NCBI GenBank assembly: GCA_034780895.1
Contig: JAUZTB010000069.1
Location: 20,733,509-20,797,508, forward strand
Reading direction: 5' to 3'
Length of the DNA: 64,000 nt
Source of the DNA: Rhynchobatus australiae
Lineage: Eukaryota
Shown here: positions 1 through 64,000 of the stretch, in pieces
Position numbering within the stretch: the first letter of the stretch is position 1
How the letters are laid out: every line of letters begins with the position of its first letter
Notes under the pieces: model-generated
Told to the model about the DNA's origin: nothing
The model's input: the letters and a program-made list of their open reading frames with translations, nothing else
Database searches by the model: none
Position numbers and translations under genes: made by a program

Positions 1-59
1 TCCTGACTCCAGTCTTGTATTGGTGTGCTGCATTTGGGTTCTCTGTGAGCTTGCTCTTT

Positions 60-555
60 GCTCAACATTGTGACAGCAGTACTCCAGCTGTGGCCTCACT
101 AATATTTCAATAGTTTTACCATCATCTCCCTGCTCTTATTTCCTATGACTTGGCCAATGAAAAAAAAATCTTCTTAATCATGTGCTTCAGGGATCCATGG
201 ACATGTACAACAAACTCCTCAATTGCTCAGTATTTTCTCGAGTCCCACCATTCAGTTGTATATACCTTAACTGTATTTGTCCTCCTAAATTGTAACACCT
301 CACGTTTTTTTTTTAGGATTAAATTCCATTTAGCTTTTCTCTAGCCATCATACCAACTGATCAATATCATTTTGTAAAGCCAAACACCACCCTCCTCGCT
401 GTCAACAACACCAGCAATCTTCATGTCACCTGCAAATTTGTTAGTATGGGTAACCAACAGTGAGGGTCCCACTAACCATCAGCTCACAGGTTTCCAATTG
501 CAAAAACAACCTTTGACCGTCACCCTCTATCTCCTTATCACCAAGCCAATTTGAT
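60..555 (-). mobile_element. Decayed CR1-type LINE RT fragment
   Basis: Reverse complement near 421-440 gives KFAGD, a decayed FADD motif; the surrounding sequence resembles the other CR1 copies in the window. Confidence 0.65.
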
Positions 556-1381
556 GTAGAACCAATATGGTTTCAAGAGCCATGGAAGGGAAGAAGTAAG
601 GCAGTATTGCCTTTTGGGTGCAATCTTCAGCAAGCACTGATGTACTGCACTGGTTCGTAATCCCATTATGCTCACCTTCTTAACTCCACACCTCCCCAAC
701 TCACTCCACTGCCTTGTGATACTTCTCCTTCAATTGACCCCAACCCATTTTCATTTCTTATCGGTGCAGGAAGAGCAAAATGTTTTTCTTGGAACTGTGA
801 ATCATTAAGCAAAATGAGGTCAAACCACAGAACCACATTATATTGGCTCTTTATCTTCCAGCAAACTTTGAAGTAATTCAAACTTTAACAGTGCTTCCTC
901 ACTCATAAAGACAAATAAAAAATAGCTGCATGCTTCTATTTTTTATCTTGGGAGTTAAAAAAAAACATCAATATTTTTCTTAAAATACTGGTGCACTGAC
1001 CATTGTCAAACCAATGTACTGTTGAACCTTCTCCGGTTCTAAGTTTGGTGTAAGAATGCAGCCAGAGGGAAATAGAGAAAGGAACAATAATGCAATAATG
1101 ATTTATGTTTCACCTGTCCCCCAAATCCAGGTAATTTCTTTTCGTGTGCATGTATTTTGTCGAGATAGGATGAATTGCAACAGAAGTATAAACTAGTTTG
1201 GCATTTGCCCAACAAACAAAGCCTCTGAACCTCAAGGGATAATGGAATAGTGGATTGAGAGAATGAAACAATATTATTGTTCTAAAAGAGTGTAAATGCA
1301 AACTACCTTGAGAAGTGAGACTGCACACGTTCTTTTGAATTGATAAGAAGTGTGAATATGTGCATGGGATGCATGAAACGC

Positions 1382-1417
1382 TTTATTTTTATCAAATCAA
1401 ACGATATATTTATTACA
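1382..1417 (-). promoter_or_regulatory. Candidate distal poly(A) signals of ASTN2
   Basis: Two AATAAA hexamers on the minus strand (1414-1409, overlapped by TGTA, and 1387-1382) near the end of a repeat-free AT-rich stretch. Confidence 0.35.
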
Positions 1418-2399
1418 GTGAAATCCGATCATACTGCTTCATGTCATAATCAATTATCATTGAGTATCAAAACCCATTTCCTATCCAGATGTCTGTAGTT
1501 AATCCCATCATAAGCCAAACTAAATGTTTCTAGTTCAAAGCACCTCAGCGAGCCACAATTAACCAGAATTTAAATGTGCATTCAAATAGCTTCATTCTTC
1601 ATCCAGTATCAACAGCTGCAATTAAATGTTAGTCTGTGAACAATCCTGACACCTAATTCCTTTAAACTCCTCTCACCCTTGCATAATTTCCCCTACCTCA
1701 CCCCCAGTTCATTCATTAATTTAATTTTATAACCTGCTATATCTTCACTTGCTCTTATGAGTCTTACTACACACCTATTTCCCCAAGCATATTCTAGCAA
1801 CCGCTAGCTTCTTGTTCCTTTTAAATGGTTGTACAAATATATATCTGCTCTAGCTCATACGCCCTCTTCAAGAGAAAAATACCTGTAACATCTTACTCCA
1901 TCAAAGCATAAAAAGGAATCAATTACATTATTGATAAATACCTCCTTTATTGAAGTTGATGACACTGGTGTAACCAGATCAAAACTTCAATCTGGTGTCT
2001 TTTGAAAGATATGTTTAGTATCCATGGTTCTGTATTTAATCAAAAAATAGCCAACATATATGATAACTACTACTGTGCACTGGAAACCATTTCACTTTCA
2101 AAGTCATTTATTCTATTTACTTTCAAAGTCTAGGTTAAAGCGTTGTTAGGAAGTTTCAAGCCAGCATTTTACAGCTACCATCAGAAAAATTAAGTCAGTA
2201 TGTATTTTAGAACATCATTGCTTACCATCGTGTACCAATGCACAACTTGTGTTATCAATGGCATTTATTGGTTAGTTAAAGGGGCAAAGAATGTAGGCTT
2301 CCTGCTGGTTTATTTACTAAAGACTACATCCTCAATAAACAATGAAAACTAATTCTTATGCACCTGCCTTTATTTCCCTCAATCTTTCCACCATAAAAG

Positions 2400-2450
2400 G
2401 TAAAAACACTGTGCATTATTAGTGGTACATTGTGCATTTTATTATTTACA
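2400..2450 (-). promoter_or_regulatory. Candidate proximal poly(A) signal of ASTN2
   Basis: Minus strand reads TGTAAAT-AATAAA (2443-2438), then a GTGTTTTT downstream element about 30 nt later; about 0.7 kb after the stop codon. Confidence 0.45.
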
Positions 2451-3145
2451 AGAGTGATTTGTTAATCTGACTTTTGCAAATCGTGAATCGTTAATCATCT
2501 GTCATGACTACATTTCTGAATTAACTGCTAAAAAGTTATTATCTTTATCTGATACTGGTCAGTTGATTGAACTCTGCTCTCAATTAAGGCGGTTAAAATA
2601 ATCAACTCCNNNNNNNNNNNNNNNNNNNNNNNNNNNNNNNNNNNNNNNNNNNNNNNNNNNNNNNNNNNNNNNNNNNNNNNNNNNNNNNNNNNNNNNNNNN
2701 NNNNNNNNNATCAACTCCACCCATGCTTGGTTCAATTTTTATAAACCCATTATTCCTCATATAATTCTGCATCATCTTGTGAAAAAGCTGTGCATTCACT
2801 TCTTCGGTCAAATTATAAAAAGCAAAAAAAAAGTGCTACAACATTTTGTATTAACCTTTCTGGGAATTTTTGGTCAGTTCACTAATTTATGCACTATCTC
2901 AACATCTTGTCTGTTCACTTAACAGTTGATTGGAATTAAGCACTTCACATCAACAATCATGTAGCTCCAGTTGTGTCATTAAACAGTTGGACAAGCACCA
3001 AAGCCTGAAAGGCTTATGTTATACACATGTATTGTCTGATGAAGCTCCCACTATCATTTGAGATGAAGATTCTTTTTTTTTTGCCTTGCTTCTTTTAACA
3101 TTTCAAAAGTTGAGCACACGATTAAAGGTCAGTTGCGAAGTCATC

Positions 3146-3383
3146 TCACCACAATTTAGTGTCTCCGTAGATATTGCGAGGGACGGACATGAGTTTTTCA
3201 TCGCAAGTCACCTTTGCGTCATGTAAGGTGCTATACCAGACCATCCCCGTGGGTCTGGTTTCTTCCATTCGACAGATGAAATACAGAACTGAGTCTATGT
3301 GGCTCTGAATATAGGCACTGTGTAGTAAAGATGCACAGCGGTCACTTACGGTGTCCAGTCGTTTTAGAATCAGGTGAGCTTTT
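3146..3383 (-). CDS. ASTN2: Astrotactin-2, last coding exon (238 bp including TGA)
   Basis: Encodes (R)KAHLILKRLDTVSDRCASLLHSAYIQSHIDSVLYFICRMEETRPTGMVWYSTLHDAKVTCDEKLMSVPRNIYGDTKLW*, matching the recalled ASTN2 C-terminus. Polypyrimidine tract and ctgcAG at 3385-3384. AG+A gives Arg with the previous exon (phase 2). Stop at 3148-3146. Confidence 0.97.
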
Positions 3384-4899
3384 CTGCAGCAAGAAATAAA
3401 AAGGGAGGGAGGGAGGAACAACAAATATGATCACCTTATTCTGGTATTATTTTGAAATTTGAGGCTAATGCTTTCATTTCCATATCTCATATCTTTCAAC
3501 ACAAAATAGATTTTAATGAAAATGGGCTCTTAACTGCATTATTTTAGTGACATGACCCTCTTTTAAATAGAACACTCTGTTCATCTGAGTATAGACAGGG
3601 ACTGGAATTGGCCTCTCATCTAAAGGGCAACTGAGGACATCAGCTTGTGCACTCGAACCTCTCCCCACAAGCACACATACACACGCACAACGTTCAGAAA
3701 CTGTTTGCATTCCCCTGTTGTGAAGGCGACTGCTCTCTAACTTTTACTGAATTCAGTCTTAAGCTGGCTGCTGGGTGAGTGACAGTAGCTCAGTGTTACT
3801 CCTGTTCCCACCTCTCTGTGTTAGGCACTCCCCTGGAATAGAGACAAAAGGGCACTGGAAACCCACTCTCCCACTGTGTGGCTTATATTGATCATTTTCC
3901 AGGTTCCATTACTTTAGAAAATGAGTATGAATTAGTAAGGGGGGCTGTGGGAAGAAATATTCAGTTGTGTTTCGTAAATCTGCTTTTGAACACAGACCAA
4001 CCCATACTAAGGTGTGACTGCCAACAGTTCCTGCTGATATTACAGCTCCTTTGAAAATTGCAGGAAGAGTTAATTCCATAAAACATGTGTCAACCACTGC
4101 AAGGGAAAATTCTACATAAGGAAATTATTTGGTTTTCCTTAGTTACTTAAATATTGTGTATAAACATGTCACACTTCCAGCTTCTTGAAATATAAAGTTT
4201 TTTTTGTGCTACTGGTGTATAGTTGTGCAGTTGTTTTCTTTTCTCCATATGTTTGCCTGGAACTTTTAGAATAGTTAGAATAATAGGAAAACTCGATACC
4301 AATAATAATAGATATACTTGACCAAATCTTTGCAGTAGCCTTGGATATATTTTCTGTGGTATATTCAAGTGAATCCTTGGCATAAATTAGGTTTTTTTTT
4401 AAGAAGTATTTTTTTTCCAAGGAAAGAAAACTGGTTCCTTTTTTTGGTCGTTCAAGAATTTTTCACGCTAGAGCTTCAAGACGTCATATTTAGGGAATTA
4501 ATTGGCAAGTTTACTAAGCTTAGCCGCATGAGGGAGCTAAGCGTCCGTTGTCATTGGCCCAGAAAGTTTCAGGGACCGTGCCATTTCAACATGTGTCATC
4601 TGAGGTCTGTAATTCCCCCTTTGCCAATTCCCCAGATGATATATTCAGTAGATATTAGCCATTAATATAACACAAATTTTAAATTAAAAAATAAAATGCA
4701 ATATTATTCATTATTTTTTCAAATTTAATTTACTCTGGACCATATGGATAAACAGAATAATTCCATATTTTCTTCCAAATGCAATTGGAATAACCTGATC
4801 AAAGATGTGTACTTATTTACATGAGGAAAGATTATACTGAATGAAAATATGAAAATATTCCAGAAAACCTTATGAATTCATTAACTTTTTTGGGGAGTG

Positions 4900-5125
4900 G
4901 CATCACTGCGAAGACCTCTATTTACTGTCCATCCCCAGATGTCCTTGGTGAGCCATCCTTTGGAACCACCACCATCCCAGTCAGGCTGAATCACTCCCAC
5001 TGTGTTGCAAGGTTGAGGGCTTCCTTGCTTAGATCCAGTAACAATGAATGAATGGTGATCTATTTCCACATCAGGATGGTGTTAGACTTCGATGGGAACT
5101 TGCAAGGTGTTCCCATGTGCACAGA
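4900..5125 (-). mobile_element. Old L2/CR1-group LINE 3' fragment
   Basis: Reverse complement of the element at 52225-52480 and 63780-63940 (cacatgggaacacc...caagttccc...cacaccatcctga). Confidence 0.5.
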
Positions 5126-5264
5126 AATATTTTTCAGCCTTTGCGTTTAGTTCGAAATCTTTCTTGAAGGTCTTTTCACACAACATCGAGTAAAATGACT
5201 TGCCCTGAGGATAATCCTGAAGAAGAACATAATATAGACTTTGGCTGTTGTGCCAAAGGATCAG

Positions 5265-5525
5265 ACAGCTCAATAGTCTTTGGCCCATTGAGTCCGCACT
5301 AACCATCGAACACTTACTTACACTAATCCCATTTCAGTCAACTTCCCCAATTTCTACCACTCACACAAGGGAAAATTTACAGTAGCTAATTAACCTACTA
5401 ACTCACAAATCTTTTTGGACCAGGAGAAACCTGCACGTCACAGGGAGAATGTGCAAACTCTACACATACAGCACAGGAAGTCAGAATCAAACCTGTGTCC
5501 CTGGAGCTGTGAGGCAGACTGTGTG
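5265..5525 (-). mobile_element. V-SINE (HE1-like), decayed
   Basis: cacagggagaatgtgcaaactc is the reverse complement of the V-domain core; tRNA-like head towards 5520. Confidence 0.7.
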
Positions 5526-6369
5526 TCGTCCTGTGAATGGTGGACATTAAGTTCTTTACTTTCAGNNNNNNNNNNNNNNNNNNNNNNNNNNNNNNNNNNN
5601 NNNNNNNNNNNNNNNNNNNNNNNNNNNNNNNNNNNNNNNNNNNNNNNNNNNNNNNNNNNNNNNNNTGAATGGTGGACATTAAGTTCTTTACTTTCAGGAT
5701 TAGTCAAGTACAAGCCCAAAATCAGAACATGTTTATCATGAAGACAGTATTTTTTGAACAATTGTATTTTTTTTAGCAAAATATAAAAGCAGTCTTCATC
5801 GGAACAACAAACCTAAGGAACAAAATAAGATTTCATTAAAAAATTTTCACATTCACCAATTTGACTGTTAATAAGTTAACTACATAAGAAATGAAGGGCC
5901 ATCTCATGGTAATTGTTTACATCTAGCGCTTCAAGGTCACTGGTTAGAGGTTGTAGAAGGACAATAACATTGCAGGCTTCCAAGTACCTTAAAGACATTT
6001 TATAACATGACTCATCTGGAACGTGCAACAGGTGACAAGGATTTGTTTATTATAATTGAAAGCAAACTACTGGTGATGACATTACACAACATGGTGCCAG
6101 AAAGTAGTCTGAACAGTTACATCAATTTTAAGTGAGCTTTAATTTGGAAAACTGTCTTGCTGTTGAAAACCACCACTTGGATTGCTGTACAAATGGAGAA
6201 ATGCACAGACAAAGAACCTGACAAGAGCACAGGCTACTGCAGATGCAAGTTCTATGGTCAGCAAGGAACAGTGAGGTAAAGTTGCAGCTCTGTTTAAAGG
6301 AATTGGAAAGCTATAGGGTGGGTAAGAGTAGCAGCCAGGAGCACATCCTCCAAGAAGTGTTCTAGTTAA

Positions 6370-6655
6370 GACAAGATTTCTTTATTAGTCACATGTACAT
6401 CGAAACACACAGTGAAATGATTCTTTGCGCAGAGTGTTCTGGGGGCAGCCCACAAGTGTCGCCACTCTTCCGGCGCCAACACAGCACGCCCACAACTTCC
6501 TAACCCGTACATCTTCAGAATGTGGGAGGAAACCGGAGCACCCGGAAGAAACCCACGCAGACACGGGGAGAACGTACAAACTCCCTACTGACACCGGCCG
6601 GAATTGAACCCGGGTCGCTGTCACTGTAATAGCATTATGCTAACCGCTACACTAC
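6370..6655 (-). mobile_element. Young V-SINE with a non-CR1 (Rex1-like) tail
   Basis: Minus strand: tRNA-like head (gtagtgtagcggttagc...gacccgggttcaattcc), V-domain (gagtttgtacgttctccccgtgtctgcgtgggtttcttccgggtgctccggtttcctcccaca), tail ttcactgtgtgtttcgatgtacatgtgactaataaag. CpGs are retained. Confidence 0.9.
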
Positions 6656-6989
6656 GACATAATCTCCACATTTCGAAAAGAGTTGAACTTAGGTAAGGGA
6701 TACCTTTACAAAAGTCTAGTTTTCTGCTTGTCTCAGCCCACCTTCAATGGAATCACTGTCATATACCCTCCACCATTTAACACCCCAGCGGTCAACATTC
6801 AACAGCAGTGGCACTGGAAAAGTCATATCCACAACCTGATCACAAGATTCGTGTTGAGGTTGGGGAACCTGCGACAGATGACTCACCTGCTTCCTCATTT
6901 TCTCAATGGCCCTCCACTACCTACAACCGTCCTGTCACTGAAGAAAGGAACACCAATACAGGACCTGCATGAGGACGACCCCAAGAAAC

Positions 6990-7280
6990 AGGCAGCACAG
7001 TGGTACACCTTGGCGCTATCTGCGTGAGCTTGAACATTCTCCCCGTGATCACATGTGTTTTCTCAGGGTGCTCCAATTTCCCTCCACATCCCAAAGATGT
7101 ACCGGTTGGCAGGTTATTTGGCAATCTAGTGTGTAGGTGAGCGGGAGAGTCTGGGGAAAGTTGATAAGAATGTGGTGAGAATAAAATAAGATGAATGTAG
7201 GATCAGTGTAAATGGGTGGTTGATGGTTAGCCCAGACTTGATGGGCCAAAGAGCCTGTTTCCATGCTTGATTCTATGAAC
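6990..7280 (+). mobile_element. V-SINE (HE1-like) with CR1/HER1 tail
   Basis: V-domain ttctccccgtgatc...gggtgctcc...ccacatcccaaagatgt; tail tgggccaaagagcctgtttccatgct. Confidence 0.8.
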
Positions 7281-7974
7281 GCTCAACCACAGGTTGCTAA
7301 TCTGCTCCCTGGCAACTGAAATCAGCATCAGCCATCTTCATAACTGAAGAATGGTAGCAACTCAGCAAGCTTGCTTCAACCACACCTCGATGCCATGAAA
7401 TTATCCGCTATCATTGTGGGGTCAGAGGTCAATTCTTCACTCACCACCATCTTGTGGAGAGGTGGCTGGCAACCCTCATCCATACCTATCTTCTGTGGGT
7501 GACTTGGAACAAGCTATGAAGCCTTGCCAGTGTTTCGCCAGGAAAAATACTTTAAAAAACATATTTCTAAGCATATGAAAAGCAATAAAACCAATGGGAA
7601 ACAAACGAAAAATGGAAAAAAAATCTACAAGGAAGGCCAAGAGTAGTTGCCTTGAAAATGCTTTGAACACGGTCCTACCTGGAGATTTGCCTGTGGCCTT
7701 GCCAGGTTTTACTGACATGCTGGAGACTGTCTGTCCAGCACAGCCTTGGTTGTGTTCCAAACCTTTCCAAAACCCTTTTCTGCCCCTCTTAACACAGCTC
7801 CTGCCTGCTTCCTGTGCAAGCTTCAGTTGTTTGTCAAAGATGGTCAGGCAGGACCTAAATCATGCAAGTTTCCATTATATTAACTTCCAGTGAATTTTCA
7901 TTCCTTCATCACCTTGCAACTGTGTAAAGTTGGAGTAGGAATAGCATCAATTTTCTGCATCACATGCAGAAAGT

Positions 7975-8680
7975 AATCAGGAAGGCAAATGGTCTGCTAG
8001 TCTTCAGTGGAAGAGGATTTGAGTACAGAGTGCATGGACCTTTTCCTGAAATTATATGGGATACAGGTGTGACTGCAAATGGAATATTGTGTACAAGGAC
8101 TTCCNNNNNNNNNNCCTATCAAAGGAAGGGTATACTGTGATAGAGGGAGTGCAGTGAAGATTCACCAGAATGATTCCCAAGATGCAAGGAGGCAAAAAGC
8201 AGAATTAAATGATTAGGAGAGTGAAAGGTGATTTAACTGAAACATACAGTATTTTTTCATGGGGACTGACAGGATAGATGTCGGGTCAATGTTTCACCTG
8301 CCTAGAATCAAGGATCACAGTCTTAGAATAAGGGAGTTGACCATGCAGAGTCTGAGGTGAGAAGAATTTTCTATCCAGGAGGATTGAGGAAGCTCAGTCA
8401 CTGAGTATATTCAACGCAAAGAGCGATAGATAGATTTTTAGATATGAAAGGAATCAAGGGATATGGAGTTAGAGTTGGAAAATGGTGTTGAGGTAGAAAA
8501 AAATTCAGTCCTACTTGTGAATAGCACAGCNNNNNNNNNNNNNNNNNNNNNNNNNNNNNNNNNNNNNNNNNNNNNNNNNNNNNNNNNNNNNNNNNNNNNN
8601 NNNNNNNNNNNNNNNNNNNNNNNNNNNNNNACAGCAGGTGTGAGGGGCCAGGCAGTCTAATCCTGCTGCTGCTACTTCTC
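7975..8680 (+). mobile_element. CR1-type LINE 3' fragment
   Basis: gagggagtgcagtgaagattcaccagaatgattccc corresponds to the E.VQRRFTRMIP motif; ggaatcaagggatatgg 3' region. Contains gaps. Confidence 0.8.
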
Positions 8681-10289
8681 AGGAAAATTGATTTTTCAAC
8701 TGCTTTATATGGGGGAAGAAACAAGTGGTCAGTTTGACTGTTGTGTGTGAACAAAATATGAAATGACCCACCCCACCTCCACATACCAGATACAGTGTCC
8801 CACCGTAACAATTAACTTAAAGATTGACTTAAGAGATGGGTAAAAACAAAGCTTTTCTTTTTTTATTCTCTATTTCATTACAACAGAATTAACACAGTTC
8901 AATGGCATTTAACGTCTAATAGAATAATCAGTTTAGTAATCTATCTACGAAGGTAATTCCTTGTTAAGTCTATCAGGGCAGCGCATGATAACGAAATCAT
9001 TGATGAAAGCAGCTCCAAGTGATAGAAATAAATTATTTGTTTTTCGTTTTTTCTTCTTTCCAAAACTCCCCTCCATCTTTTATTTCCTTTTCTCTTTTTT
9101 TGGGTTTTCTTTTCTTGTAACCCTCATTACATTAGCAGTTAAAACATGAAAAAGGAATTCACAATGGCCCACATTACAAAATGGACTGTTTAGTACTGAT
9201 TCTAACATACAATCTATTTACAATCAAAGTCCAGAATTAACTGAGAGGCAGAAACACTTTATTTGTCTCAAATCACTTTGAAGTACCCTGAGATTTTGAA
9301 ATGTACCATATAAATGCAAGTTTTTTAGTCTCTGAAGGAATATTTCGAAAAGGTGCCAAGACATGTGAAATACCCTTGTTATCTTCTGAATTTGGCCAAT
9401 TTCAAGTTTTCGTGTTTAGTTAGTGGTGGAATTGTTACTCATTGTTAATTAAAAAAGCATTATAACTGGTACTTTATTCCTTTATATAACCACCACAGAA
9501 TTTGTAGTAGTTTTGTTTGAAAGGCGGTGATACAAAACCTGACATATTCGCAATTCAAACTATGTGTTATAGCAATGCTTTGGTGCAAACGGCATGAATT
9601 CCCCACAGCCGTCTATAATCCAGCGCTGCCTCCAACAAAGATCTTATTACCTGAAGAGTAATTATAGTCTCTCACATAAGCAGCACGATTTATGAGTAGC
9701 TGAAGAGAACCTTGCCAAAGAGCACACCAAGAAAGGGGTAGAGAGTGCAGAGTGGTGGGTGAGTGAGGGGAAAGTGTGTTTGCTGTAGCTCAGTCACATA
9801 AGAAAACACTTACAGCAAATTGCCAGATGAAGCACCCCTAACCTTCTTTCAGATTTGAGTTGCTATGGTAGGTTTAAATAACATCGCACGTGCTGGGTTG
9901 CAGTGAAGGTTGATTAAATGAAATTAATTTTAAAAGAAGATTGATTGCTTGAATATTCACAAGGAGCCTGAGCCAGGTAAATAGAATATTCATGGGATAG
10001 AATTAGGGGAGCTGAGGCTCAATTTCTTGCAAGCTTTTTAATTATAGGGTGTGCACTAAATGATTAGAATATAAGAAATATTATTCAGATTTAAAAAGGC
10101 AGAAGTCAGAAATCAGATATTCAGATTTAACGACCTGCCAGTTCGACACCTATGGTAAAGAAAAATTAGAGAGATATTATAAAGGTAAGAATGCAAGTGC
10201 TTTAAAACAGAACAAAGGCTACAATTCAAAGCAACTCAGCCTTTGAAAAGTAGTTTAGACTTAACACAAATCATTAGAAAAGTCCTTTG

Positions 10290-10400
10290 AACATGTAACA
10301 GACTTGATGAATGGAGGGAATGTTTTGGATATCACTTAACTACAATTTCAGAAGAGATTTGATAAAGGGCTTTGCAAGAATTGTGGATAAATAGGCAACG
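10290..10400 (+). mobile_element. Very old CR1 RT remnant
   Basis: Translates to DIT*LQFQKRFDK, resembling the CR1 motif DVVYLDFQKAFDK. Confidence 0.45.
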
Positions 10401-11264
10401 AAGGAAAGATAGTGTCAAATGGTAACAATTTAAATTATAAAACTGTCATCAGTTGAGATGCTTGGGTTGAGGAGATTGCAATACTTGGTGATGTTACTAA
10501 TGAAGCTGTCAAATCTATGATTTCCACGTTTTCTAATTGCTCTCTGGAGAAAGGTTGGTACTAATGTTCAGAAAAGCATGAAAGTTAAGGGGTAAGTTAC
10601 CTTGACACAGAATATGCATTTGCTCTCTGGGCTTCCATTCGAGCCTGCATTAGTAGCTGCAACAGGTAGTGCAGTTTGGCGTCAGCCTCCTTGGCACATC
10701 ACACCCCCTCAGACCAAGGCGCAGAAGGTGTCCCCTCCATTTGCTGCACCTGTATCCTTTGCCCCAGTATTGGGTAAACACTATCCAAATGGGCCCCTTA
10801 GTCCATAGTGAAAGGTTCCCAAGACTGGGTGCATATTTTCAGGCCTGCGGCTGGGTGAATGAGTTCACAGTGACGTCCACAGCAACATGCTACAAGTGTA
10901 TAAACCACTGGAGTCTTTGAGTTAAGCCTGGAGAGTTCCAGGTATGGTGTCACCATGAGCATTGCTCCCTTTCTCCCATCTATTCTCGCTCTCCCCTCTC
11001 TGCATTGATGTTCTTCTTCTTTCTCCAGGCCTAAGGACTGATCTTTCAGAAAACCCAGGGCTAAATTTGATTGCCCCTCAAAACAAGGCTGATATGTCAT
11101 TCATGTCCATTCAGTGGAATCTGGGCAGCTTGACAACCTCATGCTGTTTGCTCACTTCCATTTTTATAGCTGTGAGTCTGCACTGCTCATAGATTGAATA
11201 CTTCATCACCGCATTAATATGGAGAGTTACAGCACCAGTTCAAACTAGCTATTTTTCACATTTT

Positions 11265-11570
11265 TTGGGGGATGTTGGTTTCTCTGAGCTGGCAGCATTT
11301 ATGCTAATTGCCCTTGAAAAATTGGTGGTGAGACACCTCTTTGAACCACTGAGTGGTTATGATACAATGGAGCAGTTATGACCCGGCTGTGCTATTCCCA
11401 ACCCATGTCAGAAGGTGAACAGTGGTTCTGGGGTCACAGAGAGGCCAGACTGGATAAGGATGGTGGATTTCTTCCCATGAAAAGCACTGATGAACCAGAT
11501 AGTTTGACCACAATCTGGTAGCTTCACAGTTGGTGCATTCATTTCAATTTTCCAAAATTTCCTGGATTCA
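11265..11570 (-). mobile_element. tRNA-derived SINE with gggcaattag-type tail, decayed
   Basis: gcagcatttatgctaattgcccttga and ggggtcacagagaggccagact are reverse complements of motifs in the element at 29262-29990 and the tail at 52430. Confidence 0.55.
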
Positions 11571-11589
11571 GAGAAGGTTCCAATAGATG

Positions 11590-11850
11590 GAAAATGTAAT
11601 TCCTTCATTCAAAATGGGATAAGGAAAGTGGGAAACTAAAAGCCAGACAGCTTACAATTTGCCATGGGGAACAATGTTATAAGTCATTATTAAAAGTCAT
11701 TATTAAAGCACTTTGAAAAATTCAAGGTAATCAGGCAAAGTCAATGTGGTTTTTGAAAGGGAAACCATGCTGGAGCGAATCATTGGAGTTGTTTAAAGAA
11801 GGAAATTTGTTGTGGATAAAGGGGAATTGGTGGATGAACTAATCCGGGTG
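11590..11850 (+). mobile_element. CR1-type LINE RT fragment
   Basis: agtcaatgtggttttt-gaaagggaaaccatgc and gtggataaaggggaattggtggatg correspond to SQHGF.KG.SC and VDKG..VD. Confidence 0.65.
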
Positions 11851-12374
11851 TTCAGGGAGTGGTTCTCCAATCTGAACCCACTCAAGAACAACTTGTGGTA
11901 TGTCTGTGCTTCATTAAGAATGGCTCCTTTGAAATTTGCTACCTGTTGCAGCCGTGACTGAAAGCTCAGAACAGAGCATGGACGAGTTATTGCTGTCAAA
12001 GTGACAGTGATAATGAAGACTTGTATGTCTGGCTGCTTGCAAGACAGAACGAGAGATATACGCAACATCTCATAGTGTTGCATAAGAGAAGTTCCTGTAT
12101 TCAAAGTGAGCTGGCCAGATTTCATTCTCTCTTGCCAGAAACCAGCAGGCAAAGAGAACAAGTGGCTGTATGAAGTCAACTGGCTTCCTCTTTAGTGCAG
12201 AGTGCCACTGATTATGTGTAGGCTATGATATTATAATGTGACAGAGAATGAATAACGAGATGCTTGGACTAGCAATCCAGAGAGATGAGTCCAAATCTCA
12301 CCGCAGGCCTACTGTGGAATTTAAGTTTAGTACTTTAAATGAAGTGGTTTTTTTTAATGTCTTAGAAATGTGTA

Positions 12375-12775
12375 TGAATATAAAATTAGGAGCAGGAACA
12401 GGCCATTCATCCTTTGAGCCTGCTCCACCTTTCAATAAGACTGTGGCCAATCCAACTGTAAACCTCAACTCTGCATTCCAATCTATTGCTAAAAACATTT
12501 CACCCTCTTGCTTATCAAGAATCTGTCTACCTCTGCCTTAAAAATGTTCAAAGACTCTGCTTTCACTGCCCTTTGAGGAGTTCCAAAGACTCACATTCCA
12601 TTGAGAGGAAAAAAAAATCACCTTAACTCTCTTAAACGAATGCCACCTTATTTTTAAATAGTTCTAAATTTTCCCGCAAGAGGAAACATCTTCTTTGCAG
12701 CCATGTCCAGACTCCTCAGAATCTTAATGTTTCAAACATGTTTTCTAAGTTCCAGTGGATGCAAGCCAAGCCAAG
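12375..12775 (-). mobile_element. CR1-type LINE 3' end
   Basis: Tail aggagcaggaacaggccattc...gagcctgctccacc is shared with 28492, 46290, 47860 and 53488. Confidence 0.75.
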
Positions 12776-12819
12776 TTTGTCTTTTGATTCTTTAATCATT
12801 TGCCTATATTAAAAAGTAA

Positions 12820-12990
12820 TTCACATGAGCTAATTAGCCACATCTTTGAAACGTGGAAGGAAGTCAAAGCACCCAGCAGAAACTCATGTGGAGAATGTGA
12901 AAAATCCACACAGAGAGCCCCCAAGATCAGGATCGAGCCCAGGCACTTGGAGCTGTGAAAGAGCAGTGCTAACTGCTGCAGCACCGTGCC
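12820..12990 (-). mobile_element. V-SINE 5' half, decayed
   Basis: ggagctgtgaaagagcagtgctaactgctgcagcaccgtgcc is the reverse complement of the SINE head; V-domain remnants follow. Confidence 0.7.
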
Positions 12991-13419
12991 CTCTGTTATG
13001 ACACCTGTTCCGGCACTCTAAATTGTGTCAGAAATACCTGCTAATGTTACACCATCTGGAAGCAACCAGCTTGCTTCGAAGGTTACAGTCGGCAAAAGAT
13101 CCTTTTGGGACCTTACCATGTCCTGAATACTTACAGATCCACAACAGTGATACACAGATACCTACCGGCAATCTGTAATTCATAAATAATCCCTTTAAAT
13201 CATGGCATTGGGTGTCCTTCTCTTTACTAAACAGTTGTTGAGATAATATCTGAGGCAGTGACATCAAAATATCACTGCTGATGCAAGGTCGATGTTGCAC
13301 TGTGATAGATGCATGTTCTGTTCATTCTGCTGGCACTCAGTGCGTACATATCAACTGTCTCACCACTATATCACCCTGGCATGGTCCAGGCCACAAGCTG
13401 GCATACATTGGTGACATTA

Positions 13420-13525
13420 TGGCCAAGTCAATTTGGAATCCAATCTACCAAGTCTCCATGGATCCCATGTGCCTTAATATTCCAGATCAGCCTACTATGA
13501 GGGACCTTGCCGAAAGCTTTACTTT
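13420..13525 (-). mobile_element. Short CR1 RT fragment
   Basis: Reverse complement encodes a SKAFGKVPHSRL...HGIHG-like segment, homologous to 23180-23290. Confidence 0.7.
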
Positions 13526-13689
13526 GTTGAACTTACTCAGGTCTGTTACATGTCACATCACCTGCTAAAATTTGATGAGCAATTCCTGAAGTTGATATGC
13601 AAGGAAGATCTTTCAGCAATTCTACTTGAAGGGATTTTCCTGTCTTTGCATCTTAGTGGTTGTTACCATATTACCTTCTGAATGTCGAA

Positions 13690-14172
13690 GGTTGGGGTGC
13701 AGAAGAGGTTCACCAGAACATTGCCTGGATTAGAGAGTATTATTTATAACACGTTAGACAAACTTGTATTGCTTTTTCTGGAGGACTGGAGGCTGAGGAG
13801 TGACCTGGTGGAAGTATATAAAATTATGAGAAGCACAGACAGGGTAGATAGTGAGAGTTTTTTCTCCCACATAACAAATACTCAAGGGCATGGGTTTTAG
13901 GTGAGAGAGGAAAAGTTGAAAGGAAATTTATGGGGCAAGCTTTTTTTTTCCCCACAGAGAGTGCCAGGTGCCTTGGACGTGCTGCCAGGGGAAGTGGTGG
14001 AACTGGCGATCGCAATGTTTCAGAGGCATTTAGACTGACATGTGAACAGGCAGGGAATTGAGGGATATAGACAACATGCAGGCAGATGTACAGTTTAAAC
14101 TGGCATCATAATCAGCACAGACATTGTAGGCGGAAAGGCCTGTTCCTGTGATGAACTTTTCTATGTTCTATA
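13690..14172 (+). mobile_element. CR1/HER1-type LINE 3' end
   Basis: ORF 13682-13900 has VQKRFTRTLPGLE...RLRSDLVEVYKIMR...TQGHGF; tail ggcctgttcctgtg...tctatgttcta. Confidence 0.9.
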
Positions 14173-14439
14173 AATGTCCAGCAACAAGCATGGGACTCAT
14201 AATGAGGCATTAACGTGTAAACTTGGATGTCTTTGGAGTGGTCACCATACTGAACCCATCTGTGTTTGTTTTATTGCTGTGAAATGAGCACCACACAATC
14301 TATATTCTCTTCTAATGTTTTTAAGTTTACACAACAAGGCCATCCAGTAATACTTTTCCAACAATATTCCTTTTAAGGATGTTTAGAAGTGATAATTTAT
14401 TTCTTCTGTGTCAATCTCTCCACGCCCATCCACGTTGGT

Positions 14440-14740
14440 TAAACAAGAGGGCATATCTCTGCGATCTCACCCACCTATAACTCTCCAAGATACCTGCACT
14501 CCTCTTGGCTCTTACTGATCCTCAGTTTAAGTCACTCCACTTTTGACAGCAGTGCCTTAAACTGCTGAGCCCCAAAGTTCTGGGATTCTCTCCTTCAACC
14601 TGAACACCTCTCTACCTCACTGCATCAAAACACACTTTCAAATCTAAGACCTTTTGTTCCNNNNNNNNNNNNNNNNNNNNNNNNNNNNNNNNNNNNNNNN
14701 NNNNNNTGAAGGTGTAATATAAATACAAATTACTTTTGTT
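14440..14740 (+). mobile_element. L2-type LINE 3' end, decayed
   Basis: gcagtgccttaaactgctgagccccaaagttctgggattctctccttc resembles AFS...PKLWNSLP; tail aaggtgtaatataaatacaa after the gap. Confidence 0.55.
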
Positions 14741-17700
14741 GCCAATGGTTTTTTCCTACTGGGACAATGCTGATGTGGTTAGGCAAGTTCAACGCAATCA
14801 CTTCCACACTGGGCTAGACTGTACTCATCTTCAGCAGGTGGTTCTGTGGCGAACTGCCAGATCGCTGCAGCACGCGGGTCACACCTGCACATTGCAATGT
14901 GGGAATCAGGAATTAGCGGAAGATCAGATGCCAGCACAGGTAAGCGCAGTTAAGTGTTTTTTTACCTTTTGATTTACTTAATTTCCAGCAAAGATATTCT
15001 CAAATGATGTTATTATTCTAAATGTTTTAATATAGTTTTTTTTAAACAGTTTTCAAATGTCTTCAATGGTCTAAAATCATTCTACTACTACCTAAATACC
15101 AGCAGGTATCTGAGCAAGACACCAGGATCCATTACCGGAGGCTTAATTACTGCTCATGGTCTAATCCATGTCAGGGATTGCAGGCTGGATAGAGTAAAAT
15201 CTGGCCCATTATTGTGTTGATCCAGGTCAATTTAAGACCCTAGATAAGGACCTGGCACAAGCTTGTTTCCCATTCAATCAGTAACCTAGTTGGATTATCC
15301 ACAGGGGAAAGGAAATGGATACTATTACACAAATTACCACGTACTGAAGATGAACAAAAGATTATGATTCTTTTCTTTGGAACCTGAGCTGTTCGGGGGA
15401 TTTCTCTGCAACTCTGATGAGGAGATCTTTGACTGTCTTGTAAGATGCAAAGTTGAACTCCTATGAAGAGAAGGGTTGGTTCATAGTCTACAAATTTTGG
15501 TGACTCATTTTGGTTTTCAAGACAACATTGGTGAGTAAAAGCACTCCTAGATCTTCATTGGATGGGGTAATGAATCTGGAGGCCCCAGTGGATGAAAAGG
15601 GAGGGAAGTTATGGTGCTGGATCTTCCTAACCACCTATCTTTTAAGTCGGAAACTTAAACTCTGAAGAGAACAGATATATTGGAAAGACTCTGGTGCCCG
15701 AGGATCACCTGATCTGTAAGGGTAACANNNNNNNNNNNNNNNNNNNNNNNNNNNNNNNNNNNNNNNNNNNNNNNNNNNNNNNNNNNNNNNNNNNNNNNNN
15801 NNNNNNNNNNNNNNNNNNNNNNNNNNNNNNNNNNNNNNNNNNNNNNNNNNNNNNNNNNNNNNNNNNNNCCCGCTCCACCACTGAGTCCATCAGTGCAGTA
15901 CTGGCACACTGAGGAAAGGAGCTTGATGGACTATGCATTCTGGTCCAAGAATAGCAACTCCACTCATTTGAAGGGGATTGTTCACTCTGTGGAATAAAGG
16001 AAGTAAAGGTAATTGATTTACTTCATGTTACTTTAATGTTTTTAATTATTTTATCATTTCAAGGTGATTGTCATTGCATTTAACTTGGACGTTTGAATAA
16101 ATTGTTATTTTTAAAAATTATTTAAATTGATCTGAAGAGTTCCTAAATGTTTCCATCTGCCAGAGACTCTCAAAAAAAGTAGTTTCAAACACATTCGACA
16201 GCAGTAGATTGCCAGTGGTCAGGGTGCACTCCTGCTCAAAGTATAGAATCAGTTTGTTTCCACTCCTCGGGTAAGGGGTGTTAACAAAGTCAGCCCTCCA
16301 AATCGGGAACAAGTTAGTCTGGGCAGGCAGTGAGTTCGGGAAGTACACCAGTCCAGGATGATCCAGCCAGGCATGCTGGTCTCAGTGATCCCTGAATGTT
16401 TCTGCTGATGCTCTGCACACGTCACAAATGTATGCACTTTAACTGAGGTAATAAGTGGAAGAGTCATCAGGCAAACTTTCTTTCCTAACATACAAATGCA
16501 TCGTCGAAACCTATACAGGAAGTTGATTGGATAAAATGCGAGGCATTATTTAATTACAAAACCTTGGCAGGTAAACCAAACTGCCCTGCAAATAGTAACT
16601 ATCTAATAAAAAATTACCTTGCAAAATCTGATGGCTCACATTTTGAAAATGAGAAGTGCAGANNNNNNNNNNNNNNNNNNNNNNNNNNNNNNNNNNNNNN
16701 NNNNNNNNNNNNNNNNNNNNNNNNNNNNNNNNNNNNNNNNNNNNNNNNNNNNNNNNNNNNNNNNNNNNNNNNNNNNNNNNNNNNNNNNNNNNNNNNNNNN
16801 NNNNNNNNNNNNNNNNNNNNNNNNNNNNNNNNNNNNNNNNNNNNNNNNNNNNNNNNNNNNNNNNNNNNNNNNNNNNNNNNNNNNNNNNNNNNNNNNNNNN
16901 NNNNNNNNNNNNNNNNNNNNNNNNNNNNNNNNNNNNNNNNNNNNNNNNNNNNNNNNNNNNNNNNNNNNNNNNNNNNNNNNNNNNNNNNNNNNNNNTGCTA
17001 AACTAGAGCATTTAATGCTACTGAAATAAATGGCACCAGTTATTTCCAATGACAGAAGCCTCTTATTGCATTCCACACTGAATCATCAGGATGAATACTA
17101 TGAATTATAACATTTGTGCTCTTCCCCAGCACCCTAAGTTGTCTGCTTACCTTGCTTCCATTGCTATCTCAGTGGAATCATGCAAAGCACTTTTTGGGCC
17201 AAGCCAGAAGAAGTCTAATGAAGTCATTACAGCTTTGAGACAGTAAAAAATGTTACTTTTACGTTCGTTGTTATAGCCATCGCTGAGAGAATTAATGAGC
17301 ATTGGTCTATGAAAGCCAGCTTACAATTTGATCAATTTACATTACAGGGATTTTAACTTTCTTCCTACACAGCTTATATTCATATTCTTGCTGGGCTGTA
17401 ATTAGTCTTTTCACAACCTGTTTGTAAAAACACAATTGTTCCTGAAACTCATTCAGTGACCTGCTGTTAACTCCTTGAAGACCAACGATTTTACTTTGCA
17501 TTATCCTGGTCCAAAATGCTGAAGGAGAGGACATCTGGTGGTGACAGTGGGGAGGAGCGAGAGGGGATCACCTGGAAGGTGGGGCATCCGCTACTTCAGC
17601 TCCAGGGCACCAAAGGAAAGCCCAAAGAATTTACACAGTGGGTGAAAATATCACCCCCAGTCATTGAGAAAACTTAGCCGTGNNNNNNNNNNNNNNNNNN

Positions 17701-17998
17701 NNNNNNNNNNNNNNNNNNNNNNNNNNNNNNNNNNNNNNNNNNNNNNNNNNNNNNNNNNNNNNNNNNNATATATAGGATTCCAAGTGACTTCTGACAATTC
17801 TTGCCTGCCCACCCAATTTTTTAAATTGGTGGATAGACAAATAAATGGCTTAGATGTACGTAGATGAGGGGCGAGTATCATAGTCATGCTTTGAAGAGGT
17901 TTCCAATTTGCATCTATTTTATGTTTCAGGTGGATGGTGGTTGATTGCAGTAGAGTGTGAGGAAGCCTCAAAAAGTTAGAGTCTGCCTGTAATTGGAA

Positions 17999-18297
17999 TG
18001 GCACGGTGGTGTAGCTGGTAGAGCTGCCACCTCACAGCTCCAGGAACCCGGGTTCAATCCTGATCTCCTGTGCTGTCTGGGTGGAGCTTGGACATTCTCC
18101 ATATAACCAAGAGGGTTTCCTCCAGGTGCTCCGGTTTCCTTCCACATCTCAGAGACATGCAGCTTAGTAGGTTATTTGACCTATGTAAATTGTCCCTGGT
18201 GCATTGGTAAGTGGTAGAGTCTGGGGTACATTGATGGGAATATTGGGAGAATAGAATGGGATTATTGTAAATGGGTGGTTGATGGCTGGTGTGGATC
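17999..18297 (+). mobile_element. V-SINE (HE1-like)
   Basis: Head ggcacggtggtgtagctggtagagctgccacctcacagctccaggaacccgggttcaatcc with A and B boxes, followed by the V-domain. Confidence 0.9.
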
Positions 18298-18304
18298 ACT
18301 GAAA

Positions 18305-18400
18305 CCACTCCAGGTGAAAGGTCTCGACCCAAAATGTCAACTGTCCATTTCCCTCCACAGATGCTGACTGACCTGCCGAGTTCCTCCGGCATCTTGTGTG
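18305..18400 (+). mobile_element. Penelope-like terminal repeat remnant with decayed hammerhead motif
   Basis: caggtgaaaggtctcgacccaaaatgtcaactgtccatttccctccacagatgctgactgacctgccgagttcctcc. Confidence 0.75.
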
Positions 18401-18575
18401 CTCTGCCACATGGCTGTTAGCTTTCCAAAAATGGCACCTCACTCCCTGGCTCCACATTGAAATTTCCCATCAAATAGCTTGAATCTGATATCTTTGTGCT
18501 ATAGACACTAAGTAAGCTCATCACAGAAAGTCAGAGCTTATTACAGGTGAAACAAGAAGCCACTTACGATTCCTG

Positions 18576-19033
18576 CAGGTGATACCCTGGGTTACAACAG
18601 TTTGGGTAATGGAAATTCACCCTCACTGAATTCACAAATCACAAACAAAAAATCTGGGAAACAGAATAAAAATTGCTCTTACAAAATCAGTGTGGGAAAA
18701 AAAAGTAACATTTTTTCAACTTGNNNNNNNNNNNNNNNNNNNNNNNNNNNNNNNNNNNNNNNNNNNNNNNNNNNNNNNNNNNNNNNNNNNNNNNNNNNNN
18801 NNNNNNNNNNNNNNNNNNNNNNNGATAGAGGGACGGAGGGATAGAGGCACAGATGGAGGAGATGGATGGATGGAAGGAGTCAAATAAGCTTGAAATCAGT
18901 GTGGGAAAAAAAAGTAACATTTTTTCAACTTGATTTGTTGGTGCATCTGAGGTCATGTGGCTTCGTATTACAGAAGATTGTGATCGAGACCATTTTTAGG
19001 GAATGCAACCCCCCATAATGCGGGGGTTGCCTG
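18576..19033. mobile_element. Probable Tigger/pogo-like non-autonomous DNA transposon (MITE)
   Basis: Right end gggggttgcctg followed by TA, with a subterminal hairpin gcaaccccc/gggggttgc. Left end caggtgataccctgggttac is a decayed inverted counterpart. Contains a gap. Confidence 0.5.
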
Positions 19034-19799
19034 TATTTATTTCCCTCTGGATTTGTTATCCATGGTTCCTTTAACAATGATATTTACTACTAGTTAACCA
19101 CTCCAATACTAAAAAGTGTAACAAGTATAGCATCCCCCCAGAAACTTCTGGCAATCCTGGCCTATGATTGCACAAAATGGAGAAAGAGCTTTGGGACGGC
19201 ATTCAGAACCTCAGGTCCATTCATGAGGACCAAAGCAAAGTCTGGGTAGAAGGGGTGTACCACCTCCCAGACTGCCCACCCTCACAAGCACAGCCAATCT
19301 CACCTTCTCCTCTGCCTGAGTGGAATTCACCCACTCTACCTCTCAATTCCTCACAATCTTTGATTTGTTAATTTTACAATCCCTTAATCTGACTGGTTAA
19401 GGAGCAATGAGTTTGCTTGTCCTTTGCAACAAGGTCCCAGATGCTCCGTTTCTGTTAATGGGACATTATCAACTGACACTTTCAACAAATTGCAGGGCAG
19501 GTTTTCTTTGTTATTAAACATACAAGGGCGAGTCTGGTTGACAGAAGCTGCTGTTCAGTGCTCTGTTTCAGCAAATTATATTACTTCTCTAATCATGCTA
19601 TCAGCATTTTTGAATTTCAGAGATTTTACAGCCAACGCAAGGCAGTAATTTGGGCCAGGAACTGATGATTCTCTCATGGTTAAAATTTGAGCTTAAAATT
19701 AGAATTTAAAATGATTACACCAAGGACTAGCACATTTTGTTTCACTGGGGAGAGAAATTATCCTTTGTTGTTAATATTAAACATGTGCAAGTCAAAAAG

Positions 19800-19938
19800 C
19801 CAAAAAAACTGCAGAGGCTGGAAATCTGAAATAAAAACGTGGGATGCTGGATAGTTTACATCAGTTCCGATGAAGTGCCATCGACCTGAAACTCCTGACC
19901 AGTTGAGTATTTATAGCAAATCCTGTTTATATTTTCCA
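19800..19938. mobile_element. Penelope-like terminal repeat, inverted pair
   Basis: Minus-strand tail (ctgcagaggctggaaatctgaaataaaaac...gatgctgg) abuts the plus-strand cagttccgatgaagtgccatcgacctgaaac. Confidence 0.65.
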
Positions 19939-22127
19939 CAGAGTGTTGGCTGCTGGCTGTACTCATCTCCACACATTTAGAGTCATTAACTTTATGTGCA
20001 AACAATCAGCTGCTGATACTCTCCAATATGCTTAGGACATTTGAACAATGATGAATTCCTCCCTCATTGGTATGTTTTAATTACCACGAACAATAATATT
20101 CTATAAGGCTGAGATGCAATGACATTGGTCCTTTGAATTGCAAAGATAACAAATGGAATCATCTATGGAATGGTTTAATGAAACTATATCTTCATCGTCC
20201 CTCACCATCCAGGACATGCCTTCTTCTCACAAAATTTTTTAAATTTTTAAATTTTATTTACAGTGTGGTAACATGTCCTTCCGACCCAATGAGTCCACGC
20301 CCCCCCAATTTTAAACCCATATTAACCNNNNNNNNNNNNNNNNNNNNNNNNNNNNNNNNNNNNNNNNNNNNNNNNNNNNNNNNNNNNNNNNNNNNNNNNN
20401 NNNNNNNNNNNNNNNNNNNNNNNNNNNNNNNNNATGATATAAGTCAGTGATAATAAATCTGAATCTGATTCTGAATTGGACAAATTGCTCCCAAATACTT
20501 GGAGTGAAACATAAATTGTAGCACTCGGCTTACCTTAATCACATTTATTGTTATTAAAATAGCAGAAATTCTGGATGAACCAGTTATGTACAAAAGCTAG
20601 AATGAACATTTTTGAAAGGCTGAATAGTGAAGCGATGGTTTAAGGAGACAATGTCCCAGACTAGGCAACCACCATTGAAGCGACTATACTCACATTTGAC
20701 TTTGAAAAACACTGTGTATAACTATTTAGCTTGTCTATGGTGTGCATTCCACTTTTCCTAAAACTGGTTGGAGTTAGGCTTCAGCTCCAGCATATCTCTA
20801 ATGTCGGCGACACTTGACAAAAGATGCATTTCACTGTGTGTTTCGTATGTACGTGTGACTAATAAAGATATCCAAACAAGGAGACTACATCTCAAGTCAA
20901 ACTAAAGAATTCTCACACAGAGCAAATCAGGAAGTAAATAGAATGGATTTTAGCGAACTTTTTAAATATTTAACGCACTAAAGATTGGAATGCAGATGTG
21001 AGAGTAACAGAGAAGCTAAAATATCATAAGCAAAGATTATAAGTAAAAGTAGAATTAATTTTATACGCTTATGAAATACTAAACAGATAAAAGTACTCTT
21101 TTAGAGATAATGAAGTTATTTAACATTTATGATGACTTAGTAACTCATTAAAGATTGATTTAAATTTCATGCGATAAGAAGCCATAATATTCCCAGTGAT
21201 AATATCAGAGAAGTTCAGTTGCCATCGATGGAGAAAGAAACAGAGAAAGTGTTTCAGGTTGATAACCTTCCACCAAAACTGATACCTATTCATAGACATT
21301 GAATAAAATAGCATGTTCTGAAAAGTCATCAACCAAAAACATTGATCCCATTTCTCTCACCACAGAAGTTGTCTGACCTTCTCTGATTTTATTCATGAAA
21401 ATATTACGGCTTACAGTATAGGGTTGGTTATGCAGATAAAGCAGGGGTGTAAGAAACTTGACAACTCTTTCAGAAGAGGCACAATGGGTTGAATTCTGTG
21501 CTGCGCAACTTGATCTCATGGTGTAATATCAGTATGTTGGTGAATGATAAACTGGTAAACTAAAGAATAAATACATTTTTACTTGTAAAATGGTGGGCCG
21601 AAGGGCCCGTCTTGTGCTGTATTGTTAAATTGATCAAAATTACAATTGAATACTGCTGCTAATGTGAATTTTAGAAATTCCAATCTTCATTCTTCAGCAC
21701 ATTAATCTTGTGAGAGAATATTGAACTGAAATTTTTTAGCAAAATATCTCAACAGATTCCTTCCTAATAATACCACTGACAAGTGGTTCCAAAGTAAGGA
21801 GAGCTGGAGCTTCTTTATTCCCCCCAGAGGTAAATTCGCTCAAGTACAGTGTACTTCTTTGCTGTGACACTCCACAATGTGACTCTGAAGGATGTTTAAT
21901 AAGTTTCATTCTGCACGTGAAAGTCAAATACCAAGAGGCTTGGCTATCTGCATTTGCAAAATGACCACTTCAAACAGTGCTCAGTTTAGAAATAAGCAGA
22001 CTTGTTTCACAAATTAAAATATGAATTGTCATCCAACTTGAGCATGTTGAAGTACAATCTGTAAGTCATGGTTAAAAACAATGATATTTGCCTAAGAGTG
22101 AGGTTTGGCAACTTGAATCTTCTCTGT

Positions 22128-23430
22128 TAGATTCATAGATTTATAGAGTTATACAGCATGGAAATGGATCCTTCAGTCCAACTCATCCATGCTGACCAAG
22201 ATATCAATCTATGCAAATCCCATTGCCTGGATTTGGCCCATCCAGCTCTAAACCTTTCCCATGTACCTGTCCAAATATATTTTAAACACNNNAATTGTAC
22301 CTGCCGTTACCTCTTCTCTAGCATTCCTTCCTGTTATTCACCTCCCTCTGCGTGAGAAAATTACCCCTCAGATCTCCTTTAAGTTTGTCCACTCTCACTT
22401 TAAACCCGTGTCCTCTAGTTCTGGACTCCCCTGCCCTGGGGAGAAAAGATTATGTCCATCTATCCTATGCCTGCACCTCATAACTTTATGACCATCCATC
22501 AGGTCACCCCCGAGTCTCCTACGCTCCAATGAGAATAAACCCAGGCTATCCAATCTTTCCTTATAACTATAGTCTCCATTCCAGACAACATCCCAGTGAA
22601 TCTCTTCTGTACTCTCTCTATTGCTACTGCATCCTTCCTGCCGTGTGGTGACCAGAACTACACACAATGTTTTGTTAAGCTGCAACATGACATCTTAACT
22701 CTTTTACTGAATGCCTTGGCTTATGAAGGCAAACTGATCAAATACCTTTTTTACCACTCTATCCAGCTGTGTCACCACTTTCAGGGAGCAATGGACTTGC
22801 ATCTCGAGGTATTCCTTCATATCAATGCTCCTAAGGTCCCTGCCATTCGCTCGATATGTCCTACCAGAATTTGACTTCCCAATGAGCATCACCTCACACT
22901 TGTCTGGATTAGATTCCATCTTCCACCACTCAGCCCAACTCTCCAGCTGATCTATGTCCCACTGTATCCTTTGTTAAGCTTCTTTCTCCGATTCCACCAA
23001 TTTTCATGTCATCTGAAAACTTATTAATCAGACCATCTACCTTCTCATCCAAGTCATTTATAAATATTACAAACTACATAGGTCTCAGCACTGATCCCTG
23101 TGGTACACTGCTTGTTATGGGCTTACAGTCAAAAAAAAATTACACCCATTCACCACTAGCCTTTCCCTCCAATCACCAAGCCAATTTTGGATCCAGTTTG
23201 CCAACACACCTTGGATCCCTTGTGACTTAACCCTCCTGATCAGCTTACCATGTACGACCTCATCAAAAGCCTTACTAAAGTCCATGTAAACCACATCGAC
23301 CGCTCTGCCTTCATCAATTTTCTTAGTTACCTCCTCAAAAAACTCAGTCAGATTTGTGAGACATGACCTCCTCCGTACAAAATCGTGCTGACTCCTCCTA
23401 ATCAGTCCCTGCCCTTCCAACTGGACATAA
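22128..23430 (-). mobile_element. CR1/HER1-type LINE, 1.3 kb 5'-truncated RT pseudo-ORF
   Basis: ORF 23115-23504 has SQHDFVRRRSCLTNLTEFFEEVTKKIDEGRAVDVVYMDFSKAFD...WIQNWL. ORFs 22704-22919 and 22395-22688 continue the RT C-terminus (LGLFSLERRRLGGDL). Tail at about 22130. Confidence 0.95.
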
Positions 23431-25509
23431 GCAGGTAAGGAGCAAGCTTTTGGGACTGGTCCTGGAGACTGAAGAGTCCCGATGGACATTGAATGAAGCA
23501 GCATGTTGAAGGTTTCCTAGCCACTGCTAACACATTTGGTAATCAATGAATTAATTCATAAAACAAACCTACTGTAAATGTGTTGCAGGCTGGTAGTCTT
23601 GCACATTGTATTTTGCATGATGCCAGGGGCATATTTGTGTAACTTTAACTGCCAAGACTATCATGGCAGGGATCCAGAAACCAACAGATGGTGCATCTTT
23701 TTGACTCACCAGTTAAACAGAAAGAATAGTGAAGCATGGCAGAATCACACATACTTATCCCTTGTTAATGGAGCACTCTGTGTAATGCATTCATCATAAT
23801 ATTTAATTACAGAGTCGTGTACAAAAACCGTTGNNNNNNNNNNNNNNNNNNNNNNNNNNNNNNNNNNNNNNNNNNNNNNNNNNNNNNNNNNNNNNNNNNN
23901 NNNNNNNNNNNNNNNNNNNNNNNNNNNNNNNNNAGAGTCGTTTACAATCACGTTTGAGAACTGACCAATTTTTGATTTTTGTGAATGGGTATAACAGCAG
24001 AGATTGTTTTTTGCTTTGTACCTTTGAAATTAAGTACCTGAGGCAAAAGGAAATGTTTAGTGTCAGCCCAGAAGGGGAGTCTCTGAAATACAGTGCAGGT
24101 GTAGCTTGCAGGGAAGCTGGAAGGGCAAACAGATCAGCCAGAACAATCGATTCCAGGGTGACATTCAGGCTCCAGACTGGAAAACCCGAGAAATATGCTT
24201 TCAAAATTCCCTTCCTTGAGAATTTACAGGAGTCTTGCTCATAGACCACAGGCTGCAGCTTCTGCTTTTCCAACAATTTTAATGAACACGAGTTGAATGA
24301 AGGGCAATGATTCTGTGATTTCCCAACCCATACCCCCTCTGGGTGTTGCTTCACACAGGGAGTGGCCCTTAAATACCAGTTGTTGATGAAACAGTGATTC
24401 ATGCAAGAAGGCCAGTAATTAAAAACATTTTCTGTACAGCCCCATGCTTTTAGGTGAAGGAGAAACCGCTGGCCTTGATTCACTGCACGTACTGTTGTTT
24501 ACCGGCTTAATACCCACCATATTCTCCCTTTACTGTTAATGAACATCACTAACTTTTCTGAGCTAAATAAAACCAGAACAGCAAAGTGTGTTATTAAATA
24601 TTTGGATGCTGTTTTACTATACTCCACAAGATCTGCTCCACAGACCTGTGATCTGTCTGTGGATGTGACTCACACCCTCCTCTTCACATACAAAAGCACA
24701 CCTTCAAATTAAATGCTAGATTGTGAATGTGAAACATTACTATGAGGGAACATCGCACTAATTGTACAAAAGCCTGAGGCTTTTCCAACTGGCTTTCACG
24801 TGAAGGTTCTCACCCACTGTCTGAGTGAGGTGGTAATTCTGTGGGAGGGAGTCAAAATAGAAAGGTGAGTTTATTGGTTTTGGTCTTTTGGATGATTACT
24901 GGCACATCCGGATGAGGGTGAGGAACATTTAAGGTAAATGCACTCTGAGGTGCAACCTGATTTAACTAAGAATGCAATTACTGTACTATGACAGTGGTTG
25001 CTGCAAAGCAGGTTCAGAGAGGAACAGCTGTAATTTAAGTGCCATGAAAAGAAGGTATAATTGCACATGAGGGCTAATTGACTTCAGCCAATGCAAAGAA
25101 GAACAATAAAGACAGGTCCCAGAGACAATTCCTATACATGTCAACAAAGTGCCTTGGGTAGGAAGATGAAAATTGGGTGGGATTCCCAATCCTAATTTCT
25201 ATCAGCAATTCCAGCTGTCAGTGGACTGGGTGAAGACATTGAGAAAGTCAACAATGGGTTTTCTCATGGGTCCTGCTTCATGTTAGAATATGACCATTCA
25301 CTCTGAACATTCCCACGTGAATTAAGGTGACTTTGCAGTCCTACAGCAGGACTTCAAAACTATAGCTTGTCAAGAAACTACATGACCTTGCACGAGGAAA
25401 GAAAACGAAAAGTGACCGAAAGTTCTTGTGGTCAATTTTTTTAAAAATGCAGGTACTTGAACTTGTTAGCCTGAATAATATTTGTTTTGTCCATCCTTCA
25501 TGTACCTTT

Positions 25510-25610
25510 GGAGCAACAAAGAAGATGCTGGAAGAACTCAGTGGGTCAGGCAGTATCTGTCGAGGGAAATGGACGTAGGCATTTCAGGCTGAGATCCTTC
25601 ATCTAGATTG
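25510..25610 (-). mobile_element. Penelope-like terminal repeat remnant
   Basis: Minus strand ctagatgaaggatctcagcctgaaatg...ccatttccctcgacagatactgcctgacccactgagttcttccagcat. Confidence 0.75.
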
Positions 25611-26624
25611 TGTCTCCTTCATGGACCCATAATTGACAAAACATTTTATGAACTCCTTTTACCCTCCACTTGTTTTAATCCAATCATGTTCTTTTTAATG
25701 CCTCTCACTCACTATTTTCTGTTGTTTCTTTAGTTGGCAACTTTTGTTCCCAACATTTTGTTCCCTCTTTTTCGTCAGGTACAAGTCCTTCAAGGACTCA
25801 CAAAAGCCTCAACTCCTGAAGTATGAACCTAGCAAGACTGTAAGCTTGGCAGGCAATTCAAGAGTGAGGACCATTAGCACTGAACCTGGTCCTGTTCTCC
25901 CCTGATCCAATGTCCTTTCCACAAAAGAACAATGAGATCTAATGAGGTATACAAAGAATTTGAAGGCCCATTGAGTTTGGCATCTCGTGAGATATGACCT
26001 CCCTAAGAAATGAATTTGGAACCCTAAAACGGGTTGCTGGGCTCAAAATAATAAGNNNNNNNNNNNNNNNNNNNNNNNNNNNNNNNNNNNNNNNNNNNNN
26101 NNNNNNNNNNNNNNNNNNNNNNNNNNNNNNNNNNNNNNNNNNNNNNNNNNNNNNNNNNNNNNNNNNNNNNNNNNNNNNNNNNNNNNNNNNNNNNNNNNNN
26201 NNNNNNNNNNNNNNNNNNNNNNNNNNNNNNNNNNNNNNNNNNNNNNNNNNNNNNNNNNNNNNNNNNNNNNNNNNNNNNNNNNNNNNNNNNNNNNNNNNNN
26301 NNNNNNNNNNNNNNNNNNNNNNNNNNNNNNNNNNNNNNNNNNNNNNNNNNNNNNNNNNNNNNNNNNNNNNNNNNNNNNNNNNNNNNNNNNNNNNNNNNNN
26401 NNNNNNNNNNNNNNNNNNNNNNNNNNNNNNNNNNNNNNNNNNNNNNNNNNNNNNNNNNNNNNNNNNNNNNNNNNNNNNNNNNNNNNNNNNNNNNNNNNNN
26501 NNNNNNNNNNNNNNNNNTTATTCTGGTCCTTTGACATCTCTCATTTTGAATGGCTTCAATATTTATCTCATGAACTGTGGATCCAAACATGCTCTTTAAT
26601 AGATCAATGTATTGTCAAATTCCT

Positions 26625-27038
26625 TACCTACCTATGAAAAAAAAGAGGTTGAGCAAATTGGGACCTTTTTCATTGGAGCATGGGAGAATGAGGAAAGATC
26701 TTATAGAGGCATATAAAATTATGAGGGGCATAGATAGGGTGAATGTGCACAGTCTTTTTCCCAGGGTTCAGGAATCAAAAACTAGAGGGCATGGGTTTAA
26801 GGTGAGAGAGAGAGGTTTAAGAGGAACCTGAGGGGCAAACTCTTCACCCAGCAAGCGGTCAGTATATGGAATGAGCTGCCAGAGGAAGTGATTGAGGCAG
26901 ATACATGGATAGGAAATGTTTAGAAGAATATGAGCCTAGCTCAGTGGGCAAATGGGACTAGCTTCGATGGGAACCATGGTCAGCATGGACCAGTTGGGCT
27001 GAAGGGCCCACCTCTGTGCGATATGACTCTATAATTCT
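26625..27038 (+). mobile_element. CR1/HER1-type LINE 3' end
   Basis: RLSKLGPFSLEHGRMRKDLIEAYKIMRGIDRV...KTRGHGFKV; tail gggctgaagggcc...atatgactctat. Confidence 0.9.
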
Positions 27039-28491
27039 ATTATCAGCTTGCAACAAAATCAACATATTTGTTTTGATGAGATTGGTGAATCTTGTTTTAT
27101 TAATCTTTGTTCTAAGTTCTATTTGTTGCTTCTGATTCCAAGGTAAAGATATATTTTATTCCAAATCAAAATTGATGGGGCAAATTATGTTGTAGCAGAG
27201 GCTGGTGTCTACTGCTTGTCCCAGAATTTTTCAACTCGTTACACTTGCTAATTAAGTGACGGAAAACACAATATAATAGCACAGGAGGGAAAAAGGGTAT
27301 CTGGGACTTGAGTGAACCGGACAAGTATCTTATTCACTAATAAGACCGAAAAATTGGGAAAGAAGAGCTGTGAATGAAGATAAATTAAAAGAAATTTTTT
27401 CAGTGAACTGAATGTTTCAGTAAAATGAAGAAAACTGAAGGGAGGGAAAGAAAATTTGGATTAAGTGTGTGAGGGTGAGAAGGGAAAAGTAAGAAAAAAT
27501 TACATGTTTACAAAACAATTTCCAACCTGATGGAATTAACCTCACATGCGTAAATGGTATCTTTTAGCAACAAAGGAATTCATTAGCAGTGATAAATGTC
27601 AATCACACAGTTAAATGGAAATTTGCACCTGTAACCGATGGCCTTGAGTAGTTTGAGTTCATACCTACCAGCTAAATACAATAACTATTAAACTAGATGC
27701 TTTTCAATGAGATGGTGAGATGCCACTGGTGGATAACTCAGAGAGCTTTGATAGCTATATTAATTGTATACCTGCACTTCCCTTAAAGTTGCTAAAGAAC
27801 TTACATACAATTCTTATCAAGCATTAGTCCCATTGCAATAATCTTGCCATCAAAATATTGTCCACTATTTTGATTAAAATTGTACCTGGCAACATTTCTT
27901 CTCACTCCAACTGAAAAAGCAGCCTATAAATTAGTCACTTCCATACACTTTCTACTTCCACCTCTGGAAAACATGACTGCTGAATGTCAGTTGAGTAATA
28001 ANNNNNNNNNNNNNNNNNNNNNNNNNNNNNNNNNNNNNNNNNNNNNNNNNNNNNNNNNNNNNNNNNNNNNNNNNNNNNNNNNNNNNNNNNNNNNNNNNNN
28101 NNNNNNNNNNNNNNNNNNNNNNNNNNNNNNNNNNNNNNNNNNNNNNNNNNNNNNNNNNNNNNNNNNNNNNNNNNNNNNNNNNNNNNNNNNNNNNNNNNNN
28201 NNNNNNNNNNNNNNNNNNNNNNNNNNNNNNNNNNNNNNNNNNNNNNNNNNNNNNNNNNNNNNNNNNNNNNNNNNNNNNNNNNNNNNNNNNNNNNNNNNNN
28301 NNNNNNNNNNNNNNNNNNNNNNNNNNNNNNNNNNNNNNNNNNNNNNNNNNNNNNNNNNNNNNNNNNNNNNNNNNNNNNNNNNNNNNNNNNNNNNNNNNNN
28401 NNNNNNNNNNNNNNNNNNNNNNNNNNNNNNNNNNNNNNNNNNNNNNNNNNNNNNNNNNNNNNNNNNNNNNNNNNNNGCATCTTTGATGTAA

Positions 28492-29240
28492 GTTATCAGA
28501 CCAGAAGATATCGGAGCAGAATTAAGCCATTCAGCCCATCGAGTTGCTCCGCCATTCAATCACAGCTGATTTTTTTAAACCCCATTCTCTCGCCTTCTCC
28601 CCATAATCCTTAACCCCCTTACCAATCAAGAACCTATCAATCTCTGCTTGAATACACCTAATGACTTGGTTTCTGCAGCCCTCTGTGGCAACGAATTCCA
28701 CAGATTCATTATCCACTGGCTTAAGAAATTCCTCCCCATCTCAGTTTTAGAGGGACATCTCTTTATTCTGAGGCTGTGCCCTCGGATCCTGGACTCTCCT
28801 ACTAATGGAATCATCCTCTCCACATCCACTCCATCCGGGTCCTTCAGTATCTGGTAGGTTTCAATGAGATCCCCCCCTCATCCTTCTAAACTCCATCGAG
28901 TACAGGCCCAGAGACATCAAACACTCCTCATACTTTAAGCCTTTCATTCCCGGGATCATTCTTGTAAACCTCCTCTGGACTTTCTCCAGGGCCAGCACAT
29001 ACTTCCAAAGATACAGGGCTGAAAATTGTTCACAATATTCCAAATTGTGACTGACCAACATCTTATCAAGCTTCAGCAGTACATCCTTGCTTTCATATTC
29101 TAGTCCGCTCAAAATGAATGCTAATTTTGCATTTGCCTTCTTTATTATCGACTCAACCTGCAAGTTAACCTTGAGGGAATCTTGAACTAGGACTCCTAAG
29201 TCCCTTTGCACTTCCGATTTCTAAATTTCCTCCCTGCTTA
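28492..29240 (-). mobile_element. CR1-type LINE 3' fragment
   Basis: ORFs 28861-29211 (RDLGVLVQDSLK...LEKVQRRFTRMIPG) and 28626-28829 (RIRGHSLRIK...NLWNSLPQ). Confidence 0.95.
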
Positions 29241-29261
29241 GAACATAGTCTACACCTTTAG

Positions 29262-29990
29262 GTATGGTGGAATAGTGGTTAAGGTACTGGACCAGATTAT
29301 GATCTGGTGACATAAATTCAAATACTGCCACGACAACTGAGAAATTTAAGTGCAACTTGTACACTCTATTCTAGATTTATTTAACAAGATGATAAGAGAC
29401 AGAGATCGAGTGGACAGTCAGACTTTTTCCCAGGGTGACAATGGCTAACACGAGGGGACATAATTTTAAGGTGATTGGAAGAAGATATGGGGGGATATCA
29501 GGGGCAAGTTTTTTTACACAGAGAGTGGTGGGTGCGTGGAACGCACTGCCTGAAGGGGTTGTGGGGGCAGATACATTAGGGATGTTTAAGAGACTCATAG
29601 ATAGACATATGAATGATAGAGAAATAGGGAGCTATGTGGGAGGGAAGGGTTAGATAGAACTTAGAGCAGGTTAAAATGTCGGCACAACATTGTGGGCCGA
29701 AGGGCCTGTACTGTGCTGTAGTGCTCTATGTTAAAACAGTGTCAGTAACATTGAACATGATGGAACTACCAGACTTTTGAGAAAAGACAATGCGTTTCAC
29801 TAATGTCCAATGCGTTTAACTAATGTTCACTAATGAGAGATCTGCCACAAGTTACCCATTCTGTACTGTGACTCCAGACCTATCACAGTCTCTTAGCTAG
29901 CCTCTGAAGTGGCTTGGGGAAGGCAGATGGGGCAGTTACAGGTGAGTTCTGCCCTTAAAAGTAACATTCACCTCCCATGAATGAATGAAG
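29262..29990 (+). mobile_element. Old tRNA-derived SINE interrupted by a CR1 insertion
   Basis: Head gtatggtggaatagtggttaaggtactggacc...aattcaaat at 29262-29355; body ttcactaatgtcc...gtgactccagacc...cctctgaagtggc at 29740-29990. The same head occurs at about 12260-12335. Confidence 0.55.
29375..29732 (+). mobile_element. CR1-type LINE 3' end, relatively young
   Basis: ANTRGHNFKVIG...FFTQRVVGAWNALP; tail tgggccgaagggcctgtactgtgctgtagtgctctatgtt. Confidence 0.95.
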
Positions 29991-32900
29991 CAAAATGTTA
30001 ACACATTTTAAAAATATACTCTAATTTCACATAAGCCCCAAAAATTGGTAGGTTTCAACAGAGTAGGTGAAAAGAGAGAGAGAGAGATTCAGAAGACAGA
30101 GGAATCCCAGAGTTTAAGAGTAAAGTCACCAAATTGTAATTTGGGGACATTCAGATTGTCAGAAGTGGAGAGATACAAAATCACCTGAGGGATGCAGAGC
30201 TGAGTCTGCAAGTCAGGAGAAGCAAGGTCATGGAGGTAACCAAACATGAGAATGGAAGTTTTGCATCAAAGCATTGATGGACTAGGAGCCTACGTTGGTG
30301 ACTATTCTAATGCATTTCTAGTCATCCTGTCACTTAACACCCTTCAGGTCATCCTTAGCAAGCACATGAGTATTGGATGAACAGAACACAGTGCAAGTTA
30401 GGACAAGTACAGCAGAATCTTAGATGACCTGAAGGGTGTTTGGTGAAAGGTCGGCTGGAAAAGGACTGGATTAATCTTGTATGGAGAAATTCAGCAGTAT
30501 ATGTACTGGATTGGGTCGAGACTGGCAATTTAACTGAGATGGAAGCGGGTACTCTTTGTGAAGAGAGGATATGATCAGCAAGTGCATTGCTTAGATGTAC
30601 AATGTTCCAACATTGGATCTGGTAGTCAAGGTTAGTAACTGTGATGATACCATATGTGACGTTACCTTTTGGAACTACATTTCTTGGAAAGAAAGCAATA
30701 AATCCTGTTTTCATGAGAAACCTACCATTATTATAGCAGTTGGCGGTGAGGTTACATGAAGGCAGCCAAAAACTGCAGTTACATTTGGATTGCCAATGTG
30801 GAGNNNNNNNNNNNNNNNNNNNNNNNNNNNNNNNNNNNNNNNNNNNNNNNNNNNNNNNNNNNNNNNNNNNNNNNNNNNNNNNNNNNNNNNNNNNNNNNNN
30901 NNNCAATGTGGAGAGCCAGGGATATGAGTTTGTTTGTCTGTCTTTAAAAGGGCTTGTTTTACAAGCTTTCCTGCTTTGTTCATTGGAGCTTTGCCCGATC
31001 CCCAGGGAATGAGAGGGAATGAAAGAAATAGAAACAACCAGGAGAGTTGTGTGTCTCAGGAAAGGAGATCTCTTGTCAACTGGTCAGAAACAAAAATGAT
31101 TGGAGGGCATGGGAAGGCAGGAACAAGTAATGCTGGTCTCTCAACTGACATAAAAACCATTGCATTTAAGTCTAAAAGAAAAAGGACAGGGAAGCAGAAT
31201 ATGAAATTATAAATGTGAGCAATTATAAAATACTTAGCTAATTGTTCATTGTTAAGAATCGCATCTTTCTTAAAGAGGCTTGCTCTTGCCAAAAGCTGAA
31301 AGAATGCATCTGGCTAAATGTATGCGGTAAGGCATTATAAGATAAGTCAAAACTAAAGAAAACAATTCAAGACTTCCTAATGTTGCAAGCAACATATCTG
31401 TTTCAGCGCAAATCTACCATATTGACCAATGTTGGTTCAAAAGGCAGGCTTGTCGTGAAATTGGTCAATCCAAGCACTTAGCAAAATGGCAACATTCAAA
31501 ACTAAAGGTTTATATAGATTATAGAGGGGAATCTTTCTCAAGTCAAAGTGATGATATTTACTCATTCTGGCATCTATGATTTGGGGAGACGTTTGTTAGC
31601 CTTGCTTTACAGAATAACATATTCTGTTCGAGCAGTAGAAGGGGAATAAGGGAATTGAGTTCAAAACGGAGGCACTTTGCATCATTTTATTTCCATGCAA
31701 GCAATAAACAAAACATGCAAAACTGACAGGCAGGAAAACAAAACAGCTGGTCCATCAAGTCCCATCAAATCTGGCCCACACTCACAATGGCTGGAACATC
31801 CTGACTAGACACTCTTCATTTGCTTTCTGCCACCCTTCCCTGCAGGAATGTAACCTTCTAAGGCAATAAAAGGAGGAAAAGGAACTCTGGAAAATTCTTC
31901 CCCAATCTCATCAGACAATCAAAACCAGTGGCGGTATGGTTGAGAGCAATTCTTGCATTCTTTGTATTCAATTAACAACCTGGACATTGCACAAAACAAA
32001 ATTAATCCGAAAATGTTGCACAAATTATTTTACCATTAAGAAAGTTAACAGTTTGCACTTTGGATCACTAACCACTGAAACCAACCAGAAGGAGGGCAGC
32101 TGAGCGATTATTTTCCACATTTAACAACATTGTTATGCATTGTGCCAAAGTGATAAAGAAGTGTTCTGCTCCAGGGATAGTCTATTGCAGGTTATTCAAG
32201 TCTTCGGAACAATGTCTATGAACCTGTCCATTTGCTAACTATTGGAGCCAGTGCCAGAACTGGACGCTTGCTAAAGGGAAATGGAGAATCAATGGGGAAT
32301 AAAATTACAAACAGATTTTGCTTTTTGGTGCAGAACAGCAAGAACATATTTACAGAGAGCAGTGAAACCTGTCACGTGGCCCAAACAGACCATGTTGGTG
32401 ATCATGCTCCATGTGTCAGTGGACTGACTGACTGCTCCAGTGTACAGCCTTATATTGGTCAAGCTGAAATGTTGCAGAATTCAATCACCAGCAACAAGCC
32501 GCAGGAACTAAGTTTCCATGATCAAGATTCCACAAACGCTTTAGCAATTTCAGCTTTGTATCACTCACTTTTATGGAGTTTGAGGATCCTGCTTTTTTGG
32601 TGAGTACTTTATTGAAGCTATTATTTCATTCAAGCAAAGCAAAAATGCAAAGAATATTTGCACTACGCACCCTGCTGTCTCAACACACAAACATTTTATA
32701 TGCTCCATCTTTTCTTTCCACAAGTCAGAACTGAAGTGAACAAATATTAATATTTACAATGTTCTTTGTTTTCTCCTTTCAAATTATCTAGATANNNNNN
32801 NNNNNNNNNNNNNNNNNNNNNNNNNNNNNNNNNNNNNNNNNNNNNNNNNNNNNNNNNNNAGTTATAATGGAGAGAAAGGTGAAGACTTGTCTTAATCAAT

Positions 32901-33284
32901 CTTTGTTCCCATCATTGTACAAATTCCACTTCTGACTGAGAAAGAGCTCGCAGTCAACTAAGAAAGTATATTTTCAGACCTTATCCTGGAAGGAGCGGAT
33001 GCACTGGCAGTCTTCAGACAAGTTACATTACTGAAATATTCAGTACCATAACATTCCCAAAAGCTTCAGGTGTATTGCTTTTGCATTCTGTTGCGGGAAT
33101 GCTTTGTAAATCTTAAGGAACTGTGGGACCATAATCAGTTGGCAAATCCAAGAGAATATAAAAGGCCATCAAATTAGCAGTCCATAAAACATGGACATAG
33201 GTTCAACCTGTTAATGGGAGATATCTGGATATGCCCGAACTCTGCCAATGGGACTATTAAGTGAACACATGAAACCTGTTATGA

Positions 33285-33470
33285 ATAGAGAAAATGCTGG
33301 AAACCCTCAGCAGGACAGGCAGCATTTGTGGAAAGCAAAGCAGAGTTAATGTTCCAGGTCGAAGACCCTTCATTGGAACCGGGAATGAGAGAATACAAGT
33401 TAGTGTTAAATTGCAGAGAGCACAGGGGACAAAAGGATAGAACAAAGAGAATCGATCTGACAGATATGTT
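33285..33470 (-). mobile_element. Penelope-like terminal repeat remnant
   Basis: Minus strand ggttccaatgaagggtcttcgacctggaacattaactctg...aaatgctgcctgtcctgctgagggtttccagcatttt. Confidence 0.75.
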
Positions 33471-33604
33471 GAGCTGAGGGACAGGATGTGAAATATATGT
33501 GCCCCTCAGCTTTAAACTAGCAGTGACTGAAAGGGGTTTCTGACGCTGATTAAAATGCCAAAAGCAGATAAGTTCCTTACTTATTTAGCTTTATTTTAAG
33601 ACTT

Positions 33605-33930
33605 TAAAACTTTATTTTATTTATACAGCACAGTAACAGGCCCTTCCAGCCCAATGAGTCCATGCTGCCCAATTACACCCATATTAACCCACTAATCCGT
33701 ATGTCTTTGGAACGTGGGAGGAAACCGGAGCACCCGGAGGAAACCCACGCANNNNNNNNNNNNNNNNNNNNNNNNNNNNNNNNNNNNNNNNNNNNNNNNN
33801 NNNNNNNNNNNNNNNNNNNNNNNNNNNNNNNNNNNNNNNNNNNNNNNNNNNACGTCTTTGGAACGTGGGAGGAAACCGGAGCACCCGGAGGAAACCCACG
33901 CAGTCACGGGGAGAATGTACAAACTCCTTA
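33605..33930 (-). mobile_element. Young V-SINE spanning a gap with duplicated flanks
   Basis: ggaggaaaccggagcacccggaggaaacccacgca occurs on both sides of the 100-N gap; tail is shared with 20255-20327 and 60028-60258. Confidence 0.9.
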
Positions 33931-35789
33931 CTTTGTCTTCTAGTGCTGGAGAGTAATAACTAAATTTAAAGCTGCAACAAAAAGGACTTAATAAAGCAGG
34001 GAAGCAGACTATGAAATTATAAATGTAAGCAAATTAAAAAAAGTTAGTTAACACATTTTCTTTAAAGAACCACAATCTTTCGAAGGAGCTTTGCTGTTGC
34101 AAAAAGCTAAAAAGAATGCATCTGACTAAAAGTACATATCCAATTAAAAATATATATTTAGCTCTGAATTGTTTTTAAATATCTCTCATTATCAGGACCA
34201 TTTTAAAACTGCTCAAAAAGGACTTTGTTGGTGGTCAAAGTTCAAATATCAGAAGTCCATCAGGGCTTTCTGGGGATGGGGCCTCAAGATTTGCCGCCAG
34301 ACACCCAGGCACTGCTCGTGGTCCACTCCTACTCAGAGGACTGTCCTCAGGAACGAAGGGCCAGCTTGTCTGGCTTTCGATATCTTGAATGGGTCAGTGT
34401 GGATGTTCATCATGGGCCATGATTGCAGGCAACCAGGAAGATCCAGCCCAAAAGATTTTCAAAGATTTGGTGCCATTGCTGGACTTTCTCAACTTCTGGG
34501 AATACATCCTCCATGTACGCTCGTTTCCAGGCATCTTCAGAGGCTCAAGATGTTTAGCAGAACAGGAAGAGTCAGTGAACTTAGGAAATCTGCAGCTGCA
34601 GAAGTGGTCCTGCTGCTGTGTTTCAGTAGTATCATTGCATCCTTGTAAACAGTCCAAGTAACCCTGTCGGTATTTCCGACATCTCCCACTCTCCTGCCCA
34701 CAAAGCCTGAACAGATTGGAATTTACAAATGATTCCTTATTATGGGCTTTAGATCACACTATTTTGGCAATTGGAACATTACGGTATGATGCACAGAAGG
34801 CAAATATAGGCTTAATGTTGTTATTTATTGTCAGGCAGTCTAGCTACTAATACGTCTTGAAATATTCCTCTTAATTCTTGACAGTGTATAGTTAACGTTC
34901 CAAATGAAGCCATTAAACACACTTGTTGCATGGGATTTGTGCTGTGTGTTGAGGATTACACATGATGTATTAGACTGCTGTCCTACAGCTGTCTTCAGTG
35001 TTGTGTGGAAACTCTTCCAGGACATATTCAACTCTCTGCTTTGAGCTTCTTCAGCTTCTGACTGCGTGTCAATAAAACTCTTGGGTTCTAACCACCACTT
35101 AAAAAATCTCCCACCAGACATTAACATTCCCGAATGACGAGGGGAGCATTTCATAGATAAATCTGACATCTGGTTTTACTTCTGTGGGTCATCACTCTCG
35201 CATTCAGTAACAAGTTATTTTGCACTGTTCCTCTGGGTATCCTGAGGCCCACTTTTCCGACATTTAACATCAATAATGTTGGTAGTTCTCGACTTCACTA
35301 AAAATATAGCAGTTCTCAGCAGCTTATTTAGATTGGAAGTACCCTTTATAGATAACAATTCCTCTATGTGAATCAGTTTCAATGGCCTAAAGAGGTTGGG
35401 CAGGAAGTTCTCAATTTTTGTTTTTCTTCTTGATGTTTCCTTACTTTTATTCTTCTAGCCATCTCTGTGAAATAGATGTGAAGGCTCTGAAAAGGATGCA
35501 GTAACAGTTTACTGGAATGTCTCCACGGATTAGGGACTGCAATGTTAGACTGGGTTATTCTCCTGAGAAGAAAAAAGGCTGCCATGGAGGTTTGGTTAGC
35601 AAAACAACTCATGCACATTGATCCATTTGGTCTCACTTCTTCTTGGTCTGATGGTAGGCGCACTTCCAGTATGAAGAACCACTGGTACAATCTCCAGAAT
35701 TTCCATGTTGGTACACCATGAACAGGAACCATTGCATGAAAGAGAGACACAATTTCCCAAGTCTTCTCAAACCTCTGAATTCTGCGCAG

Positions 35790-35955
35790 AGAGAAAGTTT
35801 GTGTTTCAGGTCTTTCATCAGAACTTACATGAGTGTTCCGTTGCAAGGTGATTAGTCTGAAGCACATCACTCACTTTCTTTCCAAGCTGCGTGAACCGCT
35901 GAGCAGTTCAGCATTTTGCATTTTTACTTCATACTACCAGAGTCTGCAGTATTTA
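35790..35955. mobile_element. Penelope-like terminal repeat, decayed inverted pair
   Basis: gtttcaggtctttcatcagaac (minus-strand CTGATGA...GAAA) followed by plus-strand ccgctgagcagttcagcattttgcatttttacttca...ctgcagta. Confidence 0.5.
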
Positions 35956-38144
35956 AGTTTACCACATATTGTTTTGTAAGAAAGCAAATTTGTTCCAGGA
36001 AGTACAAGTCCCAAGTATAATCATTCCCTCATGGAATGAATATCAAAGGCACTGATGCAACCATATGGCATGTTTCACACTACTGACCTTGGACATGTTC
36101 AGCACCACCTGTTTGTGCCGCGAAATGCTGTCTTTCAGTGCGTGATGCCAAGAGTGGTATGTGTCACCAGAAGACAATCAAACAGCAATCCTCTGCAACC
36201 TCATGCTTATTAGAATCTGCAGGCAAGTTNNNNNNNNNNAAGTTATGTTAAGTTCTTAAATTGCTTTCTTTCATTTTTTCTGCCAGTTCTCTAGATTTTC
36301 CATTGATCTCAGTTTAAACTGCTCAACCCGATTCCCAATTCAGATTAATGATAAATGATTATCATCTTTTTAAAGTTTTAGATATTTTCAGGGTCATATC
36401 CAGAAAATACCCAGAGTTCTTCATGAAGAACCCTTACTTCATCGACTGGAATCGATCACATGCTATCACTTGCTTCTGAAGCAAAACAAACATGTATATT
36501 ATGCAAGCAAAAATTGGTTTTATCAGAGTAAAACTAATGAATGAATAATATGCAATGTAAAACTGGGCATCACACAACATGCAATTCTCATTTTGTGCAT
36601 AAAATAATAAAGTTACATACATATAACACATAATATAAACAAGAACAGAAGTTTTTTTGCTGGTGGTTCAATGTGTCACAAATCAGTGTTGTTTTCTGGC
36701 TATAAAGTTGACACTAAATCACCGAGTCAAACAACTTGATGTGGAAATATATGGAAACATAATGCAGAAGCAAAAGATTGGCAGAAAGTGACAACTATCA
36801 TAAATAAATTACCAGAACAGCCTATACACAGAAGTCAGCATTCTTAGTGTCAAATATGAGTAGATGTTTTGCAATTGTGAATGCATAATGTCATAAATAC
36901 AATATTTCTAACAATATAACCAAATAACACATGCCTGCAAAGTGCACCATAGACACCTATCTGTTGCTGAGGTGACCTTTTATTGTTTTGAGAAATACTC
37001 TGTGCAATTTTGGGCTTTAACCCTTAACATGGCACTGCTATCAATACTACAAATTAAAAATTCATTATGGGACAATTGGTTCTTTGTCTTCATTTCACTG
37101 TCTTTTCTGTAAAGGAATCTCACATGAATTGCTTTCCATTACTTATCTTCCTCAGTGATCTTGGGCATTCTACAAAAGTGATGCTGTTGTTTTCTAATAA
37201 TAAAGAAATGGCAGACAGATAGACCAAAGATTAACAGTAAATCATAAGTCACTGGCTGAATTTCCAGAATGAATTCTCTTGCCATTTAATTTTCAAGCAG
37301 GCTTTTCACAGTGCTTCTGAGGTTACCGCAGACAAACAGGAGTCTCCAGTGGCAATTCAGTCCCCATCACTTACAGCAGCGAAGAATACCACTTGGACGA
37401 TGAAACCTATGCTGATACTTCAGATAAAATGGTATTGTAACCTTATAGTTACGATTGTAATGTTATACCCCTGTCCTTCATCTGTATACCTGGTTGCCTT
37501 TGATTCTAATACTTATAAATTGCCTTATTTTGTCTCCTTTTTGTGGCATCATCACATGCCTGGGTAATGTTGGTCACCAGTTTTTCATCTGTTTATGTCC
37601 AAGCTCTCATTAGTTACAAGCGTTCAATCTTGGTAATTGTTTCTGACTCACTCTGATGCAGAATAGGGGAAAGATTACCACTTCGAGAGAGCCACTGAAG
37701 AGTGAGATTCCTTACCGAAGTATTTCTATTTCACTTCCTTGACATATTCAACATGCTATAAAGGAGGTGTCCCATCAAAGAGGGAACACAAAATCTCTCA
37801 TTCTGGCAGCCTTCAGATGGATTGATTTACTGCGCCCAGCCCCAAACCAACATATAAATTATACGTTCTTCATATAATTTAAAATTAAGTGTAACTATGG
37901 CACTAAAATCCAATCCTGACATTTGGGCGGAGAGCGTTGCCTCTCCAGTTTTGATCAATTTGCCTTGTTTGCTTTTCAACTCGANNNNNNNNNNNNNNNN
38001 NNNNNNNNNNNNNNNNNNNNNNNNNNNNNNNNNNNATGTGTGGGGAAAGAAACTCTTTCTCTGTCCTGCTGAGTATTTGCTTTCCCAAAGTACCAGCCAG
38101 GAAGGCAGAGGTACTTCTGTCAAAAAAATTAAAAGAAGTAAAAA

Positions 38145-38325
38145 GAGAAAATGCTGGAAACGCTGTATCTGTGGAGGTAGGGCCATAGTAAACACTAAAG
38201 ATGAAGGGTCTCTGAATGGAAATATCAACTGTGTTTCTCTTTCTTTTGATGCTACCTGATCTGTTGAGTGTTTTTAGCATTTTCTGTTTTCATTTCAAAT
38301 TTCCAACATCTGCAATTTTTAGGCT
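38145..38325. mobile_element. Penelope-like terminal repeat, inverted pair
   Basis: Short minus arm aaatgctggaaacgc...atctgtggag, then plus-strand agatgaagggtctctgaatggaaatatcaactgtgtttctc...gatgctacctgatctgttgagt...atttccaacatctgca. Confidence 0.7.
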
Positions 38326-39260
38326 TTTCAAATAAAGGCAGAACCCAGACAAAATTTGTTTGAAATTTTTAAAAAATCCCATTTTTCACACTCCCACTGT
38401 ATCCTTGACGATCAACATGAAAAGCCAAGTATCATTTCTCATCTCTGTTCTTTTTTTTGGGGGGGGGGGGGAGAGGGTGGCTGGGGCACTGGGAACTGGT
38501 CTGAAGTCACCTCTCACCCAAAAGAGGGCAGAAATAAGAAACATCGCTGAGGATTTCCATGCCCGGTCAGCTGCGAAGCAGCAGTGAAGCCATCAGCACG
38601 TGCAAGGGATGGTTTCGTGATCGACCCGAAATGCTGAGTGTGCCATTCAGTCAGTTGCTTTTCCAAGAATGCTGACCAGTGCTAGTTGCAGCCCCAGCTT
38701 ACTGAACGAAAGCAGGCAGCCATCAGCTCAAATGCCCATTGCTTTATATCAGTACAAAGCTCCTTCATTCTTACAACTTGATGTTGTTTTGAATGTTAAA
38801 AAAATATACATCTTATTCTGTGAAATTTAAATATAAACTCAAAGAACAAAATCTAAAACTAATCTAACAAAAATACTGTATGTAAAAGAATTATAAAATT
38901 AACTTGAGGCACTGCAGAGGAAACTTTAAATGTGACCAAAATTAAGTTATTTGGGAAAAGTAAATCAACACAAGAAGGTATAGTAATGTAGGGGAAGCCA
39001 ACGTGTTGGCCGATCCCAATCATTCCCCGTGCATGCTTCTGTGTCGTGTGATGCTGCAGCTAATTTGGTGCTTGATACTCCTTTGAAAAGTAATTTTCCC
39101 AACAGACCTCATAAAAAGCACATTCTGAAAAGGCAGGCCCGTGAAACTATCGTCTGCTGAGCAAAGAATTGCAGCTGATTTGCATGCAACTTGGAAATCT
39201 CTCAGAAAGTAGTTCAGTGAGATGAAAATTTTACATCCAGAGGAGTAGAGAACCGACAGA

Positions 39261-39884
39261 GACACAGGAGACTGCAGATGCTGGAGTCTGGAGCAACAAA
39301 TAATCTGCTGGAAGAACTGAACGAGTTGAGCAGAATCTGTGGGAGGAAAGGGACTGTCAAAGTTTCGGGCCGAAACCCTGCATCAGGACTGAGAGTGGAG
39401 AGGCGAGATGGCCAGTTCTGGTTCCCACTGCAACTCCCCTCTCCCCTAATGGTTCCCATTCTCACCTCCTTTATTGATAAGGATCCAGCACAGGGAGCAC
39501 TTCGTGTTTCTGAATATCTCCCTCCAGCAACCGTCTCCAATCTTCACACTCCACTCTCCCAACCTGCTCCAGCTGTTATTTTGGTTCCTTTTTCTTCTCT
39601 CTCTCTCGGTTTGCCTCCATCTATCATTCACCTGCCACTGTCTCCCAACTCCACCTCATCTCCCCTCCCCTACCTGACACAACCTGCCTGTCATCTAAAA
39701 CCCCTCGTCAGTCCACCAATCACCTCAGACTCCTTCCTCACCACCCCCCTTCTCCTCTTTACACCGGCAATCTCGGCTCTCCACTCAGTCTTTGATGCAG
39801 GGTTTCCACCTGAAATGTCAACTGTTCAATTCCTCCCACCGATGCTGCTCGACCCGCTGAGTTTCTCCAGCAGATTATTTGTTG
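39261..39884. mobile_element. Penelope-like insertion: inverted terminal repeat, pyrimidine-rich body, terminal repeat
   Basis: Arm 39261-39415 (minus) and arm 39764-39884 (plus) are homologous (cagtc.tgatgcagggtttc..cc.gaaa...ccagcagattatttgttg). Confidence 0.85.
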
Positions 39885-40164
39885 GCAGAGAACCAATATC
39901 TGATTAAATATCTACCACATCACATGGACGATATACTGTGGCTAATCATTTGGTAACCAATGATAAAATGACCAGCTGTCATCAGCATTTCTCTGCATGC
40001 ATATTCCAGTGCAAAATCCCCAAGCTCATGTCTGTGATTCAGTGCACCTCCTTAGGCTGCGCTGCTTATAACCTTCTCTAGTGAATTCAAGAGAAATCAT
40101 TTGAACTGACATGAAGATCAGGTATTTCTGAACTAATTCCATTTATACTCTCTTCTACAATTAC

Positions 40165-40348
40165 CTTGGACCAAGTTCGTCTTCGCTGCGCCACCCAAAG
40201 TCTCCAAACTTTTCATAATGAGAGTTGTAGTGGTGTATCACTCGATATACCATGGGGGAAGAGATCTCCATCAGCATGTTGTAGGCTGTTTGCTGCTCTT
40301 TCCCACTGGTGTAGCCATTAAATAGACTGTAGATTATCTCCGCTATTT
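40165..40348 (-). CDS. ASTN2: Astrotactin-2, penultimate coding exon (184 bp)
   Basis: Encodes (E)[60 protein letters not shown](R). [23 protein letters not shown] is ASTN2-type rather than ASTN1. Acceptor ttttgcAG at 40350-40349, donor GTAA at 40164. G+AA completes the Glu codon from the previous exon. Confidence 0.97.
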
Positions 40349-40589
40349 CTGCAAAAACCATAAGAGAGTTAGAAACAGCTTTGAGGTCCTGCAGTAAAAA
40401 GTGAACAAACAAAGTAAAAATGCAACTAAAATGTTAACAATTGGAATAATAATGTCTTCATCCATCTTGGCTGTGAGGGTTGCTGATTGGTTAATTTGGC
40501 AATGACATGTCGTGACATATTTTGACAAGGAATATTTCATGTGCAGCTACACATCTTTACAGTATTTTGTTTGGCCTTCGATAAAATTT

Positions 40590-40870
40590 TAGAAAGTCTA
40601 CTATGGGGATTGAAACACAAAATCTAGGCTGACCATCCAGGGCAGTTCTAAAGGAGAGCTGTCCTATCAAGTATATTGTCCATTAGACAGGTTATTAAAC
40701 CAATGCCCTGACTGCACCCCAAGGTGAATGGATAAAGATCCTGTGGTTTTATTTCCAAGGGTAGTTTTGCCTGTTGTCTGATATTGATCCAATGAGGCAG
40801 ATCACAGTAGGATCTCAATGTGTGCAGACTGGCTGTCATGCTTACTACAGTGCAGCAGCAAGCATCGTTG
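40590..40870 (+). mobile_element. DeuSINE (SacSINE1/AmnSINE1-like), decayed
   Basis: aatctaggctgac...gtccattagacaggttattaaaccaatgccctgactgcaccccaaggtgaatggataaagatcctgtggttttattt resembles the Deu-domain consensus as recalled. Confidence 0.6.
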
Positions 40871-40904
40871 ATTTAGAGTGTTTTATTGTCCTAAAGCCAC
40901 CATG

Positions 40905-41215
40905 GGAACACCGGAAGCACTCAGCCGGTGAGGTAACATCTGAGGAAAAGAGGAACAGAATTAAGATTTCAAGTCAAAGACCCTTCTTCAGAACTTAGAA
41001 AGAGAGAAAAACAAATCAGTTTTGAGTTGCAGGTAAGTTGGAGGGATGGATGGATAGGAAAGAAGAAATATCTGCGATAACTTATTTCTCTCTCTTTCTG
41101 GTTCTGTTGATGGGTTTCCAACATGAAACCTTGACTCTGTTTCTCTCTCCACAGATGCTGCCTAGCCTACTGAGTATTTCCTGCTTTTTCTGTTGTATTT
41201 CAGATTTACAGCAAC
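40905..41215. mobile_element. Penelope-like terminal repeat, inverted pair; minus arm has an intact hammerhead core
   Basis: Minus arm AGTT-CTGAAGA-A-GGGTC-TTT-GACTT-GAAA-TC-TT-AATT (40995-40959); plus arm ggttctgttgatgggtttccaacatgaaaccttgactctg...agatgctgcctagcctactgagtattt. Confidence 0.8.
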
Positions 41216-42494
41216 TGTATATATATTTTATCCACTGCAGGAATGCAAGACTTTCTTTCTCTCAATGTTTTTATGGTTATGCTTGCACATTTCCATCAAG
41301 TATCAATAGTGGGGGAATAAAATGGTCTTAACCATCTATTAAGCTAATGGGTGCCCCTGTTCCTATTGAATTAACAGGGCTTGGTAATGTCAGGGTACAT
41401 ATCATTCTTGAGTAAGGTATGGAAAATACCCTCTTTGTGGCCCACTGTTACCCTTCATTATTGATAGTAAATGAATGAATATTTAAAATCCCTCACTATC
41501 ATAAAATAAAAACAGTTTCACAATCTAAAGCAAGCACTATGAAGTTCAGAAATTAAAAAAAATTGCAAAGGGTTCAGAAACCGTTTGGCTGCTCCAGTAA
41601 TTAGTTTTCACAATTTCTGCACTGTTTAGGCTCAAATCCTCCTCATTTCTGTCAGACCTTGCTTTCATGAGCAATGGGGGGAAATGCTTACTTACCATAA
41701 AAATCAGTGTATAACTCACAGTGGTATAGAAGTTGCTGTCCACTCTTTTAGCTGCTTCAAAAAATACTCATGAAGTGAAATTATGCATTTTTTTTTATTG
41801 TGCATCGTCCAGTTAACACCATCTGAATTCCAAGCCAAACTTGCAAAACCACTGCCCTTGGTTTTAATTTATCTACATTAGCTCTATGAACTCCGATATA
41901 GATTGAGAATGGGGGCACTTCAATTTTGGGTCAAATAGTAAAAGGCTGGAAAATTAGGTTGTGCAGAACCTTGCAATGTTGGAAGAAAATGTGAAATGGT
42001 TTGTAGCTGTTACCTTTAAGGCTGATACAAAATCAAAACAGTGAGAATGGTGAGGGAGTATCAAGGCTCAGCAGTCCATCAGTTTCATGCGATGTGGTTA
42101 ATTTCTTTCACAGCCTCTTTAGATAAGTGTCTTTAAGACAGCAAAGAATGGAGCTGACAAATGACTGGCTGCCCTCGTCTGAAAATACCTAAATGTAACC
42201 GGCTGGCTTAAATCAAATAACCTCACAAATCAGTCTGTAAAACTGTTAGATAAGATTTTATTGCATAGATTTTAAGTCAAAGAATTAGTCATAATGAAGA
42301 GTTACAGTGCAGCAATTATTGTGTCAGTATTTATCCAGGCTCACCAATTTTCAACTTCAGTGGATATTTTCTTTCAGGAAAAGCTTCTGAATGAATCTAA
42401 TTTGTAACCTTTGTCTTTCAATTAATTTATAAACAGAAGGGAGCAATTAAGGTAAAAGAGGAGTTCTGTTTCACCAAACATCTCTTGCTTCCAT

Positions 42495-42890
42495 CACATA
42501 ATCAAAGACCCCACCCACCCGGGACATTCTCTCTTCTCTCCTCATCCATTGGGTAGAAGGATACAGGAGCCCGAGGGCACGTATCACCAGACTTAAGGAC
42601 AGCTTCTACCCCACTGTGATAAGACTATTGAACAGTTCCTTTATAAAATGAGATGGACTATGACCACACAATCTGCCTTGTTGTGACCTTGCACTTTACT
42701 ACACTGCACTTTCTCTGTAGCTGTGACACTTTACTCTGTACTGTTACTGTTTTCACCTGTACTACATCAATACACTTTGTACTAACTCAATGTAACTGCA
42801 CTGTGTAATGAATTGACCTGTATGATCGGTTTGTAAGACAAGCTTTTCACTGTACCTTGGTACGTGACAAAAATAAACCAATGCCAATAC
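42495..42890 (+). mobile_element. Rex1/Babar-type LINE 3' end
   Basis: Encodes IIKDPTHPGHSLFSP.PLGR...TRLKDSFYPTVIRLLN with frameshifts; tail ttttcactgtaccttggtacgtgacaaaaataaacc. Confidence 0.8.
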
Positions 42891-44514
42891 TAATACAGTC
42901 ATTCTGAAATAAAGTAAGGTTTTGCTGGTTTGACTCATTTGACTTGTTTAAAGTTGGGATTGTTAAAATGTGTTGGAAATAACTCATGTGATTTTCAAAG
43001 ATTTACATGGAATTAAGGTGGAACTTGAATTAAAACTGTTATTAATACTCATGGTGCAGAATATAAGCTGTTCAGCCCCACCTACCTAATATACCATTGA
43101 ATAAGATCATGGATGAGAAAGGGTTAATGTTGATTAGCTGGGACAATGGCTGATGTTAGGAGATTCTACACACAATTAAATCTTTATCTCATTCCTGCCA
43201 TTGGAGAAAATTGGTGGGGACATAAAATCATAAGAAAATATCAGTAGGAAGAAGCCACATGACCCCTCAAGCCTGCCCCATCATCCAATATGATCATGGG
43301 ACATGGGAGATAAAAAAGAAAGAGGGAGAAGAGCACATTTAGAACGAAGGGTGCTTCAACCTCGTCTCATTTTCTAACTTGTTGCTACTCAAGAACACAA
43401 TTGCCACTGAAGAGATAAGGACAGTAGTCATCTTAAATAAAAACTAAGACGACAAGATTAAAAGGGCAGTTGGACAGAGGACTTCCCTTTCCACACTGCC
43501 TTATCTCATTACATGAATACTTCTTGATTCCTCGTTTTATTCCCAGTCAATTTTGTGCTTTTCTGCCCTGTGATCTTAGTCCTAAATTTTTAAACAAAAG
43601 TTCTTGCCACGTGAGAAAAATCAAAAATGTTCAAGGGTGAATTTTGTCCTCAACAGCAAGGCAACAACTCTTGCCATCAGAAAGGCTCTCACAAGAATCT
43701 TGTGATCTTCTGATTGAGGTTGTTTCCATTTCTGACATTAGTTGCTGTTGGGCATCAGTTCAAAGGCCACCCTGAAGTCCAGCAGCAGTGATATCATCGG
43801 GTGACCCAGCTGCCAGACACATTGGAGCACTCTCACAAAGTGCAAACTGGGAGGGAAAAGACACTATTTTTAGCTGATGCTTTACATACGTTTCAGATCA
43901 GTAAACAGAAATTGGAACGTACACAAAATTAAGGTTGAAACTGAAATAAATTTCGAACACAAAAAAACCCATATTTTGAAACATTTAATGAAGAAATTAT
44001 GGTCCACATAAAATAAATCTCCTGAGAACAGAGGGAGCACTAAGCACTGCTGTGGTGGAGACAATTTTGAAATATATAATGTAATACATTTTCAGGCTAT
44101 TTCACATTGAGACAGTTCATAAATTCTTAAGGTTCCTGTCAATTCAAGTAATATTCCATGATTCTGGAAGAAAAGGCTGCAAAATAACATTGCAACATGG
44201 GCAACTTCTGGGTTTCTGTGTTATACATGTGTGAAAATCCTGAAGTTGCTGCCAGTTTCTTTCTGCAAAGACATGGCTGATGACATAACAAACCGTTGGG
44301 TTTCACCTTCCTACAACCCCAAAATCGGGGCTAGTTTTCACTTATACTTCTCCCGTTCCCTGCAAAAATAGACTTCTTAATTATTTGTGTTGCTACAAAT
44401 TAAGGCAGATTCATTACTCTAATGTAGAGAAGTCAATTGAAGCCAGAAGTCCCTCAGAGCTTTGTCTGGAGCTGATGTCAGATTAAAAGCAACAAATGCA
44501 TGAAAAATATCATA

Positions 44515-44860
44515 GATTTATGGAGCATGGAAACATGCTCTGCATCCCACCAGATCCAAGCTGACTATCAAGCAACTACTTACAGTAATCCTACACATCC
44601 CATTTTATTCTCCCCACATTCTCATCAACTCCCCTGAGATTCTAATATTCAGCTAAACACTGGGGACAATTTACAGTGGCCAATTAATCTATCAATCTGT
44701 ATATCTTTGTCATGCGGGCAGANNNNNNNNNNNNNNNNNNNNNNNNNNNCAGTCACAGGGCAAACATGCAAACTTCGCACAGGCTGCACCAAAGGTCAGG
44801 ATTGAACCCAAGTCGTTGGAGCTTTGAGGCAGTGGGTCTACCAGCTGTGCCACTGTGCAA
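44515..44860 (-). mobile_element. V-SINE (HE1-like)
   Basis: cagtcacagggcaaacatgcaaact...ggattgaaccc...ggagctttgaggcag...gccactgtgc; CR1-like tail at about 44520. Confidence 0.8.
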
Positions 44861-45440
44861 CCCAAGAATCCAAGGAAATATGCAAATAGTGAAGCTCAAA
44901 AGAAACAAAAATTAAAAACGAAAATCAGAAAAGGCGAACTGAAAACAAGCACTATAAAATTTTACCAAGAAAAATATGTTTTGAAAGGAAATCGTTCAAA
45001 ATGTTGACAATGTTTCTAGTTATAGCAGAGGTCAAACTTTGGAGTCATCCAAAGAATGACTGAAAAAAAATTCCAGAAGGTAATTTTGTCTCTACTGAGA
45101 ATGGGGTTAAAATGTGGAACCCACTATTGGGACGAATAGTTGAGGTAAATATCAGAGATGCCTTGAGGAGGAAGCAAGATAATGACATGATGGAGAAATG
45201 AGCAGAAGGTATGCTGATAGGATTAGCTGAGGCAGGGTGAAAGGAAGCTTGTGCCAAGCATAAACAAGGTTATGGACCATTTGGGCTGAACTTACTGATC
45301 CTGTGCCACAATCCACTTGTAAACTAAATCCAACAAACTTGAAACACAGGTAGTGTGACTCTTATACTAGATTTGCAAATAAAACCCATGAGATGCAATA
45401 GCTTATCAAAGGAGTCTGATTGAGGAAAAAGGGTGCTTAC

Positions 45441-45541
45441 CTTCAGCTTTGATGTCATCAATCAGTTGGCAGGTAGTTCTCATGGTGACTGCACTTGGTT
45501 CAGATCGCCTCCCTCTACTGTCCAAAGCATACAGTGTAAAC
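45441..45541 (-). CDS. ASTN2: Astrotactin-2, third-to-last coding exon (101 bp; end of FN3 region)
   Basis: Encodes (R)FTLYALDSRGRRSEPSAVTMRTTCQLIDDIKAE, close to recalled mammalian ASTN2 FTLYAVDTRGRHSELSTVTLRTACPLVDDNKAE. Acceptor ttgtctcAG at 45543-45542, donor GTAAGC at 45440. Ends in phase 1. Confidence 0.95.
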
Positions 45542-45899
45542 CTGAGACAACAACAGAGCACTTGGCAGGTAAGAGATCCACTCAAAGAAAGAAACTTCAA
45601 CATGCAGGTCTTAATGTAACTTTATTGTTAGTATGTACTGTACAGCAATATACTATACTGTACAGCAAAACGTGCTGTGATCTCCATTGCACCATAATCA
45701 TGCTTACCAGTTTCATAATAATTGTCTTAAAAGAACAACACTGGCAAATTGTCCAGCAATGTGGTTTCAGTTGGGAAGTTTGCTGCAACCACACACTTCT
45801 TCAGTTTTGGTGCCATTTCTGAAGGTTACTAATGCTGTTTTTACTAATAGATGATTAAACAAGTTGTTTGTGGCTACAAAAATGCTTCAGCTCTACCTC

Positions 45900-46220
45900 C
45901 CTCCCTTTATTCCATGTTCCACCTTCCTCTGCTGTCAGATTCCATCATCTTCGGCCCTTTGTTACTTCCACCTATCACCTCCCAGCTTCTGACACCATTC
46001 CCACACTCTCCCTCCCTCATCTGCCTATCACCCTCCCTCCCTCCCTCGCCTGAATCCTACCAGCTCTTGCTCCACCCTTTCCCTCCACCTTTTTTTGCTG
46101 GCCATCTTCCCTCTTCCTTTCAGTCCAGATGAAGGGTCTCAACCCAAAATGTCAACTGTCCATTTCCCTCCATGGATGTTGCCTGACCTGCTGAGTTTCT
46201 CCGATGTGTTGTTTTGCTGT
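45900..46220 (+). mobile_element. Penelope-like 3' region and terminal repeat with decayed hammerhead
   Basis: Pyrimidine-rich tract, then cagtccagatgaagggtctcaacccaaaatgtcaactgtccatttccctccatggatgttgcctgacctgctgagtttctcc. Confidence 0.8.
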
Positions 46221-47200
46221 GTCTCAGCTCTACTTAGATGAGATGACATGTTTAGTGCATCTGATTTTAGCTTTCACGTTTCTAAAGCCACAGGAACACA
46301 AGAAAATAGGAGCAGGAGTTGGCCACTTTGCCCCTAAAGCCTGCCCCACCATTCAACATGTTCAAGACTGATCTATACTGGCCTCAACTCTTCAGTGCCA
46401 GTTCCCCATAACCCTCAATTCCTCAATCTTTCAAATATTTATCTCTCTTCACCTTAAATGCATCACATGATGTACTAAACTAACTTTATTCTTCAGAACA
46501 AGGTGTAAAATGAGAGGTTTTGGAATGAAAATATCTGAAAGCTATTNNNNNNNNNNNNNNNNNNNNNNNNNNNNNNNNNNNNNNNNNNNNNNNNNNNNNN
46601 NNNNNNNNNNNNNNNNNNNNNNNNNNNNNNNNNNNNNNNNNNNNNNNNNNNNNNNNNNNNNNNNNNNNNNNNNNNNNNNNNNNNNNNNNNNNNNNNNNNN
46701 NNNNNNNNNNNNNNNNNNNNNNNNNNNNNNNNNNNNNNNNNNNNNNNNNNNNNNNNNNNNNNNNNNNNNNNNNNNNNNNNNNNNNNNNNNNNNNNNNNNN
46801 NNNNNNNNNNNNNNNNNNNNNNNNNNNNNNNNNNNNNNNNNNNNNNNNNNNNNNNNNNNNNNNNNNNNNNNNNNNNNNNNNNNNNNNNNNNNNNNNNNNN
46901 NNNNNNNNNNNNNNNNNNNNNNNNNNNNNNNNNNNNNNNNNNNNNNNNNNNNNNNNNNNNNNNNNNNNNNNNNNNNNNNNNNNNNNNNNNNNNNNNNNNN
47001 NNNNNNNNNNNNNNNNNNNNNNNNNNNNNNNNNNNNNNNNNNNNNNNNNNNNNNNNNNNNNNNNNNNNNNNNNNNNNNNNNNNNNNNNNNNNNNNNNNNN
47101 NNNNNNNNNNNNNNNNNNNNNNNNNNNNNNNNNNNNNNNNNNNNNNNNNNNNNNNNNNNNNNNNNNNNNNNNNNNNNNNNACAGAGAAAACAAGCAGGCT

Positions 47201-47202
<2 letters not shown>

Positions 47203-47239
<37 letters not shown>

Positions 47240-47260
47240 CTTCTGTCTCTCTCTCTCTTC
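47203..47260. repeat. (CT)n microsatellite, interrupted
   Basis: Direct reading of the sequence. Confidence 0.95.
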
Positions 47261-47332
47261 TTCAGACTGACTCCGACTGGTTGTTTCAACAACAACGTCA
47301 TGACGTTCTTTATCTTCTGTTGACATAAGCAC

Positions 47333-47361
<29 letters not shown>
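47333..47361. repeat. (CA)n microsatellite
   Basis: Direct reading of the sequence. Confidence 0.95.
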
Positions 47362-47363
<2 letters not shown>

Positions 47364-47859
47364 TCTTAAAGGAACCTCACTAATGGTCCTAGTCCGTAAC
47401 ACAAGCTAAATAAATCTTTTATACTACTTGCATTTGGATAGTTCCCAGATTGTGATTTAAAAGTGTATGTTGTGAAACACTGTCACAAAATGTTCCAAAA
47501 TTCTTAGTTTGAATTTTTTTTCTGAGCAAAATCTCGTAAACACTTTTGTAGCTTGAGGAAACGCTACCTCAAATGTCACAGTCAAAGAAACAAATAAATC
47601 TATTTGTTTGGTAAGGAAAATTACTTCAAATTTCAAGCAAAGTTCAAAAAAGGGCTGATCAAAGTACTGGCCATCTGTAAATCCAGACATGGCGAATCTA
47701 GTTTCTACAAAGGCAAAATTCAGAAGCAAATATGTCATATTTCAGACAAATTCACCATCAATCACATATGCTAAGCAGGTAATAGTAAAGTATCTGTGCA
47801 TTGTCATCCATTTCTGAAATTCAATTCCACTATCTTCATTCTGAATTTTGCAGGTGGAA

Positions 47860-48775
47860 TATAAGAATATAAACACAAGGTGCAACAGATGGCCATCTGA
47901 TCCTTCAAGCCTTCTCTACTAGTCATCAAGATCATGGCTGATCTTCTACCTCTGTGCTACTTTCCTGTCCTTTTGCCATATCTCCTGATTTCCTTTATAT
48001 CCTGAAATCTATAAATCTCGATTTTGAGTGAACTCAATGCTTGAACAAGGTTGTGAATTCCAAAGATTCACCATCCTCTAGGTGAAGACATTTATCCTCA
48101 TTTCAATACTAAATGGCCTGCCTTTTATTCTGAGACTTGTGATCCCTGGTTCTAGATTTCTCAGCCAGGGAAACATCCTTCCTGCATCCATCTGAAAAAA
48201 ATTTCTAAGTTTCAATGAGATTATCTTTCATTCCTCTACACTCCAGAGAATGCAGGCCTATCTTCTCAATCTCCTTGTCTGACAAACTTGCCATCCTAGG
48301 AACCAGTCCAGTGACTCTTCATTGCACTTTGTCTTTGTAGTTTTTATTTGGTAAGTAGATCAAAACTCAATACCTCAGGTGCTGTTAATCAATGGCCCAT
48401 GTGACAGCAGTAAGGCATCTTTACTCTCGTACCCAAATCCTCTTGCAACAAAGGCCAACATATCCCTTGCCTTCCTAATTGCTTACTGCATCTGCACTTT
48501 AATTTTCATTTACTAGTGTACAGCATCACCTACATTCTTTTTAACATTTTGCACTCTCTCACTATTGGAAGAATTGTCTGGTCCATAATTTTCTGCATTA
48601 TGTTCCAAATGCCATGGTTTTGACCACACATTTAGTTTGTCTGTATTCCCTTGAAGGCTGTTTACATCCGCCTCCATATTGGTTTTGTATCATCAGCCAA
48701 CTTGGAAATTTGACATTTGGTCCTCTCAGGCAAATCGTTGTCAAAGATCAGAAGACCTGGGGCCCAAGCACTGAT
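47860..48775 (-). mobile_element. CR1-type LINE 3' fragment
   Basis: Reverse complement gives SVLGP at about 48760-48775 and SKLADDT at about 48685-48705; CR1 tail at about 47860-47900. Confidence 0.85.
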
Positions 48776-48794
48776 TCAATATCATAAGACAGGA

Positions 48795-49270
48795 CCTGGC
48801 AAAGTAGATTGGGAGCAGCTACTTGCCATTAGGCTAGTGGGACTCATTTAAAAGTGAAACAATGGGAGTTCAGAGCCAATGTGTTCTCAGAAGGATGAAA
48901 AGAACAGACAAGCTGGTCAAGGGAACCATGGATGTCAAATGTTACTGGGGGGGTTGAAAAGGAAAATTAAAAGAAAGCAAATGGCAGGCATAGAGAATGG
49001 AAAGCAGGGGAGGCCCTTCAAATATAGGAAGTGTAGGGAACTACTTAAAACAAGAAATTAGGAGGACAAAGAGGAGGCATAAGATATCACTGGCAGACAA
49101 GAGTAAGGAAAATCCCAAAGCATTTTCTACTTACGTTGAGGGTTGGGGGTAACCAGGGATAGAACAGTGTCCATTGGGGATCAAAATGGCAATTTGTACT
49201 AGAGCCAGAGTACATAAATGAAGGCTTGAGTGAATACTTCTTTTCTGTGTTCACTAAGGAGAAGGAAATT
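48795..49270 (+). mobile_element. CR1 ORF2 fragment (endonuclease-RT linker)
   Basis: gattgggagcagctactt, tgggactcatttaaaag, aaggaaaatcccaaagcattttc (KENPKAF) and gaatacttcttttctgtgttcactaaggag (EYF.SVFTKE). Confidence 0.75.
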
Positions 49271-49829
49271 GCAGTTGGAGAATTCATAAAAGGAGTGGTG
49301 GGGGCGGATGGGTGGGCAGTGAAATTCAAGCCTATGCCAGAAAACAGGAAGGTGAGATTAATAAGGCCACAATGAATATCAGGGTCCCTGTTATCTATTC
49401 CAAAGGACCATTTGGAAGCATGCAAAAAACATATCACTCCTTTTGATGTCAGTTTCAAATGTGGGAGTCAAAGATTCTGTTAGTCTATCAGAACTAAANN
49501 NNNNNNNNNNNNNNNNNNNNNNNNNNNNNNNNNNNNNNNNNNNNNNNNNNNNNNNNNNNNNNNNNNNNNNNNNNNNNNNNNNNNNNNNNNNNNNNNNNNN
49601 NNNNNNNNNNNNNNNNNNNNNNNNNNNNGTTAACATAAACTGAAGTTAACATAAATTATACATAACTTAAACAAAATAAACATGAGGCCTCTGAGAGGAA
49701 TTCAGCGGCACCAAAGATGACTGGTCCTATTTAGCTTGTGCGGATACTTCAAGCAATTCATTGAAACAATTCTGTATTCAATAAACTAGGCAAATTCTTC
49801 AGAAGAAGCATTAGCCTGATCAGTAGGTC

Positions 49830-50190
49830 AGTAGGATGCAGGTTCAATTGCGACTCGGCTGACACCATAATACGTGACTGCTGTCAGGGGTGTTACCATT
49901 CAATGTGACGCTGAGGCTACATTTTGAATCTGCTCTCGTACATAAGATGCAATAGAATCATTGAAAGAAGATGGTCTTCCCTCTCACTTCATACCTTGTC
50001 CTCCTCCATCCTCATCCCCCTCCGCCTTGCATCCACTCCATAATTTTACTGACATTTGTCCTTCAATCAACATCACAAGAGGATTTCATGTCATTTACCT
50101 CACTGCTCTTTGTGAGACTTGCTGTGAATATTGGCTGTCATGTTTTTTTCACATGACAACAGTGACAAATGTTCAGAAAATACAATGAGG
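49830..50190 (+). mobile_element. DeuSINE (SacSINE1-like), decayed
   Basis: tttgtccttcaatcaacatcac...tgctctttgtgagacttgctgtgaatattggctgtcatgttt...acatgacaacagtgac resembles the recalled SacSINE1 3' half. Confidence 0.6.
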
Positions 50191-51399
50191 CTGAGGTAAT
50201 CTGTCATCTGACTATTTGAAAATCCCAATTGTTTGGCATCTGGCTCACCAGGTGATGTGTCCAGCACTCCCTTGAAACTCACTTGGGGCCCCAAGTTCCC
50301 ACACACCCTACAAAATTTTCCCAACCCTGTTTCCTGCACTCCTTTGAAACAAGAGGTTCACTGGAAATTTTATTATAAAACCATATATTATCTGAAAAGT
50401 GAATTAAAAAGGTTATTTAAATATATAACTAATAACATCCAGTGATCGGGAAAATATGCCAGTCCAGCACAAACAAAATCCACGGATTAACGGTATTCAG
50501 TGTATTTCTATGGCAACAAAATACTTCACAATGTCGAACTATACTACGCAAATATGAAAACTTTTTAACAGCGATATTTTCACTGGTGTGCCAGTTTCTA
50601 CCCTCGGTTGCTATTACCAGATCACAAAGGCACAACAGTGAATTCTCTTACTTAAGAATAAAAAACACATCAGATTGCTTATCATGCTTGCAGATTTTAC
50701 ACGGTCTGGATAAAGAATGTTAAAATTATAGAGATTCCTTTCCAATTTTCTAATTTTTCCATGTATTATTCAAAGTTGTCATCATTTGTTAGCACATTGA
50801 GATTACAGCATTTGGACCTTAAATGCATTTTATTTGTTCAAGAATAACTGCNNNNNNNNNNNNNNNNNNNNNNNNNNNNNNNNNNNNNNNNNNNNNNNNN
50901 NNNNNNNNNNNNNNNNNNNNNNNNNNNNNNNNNNNNNNNNNNNNNNNNNNNAGGGGAGAACACTTCCTGAATGGTGAAAAGCTCAAAAAAACAGCGGAGG
51001 TCCAAAGAGAGTAGGAGTCCATGCACATAAATCATTATAATGTCACAGGCATGTACAGAAAGTAACTGAGAAGGCTAATGGAATGTTATCTTGAGGGTTA
51101 GACTTTATGCTGCAGTTATACAAAGACGAGGTTAGGCCACACTTAAAGAACTCAAGGCAATGATGAAATCCACACCGTATGGACCAGAATGGCCTCGTGG
51201 GGTGATCCTTTCAAGGTTAAATTACCAGATGAGTTTGTACAATTACCTGGTACTTGTAAGGTTAAGGGGCGATTGTTTCAAATGCTTTCAACGTATTGAG
51301 AAGAAATATAGATTAATGAGACAAGTCATTTCACTGGTGGAGAATTTCAAACCAGAAGCCATGGTTTTAAAATGGTGGAAGCAACACATGTCCTCACAA

Positions 51400-51615
51400 A
51401 CTACCCGCCCGCCCATACCATCTGTCTTGGTCTCCATCCTATCACAGGCATCTTCCTTGTTCTCTCCACCCCTCCTCTGCATCTTAAATAATATTTGTCT
51501 TATTTTTCGAGTTCTGATGGGAAGTCTTTGACCTGAATTATTAACTCTGTTTCTCTCTTCATGGATGTTGCCTGACCCGATGAGTATTTCCGGGATTCTT
51601 TGTATTTTCACTTTA
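51400..51615 (+). mobile_element. Penelope-like terminal repeat remnant
   Basis: gagttctgatgggaagtctttgacctgaattattaactctgtttctctcttcatggatgttgcctgacccgatgagtatttcc. Confidence 0.7.
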
Positions 51616-51774
51616 AATCTCAAACAACCTGCTTGTCGGTACACCATCCATCAGCCTAAGCGTTCATTGCCTCCACCGCCAGCACCCAGTGGCTGCAAAG
51701 TACCTATAAAATGCATTGCAGCTACTCTCCTAGGTACCAATGACTCCCAAACTCACAACCCCTACCACTAAGGA

Positions 51775-52222
51775 GGAACATAGAACATTACAGCACAGTA
51801 CAGGCCCTTTGGCCCACGGTGTTGTGCCAACATTTTATCCTGCTCTAAGATCTATCTAACCCTTCCCTCTCACACAGCCCCCCATTCACGTGTCTATCTA
51901 AGAGTCTCTTAAATGTCCCTAATGTATCTGTCCCCACAACCTCTGCCNNNNNNNNNNNNNNNNNNNNNNNNNNNNNNNNNNNNNNNNNNNNNNNNNNNNN
52001 NNNNNNNNNNNNNNNNNNNNNNNNNNNNNNNNNNNNNNNNNNNNNNNTCTAACAATCTCTTGAACTTGACCAACGTATCTGCCTCCACAACCTCTGCCAG
52101 CAGTGCATTCCATGCACTCACCACTCTCCGTGTAAAAAACTTACCCTTGATATCCCCGTTACATCTTCCTCCAATCACCTTAAAATTATATCCCCTTATG
52201 TTAGCCATTGTTACCCTGGGAA
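51775..52222 (-). mobile_element. CR1-type LINE 3' end nested in an older L2/CR1-group fragment (about 51650-52480, plus strand)
   Basis: ANIRGYNFKVIGG...FFTRRVVSAWNAL with tail agaacattacagcacagtacaggccc. The host element resumes at aagggacaagtgcagcaggcacatg...ggacaattagg. Confidence 0.85.
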
Positions 52223-52784
52223 AAGGGACAAGTGCAGCAGGCACATGAGAACACCACCATCCACGCGTTCCTTCCAACTTGCACACTATCCTAACTTGCA
52301 GTTATATGGGCAGTCCTTCAGTGTCACTGGATCTCCATCCTGAAACTCCCCCACTTAACAGCACCATGGGAGTCACTTCACCAAAAGGACGGCAGCAGGT
52401 CGGGAAGGCAGCTCACCACTATCTTCCCGAGGACAATTAGGCACTGGCAATAAACAAACGCTGGTCTTGCAAACAATGCTCAGATGCTGAAAAATGCATA
52501 CATTTTTTAAAAAGTGGGAAATATTGAAGGACATTGTTTTGTCACTTCATTTTTAACAACAGTCGTTCATCAATCCCAGTAGGACAATATTTTATTCATG
52601 GTTTGCTCTGTGAAGTTGCTATTCAAAGGGACACTCACAGCTTCTGCAACTGCTGCTTAAAATGCAGGAGACACACATCTTAAGCTATCAAGATTCCACC
52701 CAGTGACTCTGCCGCTACATAATATCCACACAACTCACAACTATCCCATATATTAGCTTGGGCAGTTCCAGTCGAGTTTATAGT

Positions 52785-53220
52785 CACGTGCTCAGGTATG
52801 GTGAGTATAAAGAAAACCTTGCTTGCAGCAGCATTGCAGGGACATAGGTACAGACAGTATACAGAATATAGTTAGACATAAATTATACCATACACTGGAA
52901 AAAAGACTGTGCAATAACAAGACCTTTGGGTAAAGAAAAACAATCGAAGACCAGTCCATGGTAGTTCCATTGCTGAGGTAGGGTTAGGATCATGCAGGTT
53001 GGGTCACAAACCTGATGGTTGTAGGNNNNNNNNNNNNNNNNNNNNNNNNNNNNNNNNNNNNNNNNNNNNNNNNNNNNNNNNNNNNNNNNNNNNNNNNNNN
53101 NNNNNNNNNNNNNNNNNNNNNNNNNAGGTTGGGTCACAAACCTGATGGTTGTAGGAAAGTAGTTGTCCCTGAACCTGGTGGTGTGAGACTTCAAGTTACT
53201 GTACTTGCTGCCTGACAGTG
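52785..53220 (-). mobile_element. Rex1/Babar-type LINE 3' end
   Basis: LSGSKYSNLKSHTTRFRDNYFPTTIRF within ORF 52883-53311; tail aggttttctttatactcaccatacctgagcacgtgactataaac. Confidence 0.75.
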
Positions 53221-53487
53221 CCCTTACACAAAGCTGATCCCTTCTTTCTTCTGCTACTTCCATCAGCACTTCCAGATCTCTCTCTGAGAACCTTGGACAT
53301 GCCCCTGGCATCAGTATAATCCCTGTACTGCTTTGTCAAACACACAGAACTTGCTGCGGTCTGGATTTGGTGATGTTGGAGCAGATCCTTTAAAGACTGT
53401 AATCCATACAGCTGGCTGCAGGACAAACAGCAGGCAGGTGTTTGAGATTGGAACGGTGGTGCTGTTTCATAGCTCTATTTGCCATAT

Positions 53488-53830
53488 GAGAATATGTGAA
53501 TAAAAGCTGGAGTAGGCCATTTGGCCCCTCTTGCCTGCTCTGCCATTCAATAAGATCATGGCTAATCTTTTACCTCAGCATGACTACACTATTACACGAA
53601 CCCCATCTCCCTCAATTCCCTGAAGATCTAAAATTCTATTGATTGCCATCTTGAATATACTCAGCAACTGAACCTCTACAGCCTTCTTTGATAGAGAATT
53701 CCAAAGATTCCTTTAAGTCAAGAAATCTTTTCTCATCTCTGTTCTGCAGGCTTGACCCCTCATTTTGAGACTGTGACCCCTGATTCCAGTTAGGGGAATT
53801 GTCATGCCTGCTTCTACCCTGTCAAGCTCA
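53488..53830 (-). mobile_element. CR1-type LINE 3' end
   Basis: ggagtaggccatttggcccctcttgcctgctctgccattcaataagatcatggct...agagaattccaaagattc. Confidence 0.8.
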
Positions 53831-56777
53831 ATATCGAGTGTGTATATTTCAAGGCAGTCTGAGTGACACCATAAATGTTAACAACTGAAAATCACAATGC
53901 AATCCTCCATAATTGGCACACAGTAACAAATTAACACTACAATGCTTTATGTATGCTTTGTCACCTGATTCCAGTATCTGGGCCACAATGTGATGGGGAC
54001 AGAGCTGAATATTTAACAGTATAATTACAAGATGGAGAATGGTCCCAAATGCAACAGCTGGCAGTCAATAGGGAAGCAAATATTGATTGGTGAAGGAGAA
54101 ACTGATGCTCAGGGAGTCTGTTGGTATCCAAAGGAAGCAGATGGATGGTGGGGTGGTGAAACTTTACTTGATAGCTTGATGGACTGAGGGGACCCACTCT
54201 GCTCCACAGGTGGTCTTCTCGGTGCACTATCCCTACAGTTTTTGCCCTTCTTGCCTGGTTTTGGCTGCAGGGTTCCACAAGGGATTCCAGTTCCCCTGTT
54301 GAGAAAGCCTAGAAATTCCATGGAGCAGCAAAGCTCAACGGTATTTCATCAAAAACCTAACCTCTAAATGTGATCAGGTCCTGAGGCCGCCAGGAGCACA
54401 ATTCCAGACTTTTGTTTGAGGTTCTCGTGTCTTTGAGGTGCTTCACTTGACATGCTCCATTGCAAACTGCATGCAAACATTCTTTTCAATGACATTTGTA
54501 CAAAATTGTTCTGTGGGTGCCTGGCTCTCAAATAACTCATGTTTCACAAAGAAGGCCCTAACTAGACTGCTTTTATGAAACTTGCAACCTTACCTGGATG
54601 CTACAGGAATGTATGAGGTGTTCATTATCTTTCAAGTATCCTTGAGTATCTTTGTTAAGATGGCTTCCATCCACTCTCCTTTCATTTCCACTGTCCTCAG
54701 GCTCCATGAACATCCGCTCTGATCCTGTCCCCAACTGACTCCCTGCAGCCGACCTCCATGATCATTTTGCTGACCAAAGTTCCGACTGCCTCCCTCCTGC
54801 TGTCCTCTTTCTACTTCAAACAATCTTCTGCTTCCCACTGTGACACTCTGCCCTACCCCAGCACCATTGGTCTTCATGGAAGAGCCACACTAGCCAGAGT
54901 TCACAGATGAAAGGCCTTTGTGTGAGATTCCTTGTCCTGAGGTGAATTCTGCCATTGTTCTACCATGCATGATGCCTTGGGTCTTGATACTGCTTTGACT
55001 GGGAGTTGAAGGTTAGCCTTACACAAATCTGACGTGGATCAAACCTTATTCAGCACATGTGATAATTTCTAGACCAATTGGGGTCAATCTCTCCATGACG
55101 TTTGAATTACCAACTCCTTTTCTATGAACAGATTGGTCAACCATGCCTCATCCCACCTCTATTAAAACTAGAAGTGGGCACATTTGATTCCTGCTCCAGT
55201 TTATTCTTTTGCAGTTTACCTCTGACATGATTCCAAGCCAACCATTTTTGTGATTTAAGATTCATCCCGAAAGTCGAACAGAAGCTGCAAGCAAGAAGAA
55301 GCTGGAAGGANNNNNNNNNNNNNNNNNNNNNNNNNNNNNNNNNNNNNNNNNNNNNNNNNNNNNNNNNNNNNNNNNNNNNNNNNNNNNNNNNNNNNNNNNN
55401 NNNNNNNNNNGGAAGGAAAGCTGAAATTCCTGGGTCACAGTGACCAGAAACAGCAGCTCATAACATTAGTAGTTCTTGTTAATGGACAAAAATAAAATTC
55501 AAAATACTTGTAAAGATTTGGCAATCATTTTCTCAGATGTGAGAGGAAACTCATCCACTTGGCCCGCAATCCTGAAGACTCATTAAAACCAGATTAGAAA
55601 CACAGTAAACATGGATTCTAATCTATTTTCTGGGCTTCAAGCTCCATAAAAGTAACATCTTAAGTTAGAAGGGGGCAAAAACTGCCCAACACTCATGTGT
55701 GGCCTACAGGCCACCAACACTACAATAGTTGAGATAAGGAATGTCATCGTCAGAGGTTTTATCAATACCTCTGGCATTCATTTCCGCAAATCTTGGGTGA
55801 AAGCATTGTGCAATCAGATTGTAAAGATTGCAAAGATATACAGAATAATGTGGGAGTCAAGAACCTGTGCACGTGATAATCATTAGGTAATGCATTACAG
55901 GTAAACAGCATAAGGATAAAGGTTGCGATTCCCTTCAACAACTTCTCCTCATTCAAGTATCATTGTTACATCATTTTCCCTTCACACAAAAGCTGAATCT
56001 CGATCTCTTCTTCCCCTTTTCTATCAAGCAAATCAGTGTCTTCTACTTTTTTGCTATTCTCCAGCAGTTCGAATCCCACCTAATCCCTTTACAATCTGAA
56101 CTATGAATCAGGGCTCTTTGTTCCGGCAGCTCCAGGCACCACAATTTAACTACTCTCACTTGACAAAAAACAGAACCACTCAAGCAGCATACAAAGTAAC
56201 AAAGGAAACCCAATGACGTGTCCACCGATTACAAATGCAGATAAGGCTGTACCAGCTTATCTTCCACATCTGACTTGCATAACCTCGATTATGATTTTAT
56301 CTGAATTCAGTACACTTCCTTTTTAAATCATAGGAGAATAATTTGTATAATTCAGAAAGTAATGTGCATGCAACACAAAACTGTTGGAACATGAATGGAG
56401 AATAGATCGAGGCAGCAGTGTAAACGTTTACCCAATAAGTAACGAAGATTTCATGGATGATAAAAATCAGCTCTGATTGTGTTTGTCATGAAAGATAAAT
56501 TATGTTTTTCACTAAATCATTATTCATTAAAAGATACAGCAAAATTTCCACAAATTAGTCATTTCAATGACAATGAAACTATTTGTGTCTTGCACTTGCA
56601 ATGTCACTGTTCTCATCGTGGGACACTGTTGAGGAATTCTTTACCTCACAGAGACTTTAGTTTATAGACGCCATGTATCATGGAAAGGAGTCAAGAGAAA
56701 AATTACCACAAGTTATTCAATATATAAATGGGGGCATCTTCACAACCTCAAAATATTTTACACTGAATTCTGACATT

Positions 56778-57022
56778 GGGGAGGAGATACAGGAGTCTGA
56801 AGACCCACACTCAATGATTCAGAAGCAGCTTCTTTCCCTCCACCATCAGATTTCCGAACGGTCCATGAACCCATGAACACTACCTCGTTATTCCTTTTTT
56901 TTTTGCACTATTTATTTATTTTTGTAATTTATAGTACTTCCATGCCTTTGCACTGTACTGCTGCCACAAAAATAACAAATTTCCCGTCATTTAAGTCAGT
57001 GATAATAAATCTGATTCTGATT
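56778..57022 (+). mobile_element. Rex1/Babar-type LINE 3' end, second subfamily
   Basis: Encodes GRRYRSLKTHTQ*FRSSFFPSTIRF; tail gtcagtgataataaatctgattctgatt, which also occurs at 20440-20475. Confidence 0.8.
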
Positions 57023-58079
57023 CATGGAAGAATTGGAGGATACTGTTCATATCTTATTTGACAGGTTACTGATCCCAGCCAGATCTGACTGGAAGGTGGT
57101 GAAAAGATGCTCTGCCTNNNNNNNNNNNNNNNNNNNNNNNNNNNNNNNNNNNNNNNNNNNNNNNNNNNNNNNNNNNNNNNNNNNNNNNNNNNNNNNNNNN
57201 NNNNNNNNNNNNNNNNNNNNNNNNNNNNNNNNNNNNNNNNNNNNNNNNNNNNNNNNNNNNNNNNNNNNNNNNNNNNNNNNNNNNNNNNNNNNNNNNNNNN
57301 NNNNNNNNNNNNNNNNNNNNNNNNNNNNNNNNNNNNNNNNNNNNNNNNNNNNNNNNNNNNNNNNNNNNNNNNNNNNNNNNNNNNNNNNNNNNNNNNNNNN
57401 NNNNNNNNNNNNNNNNNNNNNNNNNNNNNNNNNNNNNNNNNNNNNNNNNNNNNNNNNNNNNNNNNNNNNNNNNNNNNNNNNNNNNNNNNNNNNNNNNNNN
57501 NNNNNNNNNNNNNNNNNNNNNNNNNNNNNNNNNNNNNNNNNNNNNNNNNNNNNNNNNNNNNNNNNNNNNNNNNNNNNNNNNNNNNNNNNNNNNNNNNNNN
57601 NNNNNNNNNNNNNTGGAATGGTTTATAAAGCATTAAAATGTCAGGGATCAGCAAATCAGCACTCCTAGCCTGGATAAGAAAGTAATCACACTTGTGCTCA
57701 TGAAGAAAGATTTTCAGCTGGTGACCTCCATCACAACGTCCATGTGGAAATATTTAAGATACAGTAAAACAGCATCAATGAATGGGGCAAGTGTTAACCT
57801 AGTTGTTTTATAAGAATCAAACAGCAAAGAAAAGCTAACAGCAACATTTACAAGTTTTATTTTAAAGTTTATTAGCCCAGCATTTCTGCTGCAGTCTGTG
57901 ATTCCGGCCTGGAGTACAATTCAACAAATGCTAACAGTCTTCTCGAGGCCTTGGCCAAGAGGCTTGTTCTTAACGTATTAGCTGAGGATATAAGTGTTGG
58001 CAGATTCTACAGTCATCGAGGTGCTGCAGCCAAAGTTATCCTATCCTGGGCTGATATTTGCAGGAATCACTGTATTACA

Positions 58080-58420
58080 CAGCAGAGTGGTGCAGCTCGA
58101 TGAGCTGCTGCCTCACAATTCCAGTGTCCCAGCTTTAGTCTGATCTCCGGTGCCATTTGAGTGGAGTTTGCACATTCTCCCTGTGACTGTGTGGGTTTCT
58201 TCTTAGTGCTCCCACATCCCAAAGATGTGCAGTCTGATAGATTAATTGGTCACTCTATGTTGCCCCTCGTGTGTAGGTGAGTACTAGAATTTGGGGGAAG
58301 TTGATGAGAACGTGGAGAGAATAAAAAATGGGATTAATATAGGATGAGTGTAAATAGGTGCAGGATGCTCTGCAGACCTGGAAGTGGGCTGAGGGGCTGT
58401 TTCCAGGTTGTATGATGACT
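58080..58420 (+). mobile_element. V-SINE (HE1-like)
   Basis: gagctgctgcctcaca...gtggagtttgcacattctccctgtgactgtgtgggtttc...cccacatcccaaagatgtg; CR1-like tail. Confidence 0.85.
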
Positions 58421-58421
58421 T

Positions 58422-58481
58422 TAATAACTGGCGTAAGCAAATTACAAAGGATAATAACTGGTGTATGCAAATTACTAAGGA
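58422..58481. repeat. 30-bp tandem duplication
   Basis: taataactggcgtaagcaaattacaaagga followed by taataactggtgtatgcaaattactaagga. Confidence 0.85.
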
Positions 58482-59249
58482 CAAAGGATACCAACAGTGG
58501 AACATTTATGCTCCAAACCCACAGCACTTTTTGGCCTTGAGCTTCATGGAGATAGGCTCAGCAACTCGGTTCTTGTTCAGGCACCTCAGCAGTGAAGACC
58601 ATTATCTTTTGGGGTTGAGGGAAGAGGGGTTGAGACAGTTGATCATAGAGTGGTACAGCATGGAAANNNNNNNNNNNNNNNNNNNNNNNNNNNNNNNNNN
58701 NNNNNNNNNNNNNNNNNNNNNNNNNNNNNNNNNNNNNNNNNNNNNNNNNNNNNNNNNNNNNNNNNNNNNNNNNNNNNNNNNNNNNNNNNNNNNNNNNNNN
58801 NNNNNNNNNNNNNNNNNNNNNNNNNNNNNNNNNNNNNNNNNNNNNNNNNNNNNNNNNNNNNNNNNNNNNNNNNNNNNNNNNNNNNNNNNNNNNNNNNNNN
58901 NNNNNNNNNNNNNNNNNNNNNNNNNNNNNNNNNNNNNNNNNNNNNNNNNNNNNNNNNNNNNNNNNNNNNNNNNNNNNNNNNNNNNNNNNNNNNNNNNNNN
59001 NNNNNNNNNNNNNNNNNNNNNNNNNNNNNNNNNNNNNNNNNNNNNNNNNNNNNNAGTTTAATTGGCCCAAATATGTAATGGGTGGTAAAGTGATGGGCGT
59101 CGATGGAAATATGGGGAGAGTGAGAGGAGATTAGTGTAGGATTAGTGTAAGTGGGTGCTTGATGATCGGCCTGGACCCAGTGGACCGAAGGGCCTGCTCC
59201 TGCACCGTATGACCATTGGGGAAGCAGTTGTTTTGTTATGGAGGGAACA

Positions 59250-59610
59250 CAGAACATTCTCTCTTCTCCCCCCTCCCCTTGGGCAGAAGATACAAAAGCC
59301 TGAAAGTACGTACCACCAGGCTCAAGGACAGTTTCTGCCCTGCTGTAATAAGATTATTGAACGGTCCCATTGTACGACAAGATGAACTCCTGACCTCACA
59401 ATCTCCCTCATTATGGCCTTGCACCTTATTGTCTGCCTGCACTGCATTTTCTCTGTCACTGTAACACTACATTCGGCACTCTGGTATTGCTTTTCCCTCG
59501 TATTACCTCGATGTACTGATGTGATGAAATGATCTGTATGGAAGGCATGCAAAACAAAGTTTTTCACTGTACCTTGGCACGTGTGACAATAATAAAGCAA
59601 TTACCAATTA
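59250..59610 (+). mobile_element. Rex1/Babar-type LINE 3' end
   Basis: HSLFSPLPLGRRYKSLKVRTTRLKDSFCPAVIRLLN; tail gtttttcactgtaccttggcacgtgtgacaataataaag. Homologous to 42495-42890. Confidence 0.85.
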
Positions 59611-60027
59611 GGAAGCAACTGTGATGCACTAGTTGTGAAGCTGACAGGAGTGCAACCACATATTCCAGCTCCACAACTCTGTGCTCCAAGAACATCATCC
59701 ATGATATTCCATGCCTGAAAATTCAACTAATTTTATATTCACGAGGGGCCCTGAGGCCAAAGGGCATGCTGTCCAAGACTTTACCATGGGCATGAAATCA
59801 TCCCATGCACGACTGGATGTGCACATGGTCGATCTGCAACCAGAAGAGCCTGGTCATATTTCTCAAGTGCAGTGACCTGACCCAGAAATGGTCACAATTT
59901 AGAATTCCCTCTGGAAAGAAGCAATTTCACTCAGGAGGCCTGAAACAAGCAATGGTGTGCATATGAAACTCAAGTACACTCCAACTTGCATGGAGACACT
60001 GTTTTAAAATTGGGTCATGTGTTTTTA

Positions 60028-60258
60028 TGCACGGTAGTGTAGCGGTTAGCGTGACGCTATTACAGCGCCAGCAATTGGCGTCGCTGTCTGTAAGGAGTTT
60101 GGATGTTCTGCCCGTGTCTGCGTGGGTTTCCTCCGGGTGCTCTGGTTTCCTCCCACATTCCAAATATGGGTTTTAACGTGGGTTTAAAATCGGCAGCACG
60201 GACTCATTGGGCTGGAAGGGCCTGTTACTATGCTGTAAATAAAAATTTAAAATTTAAT
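60028..60258 (+). mobile_element. Young V-SINE with internal deletions
   Basis: gcacggtagtgtagcggttagcgtgacgctattacagcgccagc, V-domain, and tail gggctggaagggcctgttactatgctgtaaataaaaatttaaaatttaa. Confidence 0.9.
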
Positions 60259-61863
60259 AGGACACTTCAATTTCTTTGAAAAGTACAACATTTTTGAAAA
60301 TCTTGAACTTCCCATCTGGATCACCAAGTCCTGAATTTCCTTTCATTGTCAGACCTGTGGACCCATCAATGTGCAATGTGTTGGTCTGGCTATGTTACTT
60401 CACTGGGTGACGAAAGTGTGTGTTCACAGTTGTTGACTAGTTTAAGGCAAATAAGTCCTTGCCCTCCTGTGGTAACAACATGAAGATTTTGAACACTGAA
60501 CCTCACTTACAAGACATTGGTACACTGAATAACCTGAACCAAAACGCGATAAAAAAAGAAAGAGAAAATCGATGACAAGTCCTTGCGATATGTTGCATGT
60601 TCAGAGCTCAGTTTTATTTGAGACAGGTTAATTTTCCTGTGCAACGGGGCACATATTAGCAACGGGATTCCTTCGGCTAGTAAAAAAACTCTTGGGATGC
60701 ATGGTATCAGCCGTAAAATGGCCTTTCACATTCTGGTGACTGTACCGGCCTTCGGATTGGAGGAACTGCTAGGTTTCCTGGTACATCGTGACCAGGGCAG
60801 ATATACAAAAAGAAATATCCAGCAGATAATTTTTGCAAGATTTTGCAAACCTATCGAGTGCTGTCTCCTTGGACAAAGAGAATTGTTTGATTGAGTGGAA
60901 TGAAATTATCTTCTTTTCACCTTGAGATAATTATGGTTTGGTCCCAAAATTGTCAAATGGGATTGACATTGTTGAGACAGAGCTATGGGTCTCAAACCTA
61001 TGTTCTAAAATGTTATCAAGGTTTATTTTTCTAAGACAGTACACGAGACAGGTTTTATTTTATCATTGCTTTTGTCTGGCCTGGTATAAACAAATAGAAG
61101 GCAATTATTTTCAAGGTTTTAATAGCTTCTCTCTTTTAATAGTTGGAAATATGCAGAGAGTTGGTCTCTCAATAGGTCATTTCTGACTGCTGCAGTCCAG
61201 AACCAAAATATCTACTCACATTGGTGGCTACAAAATAAGTACTCAATATACATTATATGGTCCAATTTTAACATCCCAATGGCACTGTGTGTGTGGAGGG
61301 GTAGGAATCTACCAGTTTATAGGAAACAGAGAGATGTGAGCAGTTTTTAAATCAGAACACCCAATTAGCATATTCTTTCAGGGTTTGCCAACAATTACAT
61401 GTGCAAACATGAGGTCAAGACACACAACTTGGTTTCAGCTCCATTCTTTCAAGGGATATTGCAAATATGGCACATGACTTGCTCTGTCCTTAGCTTCACA
61501 ATCCAATCCAGTTGACAGGAAAGTGAAGAGAATAAAATGGAATTAATGCAGGGTGAATGTAACTGAGTGCTTAATTTTACACGGATTTGGTGGGTTGAAG
61601 AACGTGTTTTCATGCTGTATGACTCTATAACTGTCTATTGCAATGGAGAAACATCCATGGTACAGGGAAGAGCAAAACTGTCAAGGCAACAATTATTTTT
61701 AAATCTGGAAGTTGGAAGTCAGAATGGAAAATTGACCCNNNNNNNNNNNNNNNNNNNNNNNNNNNNNNNNNNNNNNNNNNNNNNNNNNNNNNNNNNNNNN
61801 NNNNNNNNNNNNNNNNNNNNNNNNNNNNNNNNNNNNNNCCCAGCTTCACTCAGTTAGGGAAGG

Positions 61864-62104
61864 TTACCTGAAATTGTTAAATTCAATGTTAAATCCCAAG
61901 GGCTGCAATGTATCCAGTCAGAAGATGGGGTGCTGTTCCTTGAATTTATGTTGAGCATCATTGAAACAATGTGGTAGACTGTAGACTGAGAAGTCAGGAT
62001 TGTTCTGGATGGAGAATTAAAGTCACAGGCAACAGAAAGCTCAAGGGTCACTCTTGTAGTTTGATTGAAGGTGTCCTGTAAAATGGTCACTCAATCCACA
62101 TCTA
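61864..62104 (-). mobile_element. Penelope-like element GIY-YIG endonuclease C-terminus, pseudogenized
   Basis: Manual translation across frameshifts gives GLSDHFTGHLQS...ELSVACDFNSPS...HCFNDAQHKFKEQHPIF*LDTLQPLGFNIEFNNFR*, matching the PLE end motif (DRF.EHL...VA.HFN...EQ.LIF.L.TLQP.G.N.EF). Confidence 0.75.
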
Positions 62105-63529
62105 ATCTTATCTTGTTTAATTCCAGTAGTAATAAAGATGAGTTTATCACAAACAAATGTATCACTTTGAACCAACGTAAGATATCCATTCAGCTATAGA
62201 TAAATGTGAGGCGATTTCAGAGCAACCCCACTCTTGCACAGGATGTTCTGCTGTTGTCTTATTAGATGGAATAGGCATAAAATTATTGACTTGGAGTGAA
62301 CTTTAACTGTTAACTCACGATCATTTGTCAAAAAACAGGTCTTGTACAATCAGAACTTTCTTTTAATAACAATGAAAACCAAAATTACTGTTGAATAACT
62401 TGTGTGGCCTGAAAAACTAATTTTACAAGTATGGAGTCTCCTTTCCCCTGAGAAAAATTTAGAAGTTGCATGTTAAAAAATAAAACCTTTAATAAATGTG
62501 TTTTGCAACATCATTTTCTTTTTTACTTAAGGCACATCTCCCCATCTGCATATGTTTAGCTATATGTTTCCTTATTTTTACTTGCTGCTATGCTAACCGA
62601 GAGGATTCTTTACTCTGACTGATTGATCAGTCTCTCTGCTGCCAGTCCCAGCAGATCTCCTGTAGAAGCTTCAGAATTTAAAATGACATTGGAAAAGAAG
62701 TAGTTTGTGCATGGAACCTATTAAGTATTCGAGCGTGTCTTTTCTCGAGGTGAAGAGTGAGAAGTGCTGCTTAATTTCTGACCACAGAATGAATGCTTAA
62801 TGCAGAGAAAAACTTCAGCAGCAACAGGAACAATCCATGGTTGAGCCAGCTTCTGCTTTATCCAGATTCTCACTGATTTTACTTTGGTGTCATTTCTTGC
62901 CTCGCCACTTTTGCCATCACCCTGGTTCTGCTTACCAGTAGACCACTTCTGTCTCACCCAGAATGTTCTACTTATGGAAAGTTCAAAGTATATTCCTTAT
63001 TTTAGCCTTGCTGGATATAACAGAGAAATACTTGAAACATTACATTCTCTTCACGACTTGAGTTGCATTTTGCTGCAGTACCTTCCTTCACTCTTTTCTG
63101 CTTGATATTATTGGGTAGGTGCTGATACGAGAGTAGATGTAGTAGTATCACTGTTAATTACTTAACCATACACTTCGTCTGGAAAATGTTAGATCCAACT
63201 GCATAAACAGTTTCAGTTTGGATTTAAGGAAAGTTATAATAAAGCTAAAAATACTGGAAGCACTGGAAATAGCAGGTCAGAAAGTACAGAGAAACTCAAG
63301 ATTTTTAGGGAGAGCTTGCTGACGAAAGATCAATCTGCCTTTAATCAGTTCCAGATGCTAACTCACCTGCTCGGCCATTTCAGCAGTTTCTATCACTTGT
63401 TTCCTGTCTTCAGTAACTTTTTTTTTAATATTTGTGCCACAAAGAAACTTTGAATTTTTGGTTACTTCTGAAAAAAGAACCTCCAGCTCACACGAGAAAA
63501 ATGAACGAGTGGAGCAGTAAATGAGTGAC

Positions 63530-63630
63530 GGAAAGCAACAGCCTGCAGGAGGAGCTCAGCGGATCGAGCAGCGTCTGTGGGGGGATAGGAATCGTTGACG
63601 TTTTGTGTCAAGACTGTGCATCAGGCTGAG
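63530..63630 (-). mobile_element. Penelope-like terminal repeat remnant
   Basis: Minus strand cagcctgatgcacagtcttgacacaaaacgtcaac...acagacgctgctcgatccgctgagctcctcc. Confidence 0.75.
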
Positions 63631-63774
63631 TAATGGAAAGTATCTGGAGAATTTTCCTGTTCACTCAGATGCACTCACATATTTTACAAGGTGCTTCGCA
63701 AACAGTCATGATCTAAAATGGGATCCATCCTTTACAAATTCTTTACAACCCTTTACAAATCAGGCAACTTCAGG

Positions 63775-63940
63775 AGCACCTCCTGAACCCATGACCTCGA
63801 CCACCAAGAAGGATAAGGGCAGCAGAGAACTTCAACAAGTTTCCTCTCTAAATCACACACCATCCTGATGTGGAAAAATATCACTTCATCATCACATCAC
63901 CGAAATCATTGAATACCCTCCCCAACAGTACTTTGGAAAT
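63775..63940 (+). mobile_element. Old L2/CR1-group LINE 3' fragment
   Basis: accaccaagaaggataagggcagcag...aagtttcctctctaaatcacacaccatcctga, homologous to 51760-52300. Confidence 0.55.
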
Positions 63941-64000
63941 ATAAAAAAAATGTGAAGTAAATAAAAGCCAGAAGCAGAATGAAGTAAATACAAAGAAAAA

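What the first reader, a model, noticed from the sequence alone, without database searches (positions are those of the whole stretch)
18305..63630. Dispersed family of hammerhead-ribozyme-like repeats throughout the ASTN2 introns
Seen: about a dozen loci (near 18310, 19865, 25590, 33360, 35815, 38200, 39370, 39800, 40975, 41110, 46130, 51515, 63610) converge on a by-eye consensus AGTY-CTGAWGA-A-GGGTC-NN-GACCC-GAAA-CG-TY-RACT. This is a type I hammerhead layout: stem I AGTY/RACT, core CUGANGA, stem II GGGUC/GACCC, GAAA, a 1-bp stem III with a palindromic ACGU loop, and a UH cleavage site. Established: Penelope-like element (PLE) terminal repeats carry such minimal hammerheads, thought to cleave as dimers. 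Inference: this is an abundant, mostly non-coding PLE- or retrozyme-like family. The phenomenon is known in general; whether this lineage's family is described cannot be judged from the sequence.
Basis: partly seen in the sequence, partly recalled or inferred. Interest (0 to 1): 0.7.

Follow-up and report, generated by a model that had tools for sequence, protein, structure and literature searches.

The report
Decayed Penelope ends with hammerhead motifs
These repeats are the worn tail ends of a Penelope-type jumping gene that litters this shark-or-ray genome and carries a known miniature hammerhead-ribozyme motif; the copies in the ASTN2 introns are at ordinary density and likely inert, and the one twist is that three of six subfamilies spread with a changed catalytic core that likely weakens cutting.

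Summary
The repeat and its minimal type I hammerhead layout are real, but the family is not non-coding by origin and has no special tie to ASTN2. It is the 3' end (pseudo-LTR) of a Neptune-type Penelope-like retrotransposon. Longer copies elsewhere in this genome run reverse transcriptase, GIY-YIG endonuclease, UTR, hammerhead. The window holds 14 hits against 14.3 expected from 100 other stretches; extrapolated total 330,000-420,000. The 13 listed loci are about 11 insertions, several being head-to-head fold-backs. No window copy is a complete minimal hammerhead: one keeps the canonical core and stems but has lost the ACGU palindrome. Such motifs are described for Penelope-like elements (PMC4209133), and this scan noted them before in this and other shark/ray genomes. 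The extra: subfamilies defined without the core carry fixed A9C (20 of 21) or U4A (13 of 15), with 576 and 615 exact genome matches against 737 canonical and 73/92 for control changes. This fits in-vitro work showing that hammerhead cleavage is dispensable for insertion (PMC11167929). Cleavage is untested.

The parts
18304..18410 (+). PLE 3'-end stump, U4A subfamily (S5); core further decayed (CAGGUGA, G12 to A)
19793..19935 (.). Old fold-back: minus arm with tail (19793-19851), plus arm with a decayed, internally deleted hammerhead (core CCGAUGA)
21215..21382 (.).
25503..25610 (-). PLE 3'-end stump, U4A subfamily; core decayed
33275..33463 (-). PLE 3' end of the oldest subfamily (S1) with a short stretch of 3' UTR; core decayed (CCAAUGA, A13 to G)
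35770..35950 (.). Old fold-back: minus arm with CUGAUGA core but deleted stem II (35821), plus arm with tail; ends approximate
38135..38320 (.). Old fold-back: short minus arm, plus arm (38199-38313) starting inside the core, with tail
39255..39886 (.). Fold-back of an A9C subfamily (S3): short minus arm with tail, long plus arm (~470 nt with 3' UTR) without tail; flanked by an 8-nt direct repeat (39247-39254, 39887-39894); folds into a long hairpin in the ASTN2-sense RNA
40891..41229 (.). Fold-back of S1: minus arm holds the only canonical core in the window (40991; helix III not palindromic), plus arm with tail
45897..46223 (+). 5'-truncated copy of the U4A subfamily with ~220 nt of pyrimidine-rich 3' UTR, hammerhead region 46121-46158 (G12 to A), flanked by a 10-nt direct repeat (45887-45896, 46224-46233)
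51425..51610 (+). PLE 3' end of S1; core decayed
61861..62098 (-). Relic of the C-terminal part of the GIY-YIG endonuclease of the same element; what follows it lies under N
   Evidence: (E 2e-5)
63533..63640 (-). PLE 3'-end stump, A9C subfamily (S3); stem II and G12 decayed
3170..3310 (-). Host context: ASTN2 exon, C-terminal hairpin domain (PF18577)
40161..40352 (-). Host context: ASTN2 exon, annexin-like domain (PF18411)

Best explanation
The repeats are the 3' ends of 5'-truncated copies of a Neptune-type Penelope-like retrotransposon, each carrying the element's minimal type I hammerhead motif; the copies in this window are decayed and likely inert passengers in ASTN2 introns. Shown: order RT, GIY-YIG, pyrimidine-rich UTR, hammerhead, ~60-nt end, optional tail; variable 5' truncation; frequent inverted arm at the 5' junction; six subfamilies 7-18% diverged from their own majority sequence. 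Inferred from published PLE work: the element's protein nicks DNA and reverse-transcribes from one of two internal start sites near the RNA 3' end (giving tailed and tail-less ends), usually stopping early, and often writes a second, inverted short arm. In the active master the hammerhead would cleave after H17 only as a dimer through the ACGU palindrome and probably with help from the element's protein. Cleavage was likely not needed for most mobilisation, because subfamilies with A9C or U4A cores spread to tens of thousands of copies. After insertion, CpG decay (G12 sits in a CpG) and fold-back pairing would silence the motif.
For: 20 of 27 loci anchored on the endonuclease tail have the repeat downstream on the same strand. 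Single loci hold RT, EN and the repeat in order: L064, L077, L086, L089, L095, L096, L099, L100; 9 of 20 newly extended RT loci also do, the rest having gaps or truncations. In the unselected set, 9 of 82 copies still have the EN C-terminus upstream, spread over five of six subfamilies. The RT fragment hits PF00078 (E 1e-5, below the curated cut-off); its nearest proteins are from Mobula and Chiloscyllium (71%, 67%) and relatives carry RT + GIY-YIG. The linker has CX4CxxC and the EN a CxxC plus His residues, the Neptune/Nematis marks in PMC8557442 (passages). 34 of 49 close pairs are head-to-head and 25 of 34 have the tail on exactly one arm (P=0.003), as drawn in that paper. The layout matches the min-HHR consensus of PMC4209133 (text parts 1-2, supplement parts 1-2). 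The free positions N7 and H17 vary between subfamilies and the closing pair of stem I switches C-G/U-A (24 and 15 of 64 rows). CpG sites mismatch 41% against 9-15% elsewhere. PMC11167929 (parts 1-2): catalytic mutants do not affect insertion in vitro, cleavage needs the protein, two RT start sites define the tail.
Against: No intact full-length ORF or full 5' pLTR was found; the best RT hits are broken and the assembly is gappy (only 150 candidates scored). Pfam did not detect GIY-YIG on four endonuclease-region fragments from this genome. Covariation is thin: one compensatory event at subfamily level; RNAalifold predicted no pairs; hammerhead columns are not significantly less variable between subfamilies than downstream ones (8 of 29 against 32 of 67, P=0.075). 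Single-copy folding z-scores are not significant (7 of 7). Neptune versus Nematis was not tested by phylogeny. Core bases mismatch slightly less than distal ones in the copies (8.8% against 11.6%, P=0.03), which I read as ascertainment but which is also what weak selection would give.
Confidence: 0.9

Rival explanations
1. An independent non-autonomous family (non-LTR retrozyme or SINE-like unit) that copies itself as a short RNA, using the PLE protein in trans.
For: Most copies are short: many start at or near the front of the hammerhead (zero upstream homology in many copies). One natural tandem pair of complete motifs exists (L173:1994-2103). Retrozymes derived from PLE ends are described, including in one chondrichthyan genome (bioRxiv 10.64898/2026.07.22.740005, parts 1-3).
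Against: 5' ends are graded from 0 to over 800 nt and run into the ORF. No tandem array in the window; only 4 same-strand neighbour pairs covering the hammerhead among 204 hits. The retrozyme definition in that preprint needs tandem units with complete motifs.
Confidence: 0.07
2. Intronic hammerheads kept by the host to cut or process ASTN2 pre-mRNA.
For: The copies lie in ASTN2 introns, about half on the transcribed (minus) strand; one sense copy keeps a canonical core (40991). Core bases are slightly better kept than distal ones.
Against: Density equals the genome average; no strand bias; no complete motif in the window; the two best sense copies sit in fold-backs, and the one folded (39255-39886) pairs its two arms into a long hairpin (z -3.5).
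Confidence: 0.02
3. The motif is a hairpin signal for the element's protein and only resembles a hammerhead; it never cleaved in this lineage.
For: Predicted monomer fold is a rod in which G5-A6-U7-G8 pairs with C15.2-G16.2-U16.1-H17; three subfamilies have altered cores; no Rfam match; no pile-up of read ends in RNA runs of a related species (such libraries rarely show ends).
Against: Three subfamilies have the full published consensus, the extra base after A9 and the ACGU palindrome, at the position where PLEs carry hammerheads; the Acropora Neptune motif in PMC4209133 Fig. S3 has the same build.
Confidence: 0.08

Closest known systems
Minimal hammerheads (min-HHR) in pLTRs of metazoan PLEs (Cervera and de la Pena 2014, PMC4209133; read: text parts 1-2, supplement PDF parts 1-2 of 3)
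   Same: Type I topology, CUGANGA plus one extra base, G10.1 opening stem II, GAAA, 4-nt palindromic helix III without loop, UH, short stem I, single copies from truncated elements, pairs on opposite strands; the Acropora digitifera Neptune motif is built alike.
   Different: No cartilaginous fish among the 56 listed motifs and none with U4A or A9C (only C3U/G8A variants). Copy number here is far above the 4,000-9,000 given for coelacanth and Xenopus, though theirs counted intact motifs only.
Neptune clade of C-terminal EN+ Penelope-like elements (Craig et al. 2021, PMC8557442; read: passages)
   Same: RT followed by GIY-YIG, CX2-5CxxC linker, CCHH-type motif, heavy 5' truncation, inverted 5'-truncated arm, tail at one end only.
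   Different: No intact full-length copy found; clade not tested by tree against named references. Two window insertions show 8- and 10-nt flanking direct repeats (chance 11% and 1%).
Poseidon element of Anolis (Frangieh et al. 2024, PMC11167929; read: parts 1-2 of 4)
   Same: pLTR hammerhead; two end points separated by a tail; cleavage apparently dispensable for insertion.
   Different: Other clade; there dispensability was shown in vitro with engineered mutants, here it is inferred from natural subfamilies with altered cores.
Non-LTR retrozymes of animals (bioRxiv 10.64898/2026.07.22.740005; read: parts 1-3 of 5, supplements closed)
   Same: Type I hammerhead derived from PLE ends; reported from one chondrichthyan genome.
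   Different: Retrozymes are tandem units with complete motifs; these copies are dispersed, truncated or inverted. Their supplement may list this family's motif; I could not see it.

Membership tests
EN+ Penelope-like element | [quoted passage not shown] | tested here: met
   Collinear tblastn pieces of P0016 (RT + PF01541) then the repeat in single loci; all copies are broken, so the single ORF is seen in pieces
EN+ Penelope-like element | 5' truncation, inverted 5'-truncated arm, optional tail at one end | tested here: met
EN+ Penelope-like element | Partial tandem forming a 5' pLTR in front of a full-length ORF | tested here: inconclusive
   L086 has a partial same-strand end upstream of the ORF; no complete element recovered
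Neptune clade | CX2-5CxxC linker between RT and EN | tested here: met
   L035 fragment shows CX4CxxC aligned with relatives
Neptune clade | CCHH motif in the GIY-YIG domain | tested here: met
   CxxC inside the GIY-YIG core and downstream His residues in L035, aligned with relatives; read by eye
Neptune clade | RT phylogeny grouping with named Neptune (not Nematis) elements | not testable with these tools
   no named PLE reference set at hand
Minimal type I hammerhead (min-HHR) | Core CUGANGA ... GAAA ... UH | tested here: met
   Met for subfamilies S1, S2, S6 (737 exact genome matches to one pattern, control 0)
Minimal type I hammerhead (min-HHR) | Core CUGANGA in subfamilies S3, S4 (A9C) and S5 (U4A) | tested here: not met
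   these are core variants, not filed as canonical members
Minimal type I hammerhead (min-HHR) | Stems I and II flanking the core, with covariation | tested here: inconclusive
   79.6% of cells paired against 23-41% for slid controls; one subfamily-level compensatory change; stem I only 3 bp in S2-S4; RNAalifold found nothing
Minimal type I hammerhead (min-HHR) | Palindromic helix III (15.1-16.1) allowing dimers | tested here: met
   ACGU in five subfamily majorities, CpG-decayed in S1; lost in both window copies that pass the core-and-stems scan
Minimal type I hammerhead (min-HHR) | Self-cleavage after H17 as a dimer | not testable with these tools
   needs a bench assay
Non-LTR retrozyme | Tandem units each with a complete hammerhead | tested here: not met
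   none in the window; one pair among all fetched loci
Rfam hammerhead families | Match to a curated covariance model | tested here: not met

The most novel reading that the evidence does not exclude
Two separate lineages of this Penelope-like element spread through the genome with a catalytically crippled hammerhead: A9C (two successive subfamilies, stem I cut to 3 bp, at least one RT+EN-bearing copy, L285) and U4A. By extrapolation they left about 42,000 and 29,000 core-covering copies. This would be natural, in-genome evidence that PLE hammerheads are kept as a folding or protein-binding signal and that self-cleavage is not needed for retrotransposition; alternatively A9C (or a C inserted after G8) and U4A are new natural hammerhead cores that work in dimers with protein help.
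Probability: 0.45. Interest if true: 0.45.

Novelty: new member of a known kind. Interest (0 to 1): 0.24.

Why it matters
The main finding is ordinary: hammerhead-bearing PLE ends are described across animals, and these intronic copies are decayed. It matters a little for annotation, since the repeat's last ~127 nt alone cover about 2% of sampled sequence, Rfam misses it, and some shark and ray gene models have absorbed its RT. The core-variant subfamilies give a direct test of an open question, what PLE hammerheads are for: three natural cores from one element can be compared side by side, and a natural tandem dimer is at hand (L173).

Tried and rejected
Rfam scans: no hammerhead match in the window or in 9 selected loci. 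Two apparently long ORFs (1395, 1290 aa) were runs of N. My first ORF-linkage test returned zero through a wrong tblastn option and was redone with a profile. My first structural scan used a lazy pattern that missed the 40991 copy; it was redone exhaustively. Eight metagenome loci of distant relatives showed no minimal hammerhead; most are partial or broken, so this is no evidence either way. RNAalifold gave no consensus structure; energy folding of monomers and dimers does not give the hammerhead fold, as expected for a core of non-canonical contacts. Sequencing runs: no RNA holder listed for this species. Three RNA runs of a related species carry the repeat in about 0.1-0.2% of reads on both strands with no pile-up of ends; no verdict on cleavage. 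U4A is also frequent in runs of two other coded organisms; A9C could not be judged there. Papers not held: Lunse et al. 2017 on small PLE hammerhead variants and a mutational review; the first may already describe these variants. Paper searches for hammerhead + Penelope + shark/skate/Chondrichthyes/elasmobranch and for A9C/U4A found no description of this family or these cores in the held library; Dfam and Repbase could not be searched. Rejected: ASTN2-specific enrichment, tandem retrozyme array.
Full report
1. Observation. A profile rebuilt from window and genome copies gives 14 hits at E<0.01 in the window and none in reversed controls. The loci resolve into about 12 insertions: 39370/39800 and 40975/41110 are the arms of head-to-head fold-backs, 19865, 35815 and 38200 have inverted arms too, and a fold-back at 21215-21382 was missed. 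The host gene is ASTN2 on the minus strand, with exons at 3170-3310 and 40161-40352 and more beyond the right edge. Rfam sees no hammerhead in the window or in 9 loci picked for their core.

2. Abundance. I took 100 stretches of 10 kb at round coordinates on large contigs, without looking at them first (788,813 non-N bases). They hold 190 hits (150 at 30 bits or more), which predicts 14.3 for the window against 14 seen. Extrapolation gives 330,000-420,000 copies; this is rough, as 21% of the sample is N and small contigs were not sampled. There is no ASTN2 enrichment.

3. What the repeat belongs to. The 30 nearest genome copies of the 46110-46220 copy share upstream sequence of variable length, and several reach the end of a broken ORF. 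Anchoring on that ORF end, 20 of 27 full-length loci have the repeat downstream on the same strand. Further upstream lies a reverse transcriptase (PF00078, E 1e-5, under the cut-off) whose nearest proteins come from Mobula and Chiloscyllium and whose relatives carry RT plus GIY-YIG. Single loci show RT, endonuclease, a UTR of roughly 300-550 nt and the repeat in order. Pfam did not call GIY-YIG on four fragments from this genome; the call rests on alignment to relatives, which also shows the CX4CxxC linker and CxxC/His motif that PMC8557442 gives for Neptune and Nematis (passages). In the unselected set, 9 of 82 copies still have the endonuclease end upstream. No intact ORF was found. 34 of 49 close pairs are head-to-head; 68 of 204 hits lie in such pairs and 25 of 34 pairs have the tail on one arm only, the arrangement described in that paper. 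Two window insertions have flanking direct repeats of 10 and 8 nt (chance 1% and 11%).

4. The hammerhead. The layout is the min-HHR of PMC4209133: stem I, CUGANGA, one extra A, 4-bp stem II, GAA, A15.1-C-G-U16.1 palindrome, H17. Clustering 258 copies on downstream sequence alone gives six subfamilies. N7 and H17, the free positions, vary among them, and the closing pair of stem I switches between C-G and U-A. That is one compensatory event; the hammerhead is not significantly more constant between subfamilies than the downstream part (8 of 29 against 32 of 67 columns, P=0.075; two of the 8 are CpG-decay artefacts), and RNAalifold finds nothing. Copies are decayed: non-CpG divergence 7-18%, CpG sites 41%, G12 changed to A in 37%. 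In the 100 stretches, 9 sites pass a canonical core-and-stems scan and 3 also keep the palindrome (reversed control 1 and 0). In the window one copy passes with a canonical core (40991) and one with A9C (39386); neither keeps the palindrome. The 39255-39886 fold-back pairs its arms in ASTN2-sense RNA (z -3.5). Core bases mismatch a little less than distal ones (70 of 799 against 276 of 2388, P=0.03); copies had to align across the core to be counted, so I read this as ascertainment.

5. Core variants. A9C marks subfamilies S3 and S4 (20 of 21 copies against 2 of 61 elsewhere) and U4A marks S5 (13 of 15 against 6 of 67). Exact genome matches: canonical 737, A9C 576, U4A 615; controls U4C+U4G 92 and A9G+A9U 73. 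The A9C pattern and its control allow one more degenerate base than the canonical pattern. So these changes were fixed in master elements. S3+S4 are 19 and S5 13 of 74 sampled core-covering copies, by extrapolation about 42,000 and 29,000. S3 and S4 have only 3 bp of stem I, and L285 is an RT+EN-bearing fold-back with the A9C core. None of the 56 motifs listed in PMC4209133 Fig. S3 has these changes. PMC9901934 (passages) reports low activity for single mutants of the CUGA turn; PMC3088659 (passages) notes that a U4C variant is weak in vitro yet suffices in a viroid. I found no paper on the effect of A9C. A9C could equally be a C inserted after G8.

6. Mechanism. Shown: anatomy, truncation, fold-backs, subfamilies, decay. 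Inferred from PMC11167929 (parts 1-2) and PMC8557442: nicking by the GIY-YIG domain, reverse transcription from two internal start sites that give tailed and tail-less ends, early termination, an inverted second arm. Inferred from PMC4209133 and PMC6765202 (passages): weak dimer cleavage through the palindrome. In Anolis the ribozyme needs the protein and its catalytic mutants still insert; the success of A9C and U4A lineages fits that. Whether those lineages used their own protein or one in trans is not shown.

7. Prior notes and novelty. The scan has 18 earlier findings with these words in at least 12 genomes, three in this genome, and two that note altered cores in other shark or ray genomes, one of them A6C. 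I reached the PLE reading and saw the variant cores before these look-ups; they are not support. In the held library I found no description of this family in cartilaginous fishes, but Lunse et al. 2017, Dfam, Repbase and the retrozyme preprint's supplement were not available and may cover it.

8. Verdict. Real, correctly guessed as PLE-linked, ordinary in kind: a new member of a known kind, interest 0.24. The best remaining lead is the pair of core-variant lineages and the natural tandem dimer at L173 as a ready test substrate.

Noticed in passing
L173:1994-2103 (+) = G000:C1:2828230-2828339: Two identical, structurally complete hammerheads (core CUGAAGA, ACGU palindrome) 76 nt apart on one strand; the only such pair among all loci fetched. 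Natural dimer candidate.
   Followed up: partly
G000:C75:9122220 and 9122351; G000:C68:29944342 and 29944492: Same-strand motif pairs 131 and 150 nt apart sharing the same core change; local tandem duplications.
   Followed up: no
L285 = G000:C11:47853900-47859400: Fold-back with RT, endonuclease and A9C hammerhead on the long arm and an inverted arm about 2 kb upstream.
   Followed up: partly
window 45887-45896/46224-46233 and 39247-39254/39887-39894: 10- and 8-nt direct repeats flanking two insertions, like target-site duplications; not surveyed genome-wide.
   Followed up: partly
window 61861-62098 (-): Relic of the GIY-YIG C-terminus, next to a run of N.
   Followed up: partly
element 3' end, e.g. 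window 46177-46208 (+): A 7-bp hairpin downstream of the hammerhead (82.8% of cells paired) in the best-kept part of the repeat; the tail repeats its 3' strand and could pair with the same 5' strand. Possible protein-binding or RT-start signal.
   Followed up: partly
proteins P0041, P0061: Ray gene models named as host proteins (a divergent kinase and a chitinase-domain protein isoform) contain this element's RT; annotation artefacts or exonised copies.
   Followed up: no
window 5437-7267, 12831-12990, 18000-18296, 33603-33932, 44524-44827, 58134-59196, 60072-60257, 61510-61575: A second abundant interspersed repeat family on both strands (families D2, D3, D6, D7, D9, D12), SINE- or LINE-end-like by eye.
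   Followed up: no
window 29425-29732 and 51777-52224: Inverted pair about 90% alike, 22 kb apart; likely two young copies of another element.
   Followed up: no
window 18684-18723/18893-18932 and 33692-33751/33843-33902: Near-identical sequence on both sides of 100-N gaps; likely assembly overlap artefacts.
   Followed up: no
G000:C76:59412693-59475070: Second astrotactin locus (FN3 exons) without hits to the two ASTN2-type domains; likely ASTN1.
   Followed up: no
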